Source of the DNA: a virus
Taxonomy: Duplodnaviria > Caudoviricetes
IMG/VR virus record: IMGVR_UViG_3300044714_000251
Span: 1 to 55,154 of that record
DNA length: 55,154 nucleotides
Reading direction: 5' to 3' (one strand)
Position numbers and translations under genes: made by a program. Numbering within the stretch: the stretch's first letter is position 1; every line of letters begins with the position of its first letter. Below are positions 1 through 55,154 of this stretch, piece by piece. The notes below the pieces were generated by a model that made no database searches, had not been told where the DNA came from, and saw only the letters and a program-made list of their open reading frames with translations.

Positions 1-750
1 GACGGCTTGCTAAAGGCCGTGGCCGCGCGCGCCAACCTCGCGGACGCCAACCTCGCGGACGCCAACCTCGCGGGTGCCGACCTCGCGGGTGCCGACCTCG
101 CGGACGCCAACCTCGCGGACGCCAACCTCGCGGGTGCCGACCTCGCGGGCGCCGACCTCGCGGGTGCCGACCTCGCGGGTGCCGACCTCGCGGACGCCAA
201 CCTCGCGGGTGCCAGCCTCGCGGGTGCCTACCTCGCGGGTGCCAGCCTCGCGGGTGCCTACCTCGCGCGCGCCTACCTCGCGGGTGCCGACCTCGCGGAC
301 GCCGAGAACCTTTCGCCGACGGTCGAAAAGAAGGATCCTCCGGAGCCCTACCGACGCATCGTCGGCAAAGATGCGCGGCTTGAGTCGGCTCGCCGGTATC
401 GGGAGCGGCATCCGGAGGTGCCGGTCGTCCAAAACCTCGACTCAAAAATGCTGGCCGCGATCGAAGCCAAGGAGATCGTGCTCAACATGCGCGGCTGGCA
501 CGGGCAGTCCGCCGAGTGCGCCCTAAAGGAGCCTTGCGGGACAACGCACTGCCGGGCCGGGAGCGCGATCCATCTGGCCGGCGCTGCTGGCTACGCGCTC
601 GAGGAGCAGTACGACGCCCAGACGGCCGGGCGGATGATCTACCGCGCCAGCACGGGACGGAGCCCGCACTTCTTCGCGAGCGACGAGCGCGCCATGGAAG
701 ACATCCGTCGCTGCGCTGCCGAGGAGAAAGAGGAAGCTGAGCGTGCCTAG
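1..750 (+). CDS. Pentapeptide-repeat protein, 3' part (starts at 54697 across the junction), with a C-terminal Cys/His domain
   Basis: 18 A[NDSY]LA[DGR] units followed by a non-repetitive domain containing CGTTHCRAG. Confidence 0.85.
   Translation, partial: DGLLKAVAARANLADANLADANLAGADLAGADLADANLADANLAGADLAGADLAGADLAGADLADANLAGASLAGAYLAGASLAGAYLARAYLAGADLADAENLSPTVEKKDPPEPYRRIVGKDARLESARRYRERHPEVPVVQNLDSKMLAAIEAKEIVLNMRGWHGQSAECALKEPCGTTHCRAGSAIHLAGAAGYALEEQYDAQTAGRMIYRASTGRSPHFFASDERAMEDIRRCAAEEKEEAERA
31..300 (+). repeat. 15-bp coding tandem repeat, 18 units of GCCnnCCTCGCGnnn
   Basis: Read directly; encodes the pentapeptide repeats. Confidence 0.95.
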
Positions 751-982
751 TCCGGGCAACATCAGCCTCTCCGCCCAGTGGGTTTTTGACCGAAAAGGGG
801 CGCGGCGAGATGTTGTCAAAGCCTATACGGAAAGCCGATGCAACGCGGAGATCGCAATCAAGGCACTCGGCATGTCGAGGGCGACGTTCTACCGGTGGCT
901 CAAAGAGGATGCGCAGCTTGCGGCTGCGCTTGACCGATGCTCACACGAGCATCGCGAAGCGAAGAAGCGAGGCGAGGCGTGA
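743..982 (+). CDS. Small Fis-like helix-turn-helix DNA-binding protein
   Basis: CNAEIAIKALGMSRATFYRWLK matches an HTH recognition-helix pattern. Confidence 0.7.
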   Translation: MPSPGNISLSAQWVFDRKGARRDVVKAYTESRCNAEIAIKALGMSRATFYRWLKEDAQLAAALDRCSHEHREAKKRGEA

Positions 983-1102
983 CCTCTTCTCTATTTTTCT
1001 TCCTCGGTCTCCTTCTTGGCTGGCTTGCGCATCGCGCTGAGACGGCGAAGGAGCGTCGGCGCAACAAAGCTTTGGGAAAGGTGTTCGAGCGATGACGAGG
1101 AA

Positions 1103-1164
1103 TGACCTAGAAACGGCAAGCCCCCGCCTCGCCTTGCAGGCGGGGGCTTGCCGTTTCTAGGTCA
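1103..1164. terminator. Perfect 27-bp inverted repeat with 8-nt loop (terminator or cruciform)
   Basis: TGACCTAGAAACGGCAAGCCCCCGCCT (1103-1129) and its exact reverse complement (1138-1164); intergenic, at a module boundary. Confidence 0.65.
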
Positions 1165-1234
1165 CATCGCAGGCGAGATTCGACGTCTCGAGCTCGTGGT
1201 ACCAGACCATCGCTAGCCCATGTACACTCGACCC

Positions 1235-1897
1235 ATGCGACGAAGACGACCTCGGGGGCTTGGCCAGTACTCTCCCCCCGATTATTTCGACACGGGATGG
1301 GCAAGCGTTTTCGTTGCGGGGTGCGAGAGCATCGGAGCCGATCCGCTGGATGTGGCGGGGCTGCTCATCAACGAGAGCTCATTCGACCCCGAGGCGACAA
1401 ACAGCATTTCGTGTCGCGGACTGAACCAGGAGTGCCCCGGGAGCCAGAATTTTTTGGGCGACATGACGCCTGAGCAGTACTCGCAACTCACGGTGAGCGG
1501 TCAGCTCCCGTACGTCTTCGCGTACTGGCGGTCGTGGATGGACAAGTACGGACTCGGATCCATCAGCGCAGCCGAACTCTACCAGCTCAACTTCCTACCT
1601 GCGACATTTCAACCGGGCGAAACGTCGAGCTACGTTATCTCGAGCAAGGGCGATGGGTACTACGAGGCGAACGCTGGGCTCGACGTCGACGGCTCAGGGA
1701 CCATCACACTCGGCGATCTTGAACAGGTCATCCAGAACGCGAAAGCTAATCATCCCGACCTCTACGCCTATCTCGAGCAGCAAATCTGCCTCGCAGGCGG
1801 GTGTTTTGGCGACACCACGACTCTCGTTCTCGGAGCGTTTGCTGCGGGCTTCGCGGGTTTCTTCATCTGGAGCTACACACGTACGGGGAGCCTGTGA
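1235..1897 (+). CDS. Lysozyme-like/SLT transglycosylase with C-terminal TM anchor
   Basis: LLINESSFDPEA (catalytic ES), GLNQ, YYEANAGLDVDGSGTITLGD; hydrophobic C-terminus; start chosen from TACACT-6nt-ATG. Confidence 0.65.
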   Translation: MRRRRPRGLGQYSPPDYFDTGWASVFVAGCESIGADPLDVAGLLINESSFDPEATNSISCRGLNQECPGSQNFLGDMTPEQYSQLTVSGQLPYVFAYWRSWMDKYGLGSISAAELYQLNFLPATFQPGETSSYVISSKGDGYYEANAGLDVDGSGTITLGDLEQVIQNAKANHPDLYAYLEQQICLAGGCFGDTTTLVLGAFAAGFAGFFIWSYTRTGSL

Positions 1898-2520
1898 AAT
1901 CTGCCGTTCCTAGCGTTGGCGCTCGGCTCACCGATAGCGTCTCTTCGATTTCAGCGGCCCAAGCCAAGGTGATCGCGAAGCTAGGTATCGACGGATGCAT
2001 TCGATACCTGGGCTCGGTTACGCCGAGCGAAGTTCAGGGCATCCTCGCCGCGGGACTCGGATTCCTGCCCGTGACGTATGCCGACCAATTCGACGGAGCG
2101 AAGGCCGTCTCTCAGGTGAAGGCTCTGGGTCTGCCTGTGGGCGTCACGGTCTTCCTTGACCTGGAAGGGATCGGGGCTGTAACGCCAGCGAGCCTCATTG
2201 CGCAGGTGAACGGGTGGGCGACACAGATCAAAAACGCCCTCTACATTCCAGGTCTTTACGTGGGCGCCAACTCCATTCTGAACAGCCAAGAGCTCTATGG
2301 GCTGGGGGTCGAGCGGTACTGGAAGGGGCTTTCGAGGATCGTGGACCGGAACGGTCTCCTCGCCGAGCCGGAGTGCGGCTGGTGCATGCTTCAGCTCTTC
2401 CCGACCACGACACGAGGCGGAATCTCTGTCGATATCGACGTGGTGCAGTCCGACTTTCAAAATCGGCTTCCGGTATGGGCGGTTGAAGATGCCTCGAAGA
2501 TCGATCCAAGTGCCGGATGA
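1894..2520 (+). CDS. DUF1906-like glycoside hydrolase (GH25-like muramidase fold)
   Basis: IRYL, VFLDLEG, YIPGLYVG, VDID motifs; GTGA overlap with the upstream gene. Confidence 0.65.
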   Translation: MKSAVPSVGARLTDSVSSISAAQAKVIAKLGIDGCIRYLGSVTPSEVQGILAAGLGFLPVTYADQFDGAKAVSQVKALGLPVGVTVFLDLEGIGAVTPASLIAQVNGWATQIKNALYIPGLYVGANSILNSQELYGLGVERYWKGLSRIVDRNGLLAEPECGWCMLQLFPTTTRGGISVDIDVVQSDFQNRLPVWAVEDASKIDPSAG

Positions 2521-2568
2521 AAATCCGAGCCGTGGACTCCACCAAGGGTCTCGTTGTACCCTTCGGGT

Positions 2569-2928
2569 ATGGCCCGACGTCGCTATTCCCGATCGCGTTC
2601 GCTCGCTCGAAAGAGCCGTCCCAATCCGATCAAGCTCACGACTCCCGAAAAAGTCCTTCTCGGCGCATTGGGTGTCGGAGCGATCGGAGTGGTCGGATAC
2701 CTACTCTTCGGCTCGGGGACAGCAAGCGCCGCAACGAACGCCCTGACCGGTGGCTCAAGCACACCTTCGCTCGGCGGAGGGTCGTCGTCCCCGGTGTCCA
2801 CGAGTGGAGGAGGTTCCTCGGGCGGGTCGAGCGGCATCACGACCGGAGGGCTCTTCTCGAGCACGTTGGGCTCGGGGGGCTCGGGCTACCCACTCCCCGC
2901 GAACGTGGTCGACGGAGACTCGAACTAG
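2569..2928 (+). CDS. Small membrane protein, basic-NP-TM class, with Gly/Ser tail
   Basis: MARRRYSRSRSLARKSRPNP followed by TM LLGALGVGAIGVVGYLLF. Confidence 0.7.
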   Translation: MARRRYSRSRSLARKSRPNPIKLTTPEKVLLGALGVGAIGVVGYLLFGSGTASAATNALTGGSSTPSLGGGSSSPVSTSGGGSSGGSSGITTGGLFSSTLGSGGSGYPLPANVVDGDSN

Positions 2929-2947
2929 GTCCGTTAGGCGCCACTGA

Positions 2948-3199
2948 GTGGGCGTCCAGGTGACTCTTTTAGAGTTCGCGCAGCTGTCGATTCGGTGTCG
3001 GCATTGCGGACGTTCGATCTCGGAGCACGGGCCCAAGCGCAAAGAACGTTTCAGCCGCGTACCTCGAAACAAGTGCCGTGGACAAGAGACGTGGTTCGAA
3101 AGCCAGCTTCCCCACCCCGGCGCCACCCGGCCGACCCGGCCGGCCATTGCGGAGGCGCTTCGAGAAACTCGAGCTCGAGTGAGGGCGATGGCTCGGTAG
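2948..3199 (+). CDS. Small hypothetical protein with CxxC
   Basis: ORF with CRHCGR; fills the gap between genes. Confidence 0.4.
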   Translation: MGVQVTLLEFAQLSIRCRHCGRSISEHGPKRKERFSRVPRNKCRGQETWFESQLPHPGATRPTRPAIAEALRETRARVRAMAR

Positions 3200-3215
3200 G
3201 TGCAAGACCTCGAGC

Positions 3216-3431
3216 ATGGTCGCTCTCTTCATTCACCTGATCGTCGCGGTCCTTGTTTTCTCACTGCTGTTCTACCTCGTCACGCTCGTGGTGAGCATCG
3301 TCCCTCCGCCCATGGCTCAGCCCATCCGCGTGATCCTGACGATTCTGCTCATCCTGATCGCGATCGGGTTTTTGCTCGGAGAAGTCGGCGTGATCGGTGA
3401 TTGGGGATACGGCCATGCCTACCGCCTCTAG
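3216..3431 (+). CDS. Small two-TM membrane protein
   Basis: Two strongly hydrophobic segments separated by VPPPMAQP. Confidence 0.7.
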   Translation: MVALFIHLIVAVLVFSLLFYLVTLVVSIVPPPMAQPIRVILTILLILIAIGFLLGEVGVIGDWGYGHAYRL

Positions 3432-3445
3432 AGGAGAACAAAAAA

Positions 3446-3883
3446 ATGGGATCCATGGATGAACTCGTTGCCCGCGTCGCCTCCAACACTTCGCCCGATG
3501 CCGCTGTTGCCGTGATGCTCGAGGGCATCGACAACCAGCTTTCTCAGCTCGGCGTCCATCCGCAATGGCTCCAGAGCTTTCGCTCCGCGCGGCCCAAGCT
3601 CCAGGAAGCCATCCTCGCAAACACGCCCTGGGAGACGCGTCGTCACATTGAACAGGTCCCCGCGGTCGTGCCCGAGACGCGACGCCCCTACCCGAATGTT
3701 CCGACCACAATCCCGGCGACTGCAACCGTGGCCTCGACTGCTCCCGCCATCCCACCGAGCGAAATTCACGCGCCTCCGCTTCGCTACGCAACCGCCCCAG
3801 CCCCCGTGCCGTTCCGTGCGGAGGAAGAGCCCATCGTCACCAAGAAGTCGGTTCGACCTCAGGCGCAGACCAAAGGGCGATAA
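3446..3883 (+). CDS. Hypothetical protein with Pro/Thr-rich C-terminus
   Basis: GAGGAG RBS before ATG 3446. Confidence 0.6.
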   Translation: MGSMDELVARVASNTSPDAAVAVMLEGIDNQLSQLGVHPQWLQSFRSARPKLQEAILANTPWETRRHIEQVPAVVPETRRPYPNVPTTIPATATVASTAPAIPPSEIHAPPLRYATAPAPVPFRAEEEPIVTKKSVRPQAQTKGR

Positions 3884-3929
3884 GCTCGGGCGTCTTGCCT
3901 CGGTGGGGCCGTTCTGCGAAGATTTGAGG

Positions 3930-4193
3930 ATGTCGACCCAAGCCAAACTCATCCTCAAGTACTTGATTCTTGCGACCGCCGTGGTCTCCGCTCTGGGGCC
4001 GGCGGTCGCCGAGCTTGCAGGGGTCGTCCCTGCAACGTGGGTTTCGGTCGCGAGCCGGATCATCGCGACCGCGGCGTCGATCCATTTGTTCTTGACGGAG
4101 AGCCCTCTCATCAAGCCCTTCCTGATGACCAAGGGTCCCGCTAAAGTTGCGCAGCAACTCGCTTCTGCCCCCACCCCCGGAGTCCAGTCATGA
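3930..4193 (+). CDS. Small two-TM protein, holin candidate
   Basis: 87 aa with two hydrophobic helices, near the lytic enzymes. Confidence 0.45.
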   Translation: MSTQAKLILKYLILATAVVSALGPAVAELAGVVPATWVSVASRIIATAASIHLFLTESPLIKPFLMTKGPAKVAQQLASAPTPGVQS

Positions 4194-4573
4194 GTAAGCT
4201 CGCCGCCAAGAAACTTGCCTTCCTCGTCCTCCTCGCCATCGTTTTCGGATGCTCGAGGACGCCCACTGGATGCACAAAAAGTCAGGGCTCTGCACTCGAT
4301 TCGATCTTGACCTCCACCGGTGAATGCGTTTCTCCGATCGTCATCCAAGGTCTTTTCTCGGGACAACCTGCGGGCGCCATCGTGGATATGGCCTTGACCT
4401 GTCTGGGCTCGACGGTCGAGGCAGTCCTCGCCTACGTCGAGAGCCTTGAGGCTCCACTCGACGGCGGACTGGATGGAGGCATCGCGGCCCTGAGTCCAGA
4501 CATGCAGCAGAGACTCGGCGCGCTCCATGCCGAGCTTGTGAACAGGGTGGCGGCAAAAAAGGCTGCGCGATGA
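4190..4573 (+). CDS. Lipoprotein
   Basis: Signal peptide with lipobox IVFG-C; ATGA-coupled. Confidence 0.65.
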   Translation: MSKLAAKKLAFLVLLAIVFGCSRTPTGCTKSQGSALDSILTSTGECVSPIVIQGLFSGQPAGAIVDMALTCLGSTVEAVLAYVESLEAPLDGGLDGGIAALSPDMQQRLGALHAELVNRVAAKKAAR

Positions 4574-5373
4574 ACTACGGCTACATCCAAGACTCTCCGG
4601 CGCATCGCCTGCGCCAGAAGTCGAGCCGCCTTCTCCTCGGCACCGCGGCAACCTCTCTGCCCGCGGTGAGTCTCCGACCCTACGAGCCGAACGGATTCCC
4701 GCTCGACCAAAACAAAACAGGAAGTTGCGGCGGTCATGGAACCTCCGCCGGAATCGCGATCTCTTTCGAGGGAGCGGGCATTCCACTGGCGTTCATCCCG
4801 TCGCCCAAAAGCATCTATTCCATCACACGCCAGTCCGCACTCTCGAAGCCGGGTACCGCGCTGACCGACAGTGGCGTGATGCCGGCCGACGTCATGGCGA
4901 CGAGCTCGACTTTCGGCATTCGCGCGATGACGGCCCCCTCCCCGCAGGGGTTCCATTCGGACGTCGATCCGAGCAACGTCAACCAGACCGAAGACCTCCT
5001 CGAGCTCGAGCAAGCTGGACAGAAGATTGTCGTGGGCGAGTACCGAATCGACGAGACGGCCTCCGACTTTCTTGACCAGGTTCGACTCTCACTCGCGGCA
5101 AAGGTCGCCGTAGGCCTGGGCATCTTCGTCGACACCTCGTTCCAAGAGTGGACGAACGGGGACCCGCCTCTTGATTCCGTCAACCTCAACGACCCCAACG
5201 GGGGCGGCCACTGGATTTGCTGCGTGGGCTACGACACCACGCAAGACTTCTTCGAGCTCCTGAATTCGTGGGGCCCCTCGTTTGGGGACGCCGGACACAT
5301 CCGCGTCTCTTCGGCCTGGATGCAGGCGGCTGTCTCGGACTGCTACGCGATCAACGTGGCGAGAAAATCATGA
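4570..5373 (+). CDS. Papain-like (C1 family) cysteine peptidase
   Basis: DQNKTGSC (Q, C), GGHWICCVGYD (H), LNSWG (N). Confidence 0.9.
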   Translation: MNYGYIQDSPAHRLRQKSSRLLLGTAATSLPAVSLRPYEPNGFPLDQNKTGSCGGHGTSAGIAISFEGAGIPLAFIPSPKSIYSITRQSALSKPGTALTDSGVMPADVMATSSTFGIRAMTAPSPQGFHSDVDPSNVNQTEDLLELEQAGQKIVVGEYRIDETASDFLDQVRLSLAAKVAVGLGIFVDTSFQEWTNGDPPLDSVNLNDPNGGGHWICCVGYDTTQDFFELLNSWGPSFGDAGHIRVSSAWMQAAVSDCYAINVARKS

Positions 5374-5669
5374 AGCTCTCTCTCTTCTCGCTGGCCGTGC
5401 TACTCCCCGCCTGCCCCTCTCAAACCACCCCTCCGATCCCAGAGATCGGCGTCGTGGTTATCGAGGGGGGCACCGACTCCTGTGCACAAGCCTGCTCGGC
5501 GATGGCTGCGGCTTCGTGCCCCGAGGGTCTCGCCTCCGACTGCGCCGCGACGTGCCGCACAATCCAGTCCAGACCCAACTTCGCGACCGACATGAACGTC
5601 TCGTGCCTCGTGAAGGCCAAAACGTCGAGTGACGTGAAGGCATGCGGCATCGCCTGCTCGGGGCACTGA
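5370..5669 (+). CDS. Cys-rich lipoprotein
   Basis: MKLSLFSLAVLLPA-C lipobox and multiple spaced cysteines. Confidence 0.7.
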   Translation: MKLSLFSLAVLLPACPSQTTPPIPEIGVVVIEGGTDSCAQACSAMAAASCPEGLASDCAATCRTIQSRPNFATDMNVSCLVKAKTSSDVKACGIACSGH

Positions 5670-5866
5670 TTCTCGCCGCCTGCAACGGAGGCCGCGTCTA
5701 CACCTCGAGCTGTGTCCACGTCGGCGTTCGCCCAGCCTACTCCTACGGCGAGGGCGCAGGTGCGACACTGCAAGTCTCCTACGACGTCACATGTCCGGAT
5801 GTTCGCGAAGCAGTGCCGCCGCCGCATGCAGACGCGAGCGCGAAATGGCCAGCCCCCGTTCCTTAA
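5642..5866 (+). CDS. Small lipoprotein
   Basis: MRHRLLGALILAA-C lipobox. Confidence 0.5.
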   Translation: MRHRLLGALILAACNGGRVYTSSCVHVGVRPAYSYGEGAGATLQVSYDVTCPDVREAVPPPHADASAKWPAPVP

Positions 5867-6260
5867 AGCAGCCGCTTCCCCCGCTCGCGTACCACGCCGC
5901 ACGCTCGGCGATCGGATGGTCGGCACAGATTCTCCACGACATCTCGAAGAGCTCGAGAGCCGCGTCCACCTGACCCGCGGCATCGAGCGGGACAGGTCTC
6001 CCTAGCGTCGCCCCGTGCGTTCCGAAGAGTCCGTACCCGGATCCTCCATCGTGCAAGGCCTCCTTCTGAAACCGACTCTCGTGGAAGGACCACTCGACGA
6101 GCACGGCGGCGCACTGCTCTGGCGTTGAGCCGTGGATCCCTCGCTCGCAGCTGTCGGCGATGCCTTCCGCACTCTCGAGGACATCGTCAACCCACGGGAC
6201 CCTCTCTCCGTGCGCCTGAAGGACCGCGATCATGAGGCCTAGGACGTAGGTAGCTGTCAT
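5787..6260 (-). CDS. SLT/lysozyme-like protein with N-terminal hydrophobic segment
   Basis: WSFHESRF...DGGSGYGLFG...WYASG pattern. Confidence 0.55.
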   Translation of the reverse strand: MTATYVLGLMIAVLQAHGERVPWVDDVLESAEGIADSCERGIHGSTPEQCAAVLVEWSFHESRFQKEALHDGGSGYGLFGTHGATLGRPVPLDAAGQVDAALELFEMSWRICADHPIAERAAWYASGGSGCFKERGLAISRSRLHAAAALLREHPDM

Positions 6261-6312
6261 GGCCCGCGACCGTGCCCCAGACCCCCGCCCAAGGTCAAGG
6301 CGCCACTCGCTT

Positions 6313-6341
6313 TTGATTGTCAACCCCTCTTGAGATAGGCT
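6313..6341 (+). promoter_or_regulatory. sigma70-like promoter, leaderless geometry
   Basis: TTGATT-17-TAGGCT-7nt-GTG(6349). Confidence 0.55.
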
Positions 6342-6348
6342 CCCCTTC

Positions 6349-6750
6349 GTGACCACCGAGCACAAACGCCATGTGGCCGCTGCCCGTCGTGCCGGGTGGA
6401 GGATTTACGGCGGCCCGGGAAACTACTCCATCCTGAGTCCGGACGGGCACTACGTGCGCAAGGGTTTCCGATTTCGCGAGACCGCCGAGCTCGCCATGAT
6501 TGGCATGAACCAGAAGGGCAAGAGCATGCGTCGCTACCGGAAGAAGAACCCGCACTCCGAGACCGAAGTTCTCCTCGTCGCTGGCGGAGGAATTCTCGTC
6601 CTCGGTGCCGTCGGGTACCTGATCTACAACGCCTACAACAACGGCCAAGCCGCGAGCGCCCTCACTTCGACGAACACGACGACACTCGGACAGGGCGGTT
6701 CGACAACTCCCGTCCTCGGCGGCGCAGCGTCGACGGCCACAGGTTCCTGA
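6349..6750 (+). CDS. Membrane protein, basic-NP-TM class
   Basis: RRYRKKNPHSETEVLLVAGGGILVLGAVGYLIY. Confidence 0.7.
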   Translation: MTTEHKRHVAAARRAGWRIYGGPGNYSILSPDGHYVRKGFRFRETAELAMIGMNQKGKSMRRYRKKNPHSETEVLLVAGGGILVLGAVGYLIYNAYNNGQAASALTSTNTTTLGQGGSTTPVLGGAASTATGS

Positions 6751-6947
6751 TGCACACCGCGGCTTGCCGGAGACGCGCGCGCTCAAAAAAGAATCCGCTG
6801 CATGAGGCGGACTTCGTCATGATCGGCGTCGTCACGTTGGCTGTGCTTGGCTCGGCCGCGTATTTTCTGATGAAGCCCACTCCAGCGCTCGCCGCAACCA
6901 CTCCCGCGTCCTCCGACCCCGAACCCCCTTTCGTCTCAGGAACCTGA
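6750..6947 (+). CDS. Small membrane protein, basic-NP-TM class
   Basis: RRRARSKKNPLHEADFVMIGVVTLAVLGSAAYFLM; TGATG coupling. Confidence 0.65.
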   Translation: MHTAACRRRARSKKNPLHEADFVMIGVVTLAVLGSAAYFLMKPTPALAATTPASSDPEPPFVSGT

Positions 6948-6949
6948 CC

Positions 6950-7210
6950 ATGGCCAACAAGAAAGACGCAAAGAAGAACGTCCTCATCGCGGGAGGCGTA
7001 CTCGCCGCAGCGGGCGTTGGGTACTACCTCTACACTCAGTATGGCTCGGGCTCCTCGATCTCGAGTTCCAGCGGAGGCTCGGGAGGGGGCGGGGGTTCGG
7101 GCTCCGTTGGCGGAGGGACCACGAACGCCACGACGCTCGGATCGGGGGGTGGGAGTCAAGACTTGGGAAGCGCCGCATCGACGTCTTCCGGAGAGGACGA
7201 TGACGCATGA
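6950..7210 (+). CDS. Small membrane protein with Gly/Ser tail
   Basis: Basic N-terminus, TM VLIAGGVLAAAGVGYYLY. Confidence 0.7.
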   Translation: MANKKDAKKNVLIAGGVLAAAGVGYYLYTQYGSGSSISSSSGGSGGGGGSGSVGGGTTNATTLGSGGGSQDLGSAASTSSGEDDDA

Positions 7211-7407
7211 GTCGCCGAAGACGCTACGCCCAGAGAAATCCTCTCACCTCCACCGATGACCTCCTCATCGGGGTCGGCGTCATCGCCGCGCTCGCTCTCG
7301 GCGGGTACGTGATTTACGTGAAGTCCCAAGCGGCGACAGCCTCAGCCGCTGCAGACACGACCTCGGCGTCCATCAACATCCCGAACAACGGTACCGTCTT
7401 TTCATGA
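7207..7407 (+). CDS. Small membrane protein, basic-NP-TM class
   Basis: MSRRRRYAQRNPLTSTDDLLIGVGVIAALALGGYVIY. Confidence 0.7.
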   Translation: MSRRRRYAQRNPLTSTDDLLIGVGVIAALALGGYVIYVKSQAATASAAADTTSASINIPNNGTVFS

Positions 7408-7724
7408 GCTGGCTCCCCGACTTCACGACCGAGGAGTGGGTTCTCCTCGGAACTGGCACGGCGGTCGTCGGCGCGATCATCTACGCCGTGGTGCAAGTGC
7501 AAGATGCCGCAGACGAGGCGCAGGACGCAGCCTCCGGAGCCTCCTCCTCCGCACAAGACGCCGCGAACCAGGCCGCCGAGACGGGGCAGACCCTGGGGGA
7601 GCAGCTCTACAACGTCCAGCAGGTCGGGCAGAACGTGCAGGGGCAGATCGCGGCCGCGCAGGGCCAGGCCGCTCCTGCGACCACGCTCGCAGGGCAAATC
7701 GAGAACTGGTGGAATTCGTGGTAG
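7404..7724 (+). CDS. Membrane protein with Ala/Gln-rich helical tail
   Basis: N-terminal TM; ATGA-coupled. Confidence 0.65.
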   Translation: MSWLPDFTTEEWVLLGTGTAVVGAIIYAVVQVQDAADEAQDAASGASSSAQDAANQAAETGQTLGEQLYNVQQVGQNVQGQIAAAQGQAAPATTLAGQIENWWNSW

Positions 7725-7747
7725 CCTCGTAACCGAAGGAGCCTTCC

Positions 7748-8110
7748 GTGAGCAGACAAATTCGCGTTCGACAAGCCGGTCGCCGTCCCGCCGGTCTTGG
7801 CCAGACCCTCGCCACCTCTCTCCCCGCGTGCAGCGACCTCTCGGCGGCGCAGACCGTACCCCAGGGCATCCTGATCGCCGGAGGTGGCATCGCGACGCTT
7901 GTCGGGGTCATCGGGGCCATCGCTTCCGACCAATACAAGCAGGACTTCGCCATTGCGGCGGGGTGCGGGTTGGTTGCAAGCTTCATCGGCGGTCTCTGGG
8001 CGGTAAACTCGGTCGCGAGCTGCATTGGTGGGTCGATCGCGAACGCGGTCACGACCTCGGGATCTGCGACAGGGACTGCAACGGTAGCGACGCCCGATCC
8101 GGGATACTGA
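7748..8110 (+). CDS. Two-TM membrane protein with N-terminal GLGQ motif
   Basis: RRPAGLGQT followed by two hydrophobic helices. Confidence 0.65.
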   Translation: MSRQIRVRQAGRRPAGLGQTLATSLPACSDLSAAQTVPQGILIAGGGIATLVGVIGAIASDQYKQDFAIAAGCGLVASFIGGLWAVNSVASCIGGSIANAVTTSGSATGTATVATPDPGY

Positions 8111-8114
8111 TCCC

Positions 8115-8333
8115 GTGACCGCCCCGGCGACGCTTCTCCCCGCCGTAGGGGCGGCCGTGCTCGCGGGCGCTTACGAGGCCGGAAACGGCGTCAACGAGCG
8201 GTCCGTCCTCCTCGTCGGCTCGGTCGCGGCTGTTGGACTCGGCGCCGCGCTGGCGGTTGAGGAACAGAACTACCTCGCCGGGGGGCTGCTGGCCGCCGCG
8301 GGAGCGTTCGTGGCGTGGTCGATGCGGCGGTAA
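8115..8333 (+). CDS. Small hydrophobic membrane protein
   Basis: Up to three hydrophobic segments. Confidence 0.55.
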   Translation: MTAPATLLPAVGAAVLAGAYEAGNGVNERSVLLVGSVAAVGLGAALAVEEQNYLAGGLLAAAGAFVAWSMRR

Positions 8334-8335
8334 AT

Positions 8336-8560
8336 TTACTTCTTCTCCAGGATCTCGAGCGCTTTCTGAAACGGCGAGCTCGCCTTCCGGTCCGGTTTCG
8401 TGGGAACCTCGTCGGGAGCGACGAACGCACCCAACTCGATGCGGTCGAGGCGGGCTTGCAGCGTGTCGAGGAGGTCCCAGAGAGCCTGGCTGACGCTCTG
8501 CTCCGCCCGAAGCCGCTGCATCAGGTCCGTGGTCTTGGCACGGAGAGCCTCGCGTTCCAA
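8336..8560 (-). CDS. Small helical hypothetical protein (start uncertain)
   Basis: Natural-looking C-terminal part of ORF 8336..8947. Confidence 0.4.
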   Translation of the reverse strand: MEREALRAKTTDLMQRLRAEQSVSQALWDLLDTLQARLDRIELGAFVAPDEVPTKPDRKASSPFQKALEILEKK

Positions 8561-8565
8561 AGCGC

Positions 8566-9000
8566 TTAGGTCTCTGTGCGCCGAAGGGTCTCGACGTGAA
8601 AGAGCTCGTCGAGGGCGTCCGTCACCATTCGCACTTGAAGCGGCCTGCCACGAGGATCTTTCGGAATTGTCTCCACCCACTCGTTGCAAGCGTCCACGAC
8701 GCTTGCGTTCGCGCGCGCCCTGGCGAGGCGTCTCTGCTCCCTCGGGCTCCCGTCGAACGTTCGAAGCACCTCCACTAGGTTCAGAGCCTCGACGCAATTT
8801 AGAATTTTGATTTCGGCCGGCGTCAGAGACTCTGGGGGCCACCTTCCCGTCGCCAGGTTGTCCTGGACCCACTCGGCCCAAGCCGTGGCTCGGTTGACGA
8901 GGTTCGCCTCGGCCAGCGCACGCCTCTCGCGTTGCGTGCGGACCCACTCCTCGACCGTTCCGCGAATCACCGGCTCGTCTTCTTGCCCCAGTTCGATCAT
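8566..9000 (-). CDS. Hypothetical protein
   Basis: 144-aa ORF coupled to the upstream gene, GGAG RBS. Confidence 0.6.
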   Translation of the reverse strand: MIELGQEDEPVIRGTVEEWVRTQRERRALAEANLVNRATAWAEWVQDNLATGRWPPESLTPAEIKILNCVEALNLVEVLRTFDGSPREQRRLARARANASVVDACNEWVETIPKDPRGRPLQVRMVTDALDELFHVETLRRTET

Positions 9001-9353
9001 CGTTTTACTCCCAAAAGAGCCAACGAAAACACTGGCTCATCCCGCCTTGAGCCCTCCGGCTTGTCCTCGAACGTCCAGTTCACGAGGTAAGCTTTCGGGG
9101 CATCTTGTCCCTGTAATTCCGGTACCACTGTACTTGCTTGCCTCCCAGACAGCTCGGGCACCCTTCCGACCCTCCTCCGGGAGACCGCCACGCTGCTCCT
9201 GGGCGCCTCTTTACGGGCTCCGTCGGTCACCGAGAGCCCCTTGGCCCGGATGTCCTTGCAGGCCGCTAAAGCGGCGCTGCGGGCCTCCTCCGTGCTCGCC
9301 CCGGCATCGGTCGCCAGGGCGATGAGCTGCTCGACGCGCCGGAGAGGGTCCAC
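8997..9353 (-). CDS. Hypothetical protein with DUF2786-like N-terminus
   Basis: RRVEQLIALATDAGASTEEARSAALAA. Confidence 0.5.
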   Translation of the reverse strand: MDPLRRVEQLIALATDAGASTEEARSAALAACKDIRAKGLSVTDGARKEAPRSSVAVSRRRVGRVPELSGRQASTVVPELQGQDAPKAYLVNWTFEDKPEGSRRDEPVFSLALLGVKR

Positions 9354-9365
9354 GGGACTCCGAGC

Positions 9366-9644
9366 TTAGCCTGCCTCAGGCACCACGCCGAGCTCTCTCT
9401 CGAGCTGCGCCACCCGGAGGGTCCCCTGCGTCACCGCGACCTTGGCTTCCTCGAGCTTCCGGCGCTCCTGGACGAGGTTTCCGTGGAGCATGTGCGAGGT
9501 GCAGAGATCCACCGACCTCGGGTCTTTGTTGCTGTTGCAGATCCGACACTTGTTCACGCGCTGAATCTCGGCAAGCTTCCGGTCTTCTCGCGCGCGGCGC
9601 ATCGCAATGGATTGAATCGGTCTCTGGGGAATGTGGCTGCTCAT
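9366..9644 (-). CDS. Small Zn-finger/coiled-coil protein
   Basis: CRIC...LCTSH; AGGA RBS. Confidence 0.5.
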   Translation of the reverse strand: MSSHIPQRPIQSIAMRRAREDRKLAEIQRVNKCRICNSNKDPRSVDLCTSHMLHGNLVQERRKLEEAKVAVTQGTLRVAQLERELGVVPEAG

Positions 9645-9652
9645 GAGATTCC

Positions 9653-10012
9653 TTAGGCTGCCGCCACGGGCGCGGCGAGCATCTTGGTGGCGCGATCCAC
9701 CGCCACGGCCCTCACCCACGAGGACAGGTGCTGCTGGTCTTGAGTCGCGGCGCGCGTGGCACGGAGAAAGTCGACTTTTTTCAAAAACCGCACGCTCACA
9801 GGCTCTCCGTCCCCTCCCGCGGTCTCGAAGCGGAGCGGCGAGAGGGTCGCGGCAAGATCGATCTGCGAGAGTCGGAACTGCACAGCCTCGCGAATCCAAA
9901 CGGTCACGATTTCTCCATCCTTCGCCGCAGCTTGACGCACAAGCGTCAAGTCGCGCCGTTTGAAGCGGATGCAAATCGGGTAGAGGGGCTTCTCATCCGT
10001 TTTTTTCTTCAC
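9653..10012 (-). CDS. Tandem ribbon-helix-helix DNA-binding protein (candidate regulator)
   Basis: Two similar units: ICIRFKRRDLTLVRQAAAKDGEIVTVWIREAV and VSVRFLKKVDFLRATRAATQDQQHLSSWVRAVA. Confidence 0.6.
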   Translation of the reverse strand: MKKKTDEKPLYPICIRFKRRDLTLVRQAAAKDGEIVTVWIREAVQFRLSQIDLAATLSPLRFETAGGDGEPVSVRFLKKVDFLRATRAATQDQQHLSSWVRAVAVDRATKMLAAPVAAA

Positions 10013-10274
10013 CCGAGGGAGGGTACGGTGATTTGGGCGGTATTGCAAGGGTCTCGCGTTTCGACAGGTGCGCGACCTTGGCGAGGCCATCGCGCAGGCG
10101 ATCGATTTCGTCGGCCTGACTCAGGATTCGAACCAACATGGCTCGGAGAAGTTTCGAGTATCGCAGGCCTAGGGCTGCCGGCCAGGACTCTCCATGTCTT
10201 CGGATTGCCACAATGAGCGTGAGATCATCCACGTCAAATTCGTACTTCCCATCCTCGAGCACGATCGTTCTCAT
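9993..10274 (-). CDS. Hypothetical protein
   Basis: 93-aa ORF preceded by TTGCAA-17-TATAAG (10311-10283). Confidence 0.55.
   Translation of the reverse strand: MRTIVLEDGKYEFDVDDLTLIVAIRRHGESWPAALGLRYSKLLRAMLVRILSQADEIDRLRDGLAKVAHLSKRETLAIPPKSPYPPSGEEKNG
10020..10048 (-). promoter_or_regulatory. sigma70-like promoter overlapping a motif-A site
   Basis: Minus strand TTGCAA-17-TACCCT-7nt-GTG(10012). Confidence 0.55.
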
Positions 10275-10329
10275 CGAGGACTCTTATACCCCGCTCGCGG
10301 ATGTATTGCAAGTGAGACGCCCCGAGACT

Positions 10330-10620
10330 CGAAAAGGGTGGCACAAGCACAACGTGTCACATGCGTTTTCCATTAACAAACAAACTGGGGGAGAAAGTTT
10401 TGTCTCCCCCACCCCCCCCCTTCTGCGTCCACAGACATCTATAACTCCTCCCCTCGCGTAATTAAGGAAACACATGTTCCAGGTTGTTCCACTATAATAA
10501 TTTCAATTACTTACAAAAATCCGGTGACAACCGTCACAACCGGCACAACGGAACAACCTAGGATCCGAGGTAAAGTGTTTGCGGGGAACAAAGCAAATGC
10601 GCGCGTGATCGTGGTGAACG
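10330..10620. other. Candidate replication origin
   Basis: Noncoding; AT-rich tract 10490-10520; ACAAC[CG] iterons at 10527, 10536, 10545, 10553; directly downstream of the primase-helicase gene. Confidence 0.55.
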
Positions 10621-10625
10621 AACGT

Positions 10626-13019
10626 TTACACTTTGATCCATCGTCGGACTCTGGCTCCGTGCTCTCGCTTCAAACCGAGCCTTTCGTAACTCAACCCTTT
10701 GAGAACACTAGCGATTCTCATCACATCAACTCTGGACACGCGTCCTGGCTCGATTCCGAGCGCCTTGGTCGCGATGTCCGTCGTGGTGACCCCATTTCGA
10801 GCGTCATAGACATTCCCGGCAATGTCGATGGGGTGCTCCAGCCACGTTGCGATGGTGTGGGTCCATGGCTCCTCGTGAACCCGTTCGGTCTGCTCCTCTT
10901 CGCAAAGAGCTCGAAGCTCGACCGTATCCACGTGCCAGGCCTCTCCGGCCTTCACGCGGTAATAGGCCTCGGCCCAAAGCTGATCTCGAATTGCAGCAAG
11001 CCGGTCGGCTTCGATCGCGCGTACAATCTTCACGGGCCAAAACCGACGGTTACCTGAGGTGTCGAGAAGCCACTCCTCCTCGTTCGTGCTTCCCGCAAAA
11101 ACACACTGGCGCCAGTAGTCGCGGCATCTCCTCCCGAAGCTGTCCCGGTAGTAGTCCTTCGGAGATGTAAGGAACGATTTGACCTTCGAGATCTCCTTCC
11201 CTCGCAGGGCGTCGAGCTCGTCGAGGAAGATGATCCACTTTCCACGCAAGGATTGGAGGCCGTCCTTGCTCCCGATGTCGATGCGGGTCTCGCTCACCCA
11301 GAGGGGGTTCGGGACCAAGGCTCGAATCGCTCGGTTTTTTCCGAGGCCTTGAGCGCCTTCGAAGACGAGAGTGCAGTCGACTTGCGCGCCGGGCCAGATC
11401 ACACGCGCGACCGCAGACTTGAACCAGCGAGACCCGACAGCTCGCGTGTAGGGCGTGTCCTCCGCTCCGAAATACCAGGAGAGCGCCCCCTCGAGACGCG
11501 GGGTCTCGTCCCAGACGACACCCTCCAGATATTCAAGGACCGGATGGAACCGACGGCGTTCGGACGCAACCCCGATGACGCGATCCATATCCATCGATCG
11601 AAACCCCATGCCGTAGGCGCGCTCGAACCAGGAGACGAGGCGCGTCACGTCTGCATCCGTCCAGTCTCCGACGCTCGCCCCGGCAAGGTCACTCGGATGC
11701 CAGGGAGGCATTTTCAAAATGACTTCGGTCTCCTTGAAGTCGTCTCGAGCAAGGATCCCCGTCCACCTTGCATCGTGGGCGAGGATCGTGAGTGCGTTGG
11801 CGATGCAGCTTTTCGGGGTGAACCAGGTCTCCTTGTCTTCGCCGCGCCCTGCAGATCGTTGCTCCCACAAAAGCTCGCTCATCCAGGGTTCGGGAAGGAC
11901 CTGAAGGTTGGTGATTCGCGGAAGAGCATCGGCGCCCTCAAACCGTCGGGGGGGAACCGAGGTCGGCGCCGCAGGCAGATTGCCTGTGGTTGGTTCCGAC
12001 GGCGGCACACTCGCAACGCCCCCTCCCCCGTCGATGACGCGAAGGTAAGAAGGGATGTGGGTTGCGTCTTCTTTTTCGATCCACTTCTCTGCGTTCTTGA
12101 CTGTCTGATCGACCTCTTTGCGCGGGAGCCCCGCCGCGAGAGCGGCTCGCGTGAGTGTGTCGATGACGAAGTACTTGCCTGCCGGATACTCGCGCTCCAC
12201 CCCGCGCGCCGTCGAGAGGCAGCTGCACAGCTCGTGAAGAAGAGTCTGGTTGCGAAGGCCCTCGCCGCATCCAGCCACGAGGGCGGCGCGATCCTGAAGC
12301 TTGATCTCGAGATAGGACTGCGCTTTTTTCTGGTCACGACCCGTGACCTTCTCTTCTCTCTTCTTGAACGTCCACGCGGGTCTTGGTTCAGGCGTTTCAG
12401 AGGTGAGCGCAAGGATCCATGCGGGTGGCAAATGGGCGATTGGACCGGTCGAGGTCCACTTGTAGACGGTGCCGTTGGAGTGAATCGATGGCGGAGTAAC
12501 GACTTGGCCACCCTTGACCTTGATGTCGACACCTTTGGTCTTTCCAAGACCCGTGATGTTTCGAAAACGATCGACCTCGATTCCTGGAGGAACCACGAAG
12601 AGAAGTTTCTTTCCCCGCTTGCTCTCGCTGGCCGCAGTGGGGGGAAGCGCGCCGTACTCCGCCTGGAGTTCCTTGAATCGATCGGCATCGTCGACGTCGA
12701 TAGCGACGAGGTAGTACCCGGATGGTTGGAGTCCGAGAATGATTCCGATGTTGGGGGTGAATCTTTTCGCGGAGAACGCGTTGCGAAACTGTTCCTCGTC
12801 GACGAGTGGACGCGCTTGCCACGCTGTATCGATCGGATGCTTGCCGACCGACTCGCAGCTGACGTTTCGGCACGAGCAGCCGCCCTTTAGGACCGGGGCA
12901 TGAACCAGAGTCAGCTGGAGTCCCGCCGAGATGAGCGAGAGGGCCTGGTCTGTGAGCGATTTTTTGGGATCTACTTCGGGGACAAATGGCCCGATGGGCG
13001 ACGGCTCGCCTCCCATCAT
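10626..13019 (-). CDS. Bifunctional prim-pol fused to a VapE/VirE-type helicase
   Basis: CSC..C...GKHP, NIGI, AIDVD, GGQVVTPPSIH; Walker A GAQGLGKN, Walker B IIFLDE, FAGSTN, GNRRFWPV; GGAGG before ATG 13019 (ORF open to 13211). Confidence 0.9.
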   Translation of the reverse strand: MMGGEPSPIGPFVPEVDPKKSLTDQALSLISAGLQLTLVHAPVLKGGCSCRNVSCESVGKHPIDTAWQARPLVDEEQFRNAFSAKRFTPNIGIILGLQPSGYYLVAIDVDDADRFKELQAEYGALPPTAASESKRGKKLLFVVPPGIEVDRFRNITGLGKTKGVDIKVKGGQVVTPPSIHSNGTVYKWTSTGPIAHLPPAWILALTSETPEPRPAWTFKKREEKVTGRDQKKAQSYLEIKLQDRAALVAGCGEGLRNQTLLHELCSCLSTARGVEREYPAGKYFVIDTLTRAALAAGLPRKEVDQTVKNAEKWIEKEDATHIPSYLRVIDGGGGVASVPPSEPTTGNLPAAPTSVPPRRFEGADALPRITNLQVLPEPWMSELLWEQRSAGRGEDKETWFTPKSCIANALTILAHDARWTGILARDDFKETEVILKMPPWHPSDLAGASVGDWTDADVTRLVSWFERAYGMGFRSMDMDRVIGVASERRRFHPVLEYLEGVVWDETPRLEGALSWYFGAEDTPYTRAVGSRWFKSAVARVIWPGAQVDCTLVFEGAQGLGKNRAIRALVPNPLWVSETRIDIGSKDGLQSLRGKWIIFLDELDALRGKEISKVKSFLTSPKDYYRDSFGRRCRDYWRQCVFAGSTNEEEWLLDTSGNRRFWPVKIVRAIEADRLAAIRDQLWAEAYYRVKAGEAWHVDTVELRALCEEEQTERVHEEPWTHTIATWLEHPIDIAGNVYDARNGVTTTDIATKALGIEPGRVSRVDVMRIASVLKGLSYERLGLKREHGARVRRWIKV

Positions 13020-13376
13020 CAGCGACCCCTCCACTGAACTCGGTAGGTGTTGGCGATACCTCGCCGAAAGTTTTTCTTTTTCATCTCTAGCCGGCCTCAC
13101 GGCTTCGTCCTCCGAAGAGGGCCACCGAAGCCCGAGGTGAGGCCCACGACCTCGGTGCCCGCTTCGGAGGACGAAGCGGAAAGTCTTGTCAAGCTCTGCC
13201 GAAAATCTCAAGCCTGAATTTTTCTTCTGCGCTCAGGCGTCCGGAACGACTCACGAAAAATCGACGACGCTCGAGGTCTTGAGAAAAGCCTCTTGCGCAT
13301 CGCGTGATTCTCGTTGTATTGCAAGCATGTCGTCGTTGGTTTTCGGGTGTCGCGTGGCGGCCATAGGAGAAGTGCG

Positions 13377-14273
13377 TTGAGCCTTCGTGCAGGCGTTGAG
13401 GTCGTGTCGAACTCGGAAATCTCTGTTTTTCAGAGGTGTCCGCGAGAGCACTATTTCGTCTACGGACTGCGCCGAACGCGAAAAAACTTTGCGCGTGAGG
13501 CGTTGACGCGCGGGACGGGCATTCACAAGGCAACCGGTCAGCACGAACGCAGAGAGACGGTCGACTACGCAGAGCTTCGCGTCGAGGACCGGGCCCTTGT
13601 CCGAGGCTACGTGGCTTACTGGACGGGTCCGGACGGCAAAGACCGGATGCTGGACGTAACCAAGACCGACGTTCCGTTCCAGATCACGATAGGGGGCGTT
13701 CAGGTGGTCGGAGAGTTCGATGGGGTGGGTGTCCGTCGCGACACGGGTAAGCATGTCATCGTGGAGCGAAAGTCCTCCTCCGAGGACATCTCGCCCGGGA
13801 GCCCGTACTGGCAGAAGGTGTCGCTCGTCGATCGGCAGGTCTCGCTCTACCTCATCGCCGCCAAACAGAAGGGATGGGATCTCACCGAGGTGCTCTACGA
13901 CGTCCTCAAAAAACCCCGGCAGAAGAAACGAAAGGACGAGAGCGACGAGGACTTCGAACTCCGGCTCCTCGAAGACATTGCCAAAAGCCCCGGCGCGTAC
14001 TTTGTTCGGGGGGCTCTTGTCCGGCTGGAGCACGAGCACGTGGCCCACGCCAAGGATCTCGAGGGGACCGTGCATTTAATGCAGGCGGCCCGAGAGATGG
14101 GTCCGAACGTGCCGAGAAACGTGGATTCTTGTTTCAAGTTCGGTCGTCCCTGCGAGTTCGTGATCGTGTGCGGCGGAGGGGCCGACGTGATGGACGACAT
14201 GCTTTTCGAGCCCAAGAAGTCGAGCCGCACACGGGAGAATCCTCCCGTTGAAGAGAGGAGGTTCGTATTTTGA
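13377..14273 (+). CDS. PD-(D/E)XK exonuclease (RecB/Cas4-like)
   Basis: SNSEISVFQRCPR, RGTGIH, GEFDGV, IVERKS, QVSLY, terminal C..FG..CEF..VC; AGGAG RBS. Confidence 0.85.
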   Translation: MSLRAGVEVVSNSEISVFQRCPREHYFVYGLRRTRKNFAREALTRGTGIHKATGQHERRETVDYAELRVEDRALVRGYVAYWTGPDGKDRMLDVTKTDVPFQITIGGVQVVGEFDGVGVRRDTGKHVIVERKSSSEDISPGSPYWQKVSLVDRQVSLYLIAAKQKGWDLTEVLYDVLKKPRQKKRKDESDEDFELRLLEDIAKSPGAYFVRGALVRLEHEHVAHAKDLEGTVHLMQAAREMGPNVPRNVDSCFKFGRPCEFVIVCGGGADVMDDMLFEPKKSSRTRENPPVEERRFVF

Positions 14274-14287
14274 AAACGGAGGTAGCC

Positions 14288-15382
14288 ATGAACTGGACCG
14301 ATCGGGTGGTGAAAGCGGGGACGCAGCAAGTGCTTCAGCCCCGCCTTTTCGTGTACGGGATCGCGGGGATCGGGAAGAGCACCTTCGGCGCAAGGCTTCC
14401 GTCTCCGCTCTTCGTGGACTTCGACCACGGCGTGGACGACGTGCATGTCGACCGCATTCCTGGACCGAAGACGTGGACCGAGTCGATGGACTTGATTCGA
14501 TCGATCGCGTCGAACCCTGGAGCTTACAAGTCTTTGGTGATCGACACGGTCGACCCTCTTGAGGAGATGGCGCAGGACTACGTCGCGCAGGAGGCGGGCA
14601 AATCGTTCTCGAAAATGAACGACGAGTTTGGTGCAGGTCACATTGCCGTGGGATCGGCATGGAAGCTCTTCCTTGCGGAGCTCGACATCGCCCGACAGAA
14701 CGGGATGCTCATCTGTCTCCTCGGTCACGCGAGGGTGCGTCAAGCCATGGATCCCACGCTTGGGTCGTTTGACCAGTTCACCTCCATGCTTGGAGGTCGC
14801 AGTTGGGCTGCGACTCAGAGGTGGAGCGATCTGGTGGGGTTCGCTTCCTGGGACGCCGCTCTCCTCGACAAGAAGGGAGAGCAGAGAATCGTGGTCACCG
14901 GAAAGCGGATCCTGTCCACGGTCCGAGGCTCAGGCTTCGAAGGGAAGAATCGCTACAGCCTCGAACCCAAGCTGCCTCTGGAGTGGCCGGCCCTTCTCGA
15001 GGGCATCGAGAAGCATCGCCGGACAGCGGAGGCCGTCGAAGGCCGCATTGCGTTGCTCGCGGCGTCTCTCGGAGGAGACGCGCTCGAGAAAGCGCAGAGG
15101 TTCGTCAAGGAAGCGGCGAAGGACTTGAACACACTTACGGCGATCGAGGCGGCTCTCCAAGAGAAACTGGATGCAAAACCCTCCGTAGAAGCCGTCCCGC
15201 TCGAGCCGCTCGACCAGAGGCAGGCGATTCGATCACGCATCACTGAGCTTGCGTCGAAGGTGGGCGGAGAGGCGCCGGCGAAAGCTGCGGGGTACATGGA
15301 AAATGCCGGGGAGGATCTCGTCGTTCTTCTCCAAATCGAAGAAGCGTTGAAACAAAAGGCCAATGGAGGCGCACATGTCTGA
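14288..15382 (+). CDS. AAA_24 / Sak4-like ATPase (phage recombination)
   Basis: YGIAGIGKST, LVIDTVD, LLGH, GKNRY. Confidence 0.85.
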   Translation: MNWTDRVVKAGTQQVLQPRLFVYGIAGIGKSTFGARLPSPLFVDFDHGVDDVHVDRIPGPKTWTESMDLIRSIASNPGAYKSLVIDTVDPLEEMAQDYVAQEAGKSFSKMNDEFGAGHIAVGSAWKLFLAELDIARQNGMLICLLGHARVRQAMDPTLGSFDQFTSMLGGRSWAATQRWSDLVGFASWDAALLDKKGEQRIVVTGKRILSTVRGSGFEGKNRYSLEPKLPLEWPALLEGIEKHRRTAEAVEGRIALLAASLGGDALEKAQRFVKEAAKDLNTLTAIEAALQEKLDAKPSVEAVPLEPLDQRQAIRSRITELASKVGGEAPAKAAGYMENAGEDLVVLLQIEEALKQKANGGAHV

Positions 15383-15893
15383 GGATCTCATTCCCGTCGG
15401 TTCGTACATGGCTCGCGGCACGTCGCTTGTGGAGCGAGGCTCGGGGACAGGAAACAAGGGAGCGGTCGTGGAGTTTGCGATCACGGAGGGCCCCCAGGAG
15501 GGTCGGACCATTGAATGGACGGGATGGCTTGGGGAGAAGACCCGGGAGCGCACGGCCGAAAGCCTGGCTATTTGCGGGTATGACGGAACCGACCCCAGAA
15601 CCGTGTCCAAGAACCTCGTGCAGATCGTGATCGATCACGAAACCAACGTGAGCGAGAAGAACGGCAAGACCTATGTGAACGCTCGCGTAAAGTGGGTCAA
15701 CGACCCAGCTCGAAGCCGAGCGCAATTCGAACCCACCGACGGCCAAGCGCTTGCAGGGCTTCGTGGCCTCGTTCTCCAGAAGCACGCCGAGCGTGCGAAG
15801 ACGGCGCTCTCAGAACGAGACCCTCTTGGCGAAGAAGCTGCCCGCCGAGCCAAGCAGGCTCCGAACGCTCCGGACTTCAAAGCGAAATTCTGA
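15375..15893 (+). CDS. DUF669-like single-stranded DNA-binding protein
   Basis: LIPVGSY...VEFAITEGPQEGRTI...NGKTYVNARV; position after the AAA ATPase. Confidence 0.6.
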   Translation: MSEDLIPVGSYMARGTSLVERGSGTGNKGAVVEFAITEGPQEGRTIEWTGWLGEKTRERTAESLAICGYDGTDPRTVSKNLVQIVIDHETNVSEKNGKTYVNARVKWVNDPARSRAQFEPTDGQALAGLRGLVLQKHAERAKTALSERDPLGEEAARRAKQAPNAPDFKAKF

Positions 15894-16114
15894 TGGGGGC
15901 ACCAAGAACAAACCCGGGGGCCTTCGACTGCTTACACGAAAGCCGAGCCGGACGAGCCGACGTTCATCTTGCTCGCGCGAGACAAAGGGGGCTCCGGCAC
16001 TGGTACGGCAGTGGGCTATTGGTAGAGTCTCGGCGGGAGAGGACGCGGCCAAGGTCCTGGAAGCCATGGGACTGCGCCGCAGCCATGGAGAAGTGGCGGA
16101 AGGAAAATCGTTGA
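15893..16114 (+). pseudogene. Frameshifted small phage protein (NPGAFDCY..AEPDEP.FILLARD type)
   Basis: A coherent protein is restored by removing six single bases from homopolymer runs. Confidence 0.55.
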
Positions 16115-16407
16115 AGCGCCGCGCTGTCAACCACCACTGCCATGCACTTGGGTGCAAGACGCCTTGCCCCCCAAAGTGGCTCATGTGCTCTCCGTGCTGG
16201 GCGAAGGTCCCCGCCGACATACAGGCCGAGGTCTATCGTACGGTCGCGCTTCGAGGTCCCTACGTAGATCGTTCGTGGGCGCCGTGGTGGCGGGCGCAGG
16301 CGAGGGCGATAGCTCACGTCGCCCATCTTCGAGAACCGAACGAAGAGCGGCGCGACGATTACCTCGCTAGAGAACTCGCGTTCGCCGACATGCTGGAATC
16401 GCGATGA
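16111..16407 (+). CDS. Cys/His-rich hypothetical protein
   Basis: HHCHALGC...LMCSPCWAKVP. Confidence 0.6.
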   Translation: MKRRAVNHHCHALGCKTPCPPKWLMCSPCWAKVPADIQAEVYRTVALRGPYVDRSWAPWWRAQARAIAHVAHLREPNEERRDDYLARELAFADMLESR

Positions 16408-17900
16408 TCGAGCTCCGCCCCTACCAGCGTCGAGGAGTCGAGGCCGCTCGAGCGCACGTCGTAGCAGGTCGGAACCGGATTGTTCTTTGTCTTCCGACGG
16501 GTGGTGGGAAGACGGTGGTGGCAGCGTCGATCATCCAGTCGGCGAGACGGAATTTTGATGCCAAGGTTTTATTTGTCGCCCACCGCAAGGAGATTTTGGA
16601 TCAGACCGTGGCGCAGCTCGCCAAATGGGGCGTGACCGAGGTGGGTGTGATCAGGGCAGACGACGCTCGAACCAACCGACTCCTTCCCGTGCAAGTGGCG
16701 TCCATCCAAAGTCTGGGTCGACGATCGGCTCCACCCGCGGACATCGTTTTTATTGATGAAGCTCACAGGGGAATTTCCCAATCCTATGTAAAGCTCATCG
16801 ATCTCTACCCGAAGGCGACCATTCTCGGGCTAACGGCCACGCCATGTCGAGCGGACGGGAAATCTCTTGGAGACGTGTTCCAGGAAATGGAGATCATTGC
16901 CACCTACGGCGATCTCATCGAAGACGGATTCATCGTGGCGCCGAGATGTTTTGGTGGTGCGAACGCCCCCGACTTGAGCAACGTGCACACGGTTGCCGGA
17001 GATTACGTACTCAATGAGCTCGAGGACGAGATGATGAAGGTGGACGTCCTGGGAGACGTCTTGTCGGAGTATCAGGCCCGAGCGGAGGGTCGGAGGACGC
17101 TCATCTTCGCAACGACGGTCAAGCACTCCAAGGCTATCGAAGAGCAATTTTTGAAGGCTGGAGTCCGAATCGCGCACGTGGACGGAGAGACGCCCCAGTG
17201 CGAACGCGACGTCGTCGGACAGAGACTCCGGGACGGCGATCTCGATGTCGTAGTGAATTGTTCCGTGTACGGAGAAGGATGGGATGAGCCTTCCGTGAAA
17301 TGCGTCATGTTGGCGCGTCCGACCAAGAGTCTGACGCTCTTCATGCAAATGTGCGGACGAGGTCTTCGACCCTGGAACAACGTGACTCCCGTTCTCCTCG
17401 ACTTGGGCGGGAACCTCGACCGCCATGGCTTCCCGCACGAGGACCGCGCTTGGTCTCTTTCGGTGGGTGTTCAAAAGCCTGCAAGAAAGCACACCAAGTG
17501 CATCGTTTGCCGCGCCTTCATCCGCCACTACCCGTGTCCCGAGTGTGGTCACGCCCCTCCAGTGACCCCCAAAGAGGTCCGTGTGGCTTCGGATGTTCAG
17601 CTCGAAGAGAAGACCTTCATCGATCCGCGGCTCGTTTTTTTCAACCGGCAGATCGAAGTCGCCCGAGGGAGAGGATACAAGCCTGGGTACGCGGGGGCCA
17701 AGTTCAAGGAGGAATTCGGGCAATGGCCGCCGTGGTCGTGGAGCCAAAGAGCGAAAGACGTATTCGCCTCCGATTCGGATTGGAGAGCGAGAAACATCGC
17801 GCATGAGGCCGACCGAGCGCGATGGAAGAAGCACAACGTCGAGGAGACCCAGGAGACGTCCTACGAGTCGGACGATGACTTTCTGGAGTTCCTCCGATGA
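16404..17900 (+). CDS. Superfamily 2 (DEAH) helicase with C-terminal Zn ribbon
   Basis: LRPYQ, PTGGGKT, DEAH, GLTATP, EGWD, QMCGRGLR, CIVC..CPECG. Confidence 0.93.
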   Translation: MIELRPYQRRGVEAARAHVVAGRNRIVLCLPTGGGKTVVAASIIQSARRNFDAKVLFVAHRKEILDQTVAQLAKWGVTEVGVIRADDARTNRLLPVQVASIQSLGRRSAPPADIVFIDEAHRGISQSYVKLIDLYPKATILGLTATPCRADGKSLGDVFQEMEIIATYGDLIEDGFIVAPRCFGGANAPDLSNVHTVAGDYVLNELEDEMMKVDVLGDVLSEYQARAEGRRTLIFATTVKHSKAIEEQFLKAGVRIAHVDGETPQCERDVVGQRLRDGDLDVVVNCSVYGEGWDEPSVKCVMLARPTKSLTLFMQMCGRGLRPWNNVTPVLLDLGGNLDRHGFPHEDRAWSLSVGVQKPARKHTKCIVCRAFIRHYPCPECGHAPPVTPKEVRVASDVQLEEKTFIDPRLVFFNRQIEVARGRGYKPGYAGAKFKEEFGQWPPWSWSQRAKDVFASDSDWRARNIAHEADRARWKKHNVEETQETSYESDDDFLEFLR

Positions 17901-18139
17901 TGTTCGAGTGTGAGCCGTGTCGTGGGCGGGGATGGATTCTAACCGGAACCAACCGTGTCGAGTGGCCAACCCCGTGCCCTAGCTGCACTGGATACGGGCG
18001 GCTTACCATCAAGAATCTTGCTCATCTCATCCAGGAAGACCCGTTCACGCTTCGGCGTCTTTTGGAGATGAGGAGGACGCGCTTCTCTTGTGCGGAACGA
18101 ATCTTCGGGAAGCTGGTTGCAAGGTGGCCGAATGCCTAG
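17897..18139 (+). CDS. Small Zn-finger protein, possible HTH tail
   Basis: CEPCRGRG and CPSCTGYG repeats. Confidence 0.55.
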   Translation: MMFECEPCRGRGWILTGTNRVEWPTPCPSCTGYGRLTIKNLAHLIQEDPFTLRRLLEMRRTRFSCAERIFGKLVARWPNA

Positions 18140-18416
18140 TCCCGGGCCCATGGCGAAGGCCTTGTACGCCAAGTTCTACGCTCGTTTTGGTCACTGGGGG
18201 GATCTCGGGCTCATTCTAGGGGCAGACCCCATCCCCGCCGATCTCGAAAAGAACGCCAGGCGACTCCGAGGGGTGTTCTTGACCGAGCAAGAACGTCAGG
18301 AGTTCGTCGAGAAGGTTCGGGAGCAGCATTCGCCAAAGAAGAAGACGACCCTCACGTGGGTCAACGAACACGGCGAGACGGTAGCGATCGAGGGGTACAT
18401 GGAGGAGGAGAGATGA
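18132..18416 (+). CDS. Hypothetical protein
   Basis: Coupled ORF within the operon. Confidence 0.5.
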   Translation: MPSPGPMAKALYAKFYARFGHWGDLGLILGADPIPADLEKNARRLRGVFLTEQERQEFVEKVREQHSPKKKTTLTWVNEHGETVAIEGYMEEER

Positions 18417-19213
18417 AGGAGATCTATTGCGACGTGTGCGGAGTCAAGATCGAATGGGCGAAGTCGAGAGAGGCGGTCCACGTCTACCTCTACGATCAGG
18501 ACGCTTGCGGTCTCGAGTGTCTAAAAAAAATCCTCGGACAACAGTATCCGTTCCAGCCCGAGAGGGCGCATCTCCAGGAGTCTTCAAATGAGGTTCCGTC
18601 GGAGTCCTTCGCTTGTGCAGCCTGCGCGAAGGGTACGCCGACAACACCCGACCTTCTCCACCTCCATACGGGAATTGGAGACTGCAAGCCGGCCATGGGC
18701 CCTGGCCAATCCACGGAAGCGAAGCTCAAGGAGCTCCGCGAGGAGAAAAAGAGAAAGCCCAAGAAGAACGAAATGACACCGGAGCGTGCGGCGGAGCTTC
18801 GTGCGCAGGCCGACGCCGCACAAGCGGAGACGCTCAAGAAAGCAAAAGCGCCCATCATCGACGACGCACGAAGACGCACAGTCGAGCCTCCACGGTGGTG
18901 CAGGTGTGGCAAGCCGGCAGTCTGGAATGGGAGGACGTGGGAGTGTCCTCAGAAGCACGAAAACCTGCTCGAGAACCTGCTTCAGGTGAAGCAAGGACAG
19001 CCCGGAGAAAGGCTGGATCTGTTGCAATTCGATCTCAAGGTGCACGGCGTGGACGTTACCCTTGCTCAGGTAGCCGAGTGGCCCGTGATGAGGCGAGATG
19101 TGGCTCGGGCGATGCTCGAACAGAAAGAAGACGTTGTCGGCTGGTACTTGAGTTTCGACGCTCCTCCTCCGGCCGTGCCGGTCGAGGTACCCAAACCGAG
19201 GTTCGCGTTCTGA
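18413..19213 (+). CDS. Multi-Zn-finger hypothetical protein
   Basis: CDVC, CGLEC, CAAC, CRC motifs; strong GGAGGAGG RBS. Confidence 0.65.
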   Translation: MKEIYCDVCGVKIEWAKSREAVHVYLYDQDACGLECLKKILGQQYPFQPERAHLQESSNEVPSESFACAACAKGTPTTPDLLHLHTGIGDCKPAMGPGQSTEAKLKELREEKKRKPKKNEMTPERAAELRAQADAAQAETLKKAKAPIIDDARRRTVEPPRWCRCGKPAVWNGRTWECPQKHENLLENLLQVKQGQPGERLDLLQFDLKVHGVDVTLAQVAEWPVMRRDVARAMLEQKEDVVGWYLSFDAPPPAVPVEVPKPRFAF

Positions 19214-19470
19214 TGGAAGCGACGATCGATCATCCCGATCACTACACGTCGGGACCAGCCAAGTGCGAGTGCGGCCGGATCATCGAGTGCATCCAGGTTG
19301 TCGAGCACATGGATTTTTGTCTGGGGAATGTTCTCAAGTACGTCTGGCGCGCAGGCAAGAAGGGCCCTGCACTTGAGGATCTTCGCAAAGCTCGTTGGTA
19401 TCTGGACCGAGCTATCGGCCGAGAGATGGAGAAAAATGAAGACGAAAGGCTCGCCGGCAAAAGTTTGTGA
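19213..19470 (+). CDS. DUF3310 family phage protein
   Basis: IDHPDHY, IECI, FCLGNVLKYVWRAGKKG, EDLRKARWYL. Confidence 0.88.
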   Translation: MEATIDHPDHYTSGPAKCECGRIIECIQVVEHMDFCLGNVLKYVWRAGKKGPALEDLRKARWYLDRAIGREMEKNEDERLAGKSL

Positions 19471-19693
19471 AACGTGCGGAGCGATCGACGAAGATGACGC
19501 GTTCGATCCGGGCTGCGTCGCATGTGTCGTGCTCCAGTACGCAGACGAGAAGTCCGACAAGAAAGAGGCGATGCTCATTGGGCTTTTTATCGGTCTCACG
19601 AAGACGACTTCGGGCTTGGCTCAAACTGCGATAGATACCATGTGTCCGCACCACATCTGGCAGCAACGTCACATCGAAAAGGCGAGCACTTGA
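19436..19693 (+). CDS. Hypothetical Cys-containing protein
   Basis: CETC, CVAC, CPHH; GGAG RBS. Confidence 0.5.
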   Translation: MKTKGSPAKVCETCGAIDEDDAFDPGCVACVVLQYADEKSDKKEAMLIGLFIGLTKTTSGLAQTAIDTMCPHHIWQQRHIEKAST

Positions 19694-19908
19694 GCAGCGA
19701 CCCCATCCTGGTCAACGCCGAGCGATCGGAACCCCCGCCGAAGGCGGTCGAGCGCGAAGTCCAGTCTCCGAGCCCGCCTGTTCGGTGCGTGGCGTGCGCG
19801 GGGTACCACGGCTCGGTCAATGCGGAGTTTTCTTGCCTTCGGCGGGAGATTTTGCGGTTGCGGTCTCTCGGTCCGGTGGTTACATCGCTCCCCGGCGAGA
19901 ATCGTTGA
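19690..19908 (+). CDS. Hypothetical protein
   Basis: Coupled ORF; CVAC..YH..C. Confidence 0.4.
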   Translation: MSSDPILVNAERSEPPPKAVEREVQSPSPPVRCVACAGYHGSVNAEFSCLRREILRLRSLGPVVTSLPGENR

Positions 19909-19942
19909 TTTCGCCGGTATTGCAAGGTACAAGGAGATCCTC

Positions 19943-20305
19943 ATGGACGAATCGAAAAAGTGGATCCCGGTGGGGCCGATGGAGGCCAAACACCAGGGCG
20001 TGCTCTTCTGCGAGAAGGTCTCCTACAACCCCTACAAGGGCAAGATCCTGATGCCAGGGGCGAAGAATCAGCAGTATGTCTTCCGTGTGATCTCGGTGGG
20101 AGAGGGGGTCGTCGGGTACGACGTCGGGGATCTCATCGTGACCGAGAAGGTTTTCGAGACCGTGATGGGCTGTTGGCTGCGAACTCCGTTCATTTACGGA
20201 AAGCTTCCCGCGAAGGACGCCGAGATGGCGGAAGTCGGAAACGGGTACATTCCCGCGATTCCGACTCGGACGGAAGAGGAGAGGGAAGCCGTCGGGGCGG
20301 TCTGA
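19943..20305 (+). CDS. GroES-like (co-chaperonin fold) protein
   Basis: GKILMPGAK...RVISVGEGV..YDVGDLIV resembles Cpn10; AAGGAG RBS. Confidence 0.5.
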   Translation: MDESKKWIPVGPMEAKHQGVLFCEKVSYNPYKGKILMPGAKNQQYVFRVISVGEGVVGYDVGDLIVTEKVFETVMGCWLRTPFIYGKLPAKDAEMAEVGNGYIPAIPTRTEEEREAVGAV

Positions 20306-20589
20306 TGGAGGCGAAGTTCAAGAGCTGCCCCCAGGCCCCGTCCACACGCGTCCCGACAGAAGTTTTTCGGACTCTCGACTCGTTGCTTCGAGAGCTCAAG
20401 GAATCGAAACCTCGGGCGAGCAGGGAAACGATTGGGGCGCTTCTCATCCTCCGAGACCGCCTCAAGGCGTCAGACCTGTCTGCGCGAATCGGTCACCATC
20501 GCAGGTGGGAGAGGATTCGCCGGCTTCTGGCGAAGCTGTTGGAGGCTGAGTCGCGGCTCAAGAAGGTCGAGAGTAGACTCGCTTCATGA
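20305..20589 (+). CDS. Basic helical hypothetical protein
   Basis: TGATG-coupled ORF. Confidence 0.5.
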   Translation: MEAKFKSCPQAPSTRVPTEVFRTLDSLLRELKESKPRASRETIGALLILRDRLKASDLSARIGHHRRWERIRRLLAKLLEAESRLKKVESRLAS

Positions 20590-21503
20590 ACACTCCCGGC
20601 TATCCCGTTCGTCTTCAGTTTCTCTTCTCTCAGGGGGGCGCGCTCCTTTTGACGGAGATCTCAGGAAGGAAGGTCTTCGTGCCGTTTGACGCGAAGGCTG
20701 CGCGGAGCTTTGTGGAGAAGGGCGAGGCGGACGAGATCGCAGCTCCGGGGGCGAGCTGCGGATGCAAACACGCCGCGCCTCCTGCGCCCAACCGCGCCGG
20801 GCGCATTGCTGCGGTTGGGATCGTGGTGGGCGAGCCCCTTTTGGCGGTGGCCGAGGGGGTCGAGGACCGGGTGGCGTGCTGCGGCGAGGAATGCGCCGGA
20901 GAGCTTCAAGAAGGGCAGCCCCGATCGCTCCGCTTCGATCGCTACGCCGTGGCCGAGGACGGAGGCTATGAGCTGCGCGATTCGGTGACGGAGGAACTCC
21001 CTGAGAATCTCGTGAACACGTTCGCGCAGAGGGGGCCGTCATGTCTCCCGTGGGTTCGGATCTCGCGAGACCCGAACCGATTCCGGGCCTGTCTTGCGAA
21101 GGCACGAGCCATCGGTCCGATGGACGATGCCTCGGCTGTTTACAAGCTCGTGGGCGAGCACTTGGCCAAGGAAGATCAGGAGGTTTTTCTCGTCATCCTT
21201 CTCGATTCGCAGCTTCACGTCCGGGCGATCTCCGAGATCGCTCGAGGGTCAAGGGATCGGACCGCGGTTTCGATTCCAGACGCCCTCCGCGTGGCGCTGG
21301 TCGACGGCGCCATGTCGATGATCGTTGTGCACAACCACCCGAGCGGAGAGGTTCGGCCGTCGAGTTCGGATGAGCAGCTCACGGCCGCTCTCAAGATCGC
21401 CTGCCAGAAGGTCGGGCTCCAGTTGATGGATCACGTGATCGTGGGCGCGGGTCGGCGCCGGTACTATTCGTTTGCTGCCGAAAGGAACAAGGCTCTTTCA
21501 TGA
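20586..21503 (+). CDS. radC: RadC-like JAB/MPN metalloenzyme with unusual N-terminal domain
   Basis: DQEVFLVILLD, VHNHPSG..RPSSSD, LMDHVIVG..YYSF. Confidence 0.85.
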   Translation: MNTPGYPVRLQFLFSQGGALLLTEISGRKVFVPFDAKAARSFVEKGEADEIAAPGASCGCKHAAPPAPNRAGRIAAVGIVVGEPLLAVAEGVEDRVACCGEECAGELQEGQPRSLRFDRYAVAEDGGYELRDSVTEELPENLVNTFAQRGPSCLPWVRISRDPNRFRACLAKARAIGPMDDASAVYKLVGEHLAKEDQEVFLVILLDSQLHVRAISEIARGSRDRTAVSIPDALRVALVDGAMSMIVVHNHPSGEVRPSSSDEQLTAALKIACQKVGLQLMDHVIVGAGRRRYYSFAAERNKALS

Positions 21504-21952
21504 ACCAGACGTCTCTTGAGAAGTCAAACGGAACAAAGCCGGCCGAAGAGCCTCCGGCGCCCAAGGTCTTCACGGTCGCTCTCGTCGACGGATCCATCTG
21601 GCAGCTTGGAGAATCGGTCCCGGGGACCGATGAGACGGGGGCTCTGGATGCGTCCGGAAATCTCGACGTCGGGAAGCTTGGCAAGCAAGCGATCAAGGTC
21701 CTGGCGATGCACGAGCAGGGGGATGGCTCCGTGAAGGTCTACGGGATGCCTGTCCCAGGGAGCAACTACGACGAGCAGAAGACGGCATTTGTCATTACAC
21801 TCTCCTCGCACACGATCCGAAGCGTTGTGACCGCCGCGCGGTTCGATGTCTGGCATGAGCTTCTCGAGGACGAGGAGTTCGAAGATGACGAAGAGGAAGA
21901 GATCGAAGAAGACGTGAAGCCGCAGAACGTGTCCAACGGAGCTACCTCGTGA
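21500..21952 (+). CDS. Hypothetical protein with acidic tail
   Basis: ATGA-coupled ORF. Confidence 0.6.
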   Translation: MNQTSLEKSNGTKPAEEPPAPKVFTVALVDGSIWQLGESVPGTDETGALDASGNLDVGKLGKQAIKVLAMHEQGDGSVKVYGMPVPGSNYDEQKTAFVITLSSHTIRSVVTAARFDVWHELLEDEEFEDDEEEEIEEDVKPQNVSNGATS

Positions 21953-22272
21953 GCTCGACAGCGACTCTCACCTACGAGGTGACAGCCGTCGGGCCGACGG
22001 TGCCGTCGAACCTCGAGACGGCCATGGCCGCGGTCGTCTTGAATCACACAGGCATCGCCGAGATCACGGGGGCAGCGCTCGCGAGCGACACCACGACGAT
22101 TGCGGGACCGGTGGTGACGAGAACGGTGGTGTTCGACATCGCGACCACCGATTTTCAGCGCCGTTTCCCTGTGGGATCGGATCAGGGCGCACCCTTTCGC
22201 GGGATCTACACCTCGTTCTTTGGGGCGCAGCTCAACACGCAGGTGAACGAGCAGCCTGTGGTGATTGCCTGA
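21949..22272 (+). CDS. Thr/Val-rich putative virion protein
   Basis: Beta-type composition; GTGA-coupled. Confidence 0.55.
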   Translation: MSSTATLTYEVTAVGPTVPSNLETAMAAVVLNHTGIAEITGAALASDTTTIAGPVVTRTVVFDIATTDFQRRFPVGSDQGAPFRGIYTSFFGAQLNTQVNEQPVVIA

Positions 22273-23807
22273 TGCCTCGTCGATTGAAGGAGAACCCGCC
22301 GGAAGATCCGAACGCGACGATGGACGACGTGACGTCCGCGCTCCACTCCGCGGATGTCCCCAAGAACCCGGACGGGACAGTCGTCGAGGAAGGAGAGGTT
22401 TCCGTTCTCCAGGCGCAGAACATCGGAGCTCTGGATCCGGTCTCCGACGCGGAAAACCAGAAATTCACGAAGGTGCTCCAGCGGAAGATTGCGGGGGCGG
22501 ACGGCTACGTTCCGTGGGGCGGCGACCTTTATCGCATCTACGAGGGGATTCGAACCGTTCTCGTAAGCGAGTGGTCTCAGCTCTCGGTGATCGTGAGTTG
22601 TCCGGCCACGAACGTGCAGTTTCCGCCCAAGCCGGCGGCGACGTTCAAGTCGTACCAGGAGCTCTACGAGTACGTGGAGCAGTGTCACGGGTACGGACCT
22701 TCAGCGACCTACAATGTCAAAATCACGAGCCGAAAGGGCATGGTCCGAGGGCAGGCGCCCCTCACGCTTCCCGATCGCGCGCCGTCCCTTCAGCCGCCTC
22801 CGCAGGTAATGCAGCAGCAACAGTATGGCGGCCCCCCCGTGGTTGTGAACATGCCGAGGCAAGAGCAGCCGATGGCGCCCGCGCCGGAGCCGCAGCACTC
22901 CGACCGGCTCACGGAAATGCTGCTCTCGCAGCAGCAGCAGCAAACCGCAATGGTCCTCGGCGCCCTCAAGGAACTCGCGGAGGTCATCCGCAAGCCTCAA
23001 ATGCCGCCCGGGTTTATTCCGCTCCCGGAGGGCTGGCCGACGATCCCTCAGGGGTACGTGGCGGTGCCGGGGGGCTGCATTCCTGCGCCGCAGCTCCCGG
23101 CGCCAGCCCCTCCTCCCCAGGTCATTCAGGTGCCCACGCCCCAGGCTAGCCCCGTGGTTCAGGCGACTCCGGTTCCAAATACAAATTCCGCGCCGCAAGG
23201 ACCGGCCCAGCAAGTTGAGGGTGCGGTCAAGATGATGTCCTCTCTCTTCAAGAGCATGGAGGACTTCAAGACGATGTTCGGGGGCGTGGGAGGCACGGTT
23301 GCGGGCGCTGCGGAAGATGTGCTCGAGGAAGAGGTCGCGGAGTCCGCGGTTTCGACGGTTCCCATTGGCGATGGCTTGAACATGGTCCTGAACAAAAAGG
23401 ACCAAACGACCAACTGGCCGGCGACGATCTTCGCGGCTCTTCCGAAGCTTCTCGAGATTGGAAAAGCAGGAGTGGCGGAGTACTCCAAGGTCGTCGACAA
23501 GCAGGCGGCCATCGCGCAGCAAATGACGGCGTCTCGTATCCGCCTTGCGCAGGAGGTGCAGCGCGTTCAAGGGGCCGTGCAGCCGGAGGCCCCGCAAGCA
23601 CTCGCTCCCCCTACACCACCTCCTCCGATCGAAGTGCGACAGCAAGCCTCTCAGACGGCGCGTTCGGTGCCGGGGACACGTCGACGCGACCCATGGACGA
23701 CGATCAAGCCGCTCTGGGCCACCCCCTCCGCGCCGGCTCCCGAAGAGGAAGCTCCGAGGGTGGAGCCTTCGGTTTCCGAGCCTGTCGCGTCCCCAGCGAC
23801 CGGGTAG
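22272..23807 (+). CDS. Pro/Gln-rich 511-aa protein, function unknown (scaffold or assembly candidate)
   Basis: Long ORF; begins MPRRLKENP. Confidence 0.7.
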   Translation: MPRRLKENPPEDPNATMDDVTSALHSADVPKNPDGTVVEEGEVSVLQAQNIGALDPVSDAENQKFTKVLQRKIAGADGYVPWGGDLYRIYEGIRTVLVSEWSQLSVIVSCPATNVQFPPKPAATFKSYQELYEYVEQCHGYGPSATYNVKITSRKGMVRGQAPLTLPDRAPSLQPPPQVMQQQQYGGPPVVVNMPRQEQPMAPAPEPQHSDRLTEMLLSQQQQQTAMVLGALKELAEVIRKPQMPPGFIPLPEGWPTIPQGYVAVPGGCIPAPQLPAPAPPPQVIQVPTPQASPVVQATPVPNTNSAPQGPAQQVEGAVKMMSSLFKSMEDFKTMFGGVGGTVAGAAEDVLEEEVAESAVSTVPIGDGLNMVLNKKDQTTNWPATIFAALPKLLEIGKAGVAEYSKVVDKQAAIAQQMTASRIRLAQEVQRVQGAVQPEAPQALAPPTPPPPIEVRQQASQTARSVPGTRRRDPWTTIKPLWATPSAPAPEEEAPRVEPSVSEPVASPATG

Positions 23808-23840
23808 CGCCTTTTCAGAGCTTCCGGTAGGCTGCGGAGC

Positions 23841-25259
23841 GTGATCTCCGTTCCCGAGGCCGGCGACATCGCGGGGCAGGTTCAGGCCGGCGTCGACCTC
23901 ATCTCCGCACTTGCGCAGGTCGCCAACGGAACGTTGGATGCTTCGGCGCTCGTCGAAAACGGAATTTCGATCGCGGGGGAGGCGTTGAGCGGTGGAATCA
24001 CGGCGGCTGCGGACGTCGTTGGAGCTGTGACGACGACCGCGCTATCGGGTCTGGCGATGACGGGGCCGACCGGAGCAGCCATCGCCGATGCGGTCGCGGC
24101 TGGGGTTTCGGCGGCGACGGCCGAGATTCCGGTGGTCGGCGAGGTGGTCGCCGTGGTGGCGGCTGTCATCGAGATTTTGGCGGCTTACGTCGGGGGTGGC
24201 GTCGATTCGGTCGACCAGGTGCTTGGCGCGTCCAAGGCGACGGCTCAGATCTGCGGTTCTATCGGACGATTTTCTTCCTCGCACAAGTCGCTCTCCGGAA
24301 ACCCAATCGGGTGGGAGATGGCGGACTATCTCGCGTTTGCGCGACCGCCAAGTTCGTCTACGTCGCCGGAGAAATTCAAGAGCCTCATGTCGGAGGTTGC
24401 CCAGTTTTACATCTCGAAGTCGAACTCCTACGCACCCGAGCTGAATCAATCGAACGACACGAACAACATCGTCAACGCGATCAACTCCTTCGTGGGGGTG
24501 GTAAACTCCTCGCTCCCCATCTACACGGCAGAAGAGTTTCTCTCCTGGCAAGTGCCGCTCTGCACGCCCGTGTGGTTCGACTGGTACAAGCCGACGGGGA
24601 TAGAAGACTGCAACACCGACCTCACCTTCGGGGGTGGCGGGGACTCGACGACCGCGCTCGCGCAGTGGCAAGCGATGGTTTCTTCCTCCGCCGCGCAAAA
24701 AAAGCTCAGTGCATGGCTCAAAGCCACGCCTTCCGTGGGTGGGCTCTCTCCGACACAAATCGTTCAGATGGCGATGGTTGCGCCACTTGACCCGCTCTAT
24801 TGGAGCTCGGATCTCTACGGGATGGTGGGGTCGAGTGGATCGGCCGACGGGTTCGCGACCGTCTACTACAACGTCGATCTGATGAACGGCATCGCCACGC
24901 ACCTGATGATGCGCGCCTCAGGCGCCTCCCCCATGGGAGTTCTCTCCGAGCTGCTCATGCAGTCCGCGCTTCTCTCGCAGTACGGCGGGACGGATTCGAG
25001 CGGCAACAGCATCCCCAATGTGTCGAAAAATCAATACGGATTTCATCGCCTTGTCGACGACTACATCACCTACGTCAACGCGCTCGGGTACTCGCAGTCG
25101 CTTTCGACCACGGGGATGGTCGGTGCGGTGGTGGCCGGTGCAGCGGGCGCGACATTGGTAGGCATTTTGGGGTATTCCCTTTGGAAGAGGCAGTCGCCTC
25201 TCGTGACGGTCGGTCAGGCAAAATCAAAAATCATTCGAGTCGGAGGCAGGTACCTATGA
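23841..25259 (+). CDS. Putative virion membrane protein with hydrophobic N-terminal hairpin and C-terminal TM
   Basis: IPVVGEVVAVVAAVIEILAAYVGGG; C-terminal TM followed by a basic tail; TAGGCT-7nt-GTG. Confidence 0.7.
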   Translation: MISVPEAGDIAGQVQAGVDLISALAQVANGTLDASALVENGISIAGEALSGGITAAADVVGAVTTTALSGLAMTGPTGAAIADAVAAGVSAATAEIPVVGEVVAVVAAVIEILAAYVGGGVDSVDQVLGASKATAQICGSIGRFSSSHKSLSGNPIGWEMADYLAFARPPSSSTSPEKFKSLMSEVAQFYISKSNSYAPELNQSNDTNNIVNAINSFVGVVNSSLPIYTAEEFLSWQVPLCTPVWFDWYKPTGIEDCNTDLTFGGGGDSTTALAQWQAMVSSSAAQKKLSAWLKATPSVGGLSPTQIVQMAMVAPLDPLYWSSDLYGMVGSSGSADGFATVYYNVDLMNGIATHLMMRASGASPMGVLSELLMQSALLSQYGGTDSSGNSIPNVSKNQYGFHRLVDDYITYVNALGYSQSLSTTGMVGAVVAGAAGATLVGILGYSLWKRQSPLVTVGQAKSKIIRVGGRYL

Positions 25260-25771
25260 ATCGCGTAGCCATGATGAGAGCCCGTGCGGAAACCATGGAA
25301 CGCGTCAATCTCCGCCGCTTCGGCGTCGAGCCCGTTCGGCTGCGGGGTCTCGGACGCGTGCCTCGCGGTGTTGGGCAGACGGTCATGGCGAACTCGAACA
25401 CGTCTTGTTCGAGCTGGCTCAACGTCACGATGCAGAACTACCAGCAGCTCGGGTTTCCCAACATCCCGGCTCTTCTCACGGGGCTTGAGGCCATCTGGAA
25501 ACAGGTCTCGACCGGGGGGAATGCGTCGGATTCGAACGGAACCCCCTTCGCGATCGTTGACGGCTCTCTCCACTTTCTCCTGACGCTCTCGAACGGAAAC
25601 ACCGTGGCGTGCAAGTGGGACTCGGCCAACCTGTACGTCTGCCAAGGCAACTCTCAGCCGGCCGTCACGCCGCTTGCTACTTCGGCGGCGACATCGACCT
25701 CCACGCCCTACATTGTGGCGGGAATCGTGGGCGTGCTAGTAATCGGGGGACTCTTCTACTACGCCGACTGA
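25256..25771 (+). CDS. C-terminally anchored membrane protein with GLG/GVGQ motifs
   Basis: LRGLGRVPRGVGQT; HFLL...CKWD.ANLYVC domain also seen in 25779..27035. Confidence 0.7.
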   Translation: MNRVAMMRARAETMERVNLRRFGVEPVRLRGLGRVPRGVGQTVMANSNTSCSSWLNVTMQNYQQLGFPNIPALLTGLEAIWKQVSTGGNASDSNGTPFAIVDGSLHFLLTLSNGNTVACKWDSANLYVCQGNSQPAVTPLATSAATSTSTPYIVAGIVGVLVIGGLFYYAD

Positions 25772-25778
25772 GGGATCC

Positions 25779-27035
25779 ATGGAAGACTTCGCGTTCAGCA
25801 TCCGTCCCCCCGTTTCTCCGATCGGATTCGGCGCGGTCCCTGAGGGGCTCGGGCAACATGCCACAGCCTCCGCGCATCCTTCGTTGAACTCGATAGCGAT
25901 CCCTCATGGATCGGGGACTCCCGCGAAGCACAAGCCCCACCCCCACCGTGGCGTGGGCTCGTTCGCGGCCGCGTCACCCCAGAAGGCGAATTGGGTGCTG
26001 GCCTACGTCTACGGAGAGCGCGCACCGCGCGTGAAGATCAAGGGGAGCGGGTTCGACTACGCGAAGGTGCTTCAGCAGTTTGTGCAATCCGGCCAGCCTT
26101 CGCAGTACTTCACGTGGACGGGTACGGGCGGAACGTTTCTCTTCTCGTGCATCTACTCGGGCTCGACACCTGTGGTGCGGCTCGCGACGAACGGTCTTCA
26201 GCGCGGAATGGGACGCAAGCCAACGGGGATGGGGGACATCACGCCGGGCACCGTGACGTGCAACGCCAGCTGGATCACGATCAACTCGCCGGGTCCGAAC
26301 GCGGACTCCTTCAGCCTCACTGGATCAGACATCTCCGGCGCGCTGACGACGATGAAGAACGCATGGTCTCTCGCCATGGGCGGGAAGACGACGCCGTTCA
26401 CGGTCTCGAACGGGGCGATGCACTTCATTTTCTCAAGCGATCACACCGCGAACATCCCGATGAAGTACGACGGCGTGAATCTTTACGCGTGTGGAGTGCC
26501 GGTCACCGCGGCTCCTTCTTCGCCGCCTGCCGTGCAACCGATCGCAACCCAAGGCGTGACGCCGATCTCGGGAGGCACCTCCGTCGACAACGGCACCTAC
26601 ACCTGGGACAATTACATGTGGGTGTACCAAGCGTCGGGGTCGAACGACTCTCCAAACGGCTCTCCCCCTCCGGGACAGCCCGCGGGCGTGTCGGGGGCAT
26701 GGGTAAACGTCTCGGGCAACCAATGGAACTACTATCCGAACTCAGGCCCCCAACCGCTCCCGGTGGTCGATCCCACGGGGGTGACGTGGTGGACGTACTC
26801 GAGCGCGAACGCGGCGATGTACAACGCTCCGTCTTCGGCGTACATGCCGCCTCTTCCGGGCTCGACAGTCCCGCCAGCGTCGCTTGCGGGGACGAGCGGG
26901 TCCTGGTCGGGGAACGTGCACTCCTACTACCAGGTGTGGATTCCGACGGCCGGAATGACCGACGGTGAAATTCTCGCGATCGTTCTCCTCGGTGCGCTCG
27001 GAGTGGGTGGCGTCGCGTACCTGGTGTCGGAATGA
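25779..27035 (+). CDS. C-terminally anchored multi-domain membrane protein with several G-phi-G motifs
   Basis: IGFGAVPEGLGQ, RGVG, RGMGRKPTGMGD; Trp/Pro-rich domain; terminal TM. Confidence 0.75.
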   Translation: MEDFAFSIRPPVSPIGFGAVPEGLGQHATASAHPSLNSIAIPHGSGTPAKHKPHPHRGVGSFAAASPQKANWVLAYVYGERAPRVKIKGSGFDYAKVLQQFVQSGQPSQYFTWTGTGGTFLFSCIYSGSTPVVRLATNGLQRGMGRKPTGMGDITPGTVTCNASWITINSPGPNADSFSLTGSDISGALTTMKNAWSLAMGGKTTPFTVSNGAMHFIFSSDHTANIPMKYDGVNLYACGVPVTAAPSSPPAVQPIATQGVTPISGGTSVDNGTYTWDNYMWVYQASGSNDSPNGSPPPGQPAGVSGAWVNVSGNQWNYYPNSGPQPLPVVDPTGVTWWTYSSANAAMYNAPSSAYMPPLPGSTVPPASLAGTSGSWSGNVHSYYQVWIPTAGMTDGEILAIVLLGALGVGGVAYLVSE

Positions 27036-27403
27036 ACGGCGTAGGCTCTCCGACGGGACTCGGCATCACAGCACCGCCCGCCGCGATCAGCGGAGGGTAT
27101 GTGCCCCCGACGATTCACGCACAGCCGCTCCCCGCGCCCTCGTCCACGACCCCCACGACAGCACCCGCCTCAAGTGCTCTGACCGCACCAAGCTCGGCGC
27201 TCATGGGGAGCACATACCAAGGTCCTCGCCGCGGCACGGCCACGTGGGTTTACATTCTTGGGGGTGTCGCTGCGCTCGGAGTGATGGGCGCGCTCTATTG
27301 GGCGTTCATGCAGCCGGGGAACTCGCCGAGCGCGGCGGCGTCGGAGGGCTACCCGAAATCGAATCCGATGAGGCGTCGGCGACGTCGGCGACACAGGAAG
27401 TGA
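27032..27403 (+). CDS. Membrane protein with NP-poly-Arg C-terminus
   Basis: NGVGSPTGLG..., TM, KSNPMRRRRRRRHRK. Confidence 0.65.
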   Translation: MNGVGSPTGLGITAPPAAISGGYVPPTIHAQPLPAPSSTTPTTAPASSALTAPSSALMGSTYQGPRRGTATWVYILGGVAALGVMGALYWAFMQPGNSPSAAASEGYPKSNPMRRRRRRRHRK

Positions 27404-28305
27404 ACCGGGGGCTCGGCAAGGGCTTCGCTCCGTCGGCCTCGGCGGCCGCTGCGGCCATGCCGGGGGCGAAGATTCGCCAAGAGTCGCATCCGCCGGGCGT
27501 TGCGGGAACCACATTTTCTCTGAAGGAGATGGCGAAGTACATCCGCGATGGCCGGAACGACCCCAGGATGATCGGGTGGGCAGGACGTGTCTTGGTGAAG
27601 GCAGGAAAGCCGAAGAGCGTCACGGCTCAGGCGCAGGCCATCCTGGACGAGATTCGGCGCGTGACGATGTATCTCCCCGACGGTGTCAACACGGAAAGAG
27701 TGACCGCCGCTCCGGTTTCGCTTTGCCTCGACGAGCACGGTCTCTGTCTCCCCGCAGGCGACTGCGACGATCGCTGCGTGTGTTTTGGCTCGGGCACGAT
27801 GGCGCTCGGCATTGAGACCATGGTGGTGGCCCAAGCCTATGACGGGAGCGGTCCCAACGTCCGAGCCACGCACGTGATCTGCGCGATTTTGGATCCGAGT
27901 ACGGGCTGGCAGCGTGTCGACCCGTCGACCGACGACTTCCCGGTTGGAAAGTCGTATCCTGCGACGAAGGAGTGGTGGATGGACCCGATCACAGGCACGA
28001 CAGCGTCAACCCCTGAGGGAGCGATGCAACCGCAGGCGAACCAAGAAGCCATGCGTGGCGACTTTATCGGCGTCGGTGCTGTGCCGCGCGGTCCGGTGGT
28101 CTACGGGCATCCAACGGGTCTCGGCGCCGTTCCGTTCGAGCACGCTTTCGGTGCAGTCGACGAGGGGTGCGAGCAAGGCCCCGCGGACGTAACCGCGGAT
28201 CTCACGCACGGCGACTGCCGGCAGAGGTTTCCTCTCTACGCTCCGCAGCCCATCGGGGTCGGAGACATCCCGGTGTTTCCGGAGTGGGTTCGACGTGGCC
28301 GATAA
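27400..28305 (+). CDS. Transglutaminase-like cysteine protease (candidate maturation protease)
   Basis: GDCDD (Cys), ATHVICAI (His), WQRVDPS (Asp) in canonical order. Confidence 0.7.
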   Translation: MNRGLGKGFAPSASAAAAAMPGAKIRQESHPPGVAGTTFSLKEMAKYIRDGRNDPRMIGWAGRVLVKAGKPKSVTAQAQAILDEIRRVTMYLPDGVNTERVTAAPVSLCLDEHGLCLPAGDCDDRCVCFGSGTMALGIETMVVAQAYDGSGPNVRATHVICAILDPSTGWQRVDPSTDDFPVGKSYPATKEWWMDPITGTTASTPEGAMQPQANQEAMRGDFIGVGAVPRGPVVYGHPTGLGAVPFEHAFGAVDEGCEQGPADVTADLTHGDCRQRFPLYAPQPIGVGDIPVFPEWVRRGR

Positions 28306-28738
28306 GGCACCGACGATTCAAGCGGAGTCGAACCGCGTCATGTTCGAGATGGTCGACGGCAAGCTTGTGCGACTTCCGCCGTCGTACCGGACGCTTCACG
28401 ATCCGACGGGCACGGCGTTGCCGAAGTGCGACGTGTTCTTTGCCCCCATCAAGCGTACTTCACAAAAGGTCGACATGGGCCGCGCGGCGCGGCGTTACTT
28501 TGGTCCTGAACATCGAGGGGTCATCGCTATTCTTCCGCGTGTGAAAGACGGACCGTGGAAGGTGATCGGGAGGGTGGCCGTGATCTACTACGCGAGGCTG
28601 GGGAAACGGGCTCCGGGCGGCTTCAATCACCCGTTCAAATCGAGACAGCCCACACTCTCGAAGTCTTCGCGTGGATATTACAAGCTTTCGCTCGGACAAG
28701 GATGCTTGGTCGACGACCGAGGATACGTGTTCCCCTAG
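28295..28738 (+). CDS. Basic hypothetical protein
   Basis: 147-aa ORF overlapping the upstream stop. Confidence 0.6.
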   Translation: MADKAPTIQAESNRVMFEMVDGKLVRLPPSYRTLHDPTGTALPKCDVFFAPIKRTSQKVDMGRAARRYFGPEHRGVIAILPRVKDGPWKVIGRVAVIYYARLGKRAPGGFNHPFKSRQPTLSKSSRGYYKLSLGQGCLVDDRGYVFP

Positions 28739-28751
28739 CGGAATCGTTCAC

Positions 28752-29994
28752 CATTCTCCGGCGCGGAAGCTCGGTCCTTCAGGAGCCGAGAGGAAGCGCC
28801 GTCTTCTTGTGTTTCGTCTTGGTAGTGCTACGCCTATGTCCGTGAAGCTCGTCGCGACCGTCAAGCTGCTCGTATCGCCCGAGGAGCGAGAGCGTCTACT
28901 CGCCACCATGCGTCGCGTGAACGAGGCGTGTTCCTGGCTGGCCGAGCGGGCATTTGAGCTTCAGTCCGCCGACAAGCTCCGGCTGCAAAAGCTCTACTAT
29001 CAGGACCTGCGCAACCACTTCGGCCTGTCCTCGCAGCACGCCGTGCGGACCATATCGAAGGTCTGCGAGGTCTACCGTCGCGACAAGTCCAGGCGCTACA
29101 CCTTCAAGCCGCTTGGCGCCATCGCCTACGACCAGCGCATCTACACGTTCAAAAACGGCCTCGACCGCGTGAGCCTTCTCGCACTCGACGGGCGCATCGT
29201 CGTGCCGTGCGCCGTCGGCGCCTACCATCGCGCTCGTCTCGAAGGTGTGCGTGGCCAAGCCGACCTAGTGTGCCGCAAAGGCAAACTATTCCTCTTCGTG
29301 ACCGTCGATGTTCCCGACGGCTCGCCCATTGATCCAGAGGGCTGGCTCGGCGTCGACCTCGGCATCCGCAACCTTGCCTTCGACTCGGACGGTGAGGCCC
29401 ACTCCGGCGAGCAAACGCTCGCATTGCGATCTCGTATCTCCAGGCTTCGCGCCGGTCTCCAGTCGGTCGGCACCAAGAGCGCCAAACGACATCTCCGAAA
29501 GCTCCGAAGGAGGGAGCGGAGCTTCCACGCCCACACCAATCACGTCATCAGCAAGTCGATCGTACGCAAAGCCAAAGACACCGGACGAGGCATCGCTCTT
29601 GAGGATCTCAAGGGCATCCGAGACCGGGTAACCGTTCGAAGGGCCCAGCGCTCGACGCTGCATTCGTGGTCGTTCTTCCAGTTGCGCTCGTTCATCACCT
29701 ACAAAGCCACGCTCTCTGGCGTGACTCTCGTGGCCGTGGACCCTCGCAACACGAGCCGAACGTGCCCTGAGTGCGGCAACATCGACAAGGCGAACCGCCG
29801 CTCGCAAGCGGAGTTCGTCTGTACCGGATGCGGCTTTGCTTCGCACGCCGATTGGGTAGGCGCGCGCAACATCATCCAGGGGACCAGTAATCGCCCCCAT
29901 AGGATCGGCTGTCAGGCTGGGTATCGAGCATGTTCCGTCGAGTCCTCAGCTATGCCAGGTCCAAAGCTCCGCCCTTTAGGGCGGGGTTGATTAC
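28752..29994 (+). mobile_element. IS200/IS605-family element, solo tnpB (IS1341-like)
   Basis: Left-end hairpin region CGGCGCGGAAGCTCGGTCCTTCAGGAGCCGAG..GCGCCG (~28759-28801); right-end hairpin CTCCGCCCTTTAGGGCGGGG then TTGATTAC; no tnpA. Confidence 0.75.
28836..29990 (+). CDS. tnpB: RNA-guided endonuclease TnpB
   Basis: RuvC I GVDLG, RuvC II IALEDL, Zn finger CPEC..CTGC, RuvC III HADWVGARNI. Confidence 0.93.
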   Translation: MSVKLVATVKLLVSPEERERLLATMRRVNEACSWLAERAFELQSADKLRLQKLYYQDLRNHFGLSSQHAVRTISKVCEVYRRDKSRRYTFKPLGAIAYDQRIYTFKNGLDRVSLLALDGRIVVPCAVGAYHRARLEGVRGQADLVCRKGKLFLFVTVDVPDGSPIDPEGWLGVDLGIRNLAFDSDGEAHSGEQTLALRSRISRLRAGLQSVGTKSAKRHLRKLRRRERSFHAHTNHVISKSIVRKAKDTGRGIALEDLKGIRDRVTVRRAQRSTLHSWSFFQLRSFITYKATLSGVTLVAVDPRNTSRTCPECGNIDKANRRSQAEFVCTGCGFASHADWVGARNIIQGTSNRPHRIGCQAGYRACSVESSAMPGPKLRPLGRG

Positions 29995-30401
29995 TTGACC
30001 CAGTAGCCTGGCATGACCTCGGTGTAGCCGGATCCTCCGGTCGGCGAGACCATGCGTGTCGCGAAGCTCTTTGGACCGACCATGGTCGGAGAACTCGGAA
30101 TCCAAACCCACGCAGACTGGTTCTGTTTGCCGTTGAAGTAGTTTGTTCGCTTCACCCAGTTTCCTGCTCCCGCCTGCGGGTTGAAGTTCGGACGGTTCGG
30201 AGCGGCATACCAGCACCAGAGGACGGTGGAAAACGCGATCGAAGTGCGCTGTGCAGTCGCAGGACTGCGCGGAGCATCCCCCACCCCTACGTTCCCTCGT
30301 CCCGCGCCTTGGCCTTGATGCAAAGAGCCTGGCGTTTCTTGCTCGAATCCGAGACGGGTGGGCGGAAGAAGATGCTGCGGGAACGCGAAGTCTTTGCGCA
30401 T
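29991..30401 (-). CDS. Trp-rich protein with GVG motif, likely paralogous to parts of 25779..27035
   Basis: MRKDFAF..LPP..LGF vs MEDFAF..RPP..IGF; WVWIPS vs QVWIPT; promoter TTGCTG-17-TAGAGT-7nt-ATG. Confidence 0.55.
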   Translation of the reverse strand: MRKDFAFPQHLLPPTRLGFEQETPGSLHQGQGAGRGNVGVGDAPRSPATAQRTSIAFSTVLWCWYAAPNRPNFNPQAGAGNWVKRTNYFNGKQNQSAWVWIPSSPTMVGPKSFATRMVSPTGGSGYTEVMPGYWVK

Positions 30402-30750
30402 GAAGAGCACTCTATTCCGGCGTGGTATCGTCAGCAATATGAAGCGCCGTGGCGACGACTACGTAGATCGCATGAACAGGTTTCGCGCCGGAGAACCGTC
30501 CGGTATTGCAAACAGTGAAACTTGTATTGCAAAGCAAACTGATTCTTACGGTATTGCACGTAAGACGTCTCGACGAAAGAAGCGAAGGCCCTCCGCTTCG
30601 CTTTCGCCCGAGAAAACAAGCGCGCGCCGCAAAACAAGGCACGTCGTTGCAATACATCGTAAGCACCCCAGAAAGCGCTCTTCCAGAGGTTTGACGGGGC
30701 GATCTCAGGCGGGTACGGTCACGGAGTTATCCCAACAGGAGACTCGTTAC
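30402..30750. promoter_or_regulatory. Divergent control region of the structural operon
   Basis: TTGACG-17-TACGGT (30691-30719); AGGAG RBS; four GTATTGC sites (30503, 30524, 30551, reverse 30649-30655). Confidence 0.65.
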
Positions 30751-32115
30751 ATGCCGAAGTCGCGTCGCAAGTCCAGGGCTGCAAGGGGCCGTAAGCGAGA
30801 CGCCAAGGGACACTTCGTAAAATCTTCCGTTGCGGCGCCCAAGCGGCGCAGGCGGAGAGCACGTCGGTCGGCCGAGGCAACGGTGGCCGCCCCGAAGCGT
30901 CGACGAAGGACACGAAGGAATCCCTGGTACAAGCAACCGCGTCGGCACGCGAAGGCTGCGAAGAAGGGCTGGAGGAAGCGTCGCCGCACGCACGCGAAGC
31001 GTCGTCATGCCGCTCCGGCACGTCGGCGTCGCCGCGTGACACGAAAGAGCCGCACGATCATCGCCACCGGGCGAGGGCGTGCGCGCCGTCGGGGCTCACG
31101 TCGTTCGACCCCGATCAACATCAAGGTGTCCTTGGCTCCGAAGCGGAGGAAGGCGTCGCGAAAACGTCGCGCTTCTCCGAAGCGTCGCCATCACGCGCGC
31201 CGTCATCGTCACGCGCATTACACGCCGGCGTCGCATCAGCTCGCCGCGGATTCGTACGCGCTGTCGAACCCGCTCTCAGGTGGAGAGCTCGTCCTTCTCG
31301 CGCTGACGGGAACGATCGGGTACGGCGTGGCCGATTTCGTCGGTCGCTACATGGAGACGACCGCAACGTCGGGCGGAGCCGCGAACAGCGTCCCGACCGG
31401 CGCCACGGTGGCCAACGACGTGGCCACCACCGGTTGGCCCTCGTGGCAGGCTGGCCTGAGCCAGCTTGGCATCGCGGCGGTTCCGATCATCGGCGCATCT
31501 TTCGTGGACTCGCCGTGGGGTCGTGCTTCGCTCCAGGGCTTTGGCCTCGGCGCAGGGGCGGCTCTCTTCGGCAACCTGTTCCGAAACGCGATGGCGTCGC
31601 TCATCGGGAGCACCGCTCTCGGTCAGCAGCTCTATCTCGCCGAGTACGAAGCCCAGGCTCAGATGGGCACGGGCACGGCGGCCACGACCACCACGGGCCT
31701 TTCGGGTGTCCCGCGCGGTCGTCGGATGGTCCAAAAGGGCGTTGGAACGGCGGTCGCTTCGATGGTGCCCGGCAACGTGCCGAGCACGGTCGTGGTGCCT
31801 CGGATTTCGCAGCCGGTGACCCGGAATCCGGTCGCACCGTCCTCGAACATCCCGTCCTACAACGCAAGCACGCCTCCCGGCACGTCCCTCCAGATGCCGC
31901 CTGGCATCGTGACGAACGGCGGGGACGTGGTCGCCTCCCCTCCTCCCGGCACGCCGATTCCCGGCGGCGCTCAGGCGGGAGCCTCCTGTGCACCTTGCTC
32001 GTCAACGATGGGCGGGATCGCGGGGACCTACGACACGGCCGTGAACGCGATTCGTGACGAGTCCTGCCTCGGGAAGATTCCCGGGGGCTTCTACGGGATG
32101 TTCCCGGAGAACTGA
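30751..32115 (+). CDS. Protamine-like Arg/Lys-rich core protein fused to a membrane domain
   Basis: ~160-aa R/K/H-rich N-terminus with repeated APKRRR, then NPLSGGELVLLAL and hydrophobic segments, then a Pro-rich tail. Confidence 0.75.
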   Translation: MPKSRRKSRAARGRKRDAKGHFVKSSVAAPKRRRRRARRSAEATVAAPKRRRRTRRNPWYKQPRRHAKAAKKGWRKRRRTHAKRRHAAPARRRRRVTRKSRTIIATGRGRARRRGSRRSTPINIKVSLAPKRRKASRKRRASPKRRHHARRHRHAHYTPASHQLAADSYALSNPLSGGELVLLALTGTIGYGVADFVGRYMETTATSGGAANSVPTGATVANDVATTGWPSWQAGLSQLGIAAVPIIGASFVDSPWGRASLQGFGLGAGAALFGNLFRNAMASLIGSTALGQQLYLAEYEAQAQMGTGTAATTTTGLSGVPRGRRMVQKGVGTAVASMVPGNVPSTVVVPRISQPVTRNPVAPSSNIPSYNASTPPGTSLQMPPGIVTNGGDVVASPPPGTPIPGGAQAGASCAPCSSTMGGIAGTYDTAVNAIRDESCLGKIPGGFYGMFPEN

Positions 32116-32142
32116 TTTCCAGAGAGAGCTGATTTCCAGAGA
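32112..32142 (+). repeat. 14-bp direct repeat CTGATTTCCAGAGA x2
   Basis: 32112-32125 and 32129-32142, upstream of the capsid candidate. Confidence 0.8.
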
Positions 32143-32184
32143 AAACGTCGAGGGTTCTCTATTGGGGCCCTCCAGGAGAGACAC

Positions 32185-33453
32185 ATGTACAAGCAAGCCA
32201 GCAGCCGATCGATGCAGGGTCACCCGAGCCGCCAGATTGGCCTTGGGCAAGCGCCGAGCGACAACGTCGTCAACAGCGTTCTGTCGTGCGGATTCACGCA
32301 AGTCCCCGTCATCGAGTACGTGACGTGGACGCTCGACTTGCCCGTCCCGGACGCGGCGATCGACGCGACCTTCGGCGACGAGATCGACGTCCTCCAGAAC
32401 CCCAAGTCGGTCGCCGGCGTCGAGGACGTGGACTCAAGCTTTGTCATCAACGGCATTCTCCAAGTCGACATGCTCGTCATCGGGTTCGGCGTGCACGGCT
32501 TCGCGGAGCCCACGAACGGCGCCCAGATCGGCAACTACGTCAACCCGGCTCCCACGGCCGGCGCCGTGAACCCGTCCCCCGACAGCTACACCCAGAACGA
32601 CGTCATCAACGGCGCGCTCGGCGCGGACATCGGCACGGGAGGTGTGGCGGGTTCCTCGACGATCACCCCCGCGGTGCTCGAGTGGGGCGTCTGCGCGCAG
32701 AACGCGCTCTGGCACCTCATGAACGCGTACCAGTTCCAGTGGATCATGCAGCAGCGTTACCTGCTCATCAACGAGCTCGCGGCGGATGTGGCCTACTTCG
32801 GAAGCTACGCCGAGGCGGTTGCTGCGGGTTCCTCGAGCGCGGCGTTCCAGCGCCTCGTGCGACGCGTGAACAACAAGTACGCGTCTCTCGGCGCCCCGGG
32901 CGCGTTCCTTCCGATCAACGCCCAGCGCATCGGAAGCACGACGACCCTGACGACCACCAACAAGGGCATGTTCCACCCGACGCGAGCCTACGATCTCTTG
33001 GACGAGACGATCGGCGGTCTTCGCGCGCAGGGCATGAACGGCATGCTTCAGCCGTTCCGGAAGCTCTTCAAGCCGGTCCTCCTCGAGAAAGGCATTCCGA
33101 TCGGCATGCTGCTCCGCCAGCAGGACCAGTACCACGCGACGCTCATGCAGCAGTACCTGTCGCAGTCGGATTCTCTCGGCGGGACCGTGTCGACCATCTC
33201 GGTCGGCCCGACCACGAGCGGCCTGACCTCGACGACGGCCAACGAGTTCCTGGAGCTCACCTTGGATGCGACCCCGCTCGCGGTGCCGCAGCAAGTCCAG
33301 ACCGACCGAGTCCTCCTGAAGGGCGGCGCGCTGCAACTCGCCATCCTCATCAAGGGCTTCGAGGTGTGGGGCCCCTGGAAGCAGTATATCCTGAACAACC
33401 TCGTCCCGGCGGGCGCGGTCGGAACCGCGGCTTCGGCCGGATCGGCGGGCTGA
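32185..33453 (+). CDS. Candidate major capsid/structural protein (possibly jelly-roll)
   Basis: 422 aa, no clear TM, alternating beta-type segments, strong C/G-ending codon bias, AGGAG RBS, downstream hairpin, N-terminal IGLGQ; no HK97 hallmarks seen. Confidence 0.5.
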   Translation: MYKQASSRSMQGHPSRQIGLGQAPSDNVVNSVLSCGFTQVPVIEYVTWTLDLPVPDAAIDATFGDEIDVLQNPKSVAGVEDVDSSFVINGILQVDMLVIGFGVHGFAEPTNGAQIGNYVNPAPTAGAVNPSPDSYTQNDVINGALGADIGTGGVAGSSTITPAVLEWGVCAQNALWHLMNAYQFQWIMQQRYLLINELAADVAYFGSYAEAVAAGSSSAAFQRLVRRVNNKYASLGAPGAFLPINAQRIGSTTTLTTTNKGMFHPTRAYDLLDETIGGLRAQGMNGMLQPFRKLFKPVLLEKGIPIGMLLRQQDQYHATLMQQYLSQSDSLGGTVSTISVGPTTSGLTSTTANEFLELTLDATPLAVPQQVQTDRVLLKGGALQLAILIKGFEVWGPWKQYILNNLVPAGAVGTAASAGSAG

Positions 33454-33465
33454 GGCGCTTAGGAC

Positions 33466-33502
33466 CCGAGGGAATCCGCTCCTCCTTGGCGGATTCCCTC
33501 GG
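33466..33502 (+). terminator. 14-bp stem-loop after the capsid candidate
   Basis: CCGAGGGAATCCGC / GCGGATTCCCTCGG with a 9-nt loop, followed by AGTTCTTCT. Confidence 0.6.
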
Positions 33503-33531
33503 AGTTCTTCTCAAGGAGCTTCTGGAGACCC

Positions 33532-34155
33532 ATGACGACCGCCAATCAACAGCCTCGCCCGGTAGACATCGAAAGACTCGCGATGGTCGACCCGATCGCG
33601 GCCTACGGCATCGTCCTCGGGATTCCACAGATTCCACTGAGCATGAACTGCTCGGCTTCGTTCTCCTCGTTCGCGCTCGACCAGCAGCCCGTGGAGGGAG
33701 ACCTGGACACGACGATCGCCCAGAGGACCTGGGTCGACAACATCCAGTTTTCGCTCCAGCTCCCGAACGTCTTCGCGAACGACGTGTTCCAGAGTCAGTA
33801 CGTGGCGATGCTCAAGCAGTCGCCTGGCATTTCGATCCAGATGATCGTCCAGGGGGGGCCTCGCTACCTCGTGTCGCCGGAGTTCACTCCGCTCGAAAAC
33901 TTCGTGAACGTCCTCAACGGGACGCGCTGGACTTCTGGATGGCCGCTCTTCAAGCAGCAGAGCATCCAGGTGTTCTTTCAGCTCACGCAAGCGCCGTCGG
34001 GGTTGTCGCCAAACGCTCCGCCCTACAACGTGACGCTGACGTTCAACTGTTGGCAATTTTTGGATCACACAGTGGACGAGGTCAGCGTCGACGTGGCTGC
34101 CCGCAAACTCCGTGACCTAGGCTTCTTCGTACCCAAGGCCGTAGAGTGCCCCTGA
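33532..34155 (+). CDS. Putative beta-rich virion protein
   Basis: 207 aa, alternating hydrophobic strands, adjacent to the capsid candidate. Confidence 0.6.
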   Translation: MTTANQQPRPVDIERLAMVDPIAAYGIVLGIPQIPLSMNCSASFSSFALDQQPVEGDLDTTIAQRTWVDNIQFSLQLPNVFANDVFQSQYVAMLKQSPGISIQMIVQGGPRYLVSPEFTPLENFVNVLNGTRWTSGWPLFKQQSIQVFFQLTQAPSGLSPNAPPYNVTLTFNCWQFLDHTVDEVSVDVAARKLRDLGFFVPKAVECP

Positions 34156-34168
34156 ACGGAGGCACCCC

Positions 34169-35101
34169 TTGCGTAGAGGTCGATCAGAGCTTGTCACCGT
34201 AGGTCAGAACCCGAATCTCCAGCTCGTTGGCTCCGGGCCAGAAGGGGGGCCGTACGACCTCGGCCTGATGATCGGGCCGAATGGCGGCGCGCGCATTCGG
34301 CAGACGTTTCTCCTGGCAACCAAGACCTTCGGCGCGCACACGCGCGGGTACTTGAGAGGTCTGCGGCAGTACTTGACGATTGGTACCTACCTGCCTGTCT
34401 CGGGGACCGCGCAAGGGTACCTGCTCGAGACGCCGGTGGTCACGCCGACGTGGAAGTTTTCGGACGGGAACGTGATGTGGATGCTCCGGAAGATTCCGGG
34501 ATCCAAGAGCCACTTCACGCCGAACGCGAGCAACGGTCCTGGCATTTCGTTCCGCACCGCAAACACTCCCTCGCTCCTCTTCGAGACGGTCACGGGGAAT
34601 CCTCCGTACGTGACCTCGACCCCGCCCTACGGCGGAAGGCCTCCGGGCAACATTCTCGTGCCCGAGCTTGGAAGGTTTTTCGACCTCCGTTCGTCCTGGG
34701 CAGAGCCCCTCGAGCTCGACATTGAGATCTCGGGGCCTTGCACGATTGCGTTTTTCGCGAGCGTTCAGCAGACGATCCCGATCTCCGCCGGCGGGACGCA
34801 AATCGTCCCCCCGGCCACTCCGGTCATTTCCACGATCGCGGGAGCGGCGCCTGAGGACGCGTTTCTCCAGACCTACTCCTCGAGCGGCACGCCCGTGAGC
34901 TACATTCGCATTGCGGGTGCGCTCCAATTCGAGTACGTCGACTTCGCGCCGAGTGGCATGCCGAAGACCTACCGCTCCGCGTCGGTCGGGGATCGGCTCA
35001 CGAGCGACCGCGCGGTCACGGGAGACAACGAGATCCGGCAGAGCGGCGCGATCACGAGCGGCACGGGCGTGCCGATCGATTGCGAAGGCGGAAAGAAATG
35101 A
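34169..35101 (+). CDS. Putative virion protein
   Basis: 310 aa, beta/Pro-rich, GGAGG RBS. Confidence 0.6.
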   Translation: MRRGRSELVTVGQNPNLQLVGSGPEGGPYDLGLMIGPNGGARIRQTFLLATKTFGAHTRGYLRGLRQYLTIGTYLPVSGTAQGYLLETPVVTPTWKFSDGNVMWMLRKIPGSKSHFTPNASNGPGISFRTANTPSLLFETVTGNPPYVTSTPPYGGRPPGNILVPELGRFFDLRSSWAEPLELDIEISGPCTIAFFASVQQTIPISAGGTQIVPPATPVISTIAGAAPEDAFLQTYSSSGTPVSYIRIAGALQFEYVDFAPSGMPKTYRSASVGDRLTSDRAVTGDNEIRQSGAITSGTGVPIDCEGGKK

Positions 35102-35424
35102 ACGACCGGATCTTCTCTCCGCACCTTCTCGTCGGGCTTGGCTCCTCCACGCCTCCGTCAAGCGCTCTGGCGCCGCCCTCGCCTCCCCCTGAAGAGAAAG
35201 AGGCGTGCTGTTCGGAGTGCGCCGAGAGTGGCGGATCGTGCGGTTCGAAATCGACCGCGTTTCTGCCGGGACAAAACTCCAGCTTCCCTATCGGATTCGG
35301 TCAGACGCCGACGACCACGATCGTTCAGGACGCCGCGACGGCATGGGCGGTGCCGTTGACCATCGGCGCGATCGCGCTCGTGGCGGGCTTCGGACTCGCG
35401 TACGTGATTGCGGGGAACAAGTGA
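35098..35424 (+). CDS. C-terminally anchored membrane protein (GLG, GFGQ, Cys cluster)
   Basis: LLVGLGSS, CCSEC, PIGFGQT, TM. Confidence 0.65.
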   Translation: MNDRIFSPHLLVGLGSSTPPSSALAPPSPPPEEKEACCSECAESGGSCGSKSTAFLPGQNSSFPIGFGQTPTTTIVQDAATAWAVPLTIGAIALVAGFGLAYVIAGNK

Positions 35425-35741
35425 ACGTCTTCGACCGCAACCTGGTGGGCTTTGGGCAGCCCGCGAGCTCGCTCAACGGGTCCGATGGGTCGGACGGGAG
35501 TGACACCGACACGGGCGGGAATAGCCTCCTCCAGTCCGGTGGAAACACGACGCTCGTCGGGAGTGGCACGAGCACGTCGGGAGGGGATGGGTCTTCCTCG
35601 AGCGGGGACGATTCAAGCTCGCTCGCGTCCATCGCGACGACAGCGGAGGACAACTGGCCGTGGGTGGTTGGAGGTGTGGCGGTCGTCGCGGGGGTCGCGG
35701 CCATCGCGTACTTTGCGCACAGGAAGGCGACGAAGCGATGA
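35421..35741 (+). CDS. C-terminally anchored membrane protein
   Basis: NVFDRNLVGFGQ, Ser/Gly/Asp linker, TM. Confidence 0.65.
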   Translation: MNVFDRNLVGFGQPASSLNGSDGSDGSDTDTGGNSLLQSGGNTTLVGSGTSTSGGDGSSSSGDDSSSLASIATTAEDNWPWVVGGVAVVAGVAAIAYFAHRKATKR

Positions 35742-36151
35742 ATGTCTTCGACCGAAATTTGATTGGCCTCGGCCAAAACTACCTATGGGAGAAGTACCCT
35801 GGGGAGATCGCTCCTCTTGGCGCCACCGTCGTGGACGGAATGGCGGCCTTCCAGCCCGCGCACACAAGCACGGTCGGGCTTGGGCACACGGGACTTTCTG
35901 GATGCCCGGCGTGTGAGCGCGCACGGGGGATGGGCCAGACGGACCCAACGACGACGCCGCCTTCGACGACGGGCGGAGCGCCGCTCCCGACACCGCCCTC
36001 GGCGGTCGACACGACGTCCTCGGCTCCGGTCCCCTCGGGGACCAACTCCTCCTCAACGAACATCCCGCTTCTCGTCACAGGCATTGCTGCTGTAGCTCTC
36101 GGCCTTGGAGGTATCGCGTGGCTCGCTCACAATCGCACGACGGCGGGATGA
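35738..36151 (+). CDS. C-terminally anchored membrane protein
   Basis: NVFDRNLIGLGQ, VGLG, CPAC, RGMGQT, TM. Confidence 0.65.
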   Translation: MNVFDRNLIGLGQNYLWEKYPGEIAPLGATVVDGMAAFQPAHTSTVGLGHTGLSGCPACERARGMGQTDPTTTPPSTTGGAPLPTPPSAVDTTSSAPVPSGTNSSSTNIPLLVTGIAAVALGLGGIAWLAHNRTTAG

Positions 36152-36152
36152 G

Positions 36153-36890
36153 ATGTCCTGCTCCGCACACCCGGTTGTTGACGAGATCTCTCTTGCGCTG
36201 TGGATGAGCTCGACCATGCCGCCCGAACTCCCTGCCCCGCCCGATCCCCGCACCCTTCAGGGGATTGGTGCGGCCATCTCCGAACTCTCGAGACAAGCCA
36301 AGGATGGTTTCGAAGGTCTGCGCCGTGACGTCAAGGGGGTCCGCGAAGACGTGCTCGAGGTCCGCGAAGAGCTGCGCGACGTGCGGAAAGAGCAAATGCG
36401 CGCAGACATCCGGATGGACAAGGTCGAAGAGCGCCTTGAAATTGTAGAGGAGTCCCCGGCGAAGACCGAGGCCTCCGAAACCGCGGCCCGAGCCGCCGAG
36501 GCGGTTGCGCAGGCTGCGGCGGAGGCGGCGAGGTCGGTGGCGAGCGCGGCTTCTCTCGCGCTCAAGCAAGAGCGACGGGAGCGACAAGCGGAGCGACCCA
36601 GTAAGATCTCTCTCGAGACGGCGAGCAAGGTCGTTCTGAACTCGATGCCTCCGCCGAAGTACGATCTCGGCGTGCAGATCTCGGACTCGGGCGTTCACAT
36701 GAAAATGCCGACGGATGAGTACAAGCGTCTCGTGACGCAGAACCAAGCCGCGGCAGCTCTTCGGCGCGAGAAGTGGGTCCTTCACAAGGGCTCCGTGCTT
36801 TTGATGATCGTCGCCTCTGCGTTTTTGGGAGGGGCTGCCAAGTCGTGCGCTTCGGCGCTGGTGCATTCGCACGTGGAGAATCGACCATGA
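36153..36890 (+). CDS. Coiled-coil protein with C-terminal TM
   Basis: Heptads LRRDVKGVREDVLEVREELRDV; hydrophobic C-terminus; start uncertain. Confidence 0.6.
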   Translation: MSCSAHPVVDEISLALWMSSTMPPELPAPPDPRTLQGIGAAISELSRQAKDGFEGLRRDVKGVREDVLEVREELRDVRKEQMRADIRMDKVEERLEIVEESPAKTEASETAARAAEAVAQAAAEAARSVASAASLALKQERRERQAERPSKISLETASKVVLNSMPPPKYDLGVQISDSGVHMKMPTDEYKRLVTQNQAAAALRREKWVLHKGSVLLMIVASAFLGGAAKSCASALVHSHVENRP

Positions 36891-38206
36891 ACCGAGCTCT
36901 TTTGGCTACCGTTGCTCTCCTCGCCGCCGAAGGCATCTATCGTCCCGTGGGAGGAGGTGGGGGTGGCAGCGGGATCACGCAGCTCACAGGGGACGTCACT
37001 GCGGGACCTGGTTCCGGTGCGGTTCCGGCAACCGTGGCTCGAATCAACGGGGCGACGGTGCCCGCGGCAGGTGCGCTGACGACAGGCAACGTGCTCCAGG
37101 TGACGGGCACGAGCGCTCTCGGCTATGCGGCCGTCAATCTCGCAGGGGGGGCGGGTTACATCACGGGCAACCTCCCCGTCACCAACATCGCCCCGGCGGG
37201 AACGAACGGATTTGTTCTCACGACCACCGGGGGCGTGACGGGGTGGGCCGCAGCTACGGGCGGAAGCGGCATTACGGCACTCACCGGAGACGTGACAGCC
37301 TCCGGGACAGGATCGGTGGCTGCAACGGTCGTACGCCTCACGGGCACAGGAGGCGTGGTCACGGTCCCCACGGCCACACTGAACTTCGGCACGAACCCCT
37401 CTACGACGGGGGCCATCAACCTCGCCAACGGAACAGGCATCTACCAGAGAAACGCGGCAAACACCGCCGACATCCGCTTCCTGGACATGGACACGGTCAA
37501 CGAGATCCTCATCGGGGATTACGGCGCCGCCAACGTGACTCTCGTCTCGAATTCGGGGCTCGTCGTCGATACCGCTTCGGGAGGTGTGTTCTCGTATGAG
37601 GGGACGACGCTGTCGACAAGCGCCGGAAACGCCGCTTTCAACGGAACAGGCTCTTTTGGAGGAGGTTCTGGCGTTATCGGTCTTCTGACCGCCGCGACTC
37701 AACCCACAACACTCCCGGCGGGACTTGTGCTCGCCGAGGGAGCAACAGGGCTTTTTGCCTATCAACCCGGAAACTCGTTCAATCGGCGGTCCTTCTGTCC
37801 TGTCCCCCAAGGAACCGCAGCCTCGCAAGCCGCAACCGTGGTGGACTTTTTCGGTTTTGCTTCGACGACGACGGGCGCGACGACCACGACCATCGTGACG
37901 ATTCCTTTGCCCGGGTCCAGCAACTCTATTGGGATGATCGTGACGGCCGTCGGCCGGCAAACCTCGGGGACCGTGGGCGCAACGACTGTCATCTCCCAGA
38001 CGGTCGGATTCAAGAACATCGCCGGCACCGTCACGGCCTTGACGACTCAGGGCACGGCCACCGTGGCGTTCGATACGGGCTTCACGGGCGGCTCAATCGG
38101 GTACGCGATCTCGGGTACGAATGTGGAAATTCAAGTGAATCAAGGGGGAACTGCGGCTGGCAATGCGGATTGGACTTGTTACGTCACGGCGTGCGTGTAC
38201 AACTGA
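36887..38206 (+). CDS. Gly/Thr-rich fibre or spike protein
   Basis: GITQLTGDVTA repeated; beta-rich C-terminal head. Confidence 0.7.
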   Translation: MNRALLATVALLAAEGIYRPVGGGGGGSGITQLTGDVTAGPGSGAVPATVARINGATVPAAGALTTGNVLQVTGTSALGYAAVNLAGGAGYITGNLPVTNIAPAGTNGFVLTTTGGVTGWAAATGGSGITALTGDVTASGTGSVAATVVRLTGTGGVVTVPTATLNFGTNPSTTGAINLANGTGIYQRNAANTADIRFLDMDTVNEILIGDYGAANVTLVSNSGLVVDTASGGVFSYEGTTLSTSAGNAAFNGTGSFGGGSGVIGLLTAATQPTTLPAGLVLAEGATGLFAYQPGNSFNRRSFCPVPQGTAASQAATVVDFFGFASTTTGATTTTIVTIPLPGSSNSIGMIVTAVGRQTSGTVGATTVISQTVGFKNIAGTVTALTTQGTATVAFDTGFTGGSIGYAISGTNVEIQVNQGGTAAGNADWTCYVTACVYN

Positions 38207-38214
38207 ACGCAGCC

Positions 38215-38610
38215 ATGCACTACGTTCAAATACCCGCCTCGATTCGACTCCGCGACCAAGTTTCTAAGGTCGAAGGTGAGACGGTGTCCTTCCAGCGCTA
38301 CGCGCACGATCTCTGGCTCAATGACGCGCGGTGGGAGACACCCAAGACGAACCTTCTTCGACTCATGGTCGTCCTTCCCCTCCTCGGAAGAGCGCCCGGC
38401 GAATGGGTCGAACTCGAGGATCAGGACTGGGTCATCCTGAAGAGCATCATCGACATGCCGGGTGTCGGATCCGGGGGGGCTCCTACCCTGTATTCACCTC
38501 TCGTTCAGATTCAGGTGGGTCCGACGTTCGAGCGGGCTATCCTGGACTCACCGACCAAAGACCCTCGAGCGGTGTTGAACGGAGCAAAGGAAGACCATGG
38601 CCAAGCATAG
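38215..38610 (+). CDS. Hypothetical protein, possible fibre chaperone
   Basis: Position directly after the fibre gene. Confidence 0.5.
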   Translation: MHYVQIPASIRLRDQVSKVEGETVSFQRYAHDLWLNDARWETPKTNLLRLMVVLPLLGRAPGEWVELEDQDWVILKSIIDMPGVGSGGAPTLYSPLVQIQVGPTFERAILDSPTKDPRAVLNGAKEDHGQA

Positions 38611-38803
38611 CGGCATCCAGCGACGCAATCGTTTTCAGGCTTCTCTTCTCGCGAACGAGGCGGGCTACCGAGCGCTTCAGTCGACACTCTCGACGAGCAA
38701 GAAGATTGCCGGCGTGACCGCGGCCGGTCTTCAGGGGCCTGGAGTGCAGTCGCTCGCGAAGGTGGCCGGAGCGCTCAACGCGATCGGATTCGCCGCTCAG
38801 TAA
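38597..38803 (+). CDS. Small basic protein
   Basis: 68-aa ORF with AAGGA RBS. Confidence 0.5.
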   Translation: MAKHSGIQRRNRFQASLLANEAGYRALQSTLSTSKKIAGVTAAGLQGPGVQSLAKVAGALNAIGFAAQ

Positions 38804-38806
38804 TCT

Positions 38807-38849
38807 TGATTTCAAGGGTATTGCAAACTCCTCCTGGAGGAGTTACCGT
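38807..38849 (+). promoter_or_regulatory. Motif-A site plus promoter with palindromic spacer, leaderless geometry
   Basis: TGATTT-5-GTATTGCAA; TTGCAA-ACTCCTCCTGGAGGAGT-TACCGT-6nt-ATG(38856). Confidence 0.6.
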
Positions 38850-38855
38850 TCGGGG

Positions 38856-39185
38856 ATGTTCGACGTCAACGAGTGGTGGCACGTCCTTACCAACGGCAAA
38901 GAGTTCGTGGGCAAAGCCGATGGGAAGAAGCTCTCCGACGTCCAGGAGTGCATCACCCAGACCGGCATAGTTCAGGATGCGCAGGGGCGTGCGCGTCCAC
39001 ACAAGGTCGTGATGACTTTCCCCGCACGTGTCCGAACGCTCGACATCCCTGTGGGTGCGCTTTGGATTTCGATCGCGGCCTACAACGACAAAAACGAATG
39101 GGCGAAGACCATCGAGTCAACCGAACGTCTCGCTCTCGAGCAAAGAGCGCAGGAGTCTGGACTTCAGATCGTTCGAGGGCACTGA
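38856..39185 (+). CDS. Hypothetical protein
   Basis: 109-aa ORF with its own promoter; ends SGLQIVRGH. Confidence 0.6.
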   Translation: MFDVNEWWHVLTNGKEFVGKADGKKLSDVQECITQTGIVQDAQGRARPHKVVMTFPARVRTLDIPVGALWISIAAYNDKNEWAKTIESTERLALEQRAQESGLQIVRGH

Positions 39186-39403
39186 TGCCGCCGCCGCGTC
39201 TCCCGCCGATGGCCGAACGGTTCGCGCGCTCGCTCACGCAGCAGCTCGCCGAAATCCTCACGAACGCGCTGGCAGGGGCTCTGGATGACGGTCTTGAACG
39301 CGTGGAGGATAAGGTTCAGGAGGGCCTCGGACGCATCAAAAGAGCCCGTGGAGTTGCGCAGAAGAGAGCCCGTCGCGGGCGGGTGACGTCGCGCGCGAGG
39401 TGA
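39185..39403 (+). CDS. Small helical protein
   Basis: TGATG-coupled. Confidence 0.5.
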   Translation: MPPPRLPPMAERFARSLTQQLAEILTNALAGALDDGLERVEDKVQEGLGRIKRARGVAQKRARRGRVTSRAR

Positions 39404-39418
39404 AGTAAGCTCGTCCCT

Positions 39419-40135
39419 ATGCCGGACGTGCTGGCCCGACGGGCAAAGGTGATTGCAGACGAGGCCCTTCTCCGTGCCGTCCATGGCGGAGGAGGTGGGG
39501 GCGGCGGCATCACGCAACTCACGGGAGATGTCACGGCGGGTCCCGGCTCGGGTGCAGTTGCGGCCATAGTGGCTCGAGCCAACGGGGCGACGATTCCGGC
39601 GGCGGGCGGACTCACTCCAGGCAACGTTCTTCAAGTTACCGGAGCGAGCGCGCTCGGGTATGCGCCGGTCAACTTGGCTTCCGCGGCCTCTGTTACAGGG
39701 CTTCTTCCGGTCGCGAACATCGCGCCAGCGGGAACGAACGGGTTCATTCTCACAACGACAGGTGGCGTGGCCGTATGGGCCGCCAATGGAGGCGGATCCG
39801 ATCTCACCCCGCGCGTGACGGTCAATCATGGGAACTCTCCTTTTACGGCCCTTCCTGGATACCGGCACATTGTCGACGAGTCTGAAGGCGCCGTAACGAT
39901 CAACCTTCCTTTGGGATCTCCGGCGGGGACAGACATCGCGATCAAAATCCTCACAGGACCCACGACGAACGGGCTAACCGTAAATGCCCCCTCTGGAGGA
40001 ACCGTCGAACAGTCACTCGAGGAGGCGGGGAGCGGTGGGGTTTACGCATCCTCGGCAACGTTCACCTCCGCGCAGGACATCGGAACCTCATTCACGTGGG
40101 AGTGTGATGGGTCCAACAATTGGGAGGCCGTCTGA
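39419..40135 (+). CDS. Second fibre/spike protein, N-terminal paralogue of 36887..38206
   Basis: About 100 aa near-identical (GITQLTGDVTAGPGSGAV...NIAPAGTNGF.LTTTGGV); different C-terminus. Confidence 0.75.
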   Translation: MPDVLARRAKVIADEALLRAVHGGGGGGGGITQLTGDVTAGPGSGAVAAIVARANGATIPAAGGLTPGNVLQVTGASALGYAPVNLASAASVTGLLPVANIAPAGTNGFILTTTGGVAVWAANGGGSDLTPRVTVNHGNSPFTALPGYRHIVDESEGAVTINLPLGSPAGTDIAIKILTGPTTNGLTVNAPSGGTVEQSLEEAGSGGVYASSATFTSAQDIGTSFTWECDGSNNWEAV

Positions 40136-42840
40136 TGCGTTTGCTTTGGATTTTCCTTCTGGCTTTCGTTTCGGCATGTTCGGCGCGCAGCATCCCCGTG
40201 CCTGCACCCGAGACCAAAGACGCCACAGTAGTGGTAGAGCCTCCGCCTCCGACCGTTCCAGGACGTCTCCTTGGAGCAAACGGGAATTTTGCATTTCCCA
40301 TCGGCCCCGCCTCTCTGAGCGGATTCGACGCCGGAACATACCCCAACCCGATCATCCCCGAAGGCTCGCAAGGTACGTTTTACCCAGGATCAGTCTCGAA
40401 TCTTGTCGACCAGAACTCGCTCATCTGGGGTGACGTGACGCAGCCTGAATGGCAAGGTGTGAGTTGCTATCTCACGGGTCCTACGGGCACGCCACAACTC
40501 ATTGGAGGCGCGGGGCAGAGCCCCGACGGTTCGCAGGACGCGGTCTGGGTCAACGAAGGTGCGGTCTCGTCGGGGGTGCTTGCACTCTCCCACGACGCTT
40601 TCGTCCCGACCGGCGTGACGAGTTTCAATTTCGAGATCGACGTGATGAACGCGCCTGGGGGGAGCGCAGTTAGCGTCCCCATGATCATCCTGAATTCGAA
40701 TTCAGGATGCGGTGGCAATGGTGCGATAGCGACAAGCAACACGAGTACTTGCGTCACAACGAACTCATGGCAAACGTGCCGACTTGCATCGGGGACGGTG
40801 GCTCACGGCACGGCCTATACGGTTCAGATCCCGCTCAACTACTCCACCCTTGGGACTGCGGGGGCGACCTTTCTCATCGCGCGCGCGCGCATCGTACCGA
40901 CCGGGTCGATTTCGCCCCCGCTCTTTCGATCCCCTGAGTCCTCACCCGCCGGAAGCTTCTATCGCTACGAAGCGAGCCCTGTTCTTTGGGACAACATCCA
41001 CTCGGATTTTGTTGGGGTTGGCGGAGTGGGCGGAGTCGGCCTGGCTCCCTTCCGGCAGTACTTGTTTCAGAGCCCATTTGCCCGGATGGTCTTCCAATCC
41101 AACGGACAGACTCAGGTCGGTCTAGAGGTTTTGAACGCGGGACTCACGAGTACGCCCAACCAACAAGTGGGCGTCAATGTGAACGGACGTCCGTACGCGA
41201 GCTTTGTCGGCGCGACGTCGCCCATGGTCGAGGACGCTACAACCCTGACGCTTCCCTCGGGGAACAACGAGATCGAATTCGTCGGCGGCGAACAAGGTTA
41301 CATCGGGCTCGGAATCTATCCAGAGAGCGCCGGCATCAGCGGTGAGTTCGTCCGAGCGGCCTACTCGACCACACCTCTCACGGTGCTTCCTCCGCCAAAA
41401 CCCTCGCGAACCGTGGTGGTGTGGGGGGATTCGAAGGAGGCCGGGATCTGGAGCACGAATCCTCCTGCCCAGGGATTTCCGGTTCTGTTGAGGCAGATGC
41501 TTGGTGGTCAAACGAGCACGGTCATCGAGGCCGTCGGGTCGAGCACCCTGAACAACGACACCAACACTCCAGCGCTTATCACCCAACTCGCTCAGCGCAT
41601 GGCCCGTGCGCGACCAGACATTCTTCTGTCGGTCATCGGCCGCAACGACTGGGCCGATTCCACGATGACACCCACCGTCTTTACAGCAACACTCGAGGCA
41701 GCATGGGATGCCATTCACGCAGCCACTCCAAGCACGCAGATCGTGGCCGTCACCTGGTGGCTCGAGTCCGTTGCACAAGAGTCCTCGACGATCAGTGGGT
41801 TCACGCTCGCAAACTTTCGTGCGGCGGAGCAGAACGCGTGCACGGCGAGGCCTACCTACTGCGTGTTCATGAACGCATCGACGGGGATTCCAAACTGGAA
41901 TCAAGCCTCGGGAGCTGGATCTAGCCTCTACACCGACGGCGTCCACCCCTCGAACTACGGATCGGGACAAGCCGCCAGCTACGTAGGTCTTCAGGTCTCG
42001 CATCTTCTGCCTGCATCGTCTTCGCTTCAGAGCTGGTACCCAGCGGAAACGGCCCAGACATGCTTGGTTCAGGCGCAGAACGTCGCGGCGGGGAGCCACG
42101 ATCTTTGCATCTACGCAACCGATCAGGCGAATGTCATCTACTACGGAGACCAGTACAACAACGGCGTCTACATCAACTCGAGCGCGAGTGTCACGCTTGG
42201 CATTCCTGGCGCCGACGCTCTTACACTTGTCCGCGGGACGGGCGGAGGGACGCTGGAATTTACGGGAAACATTTTCCAGTTTTCGAACGTCGCAGCCTCG
42301 GCGAACGCAATCGTCAACCAGAGTCAGCCCATCACCGATATCCCAGCAACTCCACTGACGGTTCAGGCGCAAGGAGCTTCGACAGGGGCTGTCACCAATG
42401 TAGTGGGAGGGGTCACGCAAGTCTTGGCCGGGCAGGGGACCACGCCCGCGAACAACGGTGGCATCTTGTTGGGGTATGGGCTCCAGACAGCTCCCACGCC
42501 CTTTTTCAGTTACGGCACCGGCGGAAACGGATGGATCCCGCAGACCTCTTCACAGTCGCTCGCCACGACACCAGTCACCCTAACATCCACCGAACTCTTG
42601 ACGCCCTATGTGATCTACACAGGAGCTCTCTCGGCAAACCCCACCGTCGTGAATCTACCAAACGTCGCCGGCATGTGGTTCATGGACATTTCCGCGGTCA
42701 CGAACACCACGGGCAACGCCATTGAGTTCGTGAGCGGTTCGGCCACCTGCTCTACGATTCCAGGGGCTTTGACGGTCGCGAACGATCTCGTCATCGTCCA
42801 TACGACGGGCGCAAACGGCATCACCTGCGGACTCCTGTGA
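40135..42840 (+). CDS. Large lipoprotein-signal protein with SGNH/GDSL hydrolase domain
   Basis: MRLLWIFLLAFVSA-C; VVWGDS, IGRND, DGVHP. Confidence 0.8.
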   Translation: MRLLWIFLLAFVSACSARSIPVPAPETKDATVVVEPPPPTVPGRLLGANGNFAFPIGPASLSGFDAGTYPNPIIPEGSQGTFYPGSVSNLVDQNSLIWGDVTQPEWQGVSCYLTGPTGTPQLIGGAGQSPDGSQDAVWVNEGAVSSGVLALSHDAFVPTGVTSFNFEIDVMNAPGGSAVSVPMIILNSNSGCGGNGAIATSNTSTCVTTNSWQTCRLASGTVAHGTAYTVQIPLNYSTLGTAGATFLIARARIVPTGSISPPLFRSPESSPAGSFYRYEASPVLWDNIHSDFVGVGGVGGVGLAPFRQYLFQSPFARMVFQSNGQTQVGLEVLNAGLTSTPNQQVGVNVNGRPYASFVGATSPMVEDATTLTLPSGNNEIEFVGGEQGYIGLGIYPESAGISGEFVRAAYSTTPLTVLPPPKPSRTVVVWGDSKEAGIWSTNPPAQGFPVLLRQMLGGQTSTVIEAVGSSTLNNDTNTPALITQLAQRMARARPDILLSVIGRNDWADSTMTPTVFTATLEAAWDAIHAATPSTQIVAVTWWLESVAQESSTISGFTLANFRAAEQNACTARPTYCVFMNASTGIPNWNQASGAGSSLYTDGVHPSNYGSGQAASYVGLQVSHLLPASSSLQSWYPAETAQTCLVQAQNVAAGSHDLCIYATDQANVIYYGDQYNNGVYINSSASVTLGIPGADALTLVRGTGGGTLEFTGNIFQFSNVAASANAIVNQSQPITDIPATPLTVQAQGASTGAVTNVVGGVTQVLAGQGTTPANNGGILLGYGLQTAPTPFFSYGTGGNGWIPQTSSQSLATTPVTLTSTELLTPYVIYTGALSANPTVVNLPNVAGMWFMDISAVTNTTGNAIEFVSGSATCSTIPGALTVANDLVIVHTTGANGITCGLL

Positions 42841-43208
42841 GCACCCCCGGCATCGTCTCTTTCGGCCCCTCAGGTTCCAAGGGCTCGGTCACGGTTTCGA
42901 TCGTCGAGAACCCCGAAGAGCAAGCGAAGGGTCTCAGCGGTAGGAACGGCCTACCGCCGGACAGCGGAATGCTGTTTTGGTTCGGTCTTAGGGCCGATCA
43001 CGGATTCTGGATGAAGAACACCCTCTTGCCCCTCGACCTGGTGTTTCTCGACTACGACCGCGTGGTCGGTATCCTCACCTTGCAGCCCTTTGACCTGGAA
43101 GTGAGAAGGGTGGGCCGGCTCTCCACTGCCGTTCTCGAGACAGGGGCGGGGTGGTGTGCCTCGCACGGGGTGGTCGTTGGCGACAAGGTGACGATTTTCT
43201 TGACGTAG
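42837..43208 (+). CDS. DUF192 family protein
   Basis: KGLSGR, GMLF, FWMKNTLLPLDLVFLD, VLETGAG, VGDKV. Confidence 0.88.
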   Translation: MSTPGIVSFGPSGSKGSVTVSIVENPEEQAKGLSGRNGLPPDSGMLFWFGLRADHGFWMKNTLLPLDLVFLDYDRVVGILTLQPFDLEVRRVGRLSTAVLETGAGWCASHGVVVGDKVTIFLT

Positions 43209-43240
43209 GGTAGGCTCTTCCGAACCAGGAGACACCCCCT

Positions 43241-43486
43241 ATGGCCCGTCGACGTCGCTCCGCACACCGCCACTATGCCCGCCCGAACCCTTTGAGCGAC
43301 ACCGAGCTCATTGTAGGGGGACTTGTAGGGGTCGCTATCCTCAGCCTCGGCGGATATTTGGTCTACACGCACTACAACGCCCTTCCGGCCGGATCGACCG
43401 CACCGGGCGGGACGGTATCGAGCGTCTCGACCGATGCGAACGGGAACACGCTCATCAACGGGTACCCCGTTGCGTCGTCGAGCTAA
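43241..43486 (+). CDS. Small membrane protein, basic-NP-TM class
   Basis: MARRRRSAHRHYARPNPLSDTELIVGGLVGVAILSLGGYLVY. Confidence 0.7.
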   Translation: MARRRRSAHRHYARPNPLSDTELIVGGLVGVAILSLGGYLVYTHYNALPAGSTAPGGTVSSVSTDANGNTLINGYPVASSS

Positions 43487-43664
43487 GTCCTACCGGCGCA
43501 AGAACCCCTGGCCGGACACTGAGACGCTCGTCTTCGGTGCTGGGTTCGTGGCGATTTCTGCGCTTGGCATCGCGATGATCGCCGATGCGATCGGTTCGTC
43601 GGAGGACACCATGACGGATCTCGGGGACACCTCCACTCTCGCGACACTCGCCACGGTGGTTTGA
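43470..43664 (+). CDS. Small membrane protein, basic-NP-TM class
   Basis: RRRAKSYRRKNPWPDTETLVFGAGFVAISALGIAMIA. Confidence 0.6.
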   Translation: MRRRAKSYRRKNPWPDTETLVFGAGFVAISALGIAMIADAIGSSEDTMTDLGDTSTLATLATVV

Positions 43665-44086
43665 TGATGGCCGGGCTCGTCTTGGGGGCGCTCGCGCTCG
43701 GGCAGCTCCCGCCCGCGGAGGATGCGCCCCAGGGGCTCGGAACCATCCCGGTCGAGCCGCACGTCTATGGACAGTGGCCTTTCGAAGGTTTCCCCGAACA
43801 AGTCGTGCTGAACGGGCGGACGTTCAATCTCGCGAAATGGTCCTGGCCGCTCTACAGCGGCGTGCAGCAGCAATACCGCGAGGCGGTGCCGACGAACTCG
43901 CAGCACCTGATGATTTACGACGATCTCTCGTACGACGTTCAGCACATGGACGAGATCAACCCGGACGCGGGGAACCCCCTTCAGCACGCGGTCGTCGACG
44001 CTCCCGGCGCTACCTCGGCGGCGATGGCCGCTCTTGGCTTCGCGCTTGGGCTCGTCGGGGGTATTCTGCTCCTGAGGACGCTTTGA
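43664..44086 (+). CDS. Membrane protein with C-terminal TM and GLG motif
   Basis: PQGLGTIP; hydrophobic termini. Confidence 0.6.
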   Translation: MMAGLVLGALALGQLPPAEDAPQGLGTIPVEPHVYGQWPFEGFPEQVVLNGRTFNLAKWSWPLYSGVQQQYREAVPTNSQHLMIYDDLSYDVQHMDEINPDAGNPLQHAVVDAPGATSAAMAALGFALGLVGGILLLRTL

Positions 44087-44355
44087 AGAGCTACCGGCGC
44101 AAAAACCCCTACGAGCGGGCGAACCTCTCCGGCGTCGATCTCGCCGAGGAGGATCTCATCCTGATCGGTGTTGGCGTGACGGTCGTCGGCGTTGTCGGGT
44201 ACCTCCTGGTGACGAAAATTCTCGAAGCGCTCCCCTCCGGCGCAGAGGTCGCCGCTGCGCTGAACAGCACGATGGGTGGGAGCACGAACAACGGAAACGA
44301 CGTCCCCCCCGGGGAAGACCCGAACGAGCCTGAGAACCAGGTGGGCTATGAGTAA
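44083..44355 (+). CDS. Small membrane protein, basic-NP-TM class
   Basis: KSYRRKNPYE...EDLILIGVGVTVVGVVGYLLV. Confidence 0.65.
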   Translation: MKSYRRKNPYERANLSGVDLAEEDLILIGVGVTVVGVVGYLLVTKILEALPSGAEVAAALNSTMGGSTNNGNDVPPGEDPNEPENQVGYE

Positions 44356-44500
44356 GCGCCGAAAGGGCCGCCCCAATCCGCTCGACCCCAACGACTGGCT
44401 TAAGCTCGCGGTCGCGGGCGGCATCGTGTTCGCGATTGCTGTGGCCCTCTACAACAAAGCGAACGGCATCGGTGACTTCGCTCCCGAGGAGCCTTCATAA
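44348..44500 (+). CDS. Small membrane protein, basic-NP-TM class
   Basis: MSKRRKGRPNPLDPNDWLKLAVAGGIVFAIAVALY. Confidence 0.65.
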   Translation: MSKRRKGRPNPLDPNDWLKLAVAGGIVFAIAVALYNKANGIGDFAPEEPS

Positions 44501-44712
44501 TGGCCGCTCCCATCCGTTACACCGACAAGTCGACGATCACGATCGACGACAACGCCAAGACGCTGCTCATGCTCGGAGCCGTGGTGCTTGCCGGTGCAGC
44601 GACTTACCTCCTCGTGAGTCGCGTGGCGACGGCCATCTCGCCCGCGACGCTCACGCCGAGCCCGCTCCCGACGAGCGATCCGACGCCCGACCTTCCCGTC
44701 GTCCAGACCTAA
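44500..44712 (+). CDS. Small single-TM protein
   Basis: LLMLGAVVLAGAATYLLV; TAATG coupling. Confidence 0.65.
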   Translation: MAAPIRYTDKSTITIDDNAKTLLMLGAVVLAGAATYLLVSRVATAISPATLTPSPLPTSDPTPDLPVVQT

Positions 44713-44944
44713 CGAAGTGCAAGCGCGACCGCAGCCCCCACCAGGACCGCAAAAAACGATCTGCCGTCAGCCGGTCGACCCTCGCCGCCTGCCTCGCAAA
44801 CGCGCTGCTCGGATCTACGGGTTGTATGGAAGATGCCTGCCCGATCGCATGTGAAGGCTGCATGGGCAAGCGTGGCAATGGCTGGGATCGCGGCTTCCGA
44901 CGGCTCCGTCAGCCACTCCTATGTGGCGGGCTCGGAGTTTTCTG

Positions 44945-45295
44945 TCATGACCCCACCAGTCTAATGTGCGTCGGTGTCTCTAGCTCATCGGCAGTCGCGT
45001 CGAACACCACCCCCTCGACCCGCGCGACGCCAACTAGGTGCGGACCCTCCATGAGATTCAGCTCGAAGCCCTTGCGGATCGGAGCAGCGGGCAGCGACAC
45101 CAGGAACGTCAGGGCGCCGTGAAGTGGCGCGCGGCCCCCAACCACTGGCTCGCCGAAGTCGATCACGACGCTCCACGCCTCGGAATGCCCGTTCCGATCC
45201 CAGCATGCGACGGTCGAATAGCGAGAGCCCTGGAACGGCTTCTTGCGCCCACCTCGCTCGGGTTCTCGGAAATCAACGCGGACGCGCGCCCTCAT
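44945..45295 (-). CDS. Stand-alone EF-Tu domain-III-like protein
   Basis: ERGGRKKPF...RY and KGFELNLMEGPHLVGVARV resemble the EF-Tu C-terminal barrel. Confidence 0.5.
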   Translation of the reverse strand: MRARVRVDFREPERGGRKKPFQGSRYSTVACWDRNGHSEAWSVVIDFGEPVVGGRAPLHGALTFLVSLPAAPIRKGFELNLMEGPHLVGVARVEGVVFDATADELETPTHIRLVGS

Positions 45296-45378
45296 GGGGA
45301 CCGGACCTCTTCGATTATCGTGATCATAGCACCCTCCAACTGCGCCAGCTCGGGTTCGGTGTATCCACGGACGGGAGC

Positions 45379-45612
45379 TCACCCCACCAGTCGAATGTGC
45401 GTCGGTCTCGAGGGCGCGGACGGCTCTCCTACCACGTCGTACTCGCCGAAAGGTTTCCAGGCAACGACACGGCCCTTCTGCTCCCTGGCTTCTTCGCGCG
45501 CGCCTGCGATAGCCGCTTCTTTGCTCCCGAAGCTCTCCCCGAAGGGAAAGACGCTGTCGCGCGTGGTGCGGGCGCAGTCGGAGATCACCTTGAGGTAATT
45601 GGTCGCGGTCAT
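45379..45612 (-). CDS. Hypothetical protein
   Basis: 77-aa ORF ending PTHIRLVG. Confidence 0.5.
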   Translation of the reverse strand: MTATNYLKVISDCARTTRDSVFPFGESFGSKEAAIAGAREEAREQKGRVVAWKPFGEYDVVGEPSAPSRPTHIRLVG

Positions 45613-45859
45613 GAGGCCTGCGCCTTCGTGTGCGTCTTCCTGGCGTGCTTGAGAGCGCCGAAGAAGACTGCGGGCTCTCCGAGTCTCTGCGCTCTCCTGC
45701 GCCCCTTCTGGAGGCGGCGACGGGCCTTTTGCATGCCGGAGAGCCTAGCAAGGTCTTGCGGATGAGAAAACGGGTCTGGTGCCCGGGAGCATAAGCCGGA
45801 GGGCCGTTGTCTTACACGGACCCCATTGCAACATCACCTAAGGGGACTAAGGTGAGAAA

Positions 45860-46795
45860 ATGCTCGAGCGAAGTCTTGCGGCCCCGACCGTCGACCATGC
45901 TGTTCTCGCCGATGGCGATCGACTCATTCAAAGCTACCTCTTGCACCTCACAACCCCGCGATCGGTGCAAACGGGCAAAGAAAGCCTTCTCCGAGCCGCA
46001 CGTGCGATTGGACTCGAGCACGCGAACCAAATTCCATGGGCCAAGCTCGATTACGACGCGTTCGTAGGTCTCAAACGGCTCTTGTCAGCCAGATACCCTC
46101 CTGCAACCGCCAATCTCACCCTCGCAGCCGTGCGTGGCGTGCTGAAAGCAGGCTGGATGCGTGGAGAGCTGCCCGAAGAGCTCTACACCAAGGCTCGCGC
46201 GGAAGGCGGCGTCCGAGGCTCGAGAGTAACGAAGGGTCGAGCGCTTACGGAAAGCGAGATTTCCAAGCTTCTCGAGACGGCAAGGCTCTTCAGGACCCCC
46301 AAAGCCGAACTCCTAAGGGCGCTCTTGCTCGTCGGAATCGGAACGGGCCTGCGAAGAGCCGAGCTTTGCTCGATTCCGCTCGCGAATGTGCACCCAACCA
46401 GCATTTTGGTCCTCGGAAAGGGCAATCGAGAGCGCGCCTGCCCCCTTGACGAGGGGACGCAAGCTGTTTTGACGGAATGGCTTTCCGCGCGGCCCGTTTG
46501 GTGGCCACATCGCATGCTGTTTGCTGCGCCGGCAGGCGGGAAACCGCTCACGCCGCGGACGCTTTGGTGGTTTTTTCGTGAGCTCGCCGGGCGATCGGGC
46601 ACCGTCGAGCCGTTCGGCCCCCACGATCTGCGCCGCACGTTCGCGTCGCGTCTCCTCGACGGCCCGTTCGGACTCCGCGAAGTGCAGGTATTTATGGGGC
46701 ACGCGAGCCCAGACACGACCGCACGCTACGACAAACGCGATGTCCAGAGCCTGGCGGCTCGCCGGCGAGCCTTCGGGATCCTGCCGCAAACCTAA
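45860..46795 (+). CDS. Tyrosine recombinase/integrase
   Basis: TGLRRAEL (R), GKGNR (K), HDLRRT (HxxR), MGHA (H), TARY (Y). Confidence 0.93.
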   Translation: MLERSLAAPTVDHAVLADGDRLIQSYLLHLTTPRSVQTGKESLLRAARAIGLEHANQIPWAKLDYDAFVGLKRLLSARYPPATANLTLAAVRGVLKAGWMRGELPEELYTKARAEGGVRGSRVTKGRALTESEISKLLETARLFRTPKAELLRALLLVGIGTGLRRAELCSIPLANVHPTSILVLGKGNRERACPLDEGTQAVLTEWLSARPVWWPHRMLFAAPAGGKPLTPRTLWWFFRELAGRSGTVEPFGPHDLRRTFASRLLDGPFGLREVQVFMGHASPDTTARYDKRDVQSLAARRRAFGILPQT

Positions 46796-47110
46796 GGTTT
46801 TCGCGGTCTTTGCGGGGTAAACGGGCCGGCGGCCCACAAATGACCCACATGCGCCCCACAACGGGCCGCGCGGCGCCACCCCTGCGCCCGCGAGCAGGGG
46901 TTCTTGCCGATAGAGACGTGAAAGAGACGCAACGGAGACGCGAATGAGACTTGAAAAACCACAAGACATGTGATCCGACCATTGCCCTGCCCCAGACCTA
47001 CCCATACCGATGGCTCTTTTCGGGCGCCCTTGTGGCCTAAGTCGTTGAGACCCATTCACTTGTCCACAGGCTTATGGAGAGCTTGTGGAGAAAAAACTTG
47101 GCAAGGCCAC

Positions 47111-47139
47111 TTGCGTGTCTCACCGGTGAGACACATGAT
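47111..47139 (+). promoter_or_regulatory. Promoter-like site containing a 20-bp perfect palindrome
   Basis: TTGCGT-17-CATGAT; GTGTCTCACCGGTGAGACAC at 47115-47134. Confidence 0.55.
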
Positions 47140-47285
47140 GGTGGGTGCGAGGGCAGGAGCCCTCCAAGAAAAGGTCAAACCCATGTCCTCCGTGGAACTC
47201 GACATGCTCGCAGTCATCGCGCGCATGGGGGCCCTCCGGCTCCGTCTAACGCCCAAGCCGCATGCCGCGACGCAAAGGGACTTGG

Positions 47286-47321
47286 GCCTCTTGACTTGTA
47301 TTACGGGTGAGACTAGGTTCT
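47286..47321 (+). promoter_or_regulatory. Duplicated promoter/operator unit, copy 1
   Basis: TTGACT-17-TAGGTT; 36 bp identical to 47926-47961. Confidence 0.75.
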
Positions 47322-47352
47322 TCTCTTCTGCCACTCACAAAAGGTCAAACGA

Positions 47353-47898
47353 ATGAGAAACGAAAAAGAAAAACTCGTCTACTTCGTCAACTTTCACGTT
47401 CCGGACGACCACCCCCAAGCTCACGGGGGTGCCATGGGTGACGGTTCTTTCACGTCGTACTCCGCAATGGCCGGCCGGGTCGGCCGGGTGGCGTACTTCC
47501 GGACCGCAAGCGAGGCAAAGGCCTTTGCTCTGGATCGGCTGTACTACAGCCCCTCGGAGGTGAAGGAGATCAAGGTCCCCCGCCGACTAGCTCAGAGATG
47601 GGGTGTCCCCCAAGCTCACGGGGGTGCCATGACGACGGTAGATCTGGCGATGAGCGTGGACGAGTCGGAGATCGACAGCCTGATGGCGGCTGCGGGGCAG
47701 GCGGGGGACAGGGCGCAGGTGGCGATCTGCCTCGTGGCCCTCGGCCGCGACGGCGACGACTGCGACGACTGGGAGCGCGAATGCATCGAGGAGAATCGCG
47801 AGGCCCTGGAGCGCAAGGGTATCATCCCTGAGCACGTGGATGCCGACGTCAGGGCGCAGGCCGAGTGCGCGCGTGTCATCGGGCGGGGGCACTCGTAA
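47353..47898 (+). CDS. Hypothetical protein, probably fused cassettes
   Basis: PQAHGGAM occurs twice, encoded by a 25-bp direct repeat. Confidence 0.55.
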   Translation: MRNEKEKLVYFVNFHVPDDHPQAHGGAMGDGSFTSYSAMAGRVGRVAYFRTASEAKAFALDRLYYSPSEVKEIKVPRRLAQRWGVPQAHGGAMTTVDLAMSVDESEIDSLMAAAGQAGDRAQVAICLVALGRDGDDCDDWERECIEENREALERKGIIPEHVDADVRAQAECARVIGRGHS

Positions 47899-47925
47899 GC
47901 CGCGCGCCGCCGAGCGAGGCTCGCA

Positions 47926-47961
47926 GCCTCTTGACTTGTATTACGGGTGAGACTAGGTTCT
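47926..47961 (+). promoter_or_regulatory. Duplicated promoter/operator unit, copy 2
   Basis: Identical to 47286-47321, with a similar leader (CTCAC.AAAGGTCAAA) before the ATG. Confidence 0.75.
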
Positions 47962-47999
47962 CTTCTGCCACTGCCACACTCACGAAAGGTCAAAAAAAC

Positions 48000-49448
48000 A
48001 TGTTCACGATCCAAGCGGGGAACACGTCCGAAACGTGCACTCAAGCCGACATGCTCGCAACGTGCGAGAAACTCTCTACCCTCGGGCCTCTCACGATCTT
48101 CGAGAATGAACGCTGCATCCTCCGCGATGGCCGGCCCCCCTCTCAGCCAGGGGCGACCGAGCCCGTCTACTCCACGTTCGGGACACAGGTCATCGACGAT
48201 ACGGCCCGTACGCGTATCGAGAAGCAGCACGACAAGCTTCGTTCCGCGGGGGTGAATGTCGACGCGAGCGAGCAATTTTACTCGACGGGCACGCGCATGG
48301 CGCGAGAGGGCTACGGTTTGCAGGCCCAACGCAAGGCGGAACATGACGCGGCAAGGCCGATCCGCGAGGCGGGTGAGGCTCTCCGCGCCGAGGTCCTTGG
48401 CGAGAGTCGAGAGGACAAGATCGTGACCGCGGCTGAAGTAGGACGAGCGATCGCCGTCAACGGCAAGATCTCGGCGTTCGGGCTCCACTTGACAGAGCAG
48501 GCGATCCGAGGGCTCGCTACGCGGCTCGAGTCCCCCATGCTCGGTTACGTGTTAGGGCTCCACGGGCGCATCATCGCCGAACGTGCCAAGGGCGACGCCG
48601 CGGACAAATCAGCCATGCAGGCCGACAAGGCCAAGATCGCGGATATCCTCGCCCACGAGTGTGCTCGCGCGGGCGATGTCAGGGTCAAGCTTCGTACGCG
48701 GGCGAGCGTGGGTGACGTCTTTGCCGTGGTCTCCCCCACCTACGCGTCCGCGGACGCACCCGAGGTCCTCGCAGAAGTGCTCCAAGATCTTCCCCGAGAC
48801 GCGAAAGGCACCTACTCTTACGACCCGGGCACAACGGCATGGGAGCTTCGCGCCGATGTTTGGACGCCAACCCCCGTGGAGGAGCACGCGGTAGGCGAAG
48901 CTTTCAGCGGCTACGTGTCGTTTCAGAGCCGCGATGACGGTGGATCGTCTTTCCGTGGGGGCGGAGGGGTACTCCTTCTCCGTTGCCTGAACGCGTCGAC
49001 CTACACCGCGCAATCCTCGACCGTTCGGAGGGTTCACCGCGGCGCGATCATGTTCGACATTGACGCCATGGTGCGCGGCGCGACCCAAGCAATTCAGGCT
49101 CTCTGCAAGGCGTGGGGCACGAATCGCACCGAAGAGATCCCGCTACCGAGCGATTCGGTCCCGTTGTCGGTCGCGATTCCAGGGTTCTACTCGTGGCTAC
49201 TTCGCGATCGGTCCTCTGAGCTCGCTGGGGTCCTCCCTGGGCGTTCGGCGGAGCACGCCAAAGGCCTCACGGAAGCCTTTTTCGCGGAGCGACGCGAGCC
49301 TGACAAGCTCGTCCGTAGCGACTTCGCCCAAGGGTGGACGCGCTACATCCAAGACCAACCCACGGCCATTCGGCGCGATGCGGAGTCTGCAATAGGTTCG
49401 TGGCTCGTTCGCCACGCATCCGTGGGGTGCGCCCTTCCGAAGGCCTAG
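48000..49448 (+). CDS. DUF932-like protein
   Basis: VVSPTY, SRDDGGSS..GG.LLLRCLN, RRVHRG. Confidence 0.55.
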   Translation: MFTIQAGNTSETCTQADMLATCEKLSTLGPLTIFENERCILRDGRPPSQPGATEPVYSTFGTQVIDDTARTRIEKQHDKLRSAGVNVDASEQFYSTGTRMAREGYGLQAQRKAEHDAARPIREAGEALRAEVLGESREDKIVTAAEVGRAIAVNGKISAFGLHLTEQAIRGLATRLESPMLGYVLGLHGRIIAERAKGDAADKSAMQADKAKIADILAHECARAGDVRVKLRTRASVGDVFAVVSPTYASADAPEVLAEVLQDLPRDAKGTYSYDPGTTAWELRADVWTPTPVEEHAVGEAFSGYVSFQSRDDGGSSFRGGGGVLLLRCLNASTYTAQSSTVRRVHRGAIMFDIDAMVRGATQAIQALCKAWGTNRTEEIPLPSDSVPLSVAIPGFYSWLLRDRSSELAGVLPGRSAEHAKGLTEAFFAERREPDKLVRSDFAQGWTRYIQDQPTAIRRDAESAIGSWLVRHASVGCALPKA

Positions 49449-49514
49449 CCTCGACCCTTGCCGGGTTTCGACTGCGGCAAGGGTCGGCGCTACGCCGAGA
49501 AAAGGACTCTTCCC

Positions 49515-49970
49515 ATGACGACTCCTCCTGACATGCTCGAACGGCTCTCGACCCTCGCCGCGCAACGCACCGCGAGAACCGAAACCGTAGTGGACCTCGT
49601 CCATGCGCTTCTGGCGCGGCTCGAAAAGGTATGCGAGGAAGGCGACTGGTGCGAGATTGCCGGGCACACCCTCACCCTCGTCCGCCTTCGATCGAACGTC
49701 GGAACGGAGACGTTTTGGCTCTACGAATCCGACGACGACACCTGTTACCTGGACGCGCGCGTAGGCTTTGACGGCTACTTGCACGGGGACTTTTCCGTTT
49801 CAATCCACGGCCCCTCGCGCGCGCAAATCCTAAGCTTCGCCTCGCGCGCTTCTGGCTTCGTGTCGCGGCTCGTGGAGCTTCACGCGGACGACGTGGGGAA
49901 GCTCGACAAGGCGATCGCCGAGGTCAAGGCCGCGGCGGGAGCCATCGGCGAAGGGACGGTGACGCCATGA
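49515..49970 (+). CDS. Hypothetical protein
   Basis: AAAGGA RBS. Confidence 0.6.
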   Translation: MTTPPDMLERLSTLAAQRTARTETVVDLVHALLARLEKVCEEGDWCEIAGHTLTLVRLRSNVGTETFWLYESDDDTCYLDARVGFDGYLHGDFSVSIHGPSRAQILSFASRASGFVSRLVELHADDVGKLDKAIAEVKAAAGAIGEGTVTP

Positions 49971-50122
49971 TGATCTGCGACAGCGACGGCCAGGCGATTA
50001 CGGACGGCGTCTCGGAGGCTGAGGTATGGGCGATCGCTCAGCGAATGGCCACCGAACGCCGCGAATCGGTGTACGTGAGCGACGGAACTGAGAACGGCGA
50101 AGAGACGGAGGTGACCCCATGA
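49967..50122 (+). CDS. Small hypothetical protein
   Basis: 51-aa ORF, ATGA-coupled on both sides. Confidence 0.5.
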   Translation: MMICDSDGQAITDGVSEAEVWAIAQRMATERRESVYVSDGTENGEETEVTP

Positions 50123-50420
50123 ACCTTACCACCCTACGCGACACGAGGGTCCGAGCGATGACCCTCGGCGAGCATCCGTGGACGGAGGAGATCGTCCGTC
50201 TTTTCGACGACCTGGAGGACGAGATCATCGCGGTGTTTCGCTGCTGTCGGCCTCAGGCACCTGGAAAAAAGCAGAGGAAGAACGTGATCAGCTCCAGAGT
50301 GAGCTGGACTTCATCGACAAGGGCTCGGAGGACAAGCCGGAGAGCATGCTAAACGGCTTTCTCACATCAAGAGGCGCGCAACATTGCGCTGACCTGGTTC
50401 AACCCAAGGGAGCGCCGTAG
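50119..50420 (+). CDS. Hypothetical protein split over two frames (possible -1 frameshift)
   Basis: In-frame A-AAA-AAG at 50265-50271 would join ORFs 50119..50352 and 50178..50420. Confidence 0.4.
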
Positions 50421-50618
50421 TCGAGCATTCGAGGCCTCGTGCCTCGAATCCTGCCCGTGTGGTTACTTGACCTTTCACACGCGGGCAGGATTCGGTGCAT
50501 GAGAAAAAAGAGAGGAGTGGTTCATGAGTCTTCACGAACGAATCGCGGGCTGGACCGTCGAAGAAACGCGGTCCTTCTCGCTTGCCTCTCTTCGCGTCCA
50601 AAGCTCGTGGCTCGAGCC

Positions 50619-50855
50619 ATGATCACTCTCCTCTACGCGGCGATCGAACCCCTCCCCGATAGTTTTGGCCTAGTCTGGGGGCTCGGCACGGATGCCGAAA
50701 GCGCCCGAAAGGACGCGCGCAAAGAAGGCTGCAAGCACGAAGGTCTCGAGATCTTCCCCGTCACGCTCGACCAAGCCAAGCGCATCGCCAACGGCGAGCG
50801 TCTTTGGCCTATCCTTCAGAGCTCAAAAACCCTCTCGCATCTGGCCCTGTCATGA
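50619..50855 (+). CDS. Hypothetical protein
   Basis: VWGLGTDAESARKDA; ATGA-coupled downstream. Confidence 0.5.
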   Translation: MITLLYAAIEPLPDSFGLVWGLGTDAESARKDARKEGCKHEGLEIFPVTLDQAKRIANGERLWPILQSSKTLSHLALS

Positions 50856-51340
50856 GATCTCTCCTCTTCGCTCTCCTCCTACCCGCGTGCGGCGGCTCGT
50901 TCTCGACTGCGCCCGAGGATCGCGTGACAGAACCGCGGTCGGATGCCGCAATCATGGCGGACGCGCCCACGCCGGCCCCCGACACAGCCCAGACAGACCA
51001 CAACGCGCCCGACGCTTCTCTGGACTCCGCCCACGATTCCGCCGCAAAAGACCACGCTTCTCCTGTGGACGTTGTGGTTCCTCCGGACACAAGCATGGCG
51101 GACTGCGGCGAGCCGAAAACGGTTGAGTGCTCGGGTGGCGTCTTCGCGACACTTCCGGGAGAATACTGCCTCTACGAGAGTACCGAAGGGGTGGGGTTGA
51201 CGCCCGACACGCCTCCCGAGTGCCTGTGCGACTTTACGTGCGCGTGCATCGTCGCTCATACCTCGTGCCCGAGTGGGATGATTTCGCTTGGATGCTCCAC
51301 GCTGGGTGGGGCGCCCACGCTAGACTGTGAGGGTTCATGA
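50852..51340 (+). CDS. Cys-rich lipoprotein, myxobacterial style
   Basis: LLLPA-CGG lipobox, DA/DS-rich linker, Cys-rich C-terminal domain. Confidence 0.7.
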   Translation: MRSLLFALLLPACGGSFSTAPEDRVTEPRSDAAIMADAPTPAPDTAQTDHNAPDASLDSAHDSAAKDHASPVDVVVPPDTSMADCGEPKTVECSGGVFATLPGEYCLYESTEGVGLTPDTPPECLCDFTCACIVAHTSCPSGMISLGCSTLGGAPTLDCEGS

Positions 51341-51555
51341 GTCGAGGAAATCAAAGCCGCTTCGCGCTCATGCCGGGCACGCGAGGCTACAAGAAGAGCA
51401 CCAAGGGGACGCTCGACAAGGCTGCGCGGGAGAAAGCGAAACTCGAGCTTTTAGGACAAGCGGCGCTCGATTGGGTGGCCAACGGAAACAATCCACTGTT
51501 TGCCGAAGGCGTCCTTGGCGCAGCTCGAGACTACGCCAAGGCTTGCAAAGGGTGA
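51337..51555 (+). CDS. Hypothetical protein
   Basis: Coupled ORF. Confidence 0.5.
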   Translation: MSRGNQSRFALMPGTRGYKKSTKGTLDKAAREKAKLELLGQAALDWVANGNNPLFAEGVLGAARDYAKACKG

Positions 51556-51565
51556 TTCAATCTCA

Positions 51566-51772
51566 ATGAAACACGTCTTCATGCGAGCAGGGGTGAGGGC
51601 CGCGGACTGGTACCTCGACACCGGAACCTGTTTCTTCTGCGAGGTGTCGGATCGGCTCTTCGTTGATGCCGCGAAGGGGCGACATGCGCCGCATTGTACG
51701 TTTTACAAGATGACGGACGAGCACCTCCGAGTCTTGGCCGACTCGGAACGAGAGAAAGAGCCAGGGAAATGA
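51566..51772 (+). CDS. Small Cys/His protein
   Basis: CFFC...HAPHC. Confidence 0.5.
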   Translation: MKHVFMRAGVRAADWYLDTGTCFFCEVSDRLFVDAAKGRHAPHCTFYKMTDEHLRVLADSEREKEPGK

Positions 51773-51801
51773 CACTCTCGAATTTGCGCGCGGAGGTTCC
51801 T

Positions 51802-51960
51802 ATGGTTGAAATCGAAGGCATCTATGATGGGGGCCGCGTAGATGGACGGAGCGCTGACGTGCTCGTCCGAGTCTCGCGAAAAGACATCGCCAAGCTTCAG
51901 ATCGGAGACCGGGTGGCGATTCGGGTCGTGCCGAGGACGATCAAGAAACGGCGCAAGTGA
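51802..51960 (+). CDS. Small hypothetical protein (start 51769 or 51802)
   Basis: GGAGG RBS within the start-associated repeat. Confidence 0.5.
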   Translation: MVEIEGIYDGGRVDGRSADVLVRVSRKDIAKLQIGDRVAIRVVPRTIKKRRK

Positions 51961-51989
51961 CATCCTCACTTATGCGCGCGGAGGTTCCA

Positions 51990-52229
51990 ATGGCCGAACA
52001 TCTAACATGCAGACACCCCGACCGAGACGAACCCCGCATCATGTGCGGCTATTCGCTGCCGTGTCCGTGGCACACCGTAATCATTCACGCTGACCGACAG
52101 CCGGTCACGGTGGAGATCCCTGTCACGTCAGACGCGATGAAGTCGCCCATGCGAGAACGGCTCGGCTCGATCGCGCGAGCGGTGACGCCGTTGCCACGGG
52201 CGAAGAAAAGCCGGCGAGTACGTACCTAA
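51990..52229 (+). CDS. Small Cys/His protein
   Basis: C...CGYSLPCPWH; GGAGG RBS. Confidence 0.55.
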   Translation: MAEHLTCRHPDRDEPRIMCGYSLPCPWHTVIIHADRQPVTVEIPVTSDAMKSPMRERLGSIARAVTPLPRAKKSRRVRT

Positions 52230-52248
52230 TGTTGCGCGCGAGGCGATC

Positions 52249-52431
52249 ATGACCATCGAGTCATGTGCAATATGTCATGTCGACCACCATGAGCCGAACG
52301 CCCCTAGGTGTAAGGCGGAGCCGGTGCAACCGCGCTTCTCGACATGTCCGGTGTGTCAACGAACCGACCGCCGGGCGGGAGTGATCTGGGGATGTCGCGA
52401 GTGCCAGTGGAGCCAGGGGATACGAGGATGA
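52249..52431 (+). CDS. Small Zn-finger protein
   Basis: CAIC, CPVC, CREC. Confidence 0.5.
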   Translation: MTIESCAICHVDHHEPNAPRCKAEPVQPRFSTCPVCQRTDRRAGVIWGCRECQWSQGIRG

Positions 52432-52462
52432 CACAACCGTTTTTGCGCGCGAGGAATTTTCG

Positions 52463-52714
52463 ATGAGAGCAACGTTCAGGCGAGAGCCATGCGAGACTGG
52501 TCTGCGAATCATTCAAGGTGTCCGCGGCTGGATTCTGAAAATCGACGGAGAGGACGTGGCGCACGTGTCTTCCCTGCATCCTAGGGACACGCGACGTGGG
52601 TGGTACTGGTACGGGTGTGGACGAAACACGGCCGACTCACCCGCCTCGACCGCCGAGGAAGCGAAAGCGGAGTGTCTGGCGCATTGCAAGAAACAGCTTG
52701 CGGCGAATACCTAG
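52463..52714 (+). CDS. Hypothetical protein
   Basis: GWYWYG...TAEEAKAEC; GAGG RBS. Confidence 0.6.
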   Translation: MRATFRREPCETGLRIIQGVRGWILKIDGEDVAHVSSLHPRDTRRGWYWYGCGRNTADSPASTAEEAKAECLAHCKKQLAANT

Positions 52715-52750
52715 AAATGCGCGCTTTTCGTCGGAGCACGAGGTGAATCA

Positions 52751-53254
52751 GTGCGGACCGGGTTGTACCCAGTGAAGTACGCGAGGGGTTGGGTGGAGTC
52801 GGTCCACCGGCGGATCCCTGCGCTCACCGGGGCCATGTGGTGCCTCGGTCTCTGGGACGGCGACACCATGCGAGGGCTCGCCGTCGTCGGCAGACCTGGC
52901 GCGCGCATGCTCGACGTAGCAGCTCGGGAGAGGGTGGGGACCGTGGAAGTGATCCGCGTCGCCGTCATCGAAGGCACGCCGAACGGGTGCAGCATGCTCT
53001 ACGGTGCGTGCGCTCGCGCGGGTCGTGCCATGGGCCTCGACGGGATGCTGACCTACATCCATAATGACGAGACCGGGGTGAGCCTGCGCGCGGCGGGGTG
53101 GCTCGCCGACAAGATGACGGACGGTGGGGAATGGTCCCGACCGTCGCGACAACGCCGCTTGGCGCTCGACAGCAAGCCCAAGGTCCGATGGTGGGCGGCA
53201 TGGTCGGAAGCGGTGAGGAACGTGGAGCCGATTGCACCGCGGATCGCGGTCTAA
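52751..53254 (+). CDS. XF1762-family phage protein
   Basis: VVGRPGARMLD, EVIRV, NGCSMLYGAC.RA, TYI..ETGVSLRAAGW, GGEWSRPSR. Confidence 0.8.
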   Translation: MRTGLYPVKYARGWVESVHRRIPALTGAMWCLGLWDGDTMRGLAVVGRPGARMLDVAARERVGTVEVIRVAVIEGTPNGCSMLYGACARAGRAMGLDGMLTYIHNDETGVSLRAAGWLADKMTDGGEWSRPSRQRRLALDSKPKVRWWAAWSEAVRNVEPIAPRIAV

Positions 53255-53280
53255 TCGTGCGCGCGAAGGAGGGCTATACG

Positions 53281-53391
53281 ATGCCGATCTCATACACGAC
53301 GGTCACCGCCAACATCGGAAGAGTCACATGGCACCAGCACGTGACGTGGGACGGGTACCTGGTGGTCTACTGCGCGTGGTTCACGGCGTGA
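53281..53391 (+). CDS. Very small hypothetical protein
   Basis: AAGGAGG RBS; 36 aa. Confidence 0.4.
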   Translation: MPISYTTVTANIGRVTWHQHVTWDGYLVVYCAWFTA

Positions 53392-53422
53392 CCGTGCGCG
53401 CGAGCGGAGAGACCAAGGAGAG

Positions 53423-53623
53423 GTGATCGGCATGAGGCCTGACTGGATTTTTGATCCCCATCTGGTTGCTCCACCAAAGTCGAAGCTCCCCACCAAGCTG
53501 CTTAGTGAGCTCGCTCACCTCTTCGGCGTGGAGTCGGCGCATGCCAAAACTCTGCCAGAGGCCGATCGGCTGGCGACCATCTCCGAAGAGCTTTACCGTT
53601 CGGCTTCACGTCACCGAAGATGA
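53423..53623 (+). CDS. Small hypothetical protein
   Basis: AAGGAG RBS. Confidence 0.45.
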   Translation: MIGMRPDWIFDPHLVAPPKSKLPTKLLSELAHLFGVESAHAKTLPEADRLATISEELYRSASRHRR

Positions 53624-53679
53624 GAACCTCCGTCTATACCGTCCTCCTGCGACCCTACCAAACCTCGAAAGGAATTCTC

Positions 53680-53961
53680 ATGGCTGCGATCACCGAATCC
53701 GAAGAGCCGGAAAACGACAACGACGAGGAATCCGAGGACACGCTCATCGAAGAGTGGGAGTCCGAGAGCGAAGAAGTGCTCTACGAGCTCCACGAATTCG
53801 AGGGACAGGACCAGGTTCTCGTTATCGGAGGCCCCGAGGAGGGAGACGACGAAGACGAAGTCCAAACCGTGTGTATCGCGAGCGGACTCAAAGAGCTCGA
53901 CGAGGCTATCGAAATTCTGACCGTCATCCGGGAGAAGATCGCGGAGAAGAAGAAGAGATGA
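53680..53961 (+). CDS. Highly acidic small protein
   Basis: D/E-dominated 93 aa; AAAGGA RBS. Confidence 0.6.
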   Translation: MAAITESEEPENDNDEESEDTLIEEWESESEEVLYELHEFEGQDQVLVIGGPEEGDDEDEVQTVCIASGLKELDEAIEILTVIREKIAEKKKR

Positions 53962-54007
53962 GCAAGAGCTTGCAAACGGTCAAGACCTGTATTACAAGTG
54001 AGACCTT

Positions 54008-54700
54008 ATGAACGACGTTCGCGACGCGATCGATTCGAAAGCTCGAGAGCTGCGGGAGGCGAAGGGTCCAGTCCCCCGCCGCGAGTTTCCAGACCTCGTG
54101 GCTCCAGAGTCTCCCGACAACCCGTACTTCTCTCATAGGGGGGATGAGACTCCCTTCCGAGTCCCCGCCGAGCTCTTCCCGGAGGACAAGGTCGATCCGA
54201 CCGTGACCCCCGGAAAGGGGTATCCGGTCGAGAACACCCTTGCGGTCATGAGCCACGTTCGCTCGGTAACGAAAAAACGGAAGTGGCTGTATCTGATGGG
54301 AGCCGACCTCGACCCCAAGAAGATCCGAGACTTCTACAAACTCACCGAGACTGCTTGGGTCGACCAGCAAGGAGACACATGGGCGGTGTGGTCCGGCGGG
54401 GGGGACCCTGAATTTCCAGCGTTTGAGGATCCTGGCGGGCCAACCGCGCCTCCGGATGAGCGGGACCTTGAAAAGGTGGCCGTGCCTCCGACCGCCCTAT
54501 CCGCCGCCGTCGAGCTCGACTCGCACGGCATGGCGATTTATCGAATGGCCAGGGATTTGGAACAGATGGGGCTTTCCTACTACCAGAAGCGGGCGGCTTT
54601 CGAACACCTCATGGCGCTATCCGACGAGCTCCACGCCGAAGCCTCACGCCTCGAGCTCGCCTCTCTTCGTTCACGACTCGACGAGGCTCGGAAAAAGTGA
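54008..54700 (+). CDS. Hypothetical protein
   Basis: 230-aa ORF preceded by TTGCAA-17-TACAAG and an operator site. Confidence 0.65.
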   Translation: MNDVRDAIDSKARELREAKGPVPRREFPDLVAPESPDNPYFSHRGDETPFRVPAELFPEDKVDPTVTPGKGYPVENTLAVMSHVRSVTKKRKWLYLMGADLDPKKIRDFYKLTETAWVDQQGDTWAVWSGGGDPEFPAFEDPGGPTAPPDERDLEKVAVPPTALSAAVELDSHGMAIYRMARDLEQMGLSYYQKRAAFEHLMALSDELHAEASRLELASLRSRLDEARKK

Positions 54701-55154
54701 GCATCGTAGAGATACGAAGTCGATTCGATAGCAGCAAGATTCTCTGGTCCGGAGAGGCGGCGTCGGTAAAGGACGGCTTGCTAAAGGCCGTGGCCGCGCG
54801 CGCCAACCTCGCGGACGCCAACCTCGCGGGTGCCGACCTCGCGGGTGCCGACCTCGCGGACGCCAACCTCGCGGACGCCAACCTCGCGGGTGCCAGCCTC
54901 GCGGGTGCCTACCTCGCGGACGCCAACCTCGCGGGTGCCGACCTCGCGGGTGCCAGCCTCGCGGACGCCAACCTCGCGGGTGCCAGCCTCGCGGGTGCCG
55001 ACCTCGCGGGCGCCGACCTCGCGGGCGCCGACCTCGCGGGTGCCGACCTCGCGGGTGCCAGCCTCGCGGACGCCAACCTCGCGGGTGCCAGCCTCGCGGG
55101 TGCCTACCTCGCGGGCGCCGACCTCGCGGGTGCCTACCTCGCGCGCGCCTACCT
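54697..55154 (+). CDS. Pentapeptide-repeat protein, 5' part (open at the window end; joins 1..750)
   Basis: GTG 54697 SIVEIRSRFDSSKILWSGEAASVKDGLLKAVAARANL..., GTGA-coupled. Confidence 0.8.
   Translation, partial: MSIVEIRSRFDSSKILWSGEAASVKDGLLKAVAARANLADANLAGADLAGADLADANLADANLAGASLAGAYLADANLAGADLAGASLADANLAGASLAGADLAGADLAGADLAGADLAGASLADANLAGASLAGAYLAGADLAGAYLARAY
54802..55154 (+). repeat. 15-bp coding tandem repeat, at least 23 units
   Basis: Same unit family as 31-300 but in a different order. Confidence 0.95.

What the first reader, a model, noticed from the sequence alone, without database searches (positions are those of the whole stretch)
21949..44712. Apparently tailless, membrane-rich virus with no recognisable terminase, portal, tail or packaging ATPase
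Seen: the genome closes on itself, and the only P-loops I find are in replication/recombination enzymes (VapE helicase, AAA_24, SF2). About 25 small TM proteins, a protamine-like protein, a soluble beta-rich gene trio (32185, 33532, 34169) and fibres fill the structural region. Known: tailed phages need TerL, portal and HK97 capsid, while PRD1/PM2-like tailless viruses carry many small membrane proteins but normally an FtsK/A32 ATPase. Inference: an undescribed lipid-containing temperate virus lineage that may assemble around condensed circular DNA.
Basis: partly seen in the sequence, partly recalled or inferred. Interest (0 to 1): 0.9.

Follow-up and report, generated by a model that had tools for sequence, protein, structure and literature searches.

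The report
Tailless jelly-roll virus without packaging motor
This 55-kb contig looks like the nearly whole genome of an undescribed non-tailed bacterial virus. It seems to build a jelly-roll protein shell and a membrane around DNA condensed by an arginine-rich membrane protein, and it has no recognisable DNA-packaging motor.

Summary
The window is the whole record. Its two ends fall inside one pentapeptide-repeat gene, which is intact in a collinear 60-kb relative with terminal repeats, so the genome is essentially complete.

None of the profiles tried for TerL, portal, HK97 capsid, FtsK, A32, HerA or PRD1-P3 matches the window or four relatives; three of those have terminal repeats and are rated 100% complete. 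The only credible P-loops belong to replication or recombination enzymes.

The conserved gene trio (422, 207 and 310 aa) has no Pfam, PHROG or PDB sequence match.
- The 207-aa protein folds confidently as a single jelly roll. Its best match is the capsid of Sulfolobus polyhedral virus 1, followed by major capsid proteins of sphaerolipoviruses.
- The 422-aa protein folds as two beta-rich halves. It has no significant match, but every listed weak PDB hit is a jelly-roll viral capsid protein.

About 23 membrane proteins, a membrane-anchored protein that is 35-40% Arg/Lys, fibres and an integrase complete the picture.

Best reading (about 0.7): a new lineage of 55-127 kb, membrane-containing, ATPase-less, tailless viruses. 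Portogloboviridae are the closest known analogue. The membrane, the shell geometry, the assembly route and the host are all inferred.

The parts
21949..22272 (+). 107-aa conserved protein, first gene of the structural block, function unknown
   Evidence: No Pfam or PHROG hit. Homologues in L001, L002, L004 and the distant L024.
22272..23807 (+). 511-aa Pro/Gln-rich protein, possibly a scaffold or ruler; function unknown
   Evidence: Translation. No Pfam or PHROG hit. N-terminal part conserved in L001, L002, L004 and L005. No Walker A motif.
23841..25259 (+). 472-aa membrane protein with an Ala/Gly-rich hydrophobic N-terminal region and a C-terminal TM anchor
   Evidence: TM segments at 89-117 and 425-443. 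No family hit. Conserved in L001-L003.
25286..27035 (+). Two paralogous C-tail-anchored membrane proteins (25286-25771 and 25779-27035)
   Evidence: blastp 29% identity over 130 aa, E 1.4e-13. TM segment at 391-409 of the 418-aa protein. Hydrophobic C-terminus of the first read from the translation.
27032..27403 (+). 123-aa protein with one TM segment and a poly-Arg C-terminal tail
   Evidence: TM at 70-88. C-terminus RRRRRRRHRK. No PHROG hit.
27478..28305 (+). Transglutaminase/papain-like Cys-His-Asp enzyme, conserved in all relatives. The ORF opens at 26965 and the true start is uncertain.
   Evidence: Weak Pfam Transglut_core match, E 0.0095, below cut-off. Invariant C96 (in GDCDD), H132 and D148 in 6 of 6 aligned homologues. 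Present in L001-L005 and L024. The L004, L005 and L024 forms carry long C-terminal extensions.
28295..28738 (+). 147-aa conserved protein of unknown function
   Evidence: 36-62% identical in L001-L005 and 27% in L024. No Pfam or PHROG hit.
30439..32115 (+). Membrane-anchored protamine-like protein: basic N-terminal half, then TM segments. Proposed DNA condenser tethered to the membrane.
   Evidence: 95 Arg/Lys in residues 1-250. The N-terminal halves of 4 relatives are 34-36% Arg/Lys. Two TM segments. Sits directly upstream of the 422-aa gene in all relatives.
32185..33453 (+). 422-aa major virion protein candidate with two beta-rich halves (double-barrel-like)
   Evidence: AF2 pLDDT 88.7, pTM 0.87. 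Highest GC3 in the genome, 0.89. 163 clusters of homologues. Foldseek finds no hit at E<=1e-3, but all 26 listed PDB rows are jelly-roll capsid proteins.
33532..34155 (+). 207-aa single jelly-roll capsid protein
   Evidence: AF2 pLDDT 84.3. Foldseek top hit SPV1 6oj0_A, E 2.9e-4, prob 1.00, TM 0.42/0.47, followed by HHIV-2, SH1 and HCIV-1 chains. 94 homologue clusters.
34169..35101 (+). 310-aa third member of the conserved trio: a core of about 260 aa with a variable basic tail. Not folded.
   Evidence: 38 homologues, alignment A4. Conserved next to the 207-aa gene even in L024 (hhalign prob 98.7%).
35080..36890 (+). Four C-tail-anchored membrane proteins (35080-35424, 35205-35741, 35660-36151, 36105-36890). 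The last also has a long charged, helix-like stretch.
   Evidence: TM segments near the C-termini. Partly conserved in relatives. Only weak PHROG hits.
36773..38206 (+). Fibre protein 1 (477 aa)
   Evidence: Shares a 130-aa N-terminal module with the 39419-40135 product at 69% identity. No Pfam or PHROG hit.
39419..40135 (+). Fibre protein 2 (238 aa)
   Evidence: No match in 50,697 phage records.
40120..42840 (+). 906-aa fibre or spike with a GDSL/SGNH esterase domain
   Evidence: Pfam Lipase_GDSL_2, E 1.9e-9. phrog_5240 tail fibre, E 8.3e-4.
42837..44712 (+). DUF192 protein followed by five small TM proteins
   Evidence: Pfam DUF192, E 1.8e-25. TM scan. Conserved in G001 and G002.
45860..46795 (+). 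Tyrosine integrase
   Evidence: Pfam Phage_integrase, E 6e-28. A homologue is present in G003 but not in G001 or G002.
10626..21503 (.). Replication and recombination module: PrimPol-VapE (- strand), PD-(D/E)XK nuclease, AAA_24, SF2 helicase, RadC
   Evidence: Pfam. This module holds the only credible P-loops in the genome.
54697..55154 (+). 5' part of the pentapeptide-repeat gene. It continues at window 1-750, which marks the circular junction.

Best explanation
The window is the near-complete, circularly permuted genome of a non-tailed dsDNA virus of a prokaryote, probably a bacterium.

Proposed virion and assembly:
- The shell is built from jelly-roll proteins encoded by a conserved trio: 422 aa (two beta-barrel-like halves), 207 aa (single jelly roll) and 310 aa.
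- Beneath the shell lies a membrane studded with many small, mostly C-tail-anchored proteins.
- The DNA is condensed and tethered to that membrane by the 558-aa protein. Its N-terminal 250 residues are 38% Arg/Lys and its C-terminal half spans the membrane. A 123-aa TM protein with a poly-Arg tail helps.
- No packaging NTPase exists, so shell and membrane are proposed to assemble around the condensed genome, instead of DNA being pumped into a preformed capsid.
- Fibres, one carrying an SGNH esterase, recognise the host.
- A conserved transglutaminase-like Cys-His-Asp enzyme acts as a virion protease or wall hydrolase.
- An integrase allows lysogeny.

Shown: the folds of two proteins, the absence of matches to the hallmark-gene profiles tried, conservation of the module, and completeness of relatives.
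Inferred: membrane, shell geometry, DNA condensation, assembly route, roles of the individual proteins, and host.
For: Absence of hallmark genes
- 0 of 5 records (the window plus 4 relatives; three relatives have terminal repeats and are rated 100% complete) match TerL_ATPase, Terminase_6N, FtsK_SpoIIIE, Phage_capsid, Phage_portal, Pox_A32 or DUF87 in six-frame HMM searches whose control genomes did ring.
- Terminase_3 and Phage_Capsid_P3_N also give 0 of 5.
- Every Walker-A protein in the window and in 4 relatives is a replication or auxiliary enzyme.
- 25 PHROG queries covering 24 genes of the region gave only the TnpB transposase, three weak tail-fibre hits and one weak hit to a family of unknown function.

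Folds
- The 207-aa protein has AF2 pLDDT 84.3. Its Foldseek top hit is the SPV1 capsid (E 2.9e-4, prob 1.00), followed by HHIV-2, SH1 and HCIV-1 capsid chains (prob 0.85-0.95).
- The 422-aa protein has AF2 pLDDT 88.7, and all 26 listed weak PDB hits are jelly-roll capsid proteins.

Conservation
- The trio keeps its gene order down to 25% identity of the 422-aa protein (L024; hhalign prob 96% and 98.7%).

Other features
- The basic membrane protein is conserved.
- About 23 TM proteins.
- Completeness is supported by synteny with the terminal-repeat-bearing G001.

Literature
- SPV1 lacks a packaging ATPase and has a shell, a membrane and a nucleoprotein core (PMC8459092 read in full; PMC8812541 passages).
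Against: - The 422-aa model has no Foldseek hit at E<=1e-3, and the reported TM-scores are 0.07-0.23, so 'capsid protein' for it rests on the pattern of weak hits and on context.
- The 207-aa match is modest (TM 0.42-0.47). Cellular jelly-roll domains (furin/Kex2 P-domain, C1q, pro-BMP9) also appear lower in the list.
- The 310-aa, 511-aa and 472-aa proteins were not folded.
- No sequence-profile link to P23-77 VP16/VP17 or to any PDB chain.
- Genomes of 55-127 kb are several times larger than any prokaryotic jelly-roll virus mentioned in the papers I read (PMC8812541: <20 kbp for prokaryotic DJR-MCP viruses). That makes motor-less assembly harder to imagine.
- There is no virion, lipid or expression evidence.
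Confidence: 0.7

Rival explanations
1. It is a very divergent tailed phage (Caudoviricetes) whose terminase, portal, HK97 capsid and tail proteins are beyond the reach of profile searches.
For:
- Three large proteins of the block (511, 472 and 418 aa) remain unfolded.
Against: - No Walker-A protein exists outside replication and auxiliary enzymes in 5 genomes, and TerL is a P-loop ATPase.
- 0 of 5 records match each of three TerL ATPase-domain Pfam families (TerL_ATPase, Terminase_6N, Terminase_3) or the portal and HK97 families tried.
- The two best-conserved, most codon-biased proteins fold as jelly rolls and not as HK97.
- Most proteins of the block carry TM anchors.
- No long helical tape-measure candidate is present.
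Confidence: 0.08
2. It is a non-viral mobile element (plasmid or integrative element), or an element spread by membrane vesicles. The jelly-roll proteins would then be cell-surface or carbohydrate-binding proteins and not a capsid.
For: - Jelly-roll folds are common in cellular proteins, and cellular jelly-roll domains occur among the 207-aa hits.
- The 422-aa protein has no significant structural match.
- There is no packaging machinery.
- Relatives vary widely in size.
Against: - The highest-probability matches for the 207-aa protein are viral capsid or capsid-decoration proteins: seven of the eight listed rows with prob >=0.85.
- All 26 listed PDB rows for the 422-aa protein are capsid proteins.
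- No FtsK/TraB-type or HerA-type transfer ATPase was found.
- The trio sits with a DNA-condensing basic protein, fibres and a wall-active enzyme in one co-oriented block conserved across about 25-88% identity.
Confidence: 0.1
3. It is a tailless virus, but enveloped or pleomorphic, or with a different architecture from the one proposed. For example, the 207-aa and 310-aa proteins could be the two shell proteins, as in Helvetiavirae, with the 422-aa protein as a spike or turret; or the jelly-roll proteins could coat a nucleoprotein inside an outer envelope.
For: - The gene order 207 aa then 310 aa mirrors the small-then-large capsid genes VP16 (173 aa) and VP17 (291 aa) of P23-77.
- The 207-aa protein matches sphaerolipovirus capsid chains.
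- The many TM proteins are compatible with either an inner or an outer membrane.
Against: - No sequence-profile similarity to VP16 or VP17.
- The helvetiavirus ATPase gene that precedes the capsid genes in P23-77 has no counterpart here.
- The 422-aa protein is the most conserved member of the trio and has the highest GC3, as expected of the main shell protein.
Confidence: 0.12

Closest known systems
Portogloboviridae (Sulfolobus polyhedral virus 1)
   Same: - Best structural match of the 207-aa protein (6oj0_A, E 2.9e-4, prob 1.00). An SPV1 chain is also among the weak hits of the 422-aa protein.
- Circular dsDNA and no packaging ATPase.
- Outer jelly-roll shell, lipid layer with sub-capsomer and membrane proteins, and DNA condensed by a dedicated protein (PMC8459092; PMC8812541 passages).
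   Different: - SPV1 is 20 kb and infects hyperthermophilic archaea. It uses VP1 to form a nucleoprotein filament and encodes no replication proteins.
- Here the genomes are 55-127 kb with a full phage-type replication module, an integrase and fibres.
- The condenser here is a membrane-anchored Arg-rich protein, and an additional 422-aa two-domain protein is present.
- There is no sequence similarity.
- Which SPV1 protein chain A represents was not determined.
Helvetiavirae (Sphaerolipoviridae, Simuloviridae, Matshushitaviridae; e.g. HHIV-2, SH1, HCIV-1, P23-77)
   Same: - The 207-aa model matches HHIV-2, SH1 and HCIV-1 capsid chains (prob 0.75-0.95).
- Adjacent small-then-large gene order resembles VP16/VP17 of P23-77.
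- Internal-membrane, tailless viruses, some of them temperate (PMC12642351 abstract).
   Different: - Helvetiaviruses carry a packaging ATPase gene just upstream of the capsid genes. None is present here.
- Their genomes are 16-31 kb (the upper figure is recalled).
- No profile similarity to VP16 or VP17.
Prokaryotic double-jelly-roll viruses (Tectiviridae, Corticoviridae, Turriviridae, the 'Odin' group)
   Same: - Many small membrane proteins, vertex fibres, and a major protein of about 400 aa with two beta-rich halves, each holding a strand-helix-strand element.
- STIV, Faustovirus and tectivirus GC1 capsid proteins are among the weak hits.
- The Odin and FLiP groups also lack a packaging ATPase, and assembly around the genome was proposed for them (PMC5894146 passages).
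   Different: - No significant structural or sequence match.
- Prokaryotic members have genomes under 20 kb (PMC8812541 passage).
- No A32/FtsK ATPase is present.

Membership tests
Caudoviricetes (tailed phages) | Large terminase subunit (P-loop ATPase plus nuclease) | tested here: not met
   PF03354, PF03237 and PF04466 each give 0 of 5 records. No Pfam or PHROG hit in any ORF of 250 aa or more. No spare Walker-A protein.
Caudoviricetes (tailed phages) | Portal protein | tested here: not met
   PF04860 gives 0 of 5 records. Only one portal family was searched. There are no PHROG portal hits.
Caudoviricetes (tailed phages) | HK97-fold major capsid protein | tested here: not met
   PF05065 gives 0 of 5 records. 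The two most conserved structural proteins model as jelly rolls. The 310-aa protein was not folded.
Bamfordvirae / Tectiliviricetes (DJR-MCP viruses) | [quoted passage not shown] | tested here: inconclusive
Bamfordvirae / Tectiliviricetes (DJR-MCP viruses) | FtsK/HerA-superfamily (A32-like) packaging ATPase | tested here: not met
   PF01580, PF04665 and PF01935 each give 0 of 5 records. PF01580 gives 0 of 1 in G407.
Helvetiavirae | Two vertical single jelly-roll capsid proteins encoded side by side | tested here: inconclusive
   The 207-aa protein is a single jelly roll that matches HHIV-2, SH1 and HCIV-1 chains. The neighbouring 310-aa protein was not folded. hhalign to P23-77 VP16 and VP17 gives prob <1%.
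Helvetiavirae | Packaging ATPase gene upstream of the capsid genes | tested here: not met
   See the ATPase searches above. The upstream genes here encode the 422-aa beta-rich protein and the basic membrane protein.
Portogloboviridae | SPV1-like single jelly-roll capsid protein | tested here: met
   Foldseek 6oj0_A, E 2.9e-4, prob 1.00, TM 0.42/0.47, 16% identity. This is fold-level similarity only; there is no sequence similarity.
Portogloboviridae | No packaging ATPase; DNA condensed into a nucleoprotein core under a lipid layer | tested here: inconclusive
   Absence of an ATPase is met. The core and lipid layer are only inferred, from the Arg-rich membrane protein and the TM proteins.
Portogloboviridae | Circular dsDNA genome of about 20 kb; archaeal (Saccharolobus) host; shared gene content | tested here: not met
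   Genomes are 55-127 kb. The only host hint is two short contigs binned in Acidimicrobiales MAGs. No phage record matches the 422-aa protein.

The most novel reading that the evidence does not exclude
These contigs represent a family-level or higher new lineage: bacterial counterparts of the SPV1-type 'ancestral' jelly-roll viruses, grown to 55-127 kb. They have no genome-packaging motor. Instead they condense a large circular dsDNA with a membrane-anchored protamine-like protein and build membrane and shell around it. That assembly route is so far known or proposed only for genomes of about 20 kb or less. The recurrent G-L-G-x-x-P motif would be a processing or docking signal read by the conserved Cys-His-Asp enzyme.
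Probability: 0.4. Interest if true: 0.9.

Novelty: new variant of a known kind. Interest (0 to 1): 0.8.

Why it matters
In the papers I read, prokaryotic tailless jelly-roll viruses have small genomes: under 20 kb for DJR viruses (PMC8812541) and about 10 kb for the ANME-1 tailless viruses (PMC9894754). Those without a packaging ATPase (SPV1, FLiP, the Odin group) are the smallest, or are treated as evolutionary intermediates.

A widespread lineage with 55-127 kb genomes, jelly-roll shell proteins and no motor would do three things:
- It would extend the size range of motor-less encapsidation several-fold. The lineage is broad: 163 clusters at 50% identity for the 422-aa protein and 94 clusters at 90% for the 207-aa protein.
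- It would provide a bacterial branch for the debate on how Helvetiavirae, Portogloboviridae and Bamfordvirae originated.
- It would show that standard marker-based virus classification (terminase, portal, HK97, A32) misses a whole group.

It also yields testable proteins: a membrane-tethered DNA condenser and a new capsid module.

Tried and rejected
Sequence and atlas searches that found nothing
- Pfam and PHROGs on the structural proteins of the window and of relative L005 gave nothing useful.
- tblastn of the 422-aa and 238-aa proteins against 50,697 phage records gave no match.
- ESM Atlas look-ups for the 422-aa and 310-aa proteins gave no usable hit and no stored model.
- PDB sequence-profile searches with A1, A3 and A4 gave 0, 0 and 1 chance hit.
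- hhalign among the three trio families showed no relation. hhalign of A3 and A4 to P23-77 VP16 and VP17 also showed none.

Searches for more relatives
A single protein was used instead.
- The distant member P0108 gave no viral-contig relative.

Host search
- Two short contigs lie in Acidimicrobiales MAGs.
- The A3 profile matched 1 of 401 genomes sampled from that order, which was the same MAG. I therefore rejected a firm host call and found no integrated copy.

RNA features
- No tRNA and no Rfam family.

Complex prediction
- Tried first with the 422-aa plus 207-aa pair, later with the 310-aa plus 207-aa pair. It never ran: queue full or no usable answer, and then the cap was reported as used. 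There is no result of any kind.

Other closed doors
- The SPV1 structure paper (PMC6842630) is not held, so the identity of chain 6oj0_A is open.

Idea rejected
- AAA_24 as a packaging ATPase. It sits between the PD-(D/E)XK nuclease and a small protein inside the replication and recombination module, and that position is kept in relatives.

Literature
- Six searches found no description of this lineage. Supplementary files were not consulted.

Full report
WHAT THE RECORD IS

The window is the entire record held for this 'genome': one contig of 55,154 bp, about 62% G+C. It has no exact terminal repeat. Both ends lie in a 15-bp tandem array; the first 303 nt are 91.7% identical to 54772-55074. 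The array encodes a pentapeptide-repeat protein that is open at both ends.

A relative, G001 (60,039 bp, 91-bp direct terminal repeat), is collinear with the window over almost all genes. It carries one intact pentapeptide-repeat gene at 5257-5970, and that gene is matched by both window ends. The window is therefore best read as a circularly permuted, nearly complete genome whose assembly broke inside the repeat. CheckV's estimate, as shown by the tool, is 92%. This answers the 'partial genome' objection.

GENE CONTENT OUTSIDE THE FINDING

Pfam identifies the following:
- PrimPol-VapE primase-helicase (10626-13211, minus strand)
- PD-(D/E)XK nuclease (13314-14273)
- AAA_24 (14270-15382)
- SF2 helicase (16404-17900)
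- RadC (20586-21503)
- tyrosine integrase (45860-46795)
- Rv2525c-like glycoside-hydrolase-like protein (1801-2520)
- weak papain-like protein (4570-5373)

The SF2 helicase is of a type shared with 2092 phage records, all below 60% identity. So the replication module is ordinary phage-like.

THE STRUCTURAL BLOCK HAS NO KNOWN FAMILY

Of the ten largest products between 21949 and 35101, nine have no Pfam or PHROG family. The tenth is an IS605-type TnpB (28671-29990), which is absent from all five relatives and so is an insertion.

Fifteen more PHROG queries on the block gave only:
- weak tail-fibre hits for 36105-36890 (E 9.8e-4 and 7.6e-3)
- a weak tail-fibre hit for 40120-42840 (E 8.3e-4)
- one weak hit to a family of unknown function

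Five small ORFs (42837-44712) were not sent to PHROGs.

Six-frame HMM searches of the window and four relatives gave 0 of 5 for each of TerL_ATPase, Terminase_6N, FtsK_SpoIIIE, Phage_capsid (HK97), Phage_portal, Pox_A32 and DUF87/HerA. Three of those relatives have terminal repeats and are rated 100% complete, and the tool's control genomes gave matches. With the distant relative G407 in place of G004, Phage_Capsid_P3_N and Terminase_3 also gave 0 of 5.

Walker-A scans of all six frames find credible sites only in AAA_24, SF2 and VapE. In G001, G002, G003 and G407 the additional Walker-A proteins are a ComM/Mg-chelatase-like ATPase, a classical AAA protein, a D5-like primase-helicase, a dNMP-kinase-like protein, a UvrD helicase and PrimPol-VapE. 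None lies in the structural block, and none is shared by all genomes.

A CONSERVED CORE

Five IMG/VR contigs encode the 422-aa protein at 50-88% identity. All five share, in the same order:
- a transglutaminase-like protein
- a 147-aa protein
- a long basic membrane protein
- the 422-aa, 207-aa and 310-aa trio
- a small TM protein

HMMER against 1.84 billion representatives finds 163 clusters for the 422-aa protein, 48 of them below 1e-30. The 207-aa protein has 94 clusters at 90% identity, and the 310-aa protein has 38.

In a distant genome (L024/G407: 79.8 kb, terminal repeats, 68% G+C, 422-aa homologue at 25% identity) the two downstream genes still match the 207-aa and 310-aa profiles, with hhalign prob 96% (E 4e-9) and 98.7% (E 4e-16). 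The three families show no profile similarity to each other.

Genomes with terminal repeats measure 60.0, 79.6, 79.8 and 127.5 kb. The largest is not a concatemer.

FOLDS

The 207-aa protein was folded with a 40-sequence alignment and gives pLDDT 84.3 and pTM 0.79. The model has about eight strands and flanking helices. Foldseek against the PDB gives these results:
- One hit at E<=1e-3: chain A of the Sulfolobus polyhedral virus 1 reconstruction (E 2.9e-4, prob 1.00, TM 0.42/0.47).
- Then HHIV-2 chains (prob 0.95, 0.91, 0.75), SH1 (0.87) and HCIV-1 (0.85).
- Also a nanovirus capsid (0.96) and a phage cement protein (0.99).
- Lower in the list there are cellular jelly-roll domains and meaningless RNA-polymerase rows.

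This is a single jelly roll of the kind used as capsid protein by membrane-containing tailless archaeal viruses.

The 422-aa protein was folded with 71 sequences and gives pLDDT 88.7 and pTM 0.87. The model has about 19 strands in two halves, and each half contains a strand-long helix-strand element (158-188 and 305-338). No Foldseek hit reaches E 1e-3 in the PDB or in BFVD, and the TM-scores are low.

Even so, all 26 listed PDB rows are jelly-roll capsid proteins:
- 20 papillomavirus L1
- 3 Faustovirus MCP
- 2 STIV MCP
- 1 SPV1

The BFVD list is dominated by capsid and penton proteins. I read the 422-aa protein as a double-barrel capsid-like protein of a new type, not proven. It has the highest GC3 in the genome, 0.89, which fits a highly expressed gene.

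Its family has a conserved core of about 260 aa, an optional insertion of about 100 aa, and a variable basic tail.

MEMBRANE AND DNA-CONDENSING FEATURES

A simple hydropathy scan marks 14 ORFs of the block as TM-positive, after removing a beta-strand false positive in the 422-aa protein. Many carry a single C-terminal anchor. The 25286-25771 product also has a hydrophobic C-terminus and is a paralogue of the 418-aa protein. Eight further credible small TM proteins lie at 1220-8333.

The product of 30439-32115 (start chosen by alignment with relatives) has 95 Arg/Lys in its first 250 residues and then two TM segments. The N-terminal halves of four homologues are 34-36% Arg/Lys. The 123-aa product of 27032-27403 has one TM segment and ends in a run of Arg.

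The transglutaminase-like protein has a weak Pfam match (E 0.0095, below cut-off). It has invariant Cys (in GDCDD), His and Asp in 6 of 6 homologues. In three of these a long C-terminal extension follows.

MECHANISM PROPOSED

- Shown: jelly-roll folds, a conserved module, no match to any packaging-ATPase profile tried, and complete relatives.
- Inferred: the trio forms an icosahedral shell over a protein-rich membrane.
- Inferred: the basic N-terminal half of the 558-aa protein, with the poly-Arg tail protein, condenses the circular genome on the membrane's inner face.
- Inferred: particle formation proceeds by co-assembly around the condensed DNA, as proposed for ATPase-less jelly-roll viruses (PMC5894146 passages; PMC8812541 passages) and as the SPV1 architecture suggests (PMC8459092, whole text).
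- Inferred: fibres with a shared N-terminal module (69% identity over 130 aa) and an SGNH esterase mediate adsorption.

COMPARISON AND NOVELTY

The closest analogue is Portogloboviridae. It gives the best fold match, has no ATPase, and has a shell, a membrane and a nucleoprotein core. However, genome size, gene content, the probable host domain and the condensing protein all differ, so this is not a member.

Helvetiavirae share the fold and a small-then-large gene order, but they have the ATPase that is missing here. There is also no profile similarity.

Membership in the double-jelly-roll viruses is inconclusive for the capsid protein and fails for the ATPase.

Six literature searches found no description of such a lineage. 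Supplements were not seen.

The only host hint is two short contigs in Acidimicrobiales MAGs. A profile search of 401 genomes of that order found only that same contig.

CAVEATS

- The Foldseek similarity is modest for one protein and non-significant for the other.
- Membrane, geometry, assembly and host are inferences.
- Complex prediction never returned a result.

Noticed in passing
window 28671-29990 (with 29991-30438 downstream): An IS605-family TnpB gene (Pfam Cas12f1-like_TNB E 7e-21, OrfB_IS605; phrog_506 transposase E 2.5e-40) is inserted between the 147-aa gene and the basic-protein gene. It is absent from all five relatives. No Rfam family was found in the window.
   Followed up: partly
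window, proteins of 21.5-44.7 kb; e.g. residues 18-24 of the 32185-33453 product: The short motif G-[LFVMI]-G-x(1-3)-P occurs 18 times in 28 structural-region proteins (residue-shuffle mean 3.7, maximum 10 in 500 shuffles). In 28 other proteins it occurs 4 times (shuffle mean 1.7). It sits at the N-terminus of the 422-aa protein, where G19 and G21 are at least 90% conserved in 71 sequences, and three times in the C-terminal part of the transglutaminase-like enzyme. The enrichment is weaker in distant relatives. It may be a cleavage or docking signal. Untested.
   Followed up: partly
window 54697-55154 joined to 1-750: A pentapeptide-repeat protein gene made of 15-bp tandem repeats spans the contig junction. 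It has high GC3 (0.84-0.85) and is conserved in G001. Its role in the virus is unknown.
   Followed up: partly
G002 (record of L003), 127,529 bp: A relative twice the size of the window, with a 90-bp terminal repeat and no internal duplication. It adds a ComM/Mg-chelatase-like ATPase, a classical AAA ATPase and a D5-like primase-helicase. That is an unusually large genome for a putative tailless prokaryotic virus.
   Followed up: partly
window 1220-8333: A cluster of eight small TM proteins lies together with an Rv2525c-like glycoside-hydrolase-like protein (1801-2520) and a weak papain-family hit (4570-5373). This may be a lysis cassette or a second set of virion membrane proteins. The 1220-1897 product also carries the G-L-G motif and is 68-71% identical in G001 and G002.
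   Followed up: no
window 42837-43208: A DUF192 (COG1430) protein (Pfam E 1.8e-25) sits directly after the large fibre gene. It is conserved in G001 (63% identity) and G002 (53%).
   Followed up: no
window 47865-49448: A 527-aa protein with no Pfam or PHROG family, 63% identical in G001. It is the largest unexplained protein outside the structural block and has no Walker A motif.
   Followed up: no

Follow-up and report, generated by a model that had tools for sequence, protein, structure and literature searches.

The gene at positions 30751-32115 of the analysed window (the whole stretch of 55,154 nt of viral DNA) encodes a long Arg-rich domain fused to a membrane-type domain, just before a candidate capsid gene. 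We give a probability of about one half to the reading that its product resides in an inner membrane of the virion, where it binds the genome and neutralises it. The fusion had already been proposed in a preliminary description of this DNA, and it is borne out by a single translated frame, by hydropathy and by the helices that AlphaFold2 predicts.

An Arg-rich arm in frame with a membrane core

The short form of the protein counts 454 amino acids, from the ATG at 30751 to the stop codon at 32113-32115 on the + strand. It is divided as follows:

30751..32115, + strand: short-form coding sequence (454 aa and stop), with the boundaries of the preliminary description
30751..31245, + strand: polybasic domain, residues 1-165, net charge about +68 (composition, motifs, dN/dS)
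31246..31680, + strand: membrane core, residues 166-310, the best-conserved part (hydropathy, AlphaFold2, invariant columns)
31681..31890, + strand: Thr/Ala- and Pro-rich linker, residues 311-380 (pLDDT below 50 over 309-374, predicted disordered)
31891..32112, + strand: conserved C-terminal tail, residues 381-454 (conserved columns, dN/dS of 0.13-0.19)

The first 165 residues include 51 R, 19 K and 10 H, but only one D and one E. This corresponds to 48% R/K/H and agrees with the earlier account of about 160 residues dominated by these amino acids and carrying repeated (A)APKRRR units. Units of this type begin at residues 28, 46, 87 and 128. The domain also holds MPKSRRKSRAARGRKRDAKGHFVK and AAPKRRRR units, a NPWYKQPRRHAKAAKKGWRKRRR module at residues 57-79 and a predicted hairpin at 102-107/122-127. 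Among relatives the number of modules varies, and the motifs are conserved.

Translation in six frames gives 126 ORFs with a length of 165 aa or more, and the Arg-rich tract has the highest basic content among them (49%). Composition by itself is nevertheless weak evidence, because the G+C of the DNA is 62% and out-of-frame ORFs over real genes of the window attain 41-42% R/K/H. These values would suit an explanation in which the Arg-rich part is untranslated, or is an out-of-frame artefact driven by G+C, and the real start lies near the membrane core (near 31350, as the preliminary description put it). Gene callers often give later starts to the relatives as well, and the public gene call on this contig, which begins at V96 (31036), is a milder version of the same case. 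It is purifying selection rather than composition that indicates translation of the Arg-rich part in the frame of the 30751 ORF. Values of dN/dS in this part (0.11-0.20) are no higher than those of the membrane core, and substitutions between the window and the related locus L010 pile up at third codon positions (36/22/81). In a close co-occurring strain, all four SNPs within 30751-32112 are synonymous, and the sole indel is the deletion of exactly one codon at 30979-30981, which leaves the frame intact. The N-terminal peptide (MxKSRRKSRAA..KGHFVK), the Shine-Dalgarno site and the ATG are kept in relatives, and a conserved promoter stands upstream of the Arg-rich part. Homologues thus conserve the reading frame, and an untranslated Arg-rich part can hardly be reconciled with these data. 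The public gene call places the start too late. Since gene callers misplace the start of this gene, the family is under-annotated.

The membrane core contains two hydrophobic segments on the Kyte-Doolittle scale (residues 179-198 and 234-254). They are preceded by SNPLSGGE, in line with the NP followed by hydrophobic helices noted before. AlphaFold2 predicts helices at 177-203, 232-248 and 255-285 (pLDDT 77-87), and an amphipathic helix at 289-310 ends the core. At least two of the hydrophobic helices have the length needed to cross a bilayer. Anything from two to four passes would fit, which makes the side of the membrane on which the C-terminal tail lies ambiguous as well. For the protein as a whole the AlphaFold2 model is poor (mean pLDDT 56.8), and a structural search with this low-confidence model returned only generic helices of membrane proteins (best Z 8.0).

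The GVG site, Pro-rich region and CxxC reported earlier were all found again. The Pro/Thr-rich linker varies in length in alignments and has a dN/dS of 0.39-0.54 where this can be estimated; it carries the conserved motifs G-L-P-R-G-V-G-R and R-G-V-G. The tail comprises PPGIxTNxGD, the CxxC (residues 413-416, at 31987-31998), a helix at 423-435, SCLG with the third conserved Cys at residue 439, and a terminal FPE. Of the 35 ORFs that lie upstream of capsid-gene homologues in further loci, 34 have two to four Cys among their final 80 residues; the remaining ORF, cut by a contig end, has one.

Two probable starts and an upstream extension

Several features lie immediately upstream of the ATG at 30751:

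30439..30750, + strand: in-frame extension of 104 codons, probable N-terminus of a 558-aa long form (open frame, N-terminal motif)
30503..30655, no strand assigned: GTATTGCAA motif cluster, candidate regulator-binding sites (motif counts versus shuffles)
30691..30719, + strand: sigma-70-type promoter of the short form (-35 TTGACG at 30691-30696, 17-nt spacer, -10 TACGGT at 30714-30719)
30737..30741, + strand: Shine-Dalgarno AGGAG, 9 nt before the ATG at 30751 (read from the sequence)

The extension starts with MKRRGDDYVDRMNRFR, is basic and evolves fast, and its frame is open upstream to about 30319. Over the 420 nt that precede the internal ATG, the target frame has zero or one stop in all eight loci compared, while the other two + frames have 3-11. 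The motif Y[VAD]xR[ML] after the outer ATG at 30439 recurs in distant relatives. In L003 and L002, the outer ATG lies about 23 and 41 nt, respectively, beyond the stop codon of the conserved ORF ahead of it. The dN/dS of the extension is 0.42-0.67, and in the close strain it accumulated 16 SNPs with nine amino acid changes and no stop. These data suggest that the extension is probably translated too, and that the gene model starting at 30751 is probably incomplete. With one open frame, two conserved starts and an SD-like site belonging to the inner one, two forms are probably made, a long one from the ATG at 30439 and a short one from 30751. As far as the genes alone can tell, the layout is that of the nested in-frame long/short pairs lambda C/Nu3 and T7 4A/4B.

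The gene had been described as standing first behind a near-consensus promoter. A conserved -35/-10 pair is indeed present just upstream, but it is placed inside the probable coding extension. In the six close loci that form the subgroup of the window, the -35 is invariant, within an otherwise fast-evolving stretch, and the -10 is always TAnnnT; the background rate of TTGAC[G/A]-17-TAnnnT is 0.001 per 110 nt. The pair emerged from the alignment, and a generic promoter scan of 29900-32300 gave no sites. The motif was not found upstream of the internal ATG in 25 more distant loci. An SD-like pattern precedes the Met that initiates the polybasic domain in 27 out of 30 loci, compared to 18% of all in-frame codons.

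The GTATTGCAA cluster consists of three direct copies (30503, 30524 and 30551) and an inverted one (30647-30655). The motif matches the window 12 times where 2.9 matches are expected, and none of 100 shuffles attains 12; outside the cluster, copies are found close to the starts of genes, at 10040, 10303, 13316, 19917 and 38818. A TATTGCA core is found at matching offsets for all four copies in L001 and for the three direct copies in L010.

A run of an RNA library yielded two small contigs only (32070-32242 and 33039-33286), too little to establish transcription, co-transcription or the place where a transcript starts; they span the last 46 nt of the target and parts of the capsid gene.

A conserved position before a capsid candidate

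Three neighbouring genes are relevant to the context of the target:

28295..28738, + strand: conserved 147-aa ORF, found ahead of the target in relatives (tblastn)
28836..29990, + strand: TnpB, IS200/IS605 OrfB (Pfam Cas12f1-like_TNB, 4.5e-21; OrfB_IS605)
32185..33453, + strand: 422-aa capsid candidate, the next gene downstream (AlphaFold2, GC3, structural matches)

We found 31 homologous proteins of the target in one search and 323 cluster representatives at E<=1e-3. The synteny expected with the 422-aa gene, with the target immediately before it, holds in 10 out of 10 loci, which correspond to eight distinct sequences (L005 duplicates L003 and L006 duplicates L002). In a further 35 loci from IMG/VR, an ORF with the same order of polybasic domain, membrane core and Cys tail precedes the capsid-gene homologue 32 times, the three exceptions being cut by contig ends, and a profile of the membrane core matches 30 of these 35 upstream ORFs. 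In the 26 loci where the arm was measured, it is 91-277 aa long, has a net charge of +38 to +96 and contains about 36-52% R+K, with R:K ranging from 78:12 to 28:71; that of L016 is Lys/Ala-rich and resembles histone H1. All 88 representatives in which the core is preceded by 80 aa or more are polybasic. The other 54 of the 142 were called with fewer than 80 aa, either because their starts were mis-called or because they are real short forms. The comparison indicates that charge rather than sequence is conserved in the arm.

The family has no named relatives in the collections searched. The whole protein matched no Pfam or PHROGs family, residues 1-165 matched no Pfam family at E<=1, and a search of PDB sequences with the target profile gave chance-level rows only. 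In the ESM Atlas, residues 166-454 matched unnamed viral clusters only (score 0.86). Neither the C-terminal part of the target nor the capsid candidate had a tblastn match in 50,697 deposited phage genomes, and neither gene was found in deposited genomes of cultured phages. Contigs of the lineage are 55-127 kb long, two of them with terminal repeats. A label of Acidimicrobiales MAG is attached to the 2.6-kb contig L010 and to the capsid homologue P0067; the binning is too weak for naming a host.

The polybasic and membrane features alone would also permit a non-structural protein directed at the host, which might compact or sequester host or phage DNA at the membrane, exclude superinfection or contribute to lysis, and the RNA-library contigs, confined to the end of the target and the capsid gene, would agree with various timings of its expression. 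We consider this very unlikely, given the invariant place of the gene across the virus family in a morphogenetic block, beside a capsid gene with a GC3 of 0.89-0.90, and the lack of likeness to holins or known exclusion proteins in Pfam and PHROGs.

The GC3 of the 422-aa gene is the maximum of the window, and its product has 142 homologues. The AlphaFold2 model of this protein is confident and beta-rich (pLDDT 84.9, pTM 0.83) and looks like a jelly-roll capsid protein, as the capsid assignment anticipated. Its best structural matches are SPV1, SGIV, STIV and PRD1 P3, all with Z<8, and lesser ones are PBCV-1, D13, FLiP and hexon. The capsid protein of SPV1 is nominally at the top, with a weak match (Z 6.0, rmsd 7.9, 122 residues). 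PRD1 P3 aligns over the whole length (161-167 residues over 23-422, 13-14% identity, Z 5.5), and STIV, SGIV, PBCV-1, D13 and FLiP have Z of 4.5-5.9. Foldseek retrieved nothing from PDB and BFVD at E<=1e-3, and searches of PDB sequences with the capsid-candidate profile and with the single sequence of a 446-aa neighbour gave chance-level rows only. The 422-aa protein is thus a probable vertical jelly-roll-type capsid protein; since all Z are below 8 and the Foldseek search was null, this assignment, and hence the internal membrane, is probable only. A complex prediction for the capsid candidate and residues 376-454 of the target, run without controls, scored 0.00, a value that argues neither for binding nor against it.

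Among the 22 proteins encoded between 21.5 and 45 kb, nine have membrane-type segments, mostly single C-terminal anchors. On the upstream side, the 147-aa ORF shares 56-63% identity with ORFs in L001, L002 and L003 (tblastn) and has no Pfam family. TnpB has no tblastn match in the 10 related loci and, by this comparison, is an insertion between the 147-aa ORF and the target, outside the conserved module. A gene two positions upstream of the target looks, by eye only, like a cysteine protease.

This protease-like gene makes processing possible, and we considered two hypothetical steps: the conserved RGVG motifs might be cut in the manner of adenain, and the protease-like neighbour might trim off the extension. 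Processing would also fit an assembly factor akin to PRD1 P10 or PM2 P3/P6. In such a factor the arm would attach to anionic lipids, or to capsid or scaffold proteins at their acidic faces, and would recruit or curve the membrane under the growing shell; the protein may leave the particle or stay in it. The scaffold-like place just before the capsid gene and the net acidic charge of the capsid candidate and several neighbours (-9, -14, -10, -18) point the same way. However, an arm of 91-277 aa with about 36-52% R+K exceeds the charge needed for docking to lipids or proteins, and (A/S)PKRR-like motifs are typical of minor-groove binders; we regard such a factor as quite unlikely.

A proposed membrane-anchored genome-binding protein

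In our preferred reading, the N-terminal arm of about 165 aa (net charge about +68, or about +85 in the long form) would bind the dsDNA genome non-specifically and neutralise its charge, the three-helix core would anchor the protein in a virus-internal lipid membrane, and the Pro-rich spacer and Cys tail would extend from the membrane to a partner, which may be the capsid, another core protein or the protein itself. The long form would start at the ATG at 30439, and the promoter at 30691-30719, together with the SD and ATG at 30751, would yield the short form in abundance. DNA binding, location in the virion, the virion membrane and the sidedness of the domains are all things that we infer, the membrane because of the capsid-like fold and the many membrane-anchored neighbours.

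Polybasic proteins that condense genomes are known in adenoviruses, baculoviruses, giant viruses and a few archaeal viruses. Adenovirus VII (with mu and V), baculovirus P6.9 and protamines are long, Arg-rich and nearly free of acidic residues, and they condense dsDNA. The arm of the target resembles them in composition and in the conservation of charge over sequence, and adenovirus VII serves a capsid of the jelly-roll lineage, just as the target, judged from the genes alone, lies beside a jelly-roll-type candidate. Those proteins, however, are soluble and unanchored, whereas the arm of the target continues into a multi-helix membrane core and a Cys tail, and they share no sequence similarity with the target (Pfam, PDB sequences). 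Chlamydial Hc1/Hc2 and H1-type tails have K/A- or R-rich repeats with (S/A)PKK/PKRR units like those of the target (compare L016), but they are cellular nucleoid proteins without a membrane domain, and the target has no Pfam match to them. Protein J of phiX174 binds the genome through its basic N-terminal part and is held inside the particle by a hydrophobic C-terminal one, so that DNA is tethered to the shell much as we propose here. J differs in its length of about 37 aa, its ssDNA, the lack of a membrane, its dedicated packaging pathway and the lack of homology. A literature search found no bacterial virus with a polybasic arm fused to a membrane anchor.

The comparison with PRD1 and the Tectiviridae raises a problem of topology. 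P3 aligns with the 422-aa model and the module is rich in small membrane-anchored proteins, although the PRD1 genome measures about 15 kb and those of the lineage 55-63 kb. According to the positive-inside rule, a polybasic arm stays on the cytoplasmic face of the membrane, and in PRD1-type assembly this face looks towards the capsid shell and away from the lumen that holds the DNA. The +68 arm would therefore meet the genome only if assembly differs from that of PRD1.

The target could also be a genome-delivery (pilot or ejection) protein, stored DNA-bound in the particle, whose main role is in entry rather than condensation. At infection, its core would insert in the host membrane as a conduit and its arm would escort the DNA, in the manner of the tube-forming membrane proteins of PRD1, T7 gp14-16 or phiX174 H. 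A membrane core and a DNA-binding-looking arm on one chain, a gene within the structural module, and a conserved extreme C-terminus and Cys motif, through which the protein might attach to a vertex or to a structure of the host, would all suit this role, which overlaps our preferred reading in that the protein is virion-borne and DNA-associated in both. A conserved charge of +38 to +96 per copy, however, is more in keeping with bulk neutralisation than with a pilot present in a few copies, no similarity to known ejection proteins was detected in Pfam, PHROGs or PDB sequences, and no vertex or tube proteins were identified alongside. We find delivery as the main role doubtful.

Searches for packaging genes were negative throughout. 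No family of HK97 capsids, portals, terminases or tails was detected in the ORFs of the window (Pfam, PHROGs); PF03237 and PF05065 are absent from relatives G001-G005, and PF03354 and PF04466 from G000-G002. PF01580 and PF04665, which represent FtsK/HerA and A32-type ATPases such as those of PRD1-type double jelly-roll viruses, matched neither the window nor G001 and G002, the two complete relatives, and in 37 loci no consistent Walker A ORF turned up at a distance of up to 6 kb from the capsid gene. Neither a terminase nor an FtsK/A32-type ATPase was thus found in three near-complete genomes, where a very divergent ATPase might escape such searches. Walker A scans returned P-loops only in the AAA_24 protein, the SF2 helicase and the PrimPol-VapE protein of the replication module, which are probably not packaging enzymes. 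By gene content, the lineage pairs a jelly-roll-type capsid gene with a replication module in the style of tailed phages.

The preliminary description went further and suggested that the protein could stand in for an ATP-driven motor. Hundreds of membrane-anchored polybasic copies would then collapse the replicated genome onto a patch of membrane, and membrane and jelly-roll shell would close round the condensate in a concurrent assembly, which would make the target both a packaging device and a tether between genome and membrane in bacterial viruses of 55-63 kb. We deem this unlikely. The replacement of a motor is argued from the failure to find a packaging ATPase, which is absence of evidence. 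A parallel is the archaeal SPV1 (Portogloboviridae), which is not known to have a packaging ATPase; its genome is about 20 kb, and its nucleocapsid protein VP1, unlike the target, is separate and soluble. If true, motor-less packaging would be the bacterial counterpart of the nucleoprotein-core plan of SPV1 and would also parallel the concurrent model debated for adenovirus.

The target family is a hallmark of a sizeable lineage of uncultured soil phages. If its members bind the genome to an inner membrane, they would offer a handle on the organisation of DNA in large membrane-containing phages and on motor-less encapsidation in bacteria.

A basic arm, its translation and its conservation

The protein under study (the target) is encoded by a single reading frame:
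30751-32115, plus strand, open reading frame of 454 aa

Its first 165 residues comprise 51 R, 19 K and 10 H with only 2 acidic residues, and (A)APKRRR-type units begin at residues 28, 46, 87 and 128. The basic arm is followed by 'SNPLSGGE' and by hydrophobic segments at 179-198 and 234-254, while the tail bears a CxxC at 413-416, a third conserved Cys at 439 and the conserved extreme C-terminus FPE. All features listed in the preliminary description were found where it had placed them, and its observation is confirmed. The AlphaFold2 model, built with 31 homologues, is poor as a whole (mean pLDDT 56.8), but its helices at 177-203, 232-248 and 255-285 are well supported (pLDDT 77-87). Residues 289-310 are modelled as an amphipathic helix, 309-374 as disordered and 423-435 as a short helix.

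The window has 126 six-frame ORFs of 165 aa or more, and the arm is the most basic tract among them (49% R/K/H). Since out-of-frame ORFs overlying real genes reach 41-42% R/K/H in the same six frames, composition is insufficient as proof of Arg-rich coding. Judged from the sequences, it is selection that settles that the tract exceeds chance. Codon alignments of the window with three relatives returned a dN/dS of 0.11-0.20 for the Arg-rich region, a constraint equal to that on the membrane core (0.16-0.33) and C-tail (0.13-0.19), and changes were mostly at third positions (36/22/81, window versus the related locus L010). Against contigs of a co-occurring strain from two soil runs, 30751-32112 shows four SNPs, each of them synonymous, and a KRRR run in the strain has lost exactly one codon. 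Full-length relatives have in common the N-terminus M(P/A)KSRRKSRAARGRKRDAKGHFVK and one to four copies of the module (N/D)PWxGQPRRHAKAAKKGWRRRR. The low dN/dS, synonymous-only SNPs, codon deletion and shared N-terminus exclude a true start near 31350 and uphold the earlier claim that the Arg-rich part is translated; that it is an untranslated artefact is extremely improbable. The public gene call on this contig, which starts at V96 (31036), is too short.

A word-indexed search with the target retrieved 31 unnamed homologues, and an exhaustive profile search 323 representative clusters at E<=1e-3, 191 of these at <=1e-10. In 10/10 fetched loci the target immediately precedes the homologue of the 422-aa capsid candidate (32185-33453, plus strand); these loci correspond to 8 distinct sequences (L005 duplicates L003, L006 duplicates L002), and the longer loci share the order g22272-g23841-g25779-g26965-target-422aa-207aa-310aa. 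The 422-aa protein has 142 homologues and gave access to 37 IMG/VR loci, with capsid-protein identity down to 40%. We analyzed 35 of them, leaving out L043 and L047 as partial. Some of the loci are duplicates (L011-13 equal L001-3; L036, L037 and L044 are identical; L018 equals L038). Immediately before the capsid homologue, 32 of the 35 have an ORF with a 100-aa window of 44-58% R/K/H and then hydrophobic segments; in the remaining three, contig ends truncate the ORF. The position beside the capsid candidate given in the preliminary description is conserved, together with the architecture. The last 80 residues hold 2-4 Cys in 34/35 upstream ORFs (the cut ORF of L031 has 1), and a profile of the window's subgroup matched the membrane core in 30/35 loci.

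Across 26 loci the polybasic arm spans 91-277 aa, with a net charge of +38 to +96 (median +57.5) and an R:K ratio from 78:12 to 28:71. In one relative the arm is rich in Lys and Ala and resembles H1. A further 142 representatives were compared: wherever 80 aa or more precede the core (88 proteins) the protein is polybasic, its best 80-aa window containing 30-61% R/K/H; 54 are called with less than 80 aa there. From these comparisons, it is charge and architecture, not sequence, that are conserved in the family. Neither the target nor the capsid gene was found in any deposited phage genome searched.

A probable upstream extension and an inner start

Wherever a locus has enough DNA, the frame upstream of ATG 30751 remains open for ~130 codons, and the 420 nt upstream contain 0-1 in-frame stops, compared to 3-11 in the other two plus frames. 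This extension starts with the conserved peptide M..(G)DxY(V/A)xRMNxFR (ATG 30439 in the window), which in distant relatives reads MG(L/V)YDDRL. Only ~23 nt in L003 and ~41 nt in L002 separate the outer ATG from the stop of the conserved ORF before it, which leaves no space for a non-coding spacer. The extension evolves fast, with a dN/dS of 0.42-0.67 and no third-position bias. Between the window and the co-occurring strain, 30439-30750 is a hot spot of microdiversity (16 SNPs in 312 nt versus 4 in the 1,362 nt that follow), with 9 residue changes and 0 stops in the close strain. The target gene is probably longer than ORF 30751-32115 and also has its own inner start.

In 27/30 loci the Met that opens the polybasic arm is preceded by an SD-like pattern, compared to 18% of all in-frame codons of the same ORFs. 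The promoter that the preliminary description had placed upstream of the target was also borne out: TTGAC(G/A)-17-TAnnnT lies 48-78 nt upstream of the inner ATG in the window's subgroup, with a -35 element invariant in 6/6 loci while the surrounding sequence has diverged (background rate of the motif, 0.001 per 110 nt). In the 25 more distant loci this promoter motif is absent, and a generic scan did not flag it because the -10 matches TATAAT at only 3/6 positions. Most simply, the locus would encode nested products: a 558-aa long form (net +85) and a 454-aa short form transcribed from a separate promoter, both of which may be produced. In some distant relatives (L036 2441-5830, L039 2281-5871, also L021, L032 and L040), where the whole protein exceeds 1,000 aa, the extension holds a conserved folded-looking segment, …GWTVEKAKxWAKxHGYK…VAREETM, with no match found in Pfam.

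The motif GTATTGCAA is over-represented in the window (12 matches versus 2.9 expected by shuffling):
30503-30655, three direct copies and one inverted, just upstream of the inner-start promoter
10040, 10303, 13316, 19917 and 38818, copies near gene starts

In L001 its core recurs at corresponding offsets, as it does in L010 for the direct copies. These copies look like candidate binding sites of a phage regulator.

Capsid candidate and genome context

The window, an IMG/VR virus record (55,154 bp, ~62% G+C, CheckV completeness estimate 92%), has no end repeats. Its ends, 1-750 and 54697-55154, are pentapeptide-repeat coding sequence of 15-nt period (at the left end, Pfam Pentapeptide). A break of the assembly inside a single repeat-rich gene is probable, and the genome may thus be close to complete.

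GC3 in the window peaks at the 422-aa gene (0.89-0.90), whose protein model is confident (pLDDT 84.9, pTM 0.83). Foldseek returned no significant match for this model. The top VIA-align rows are mostly vertical jelly-roll capsid proteins (Z of 6.0 for SPV1, 5.9 for SGIV, 5.6 for STIV and 5.5 for PRD1 P3, the last aligning 161-167 residues over model residues 23-422 at 13-14% identity), followed by EhV-201, D13, PBCV-1, faustovirus, FLiP and hexon, then HHIV-2, HCIV-1 and P23-77. Unrelated beta-sandwiches score similarly, and because every Z is below 8 the assignment as a jelly-roll capsid protein is only probable; the model may be a double jelly roll. The 207-aa (33532-34155) and 310-aa (34169-35101) genes that follow are 51-70% identical in all loci with enough DNA, have no family matches and may encode penton or vertex proteins.

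Membrane-type segments, mostly single C-terminal anchors, occur in 9/22 proteins encoded between 21.5 and 45 kb. Membrane-containing phages look like this. Six anchor-bearing proteins around the capsid gene, with 0 matches to known families, are candidate virion membrane proteins:
23841-25259, C-terminal anchor and an internal segment
25779-27035, C-terminal anchor
35205-35741, C-terminal anchor
36105-36890, C-terminal anchor
43241-43486, N-proximal anchor
43661-44086, C-terminal anchor

The contig carries a phage-style replication and recombination set (PrimPol-VapE, PD-(D/E)XK nuclease, AAA_24, SF2 helicase, RadC), an integrase and a Mom-like DNA-modification protein (52751-53254; PHROG 1384, E 6e-23). 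Terminase, portal, HK97 capsid, tail, FtsK/HerA and A32 families were not detected in the window. Two relatives' genomes that carry direct terminal repeats and are estimated to be 100% complete, G001 (contig of L001, 63,432 bp) and G002 (contig of L003, 60,039 bp), gave 0 matches to terminase, FtsK, A32 and HK97-capsid Pfam models, and across 37 loci no consistent Walker A ORF was found closer than 6 kb to the capsid gene. By these searches, the lineage is without recognizable packaging and tailed-phage hallmark genes.

Three other genes deserve mention. A TnpB / IS200-IS605 OrfB (Cas12f1-like TNB domain; 28836-29990, ORF from GTG 28671) sits between a conserved 147-aa ORF and the target and, being present in 0/10 related loci, was inserted into the structural module recently. 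The L003 homologue (6354-8918) of window 26965-28305 has 854 aa versus 446 aa; its extra segment weakly matches a Hint module (E 6e-4, below the Pfam cut-off), which suggests an intein within the CDDRC motif, and by eye the protein resembles a transglutaminase/papain-like cysteine protease. A 906-aa protein (40120-42840) combines a GDSL lipase/acylhydrolase domain with a weak match to a tail-fibre PHROG and may be a host-envelope-degrading spike.

Possible role in the virion

We give a probability of about one half to the target being a component of the virion that is anchored in an internal membrane and has a polybasic arm that would bind the dsDNA genome non-specifically and neutralize its charge. 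The Pro-rich spacer and conserved Cys tail would form a reach-and-dock element. Among other readings, a delivery or pilot protein is rather unlikely, a lipid- or capsid-binding assembly factor quite improbable, and a host-directed, non-structural function more improbable still. The 55,154 bp carry ~110,000 phosphate charges, and at +68 per copy ~400 copies would neutralize a quarter and ~800 a half. Copy numbers of adenovirus protein VII are of similar order.

According to the positive-inside rule, a strongly basic arm stays on the cytoplasmic face of the host membrane, and in PRD1-type assembly this face ends up facing the shell, not the DNA. The tether model needs another assembly route because the arm would otherwise point at the shell: a DNA-protein condensate in the cytoplasm could be enclosed by membrane as it forms, or assembly could use open sheets. 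This requirement makes motor-less packaging via the target attractive, and yet we regard it as unlikely; replacement of the motor by the target is speculation, based on the packaging ATPase/terminase not having been found. The interpretation in the preliminary description is partly supported: architecture, translation, synteny and promoter hold, and DNA condensation and membrane tethering are plausible.

The target would work like adenovirus VII, baculovirus P6.9 and protamines, like phiX174 J, and like the VP1 nucleoprotein core of SPV1. Unlike all of these it has a membrane anchor, and on sequence grounds it belongs to none of their families, with 0 matches in Pfam, PHROGs and PDB sequences. 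The portion of the literature accessible to full-text search returned no description of the protein or its virus group. The target would represent a viral polybasic protein of genome-binding type, from an undescribed and apparently widespread lineage of soil phages.
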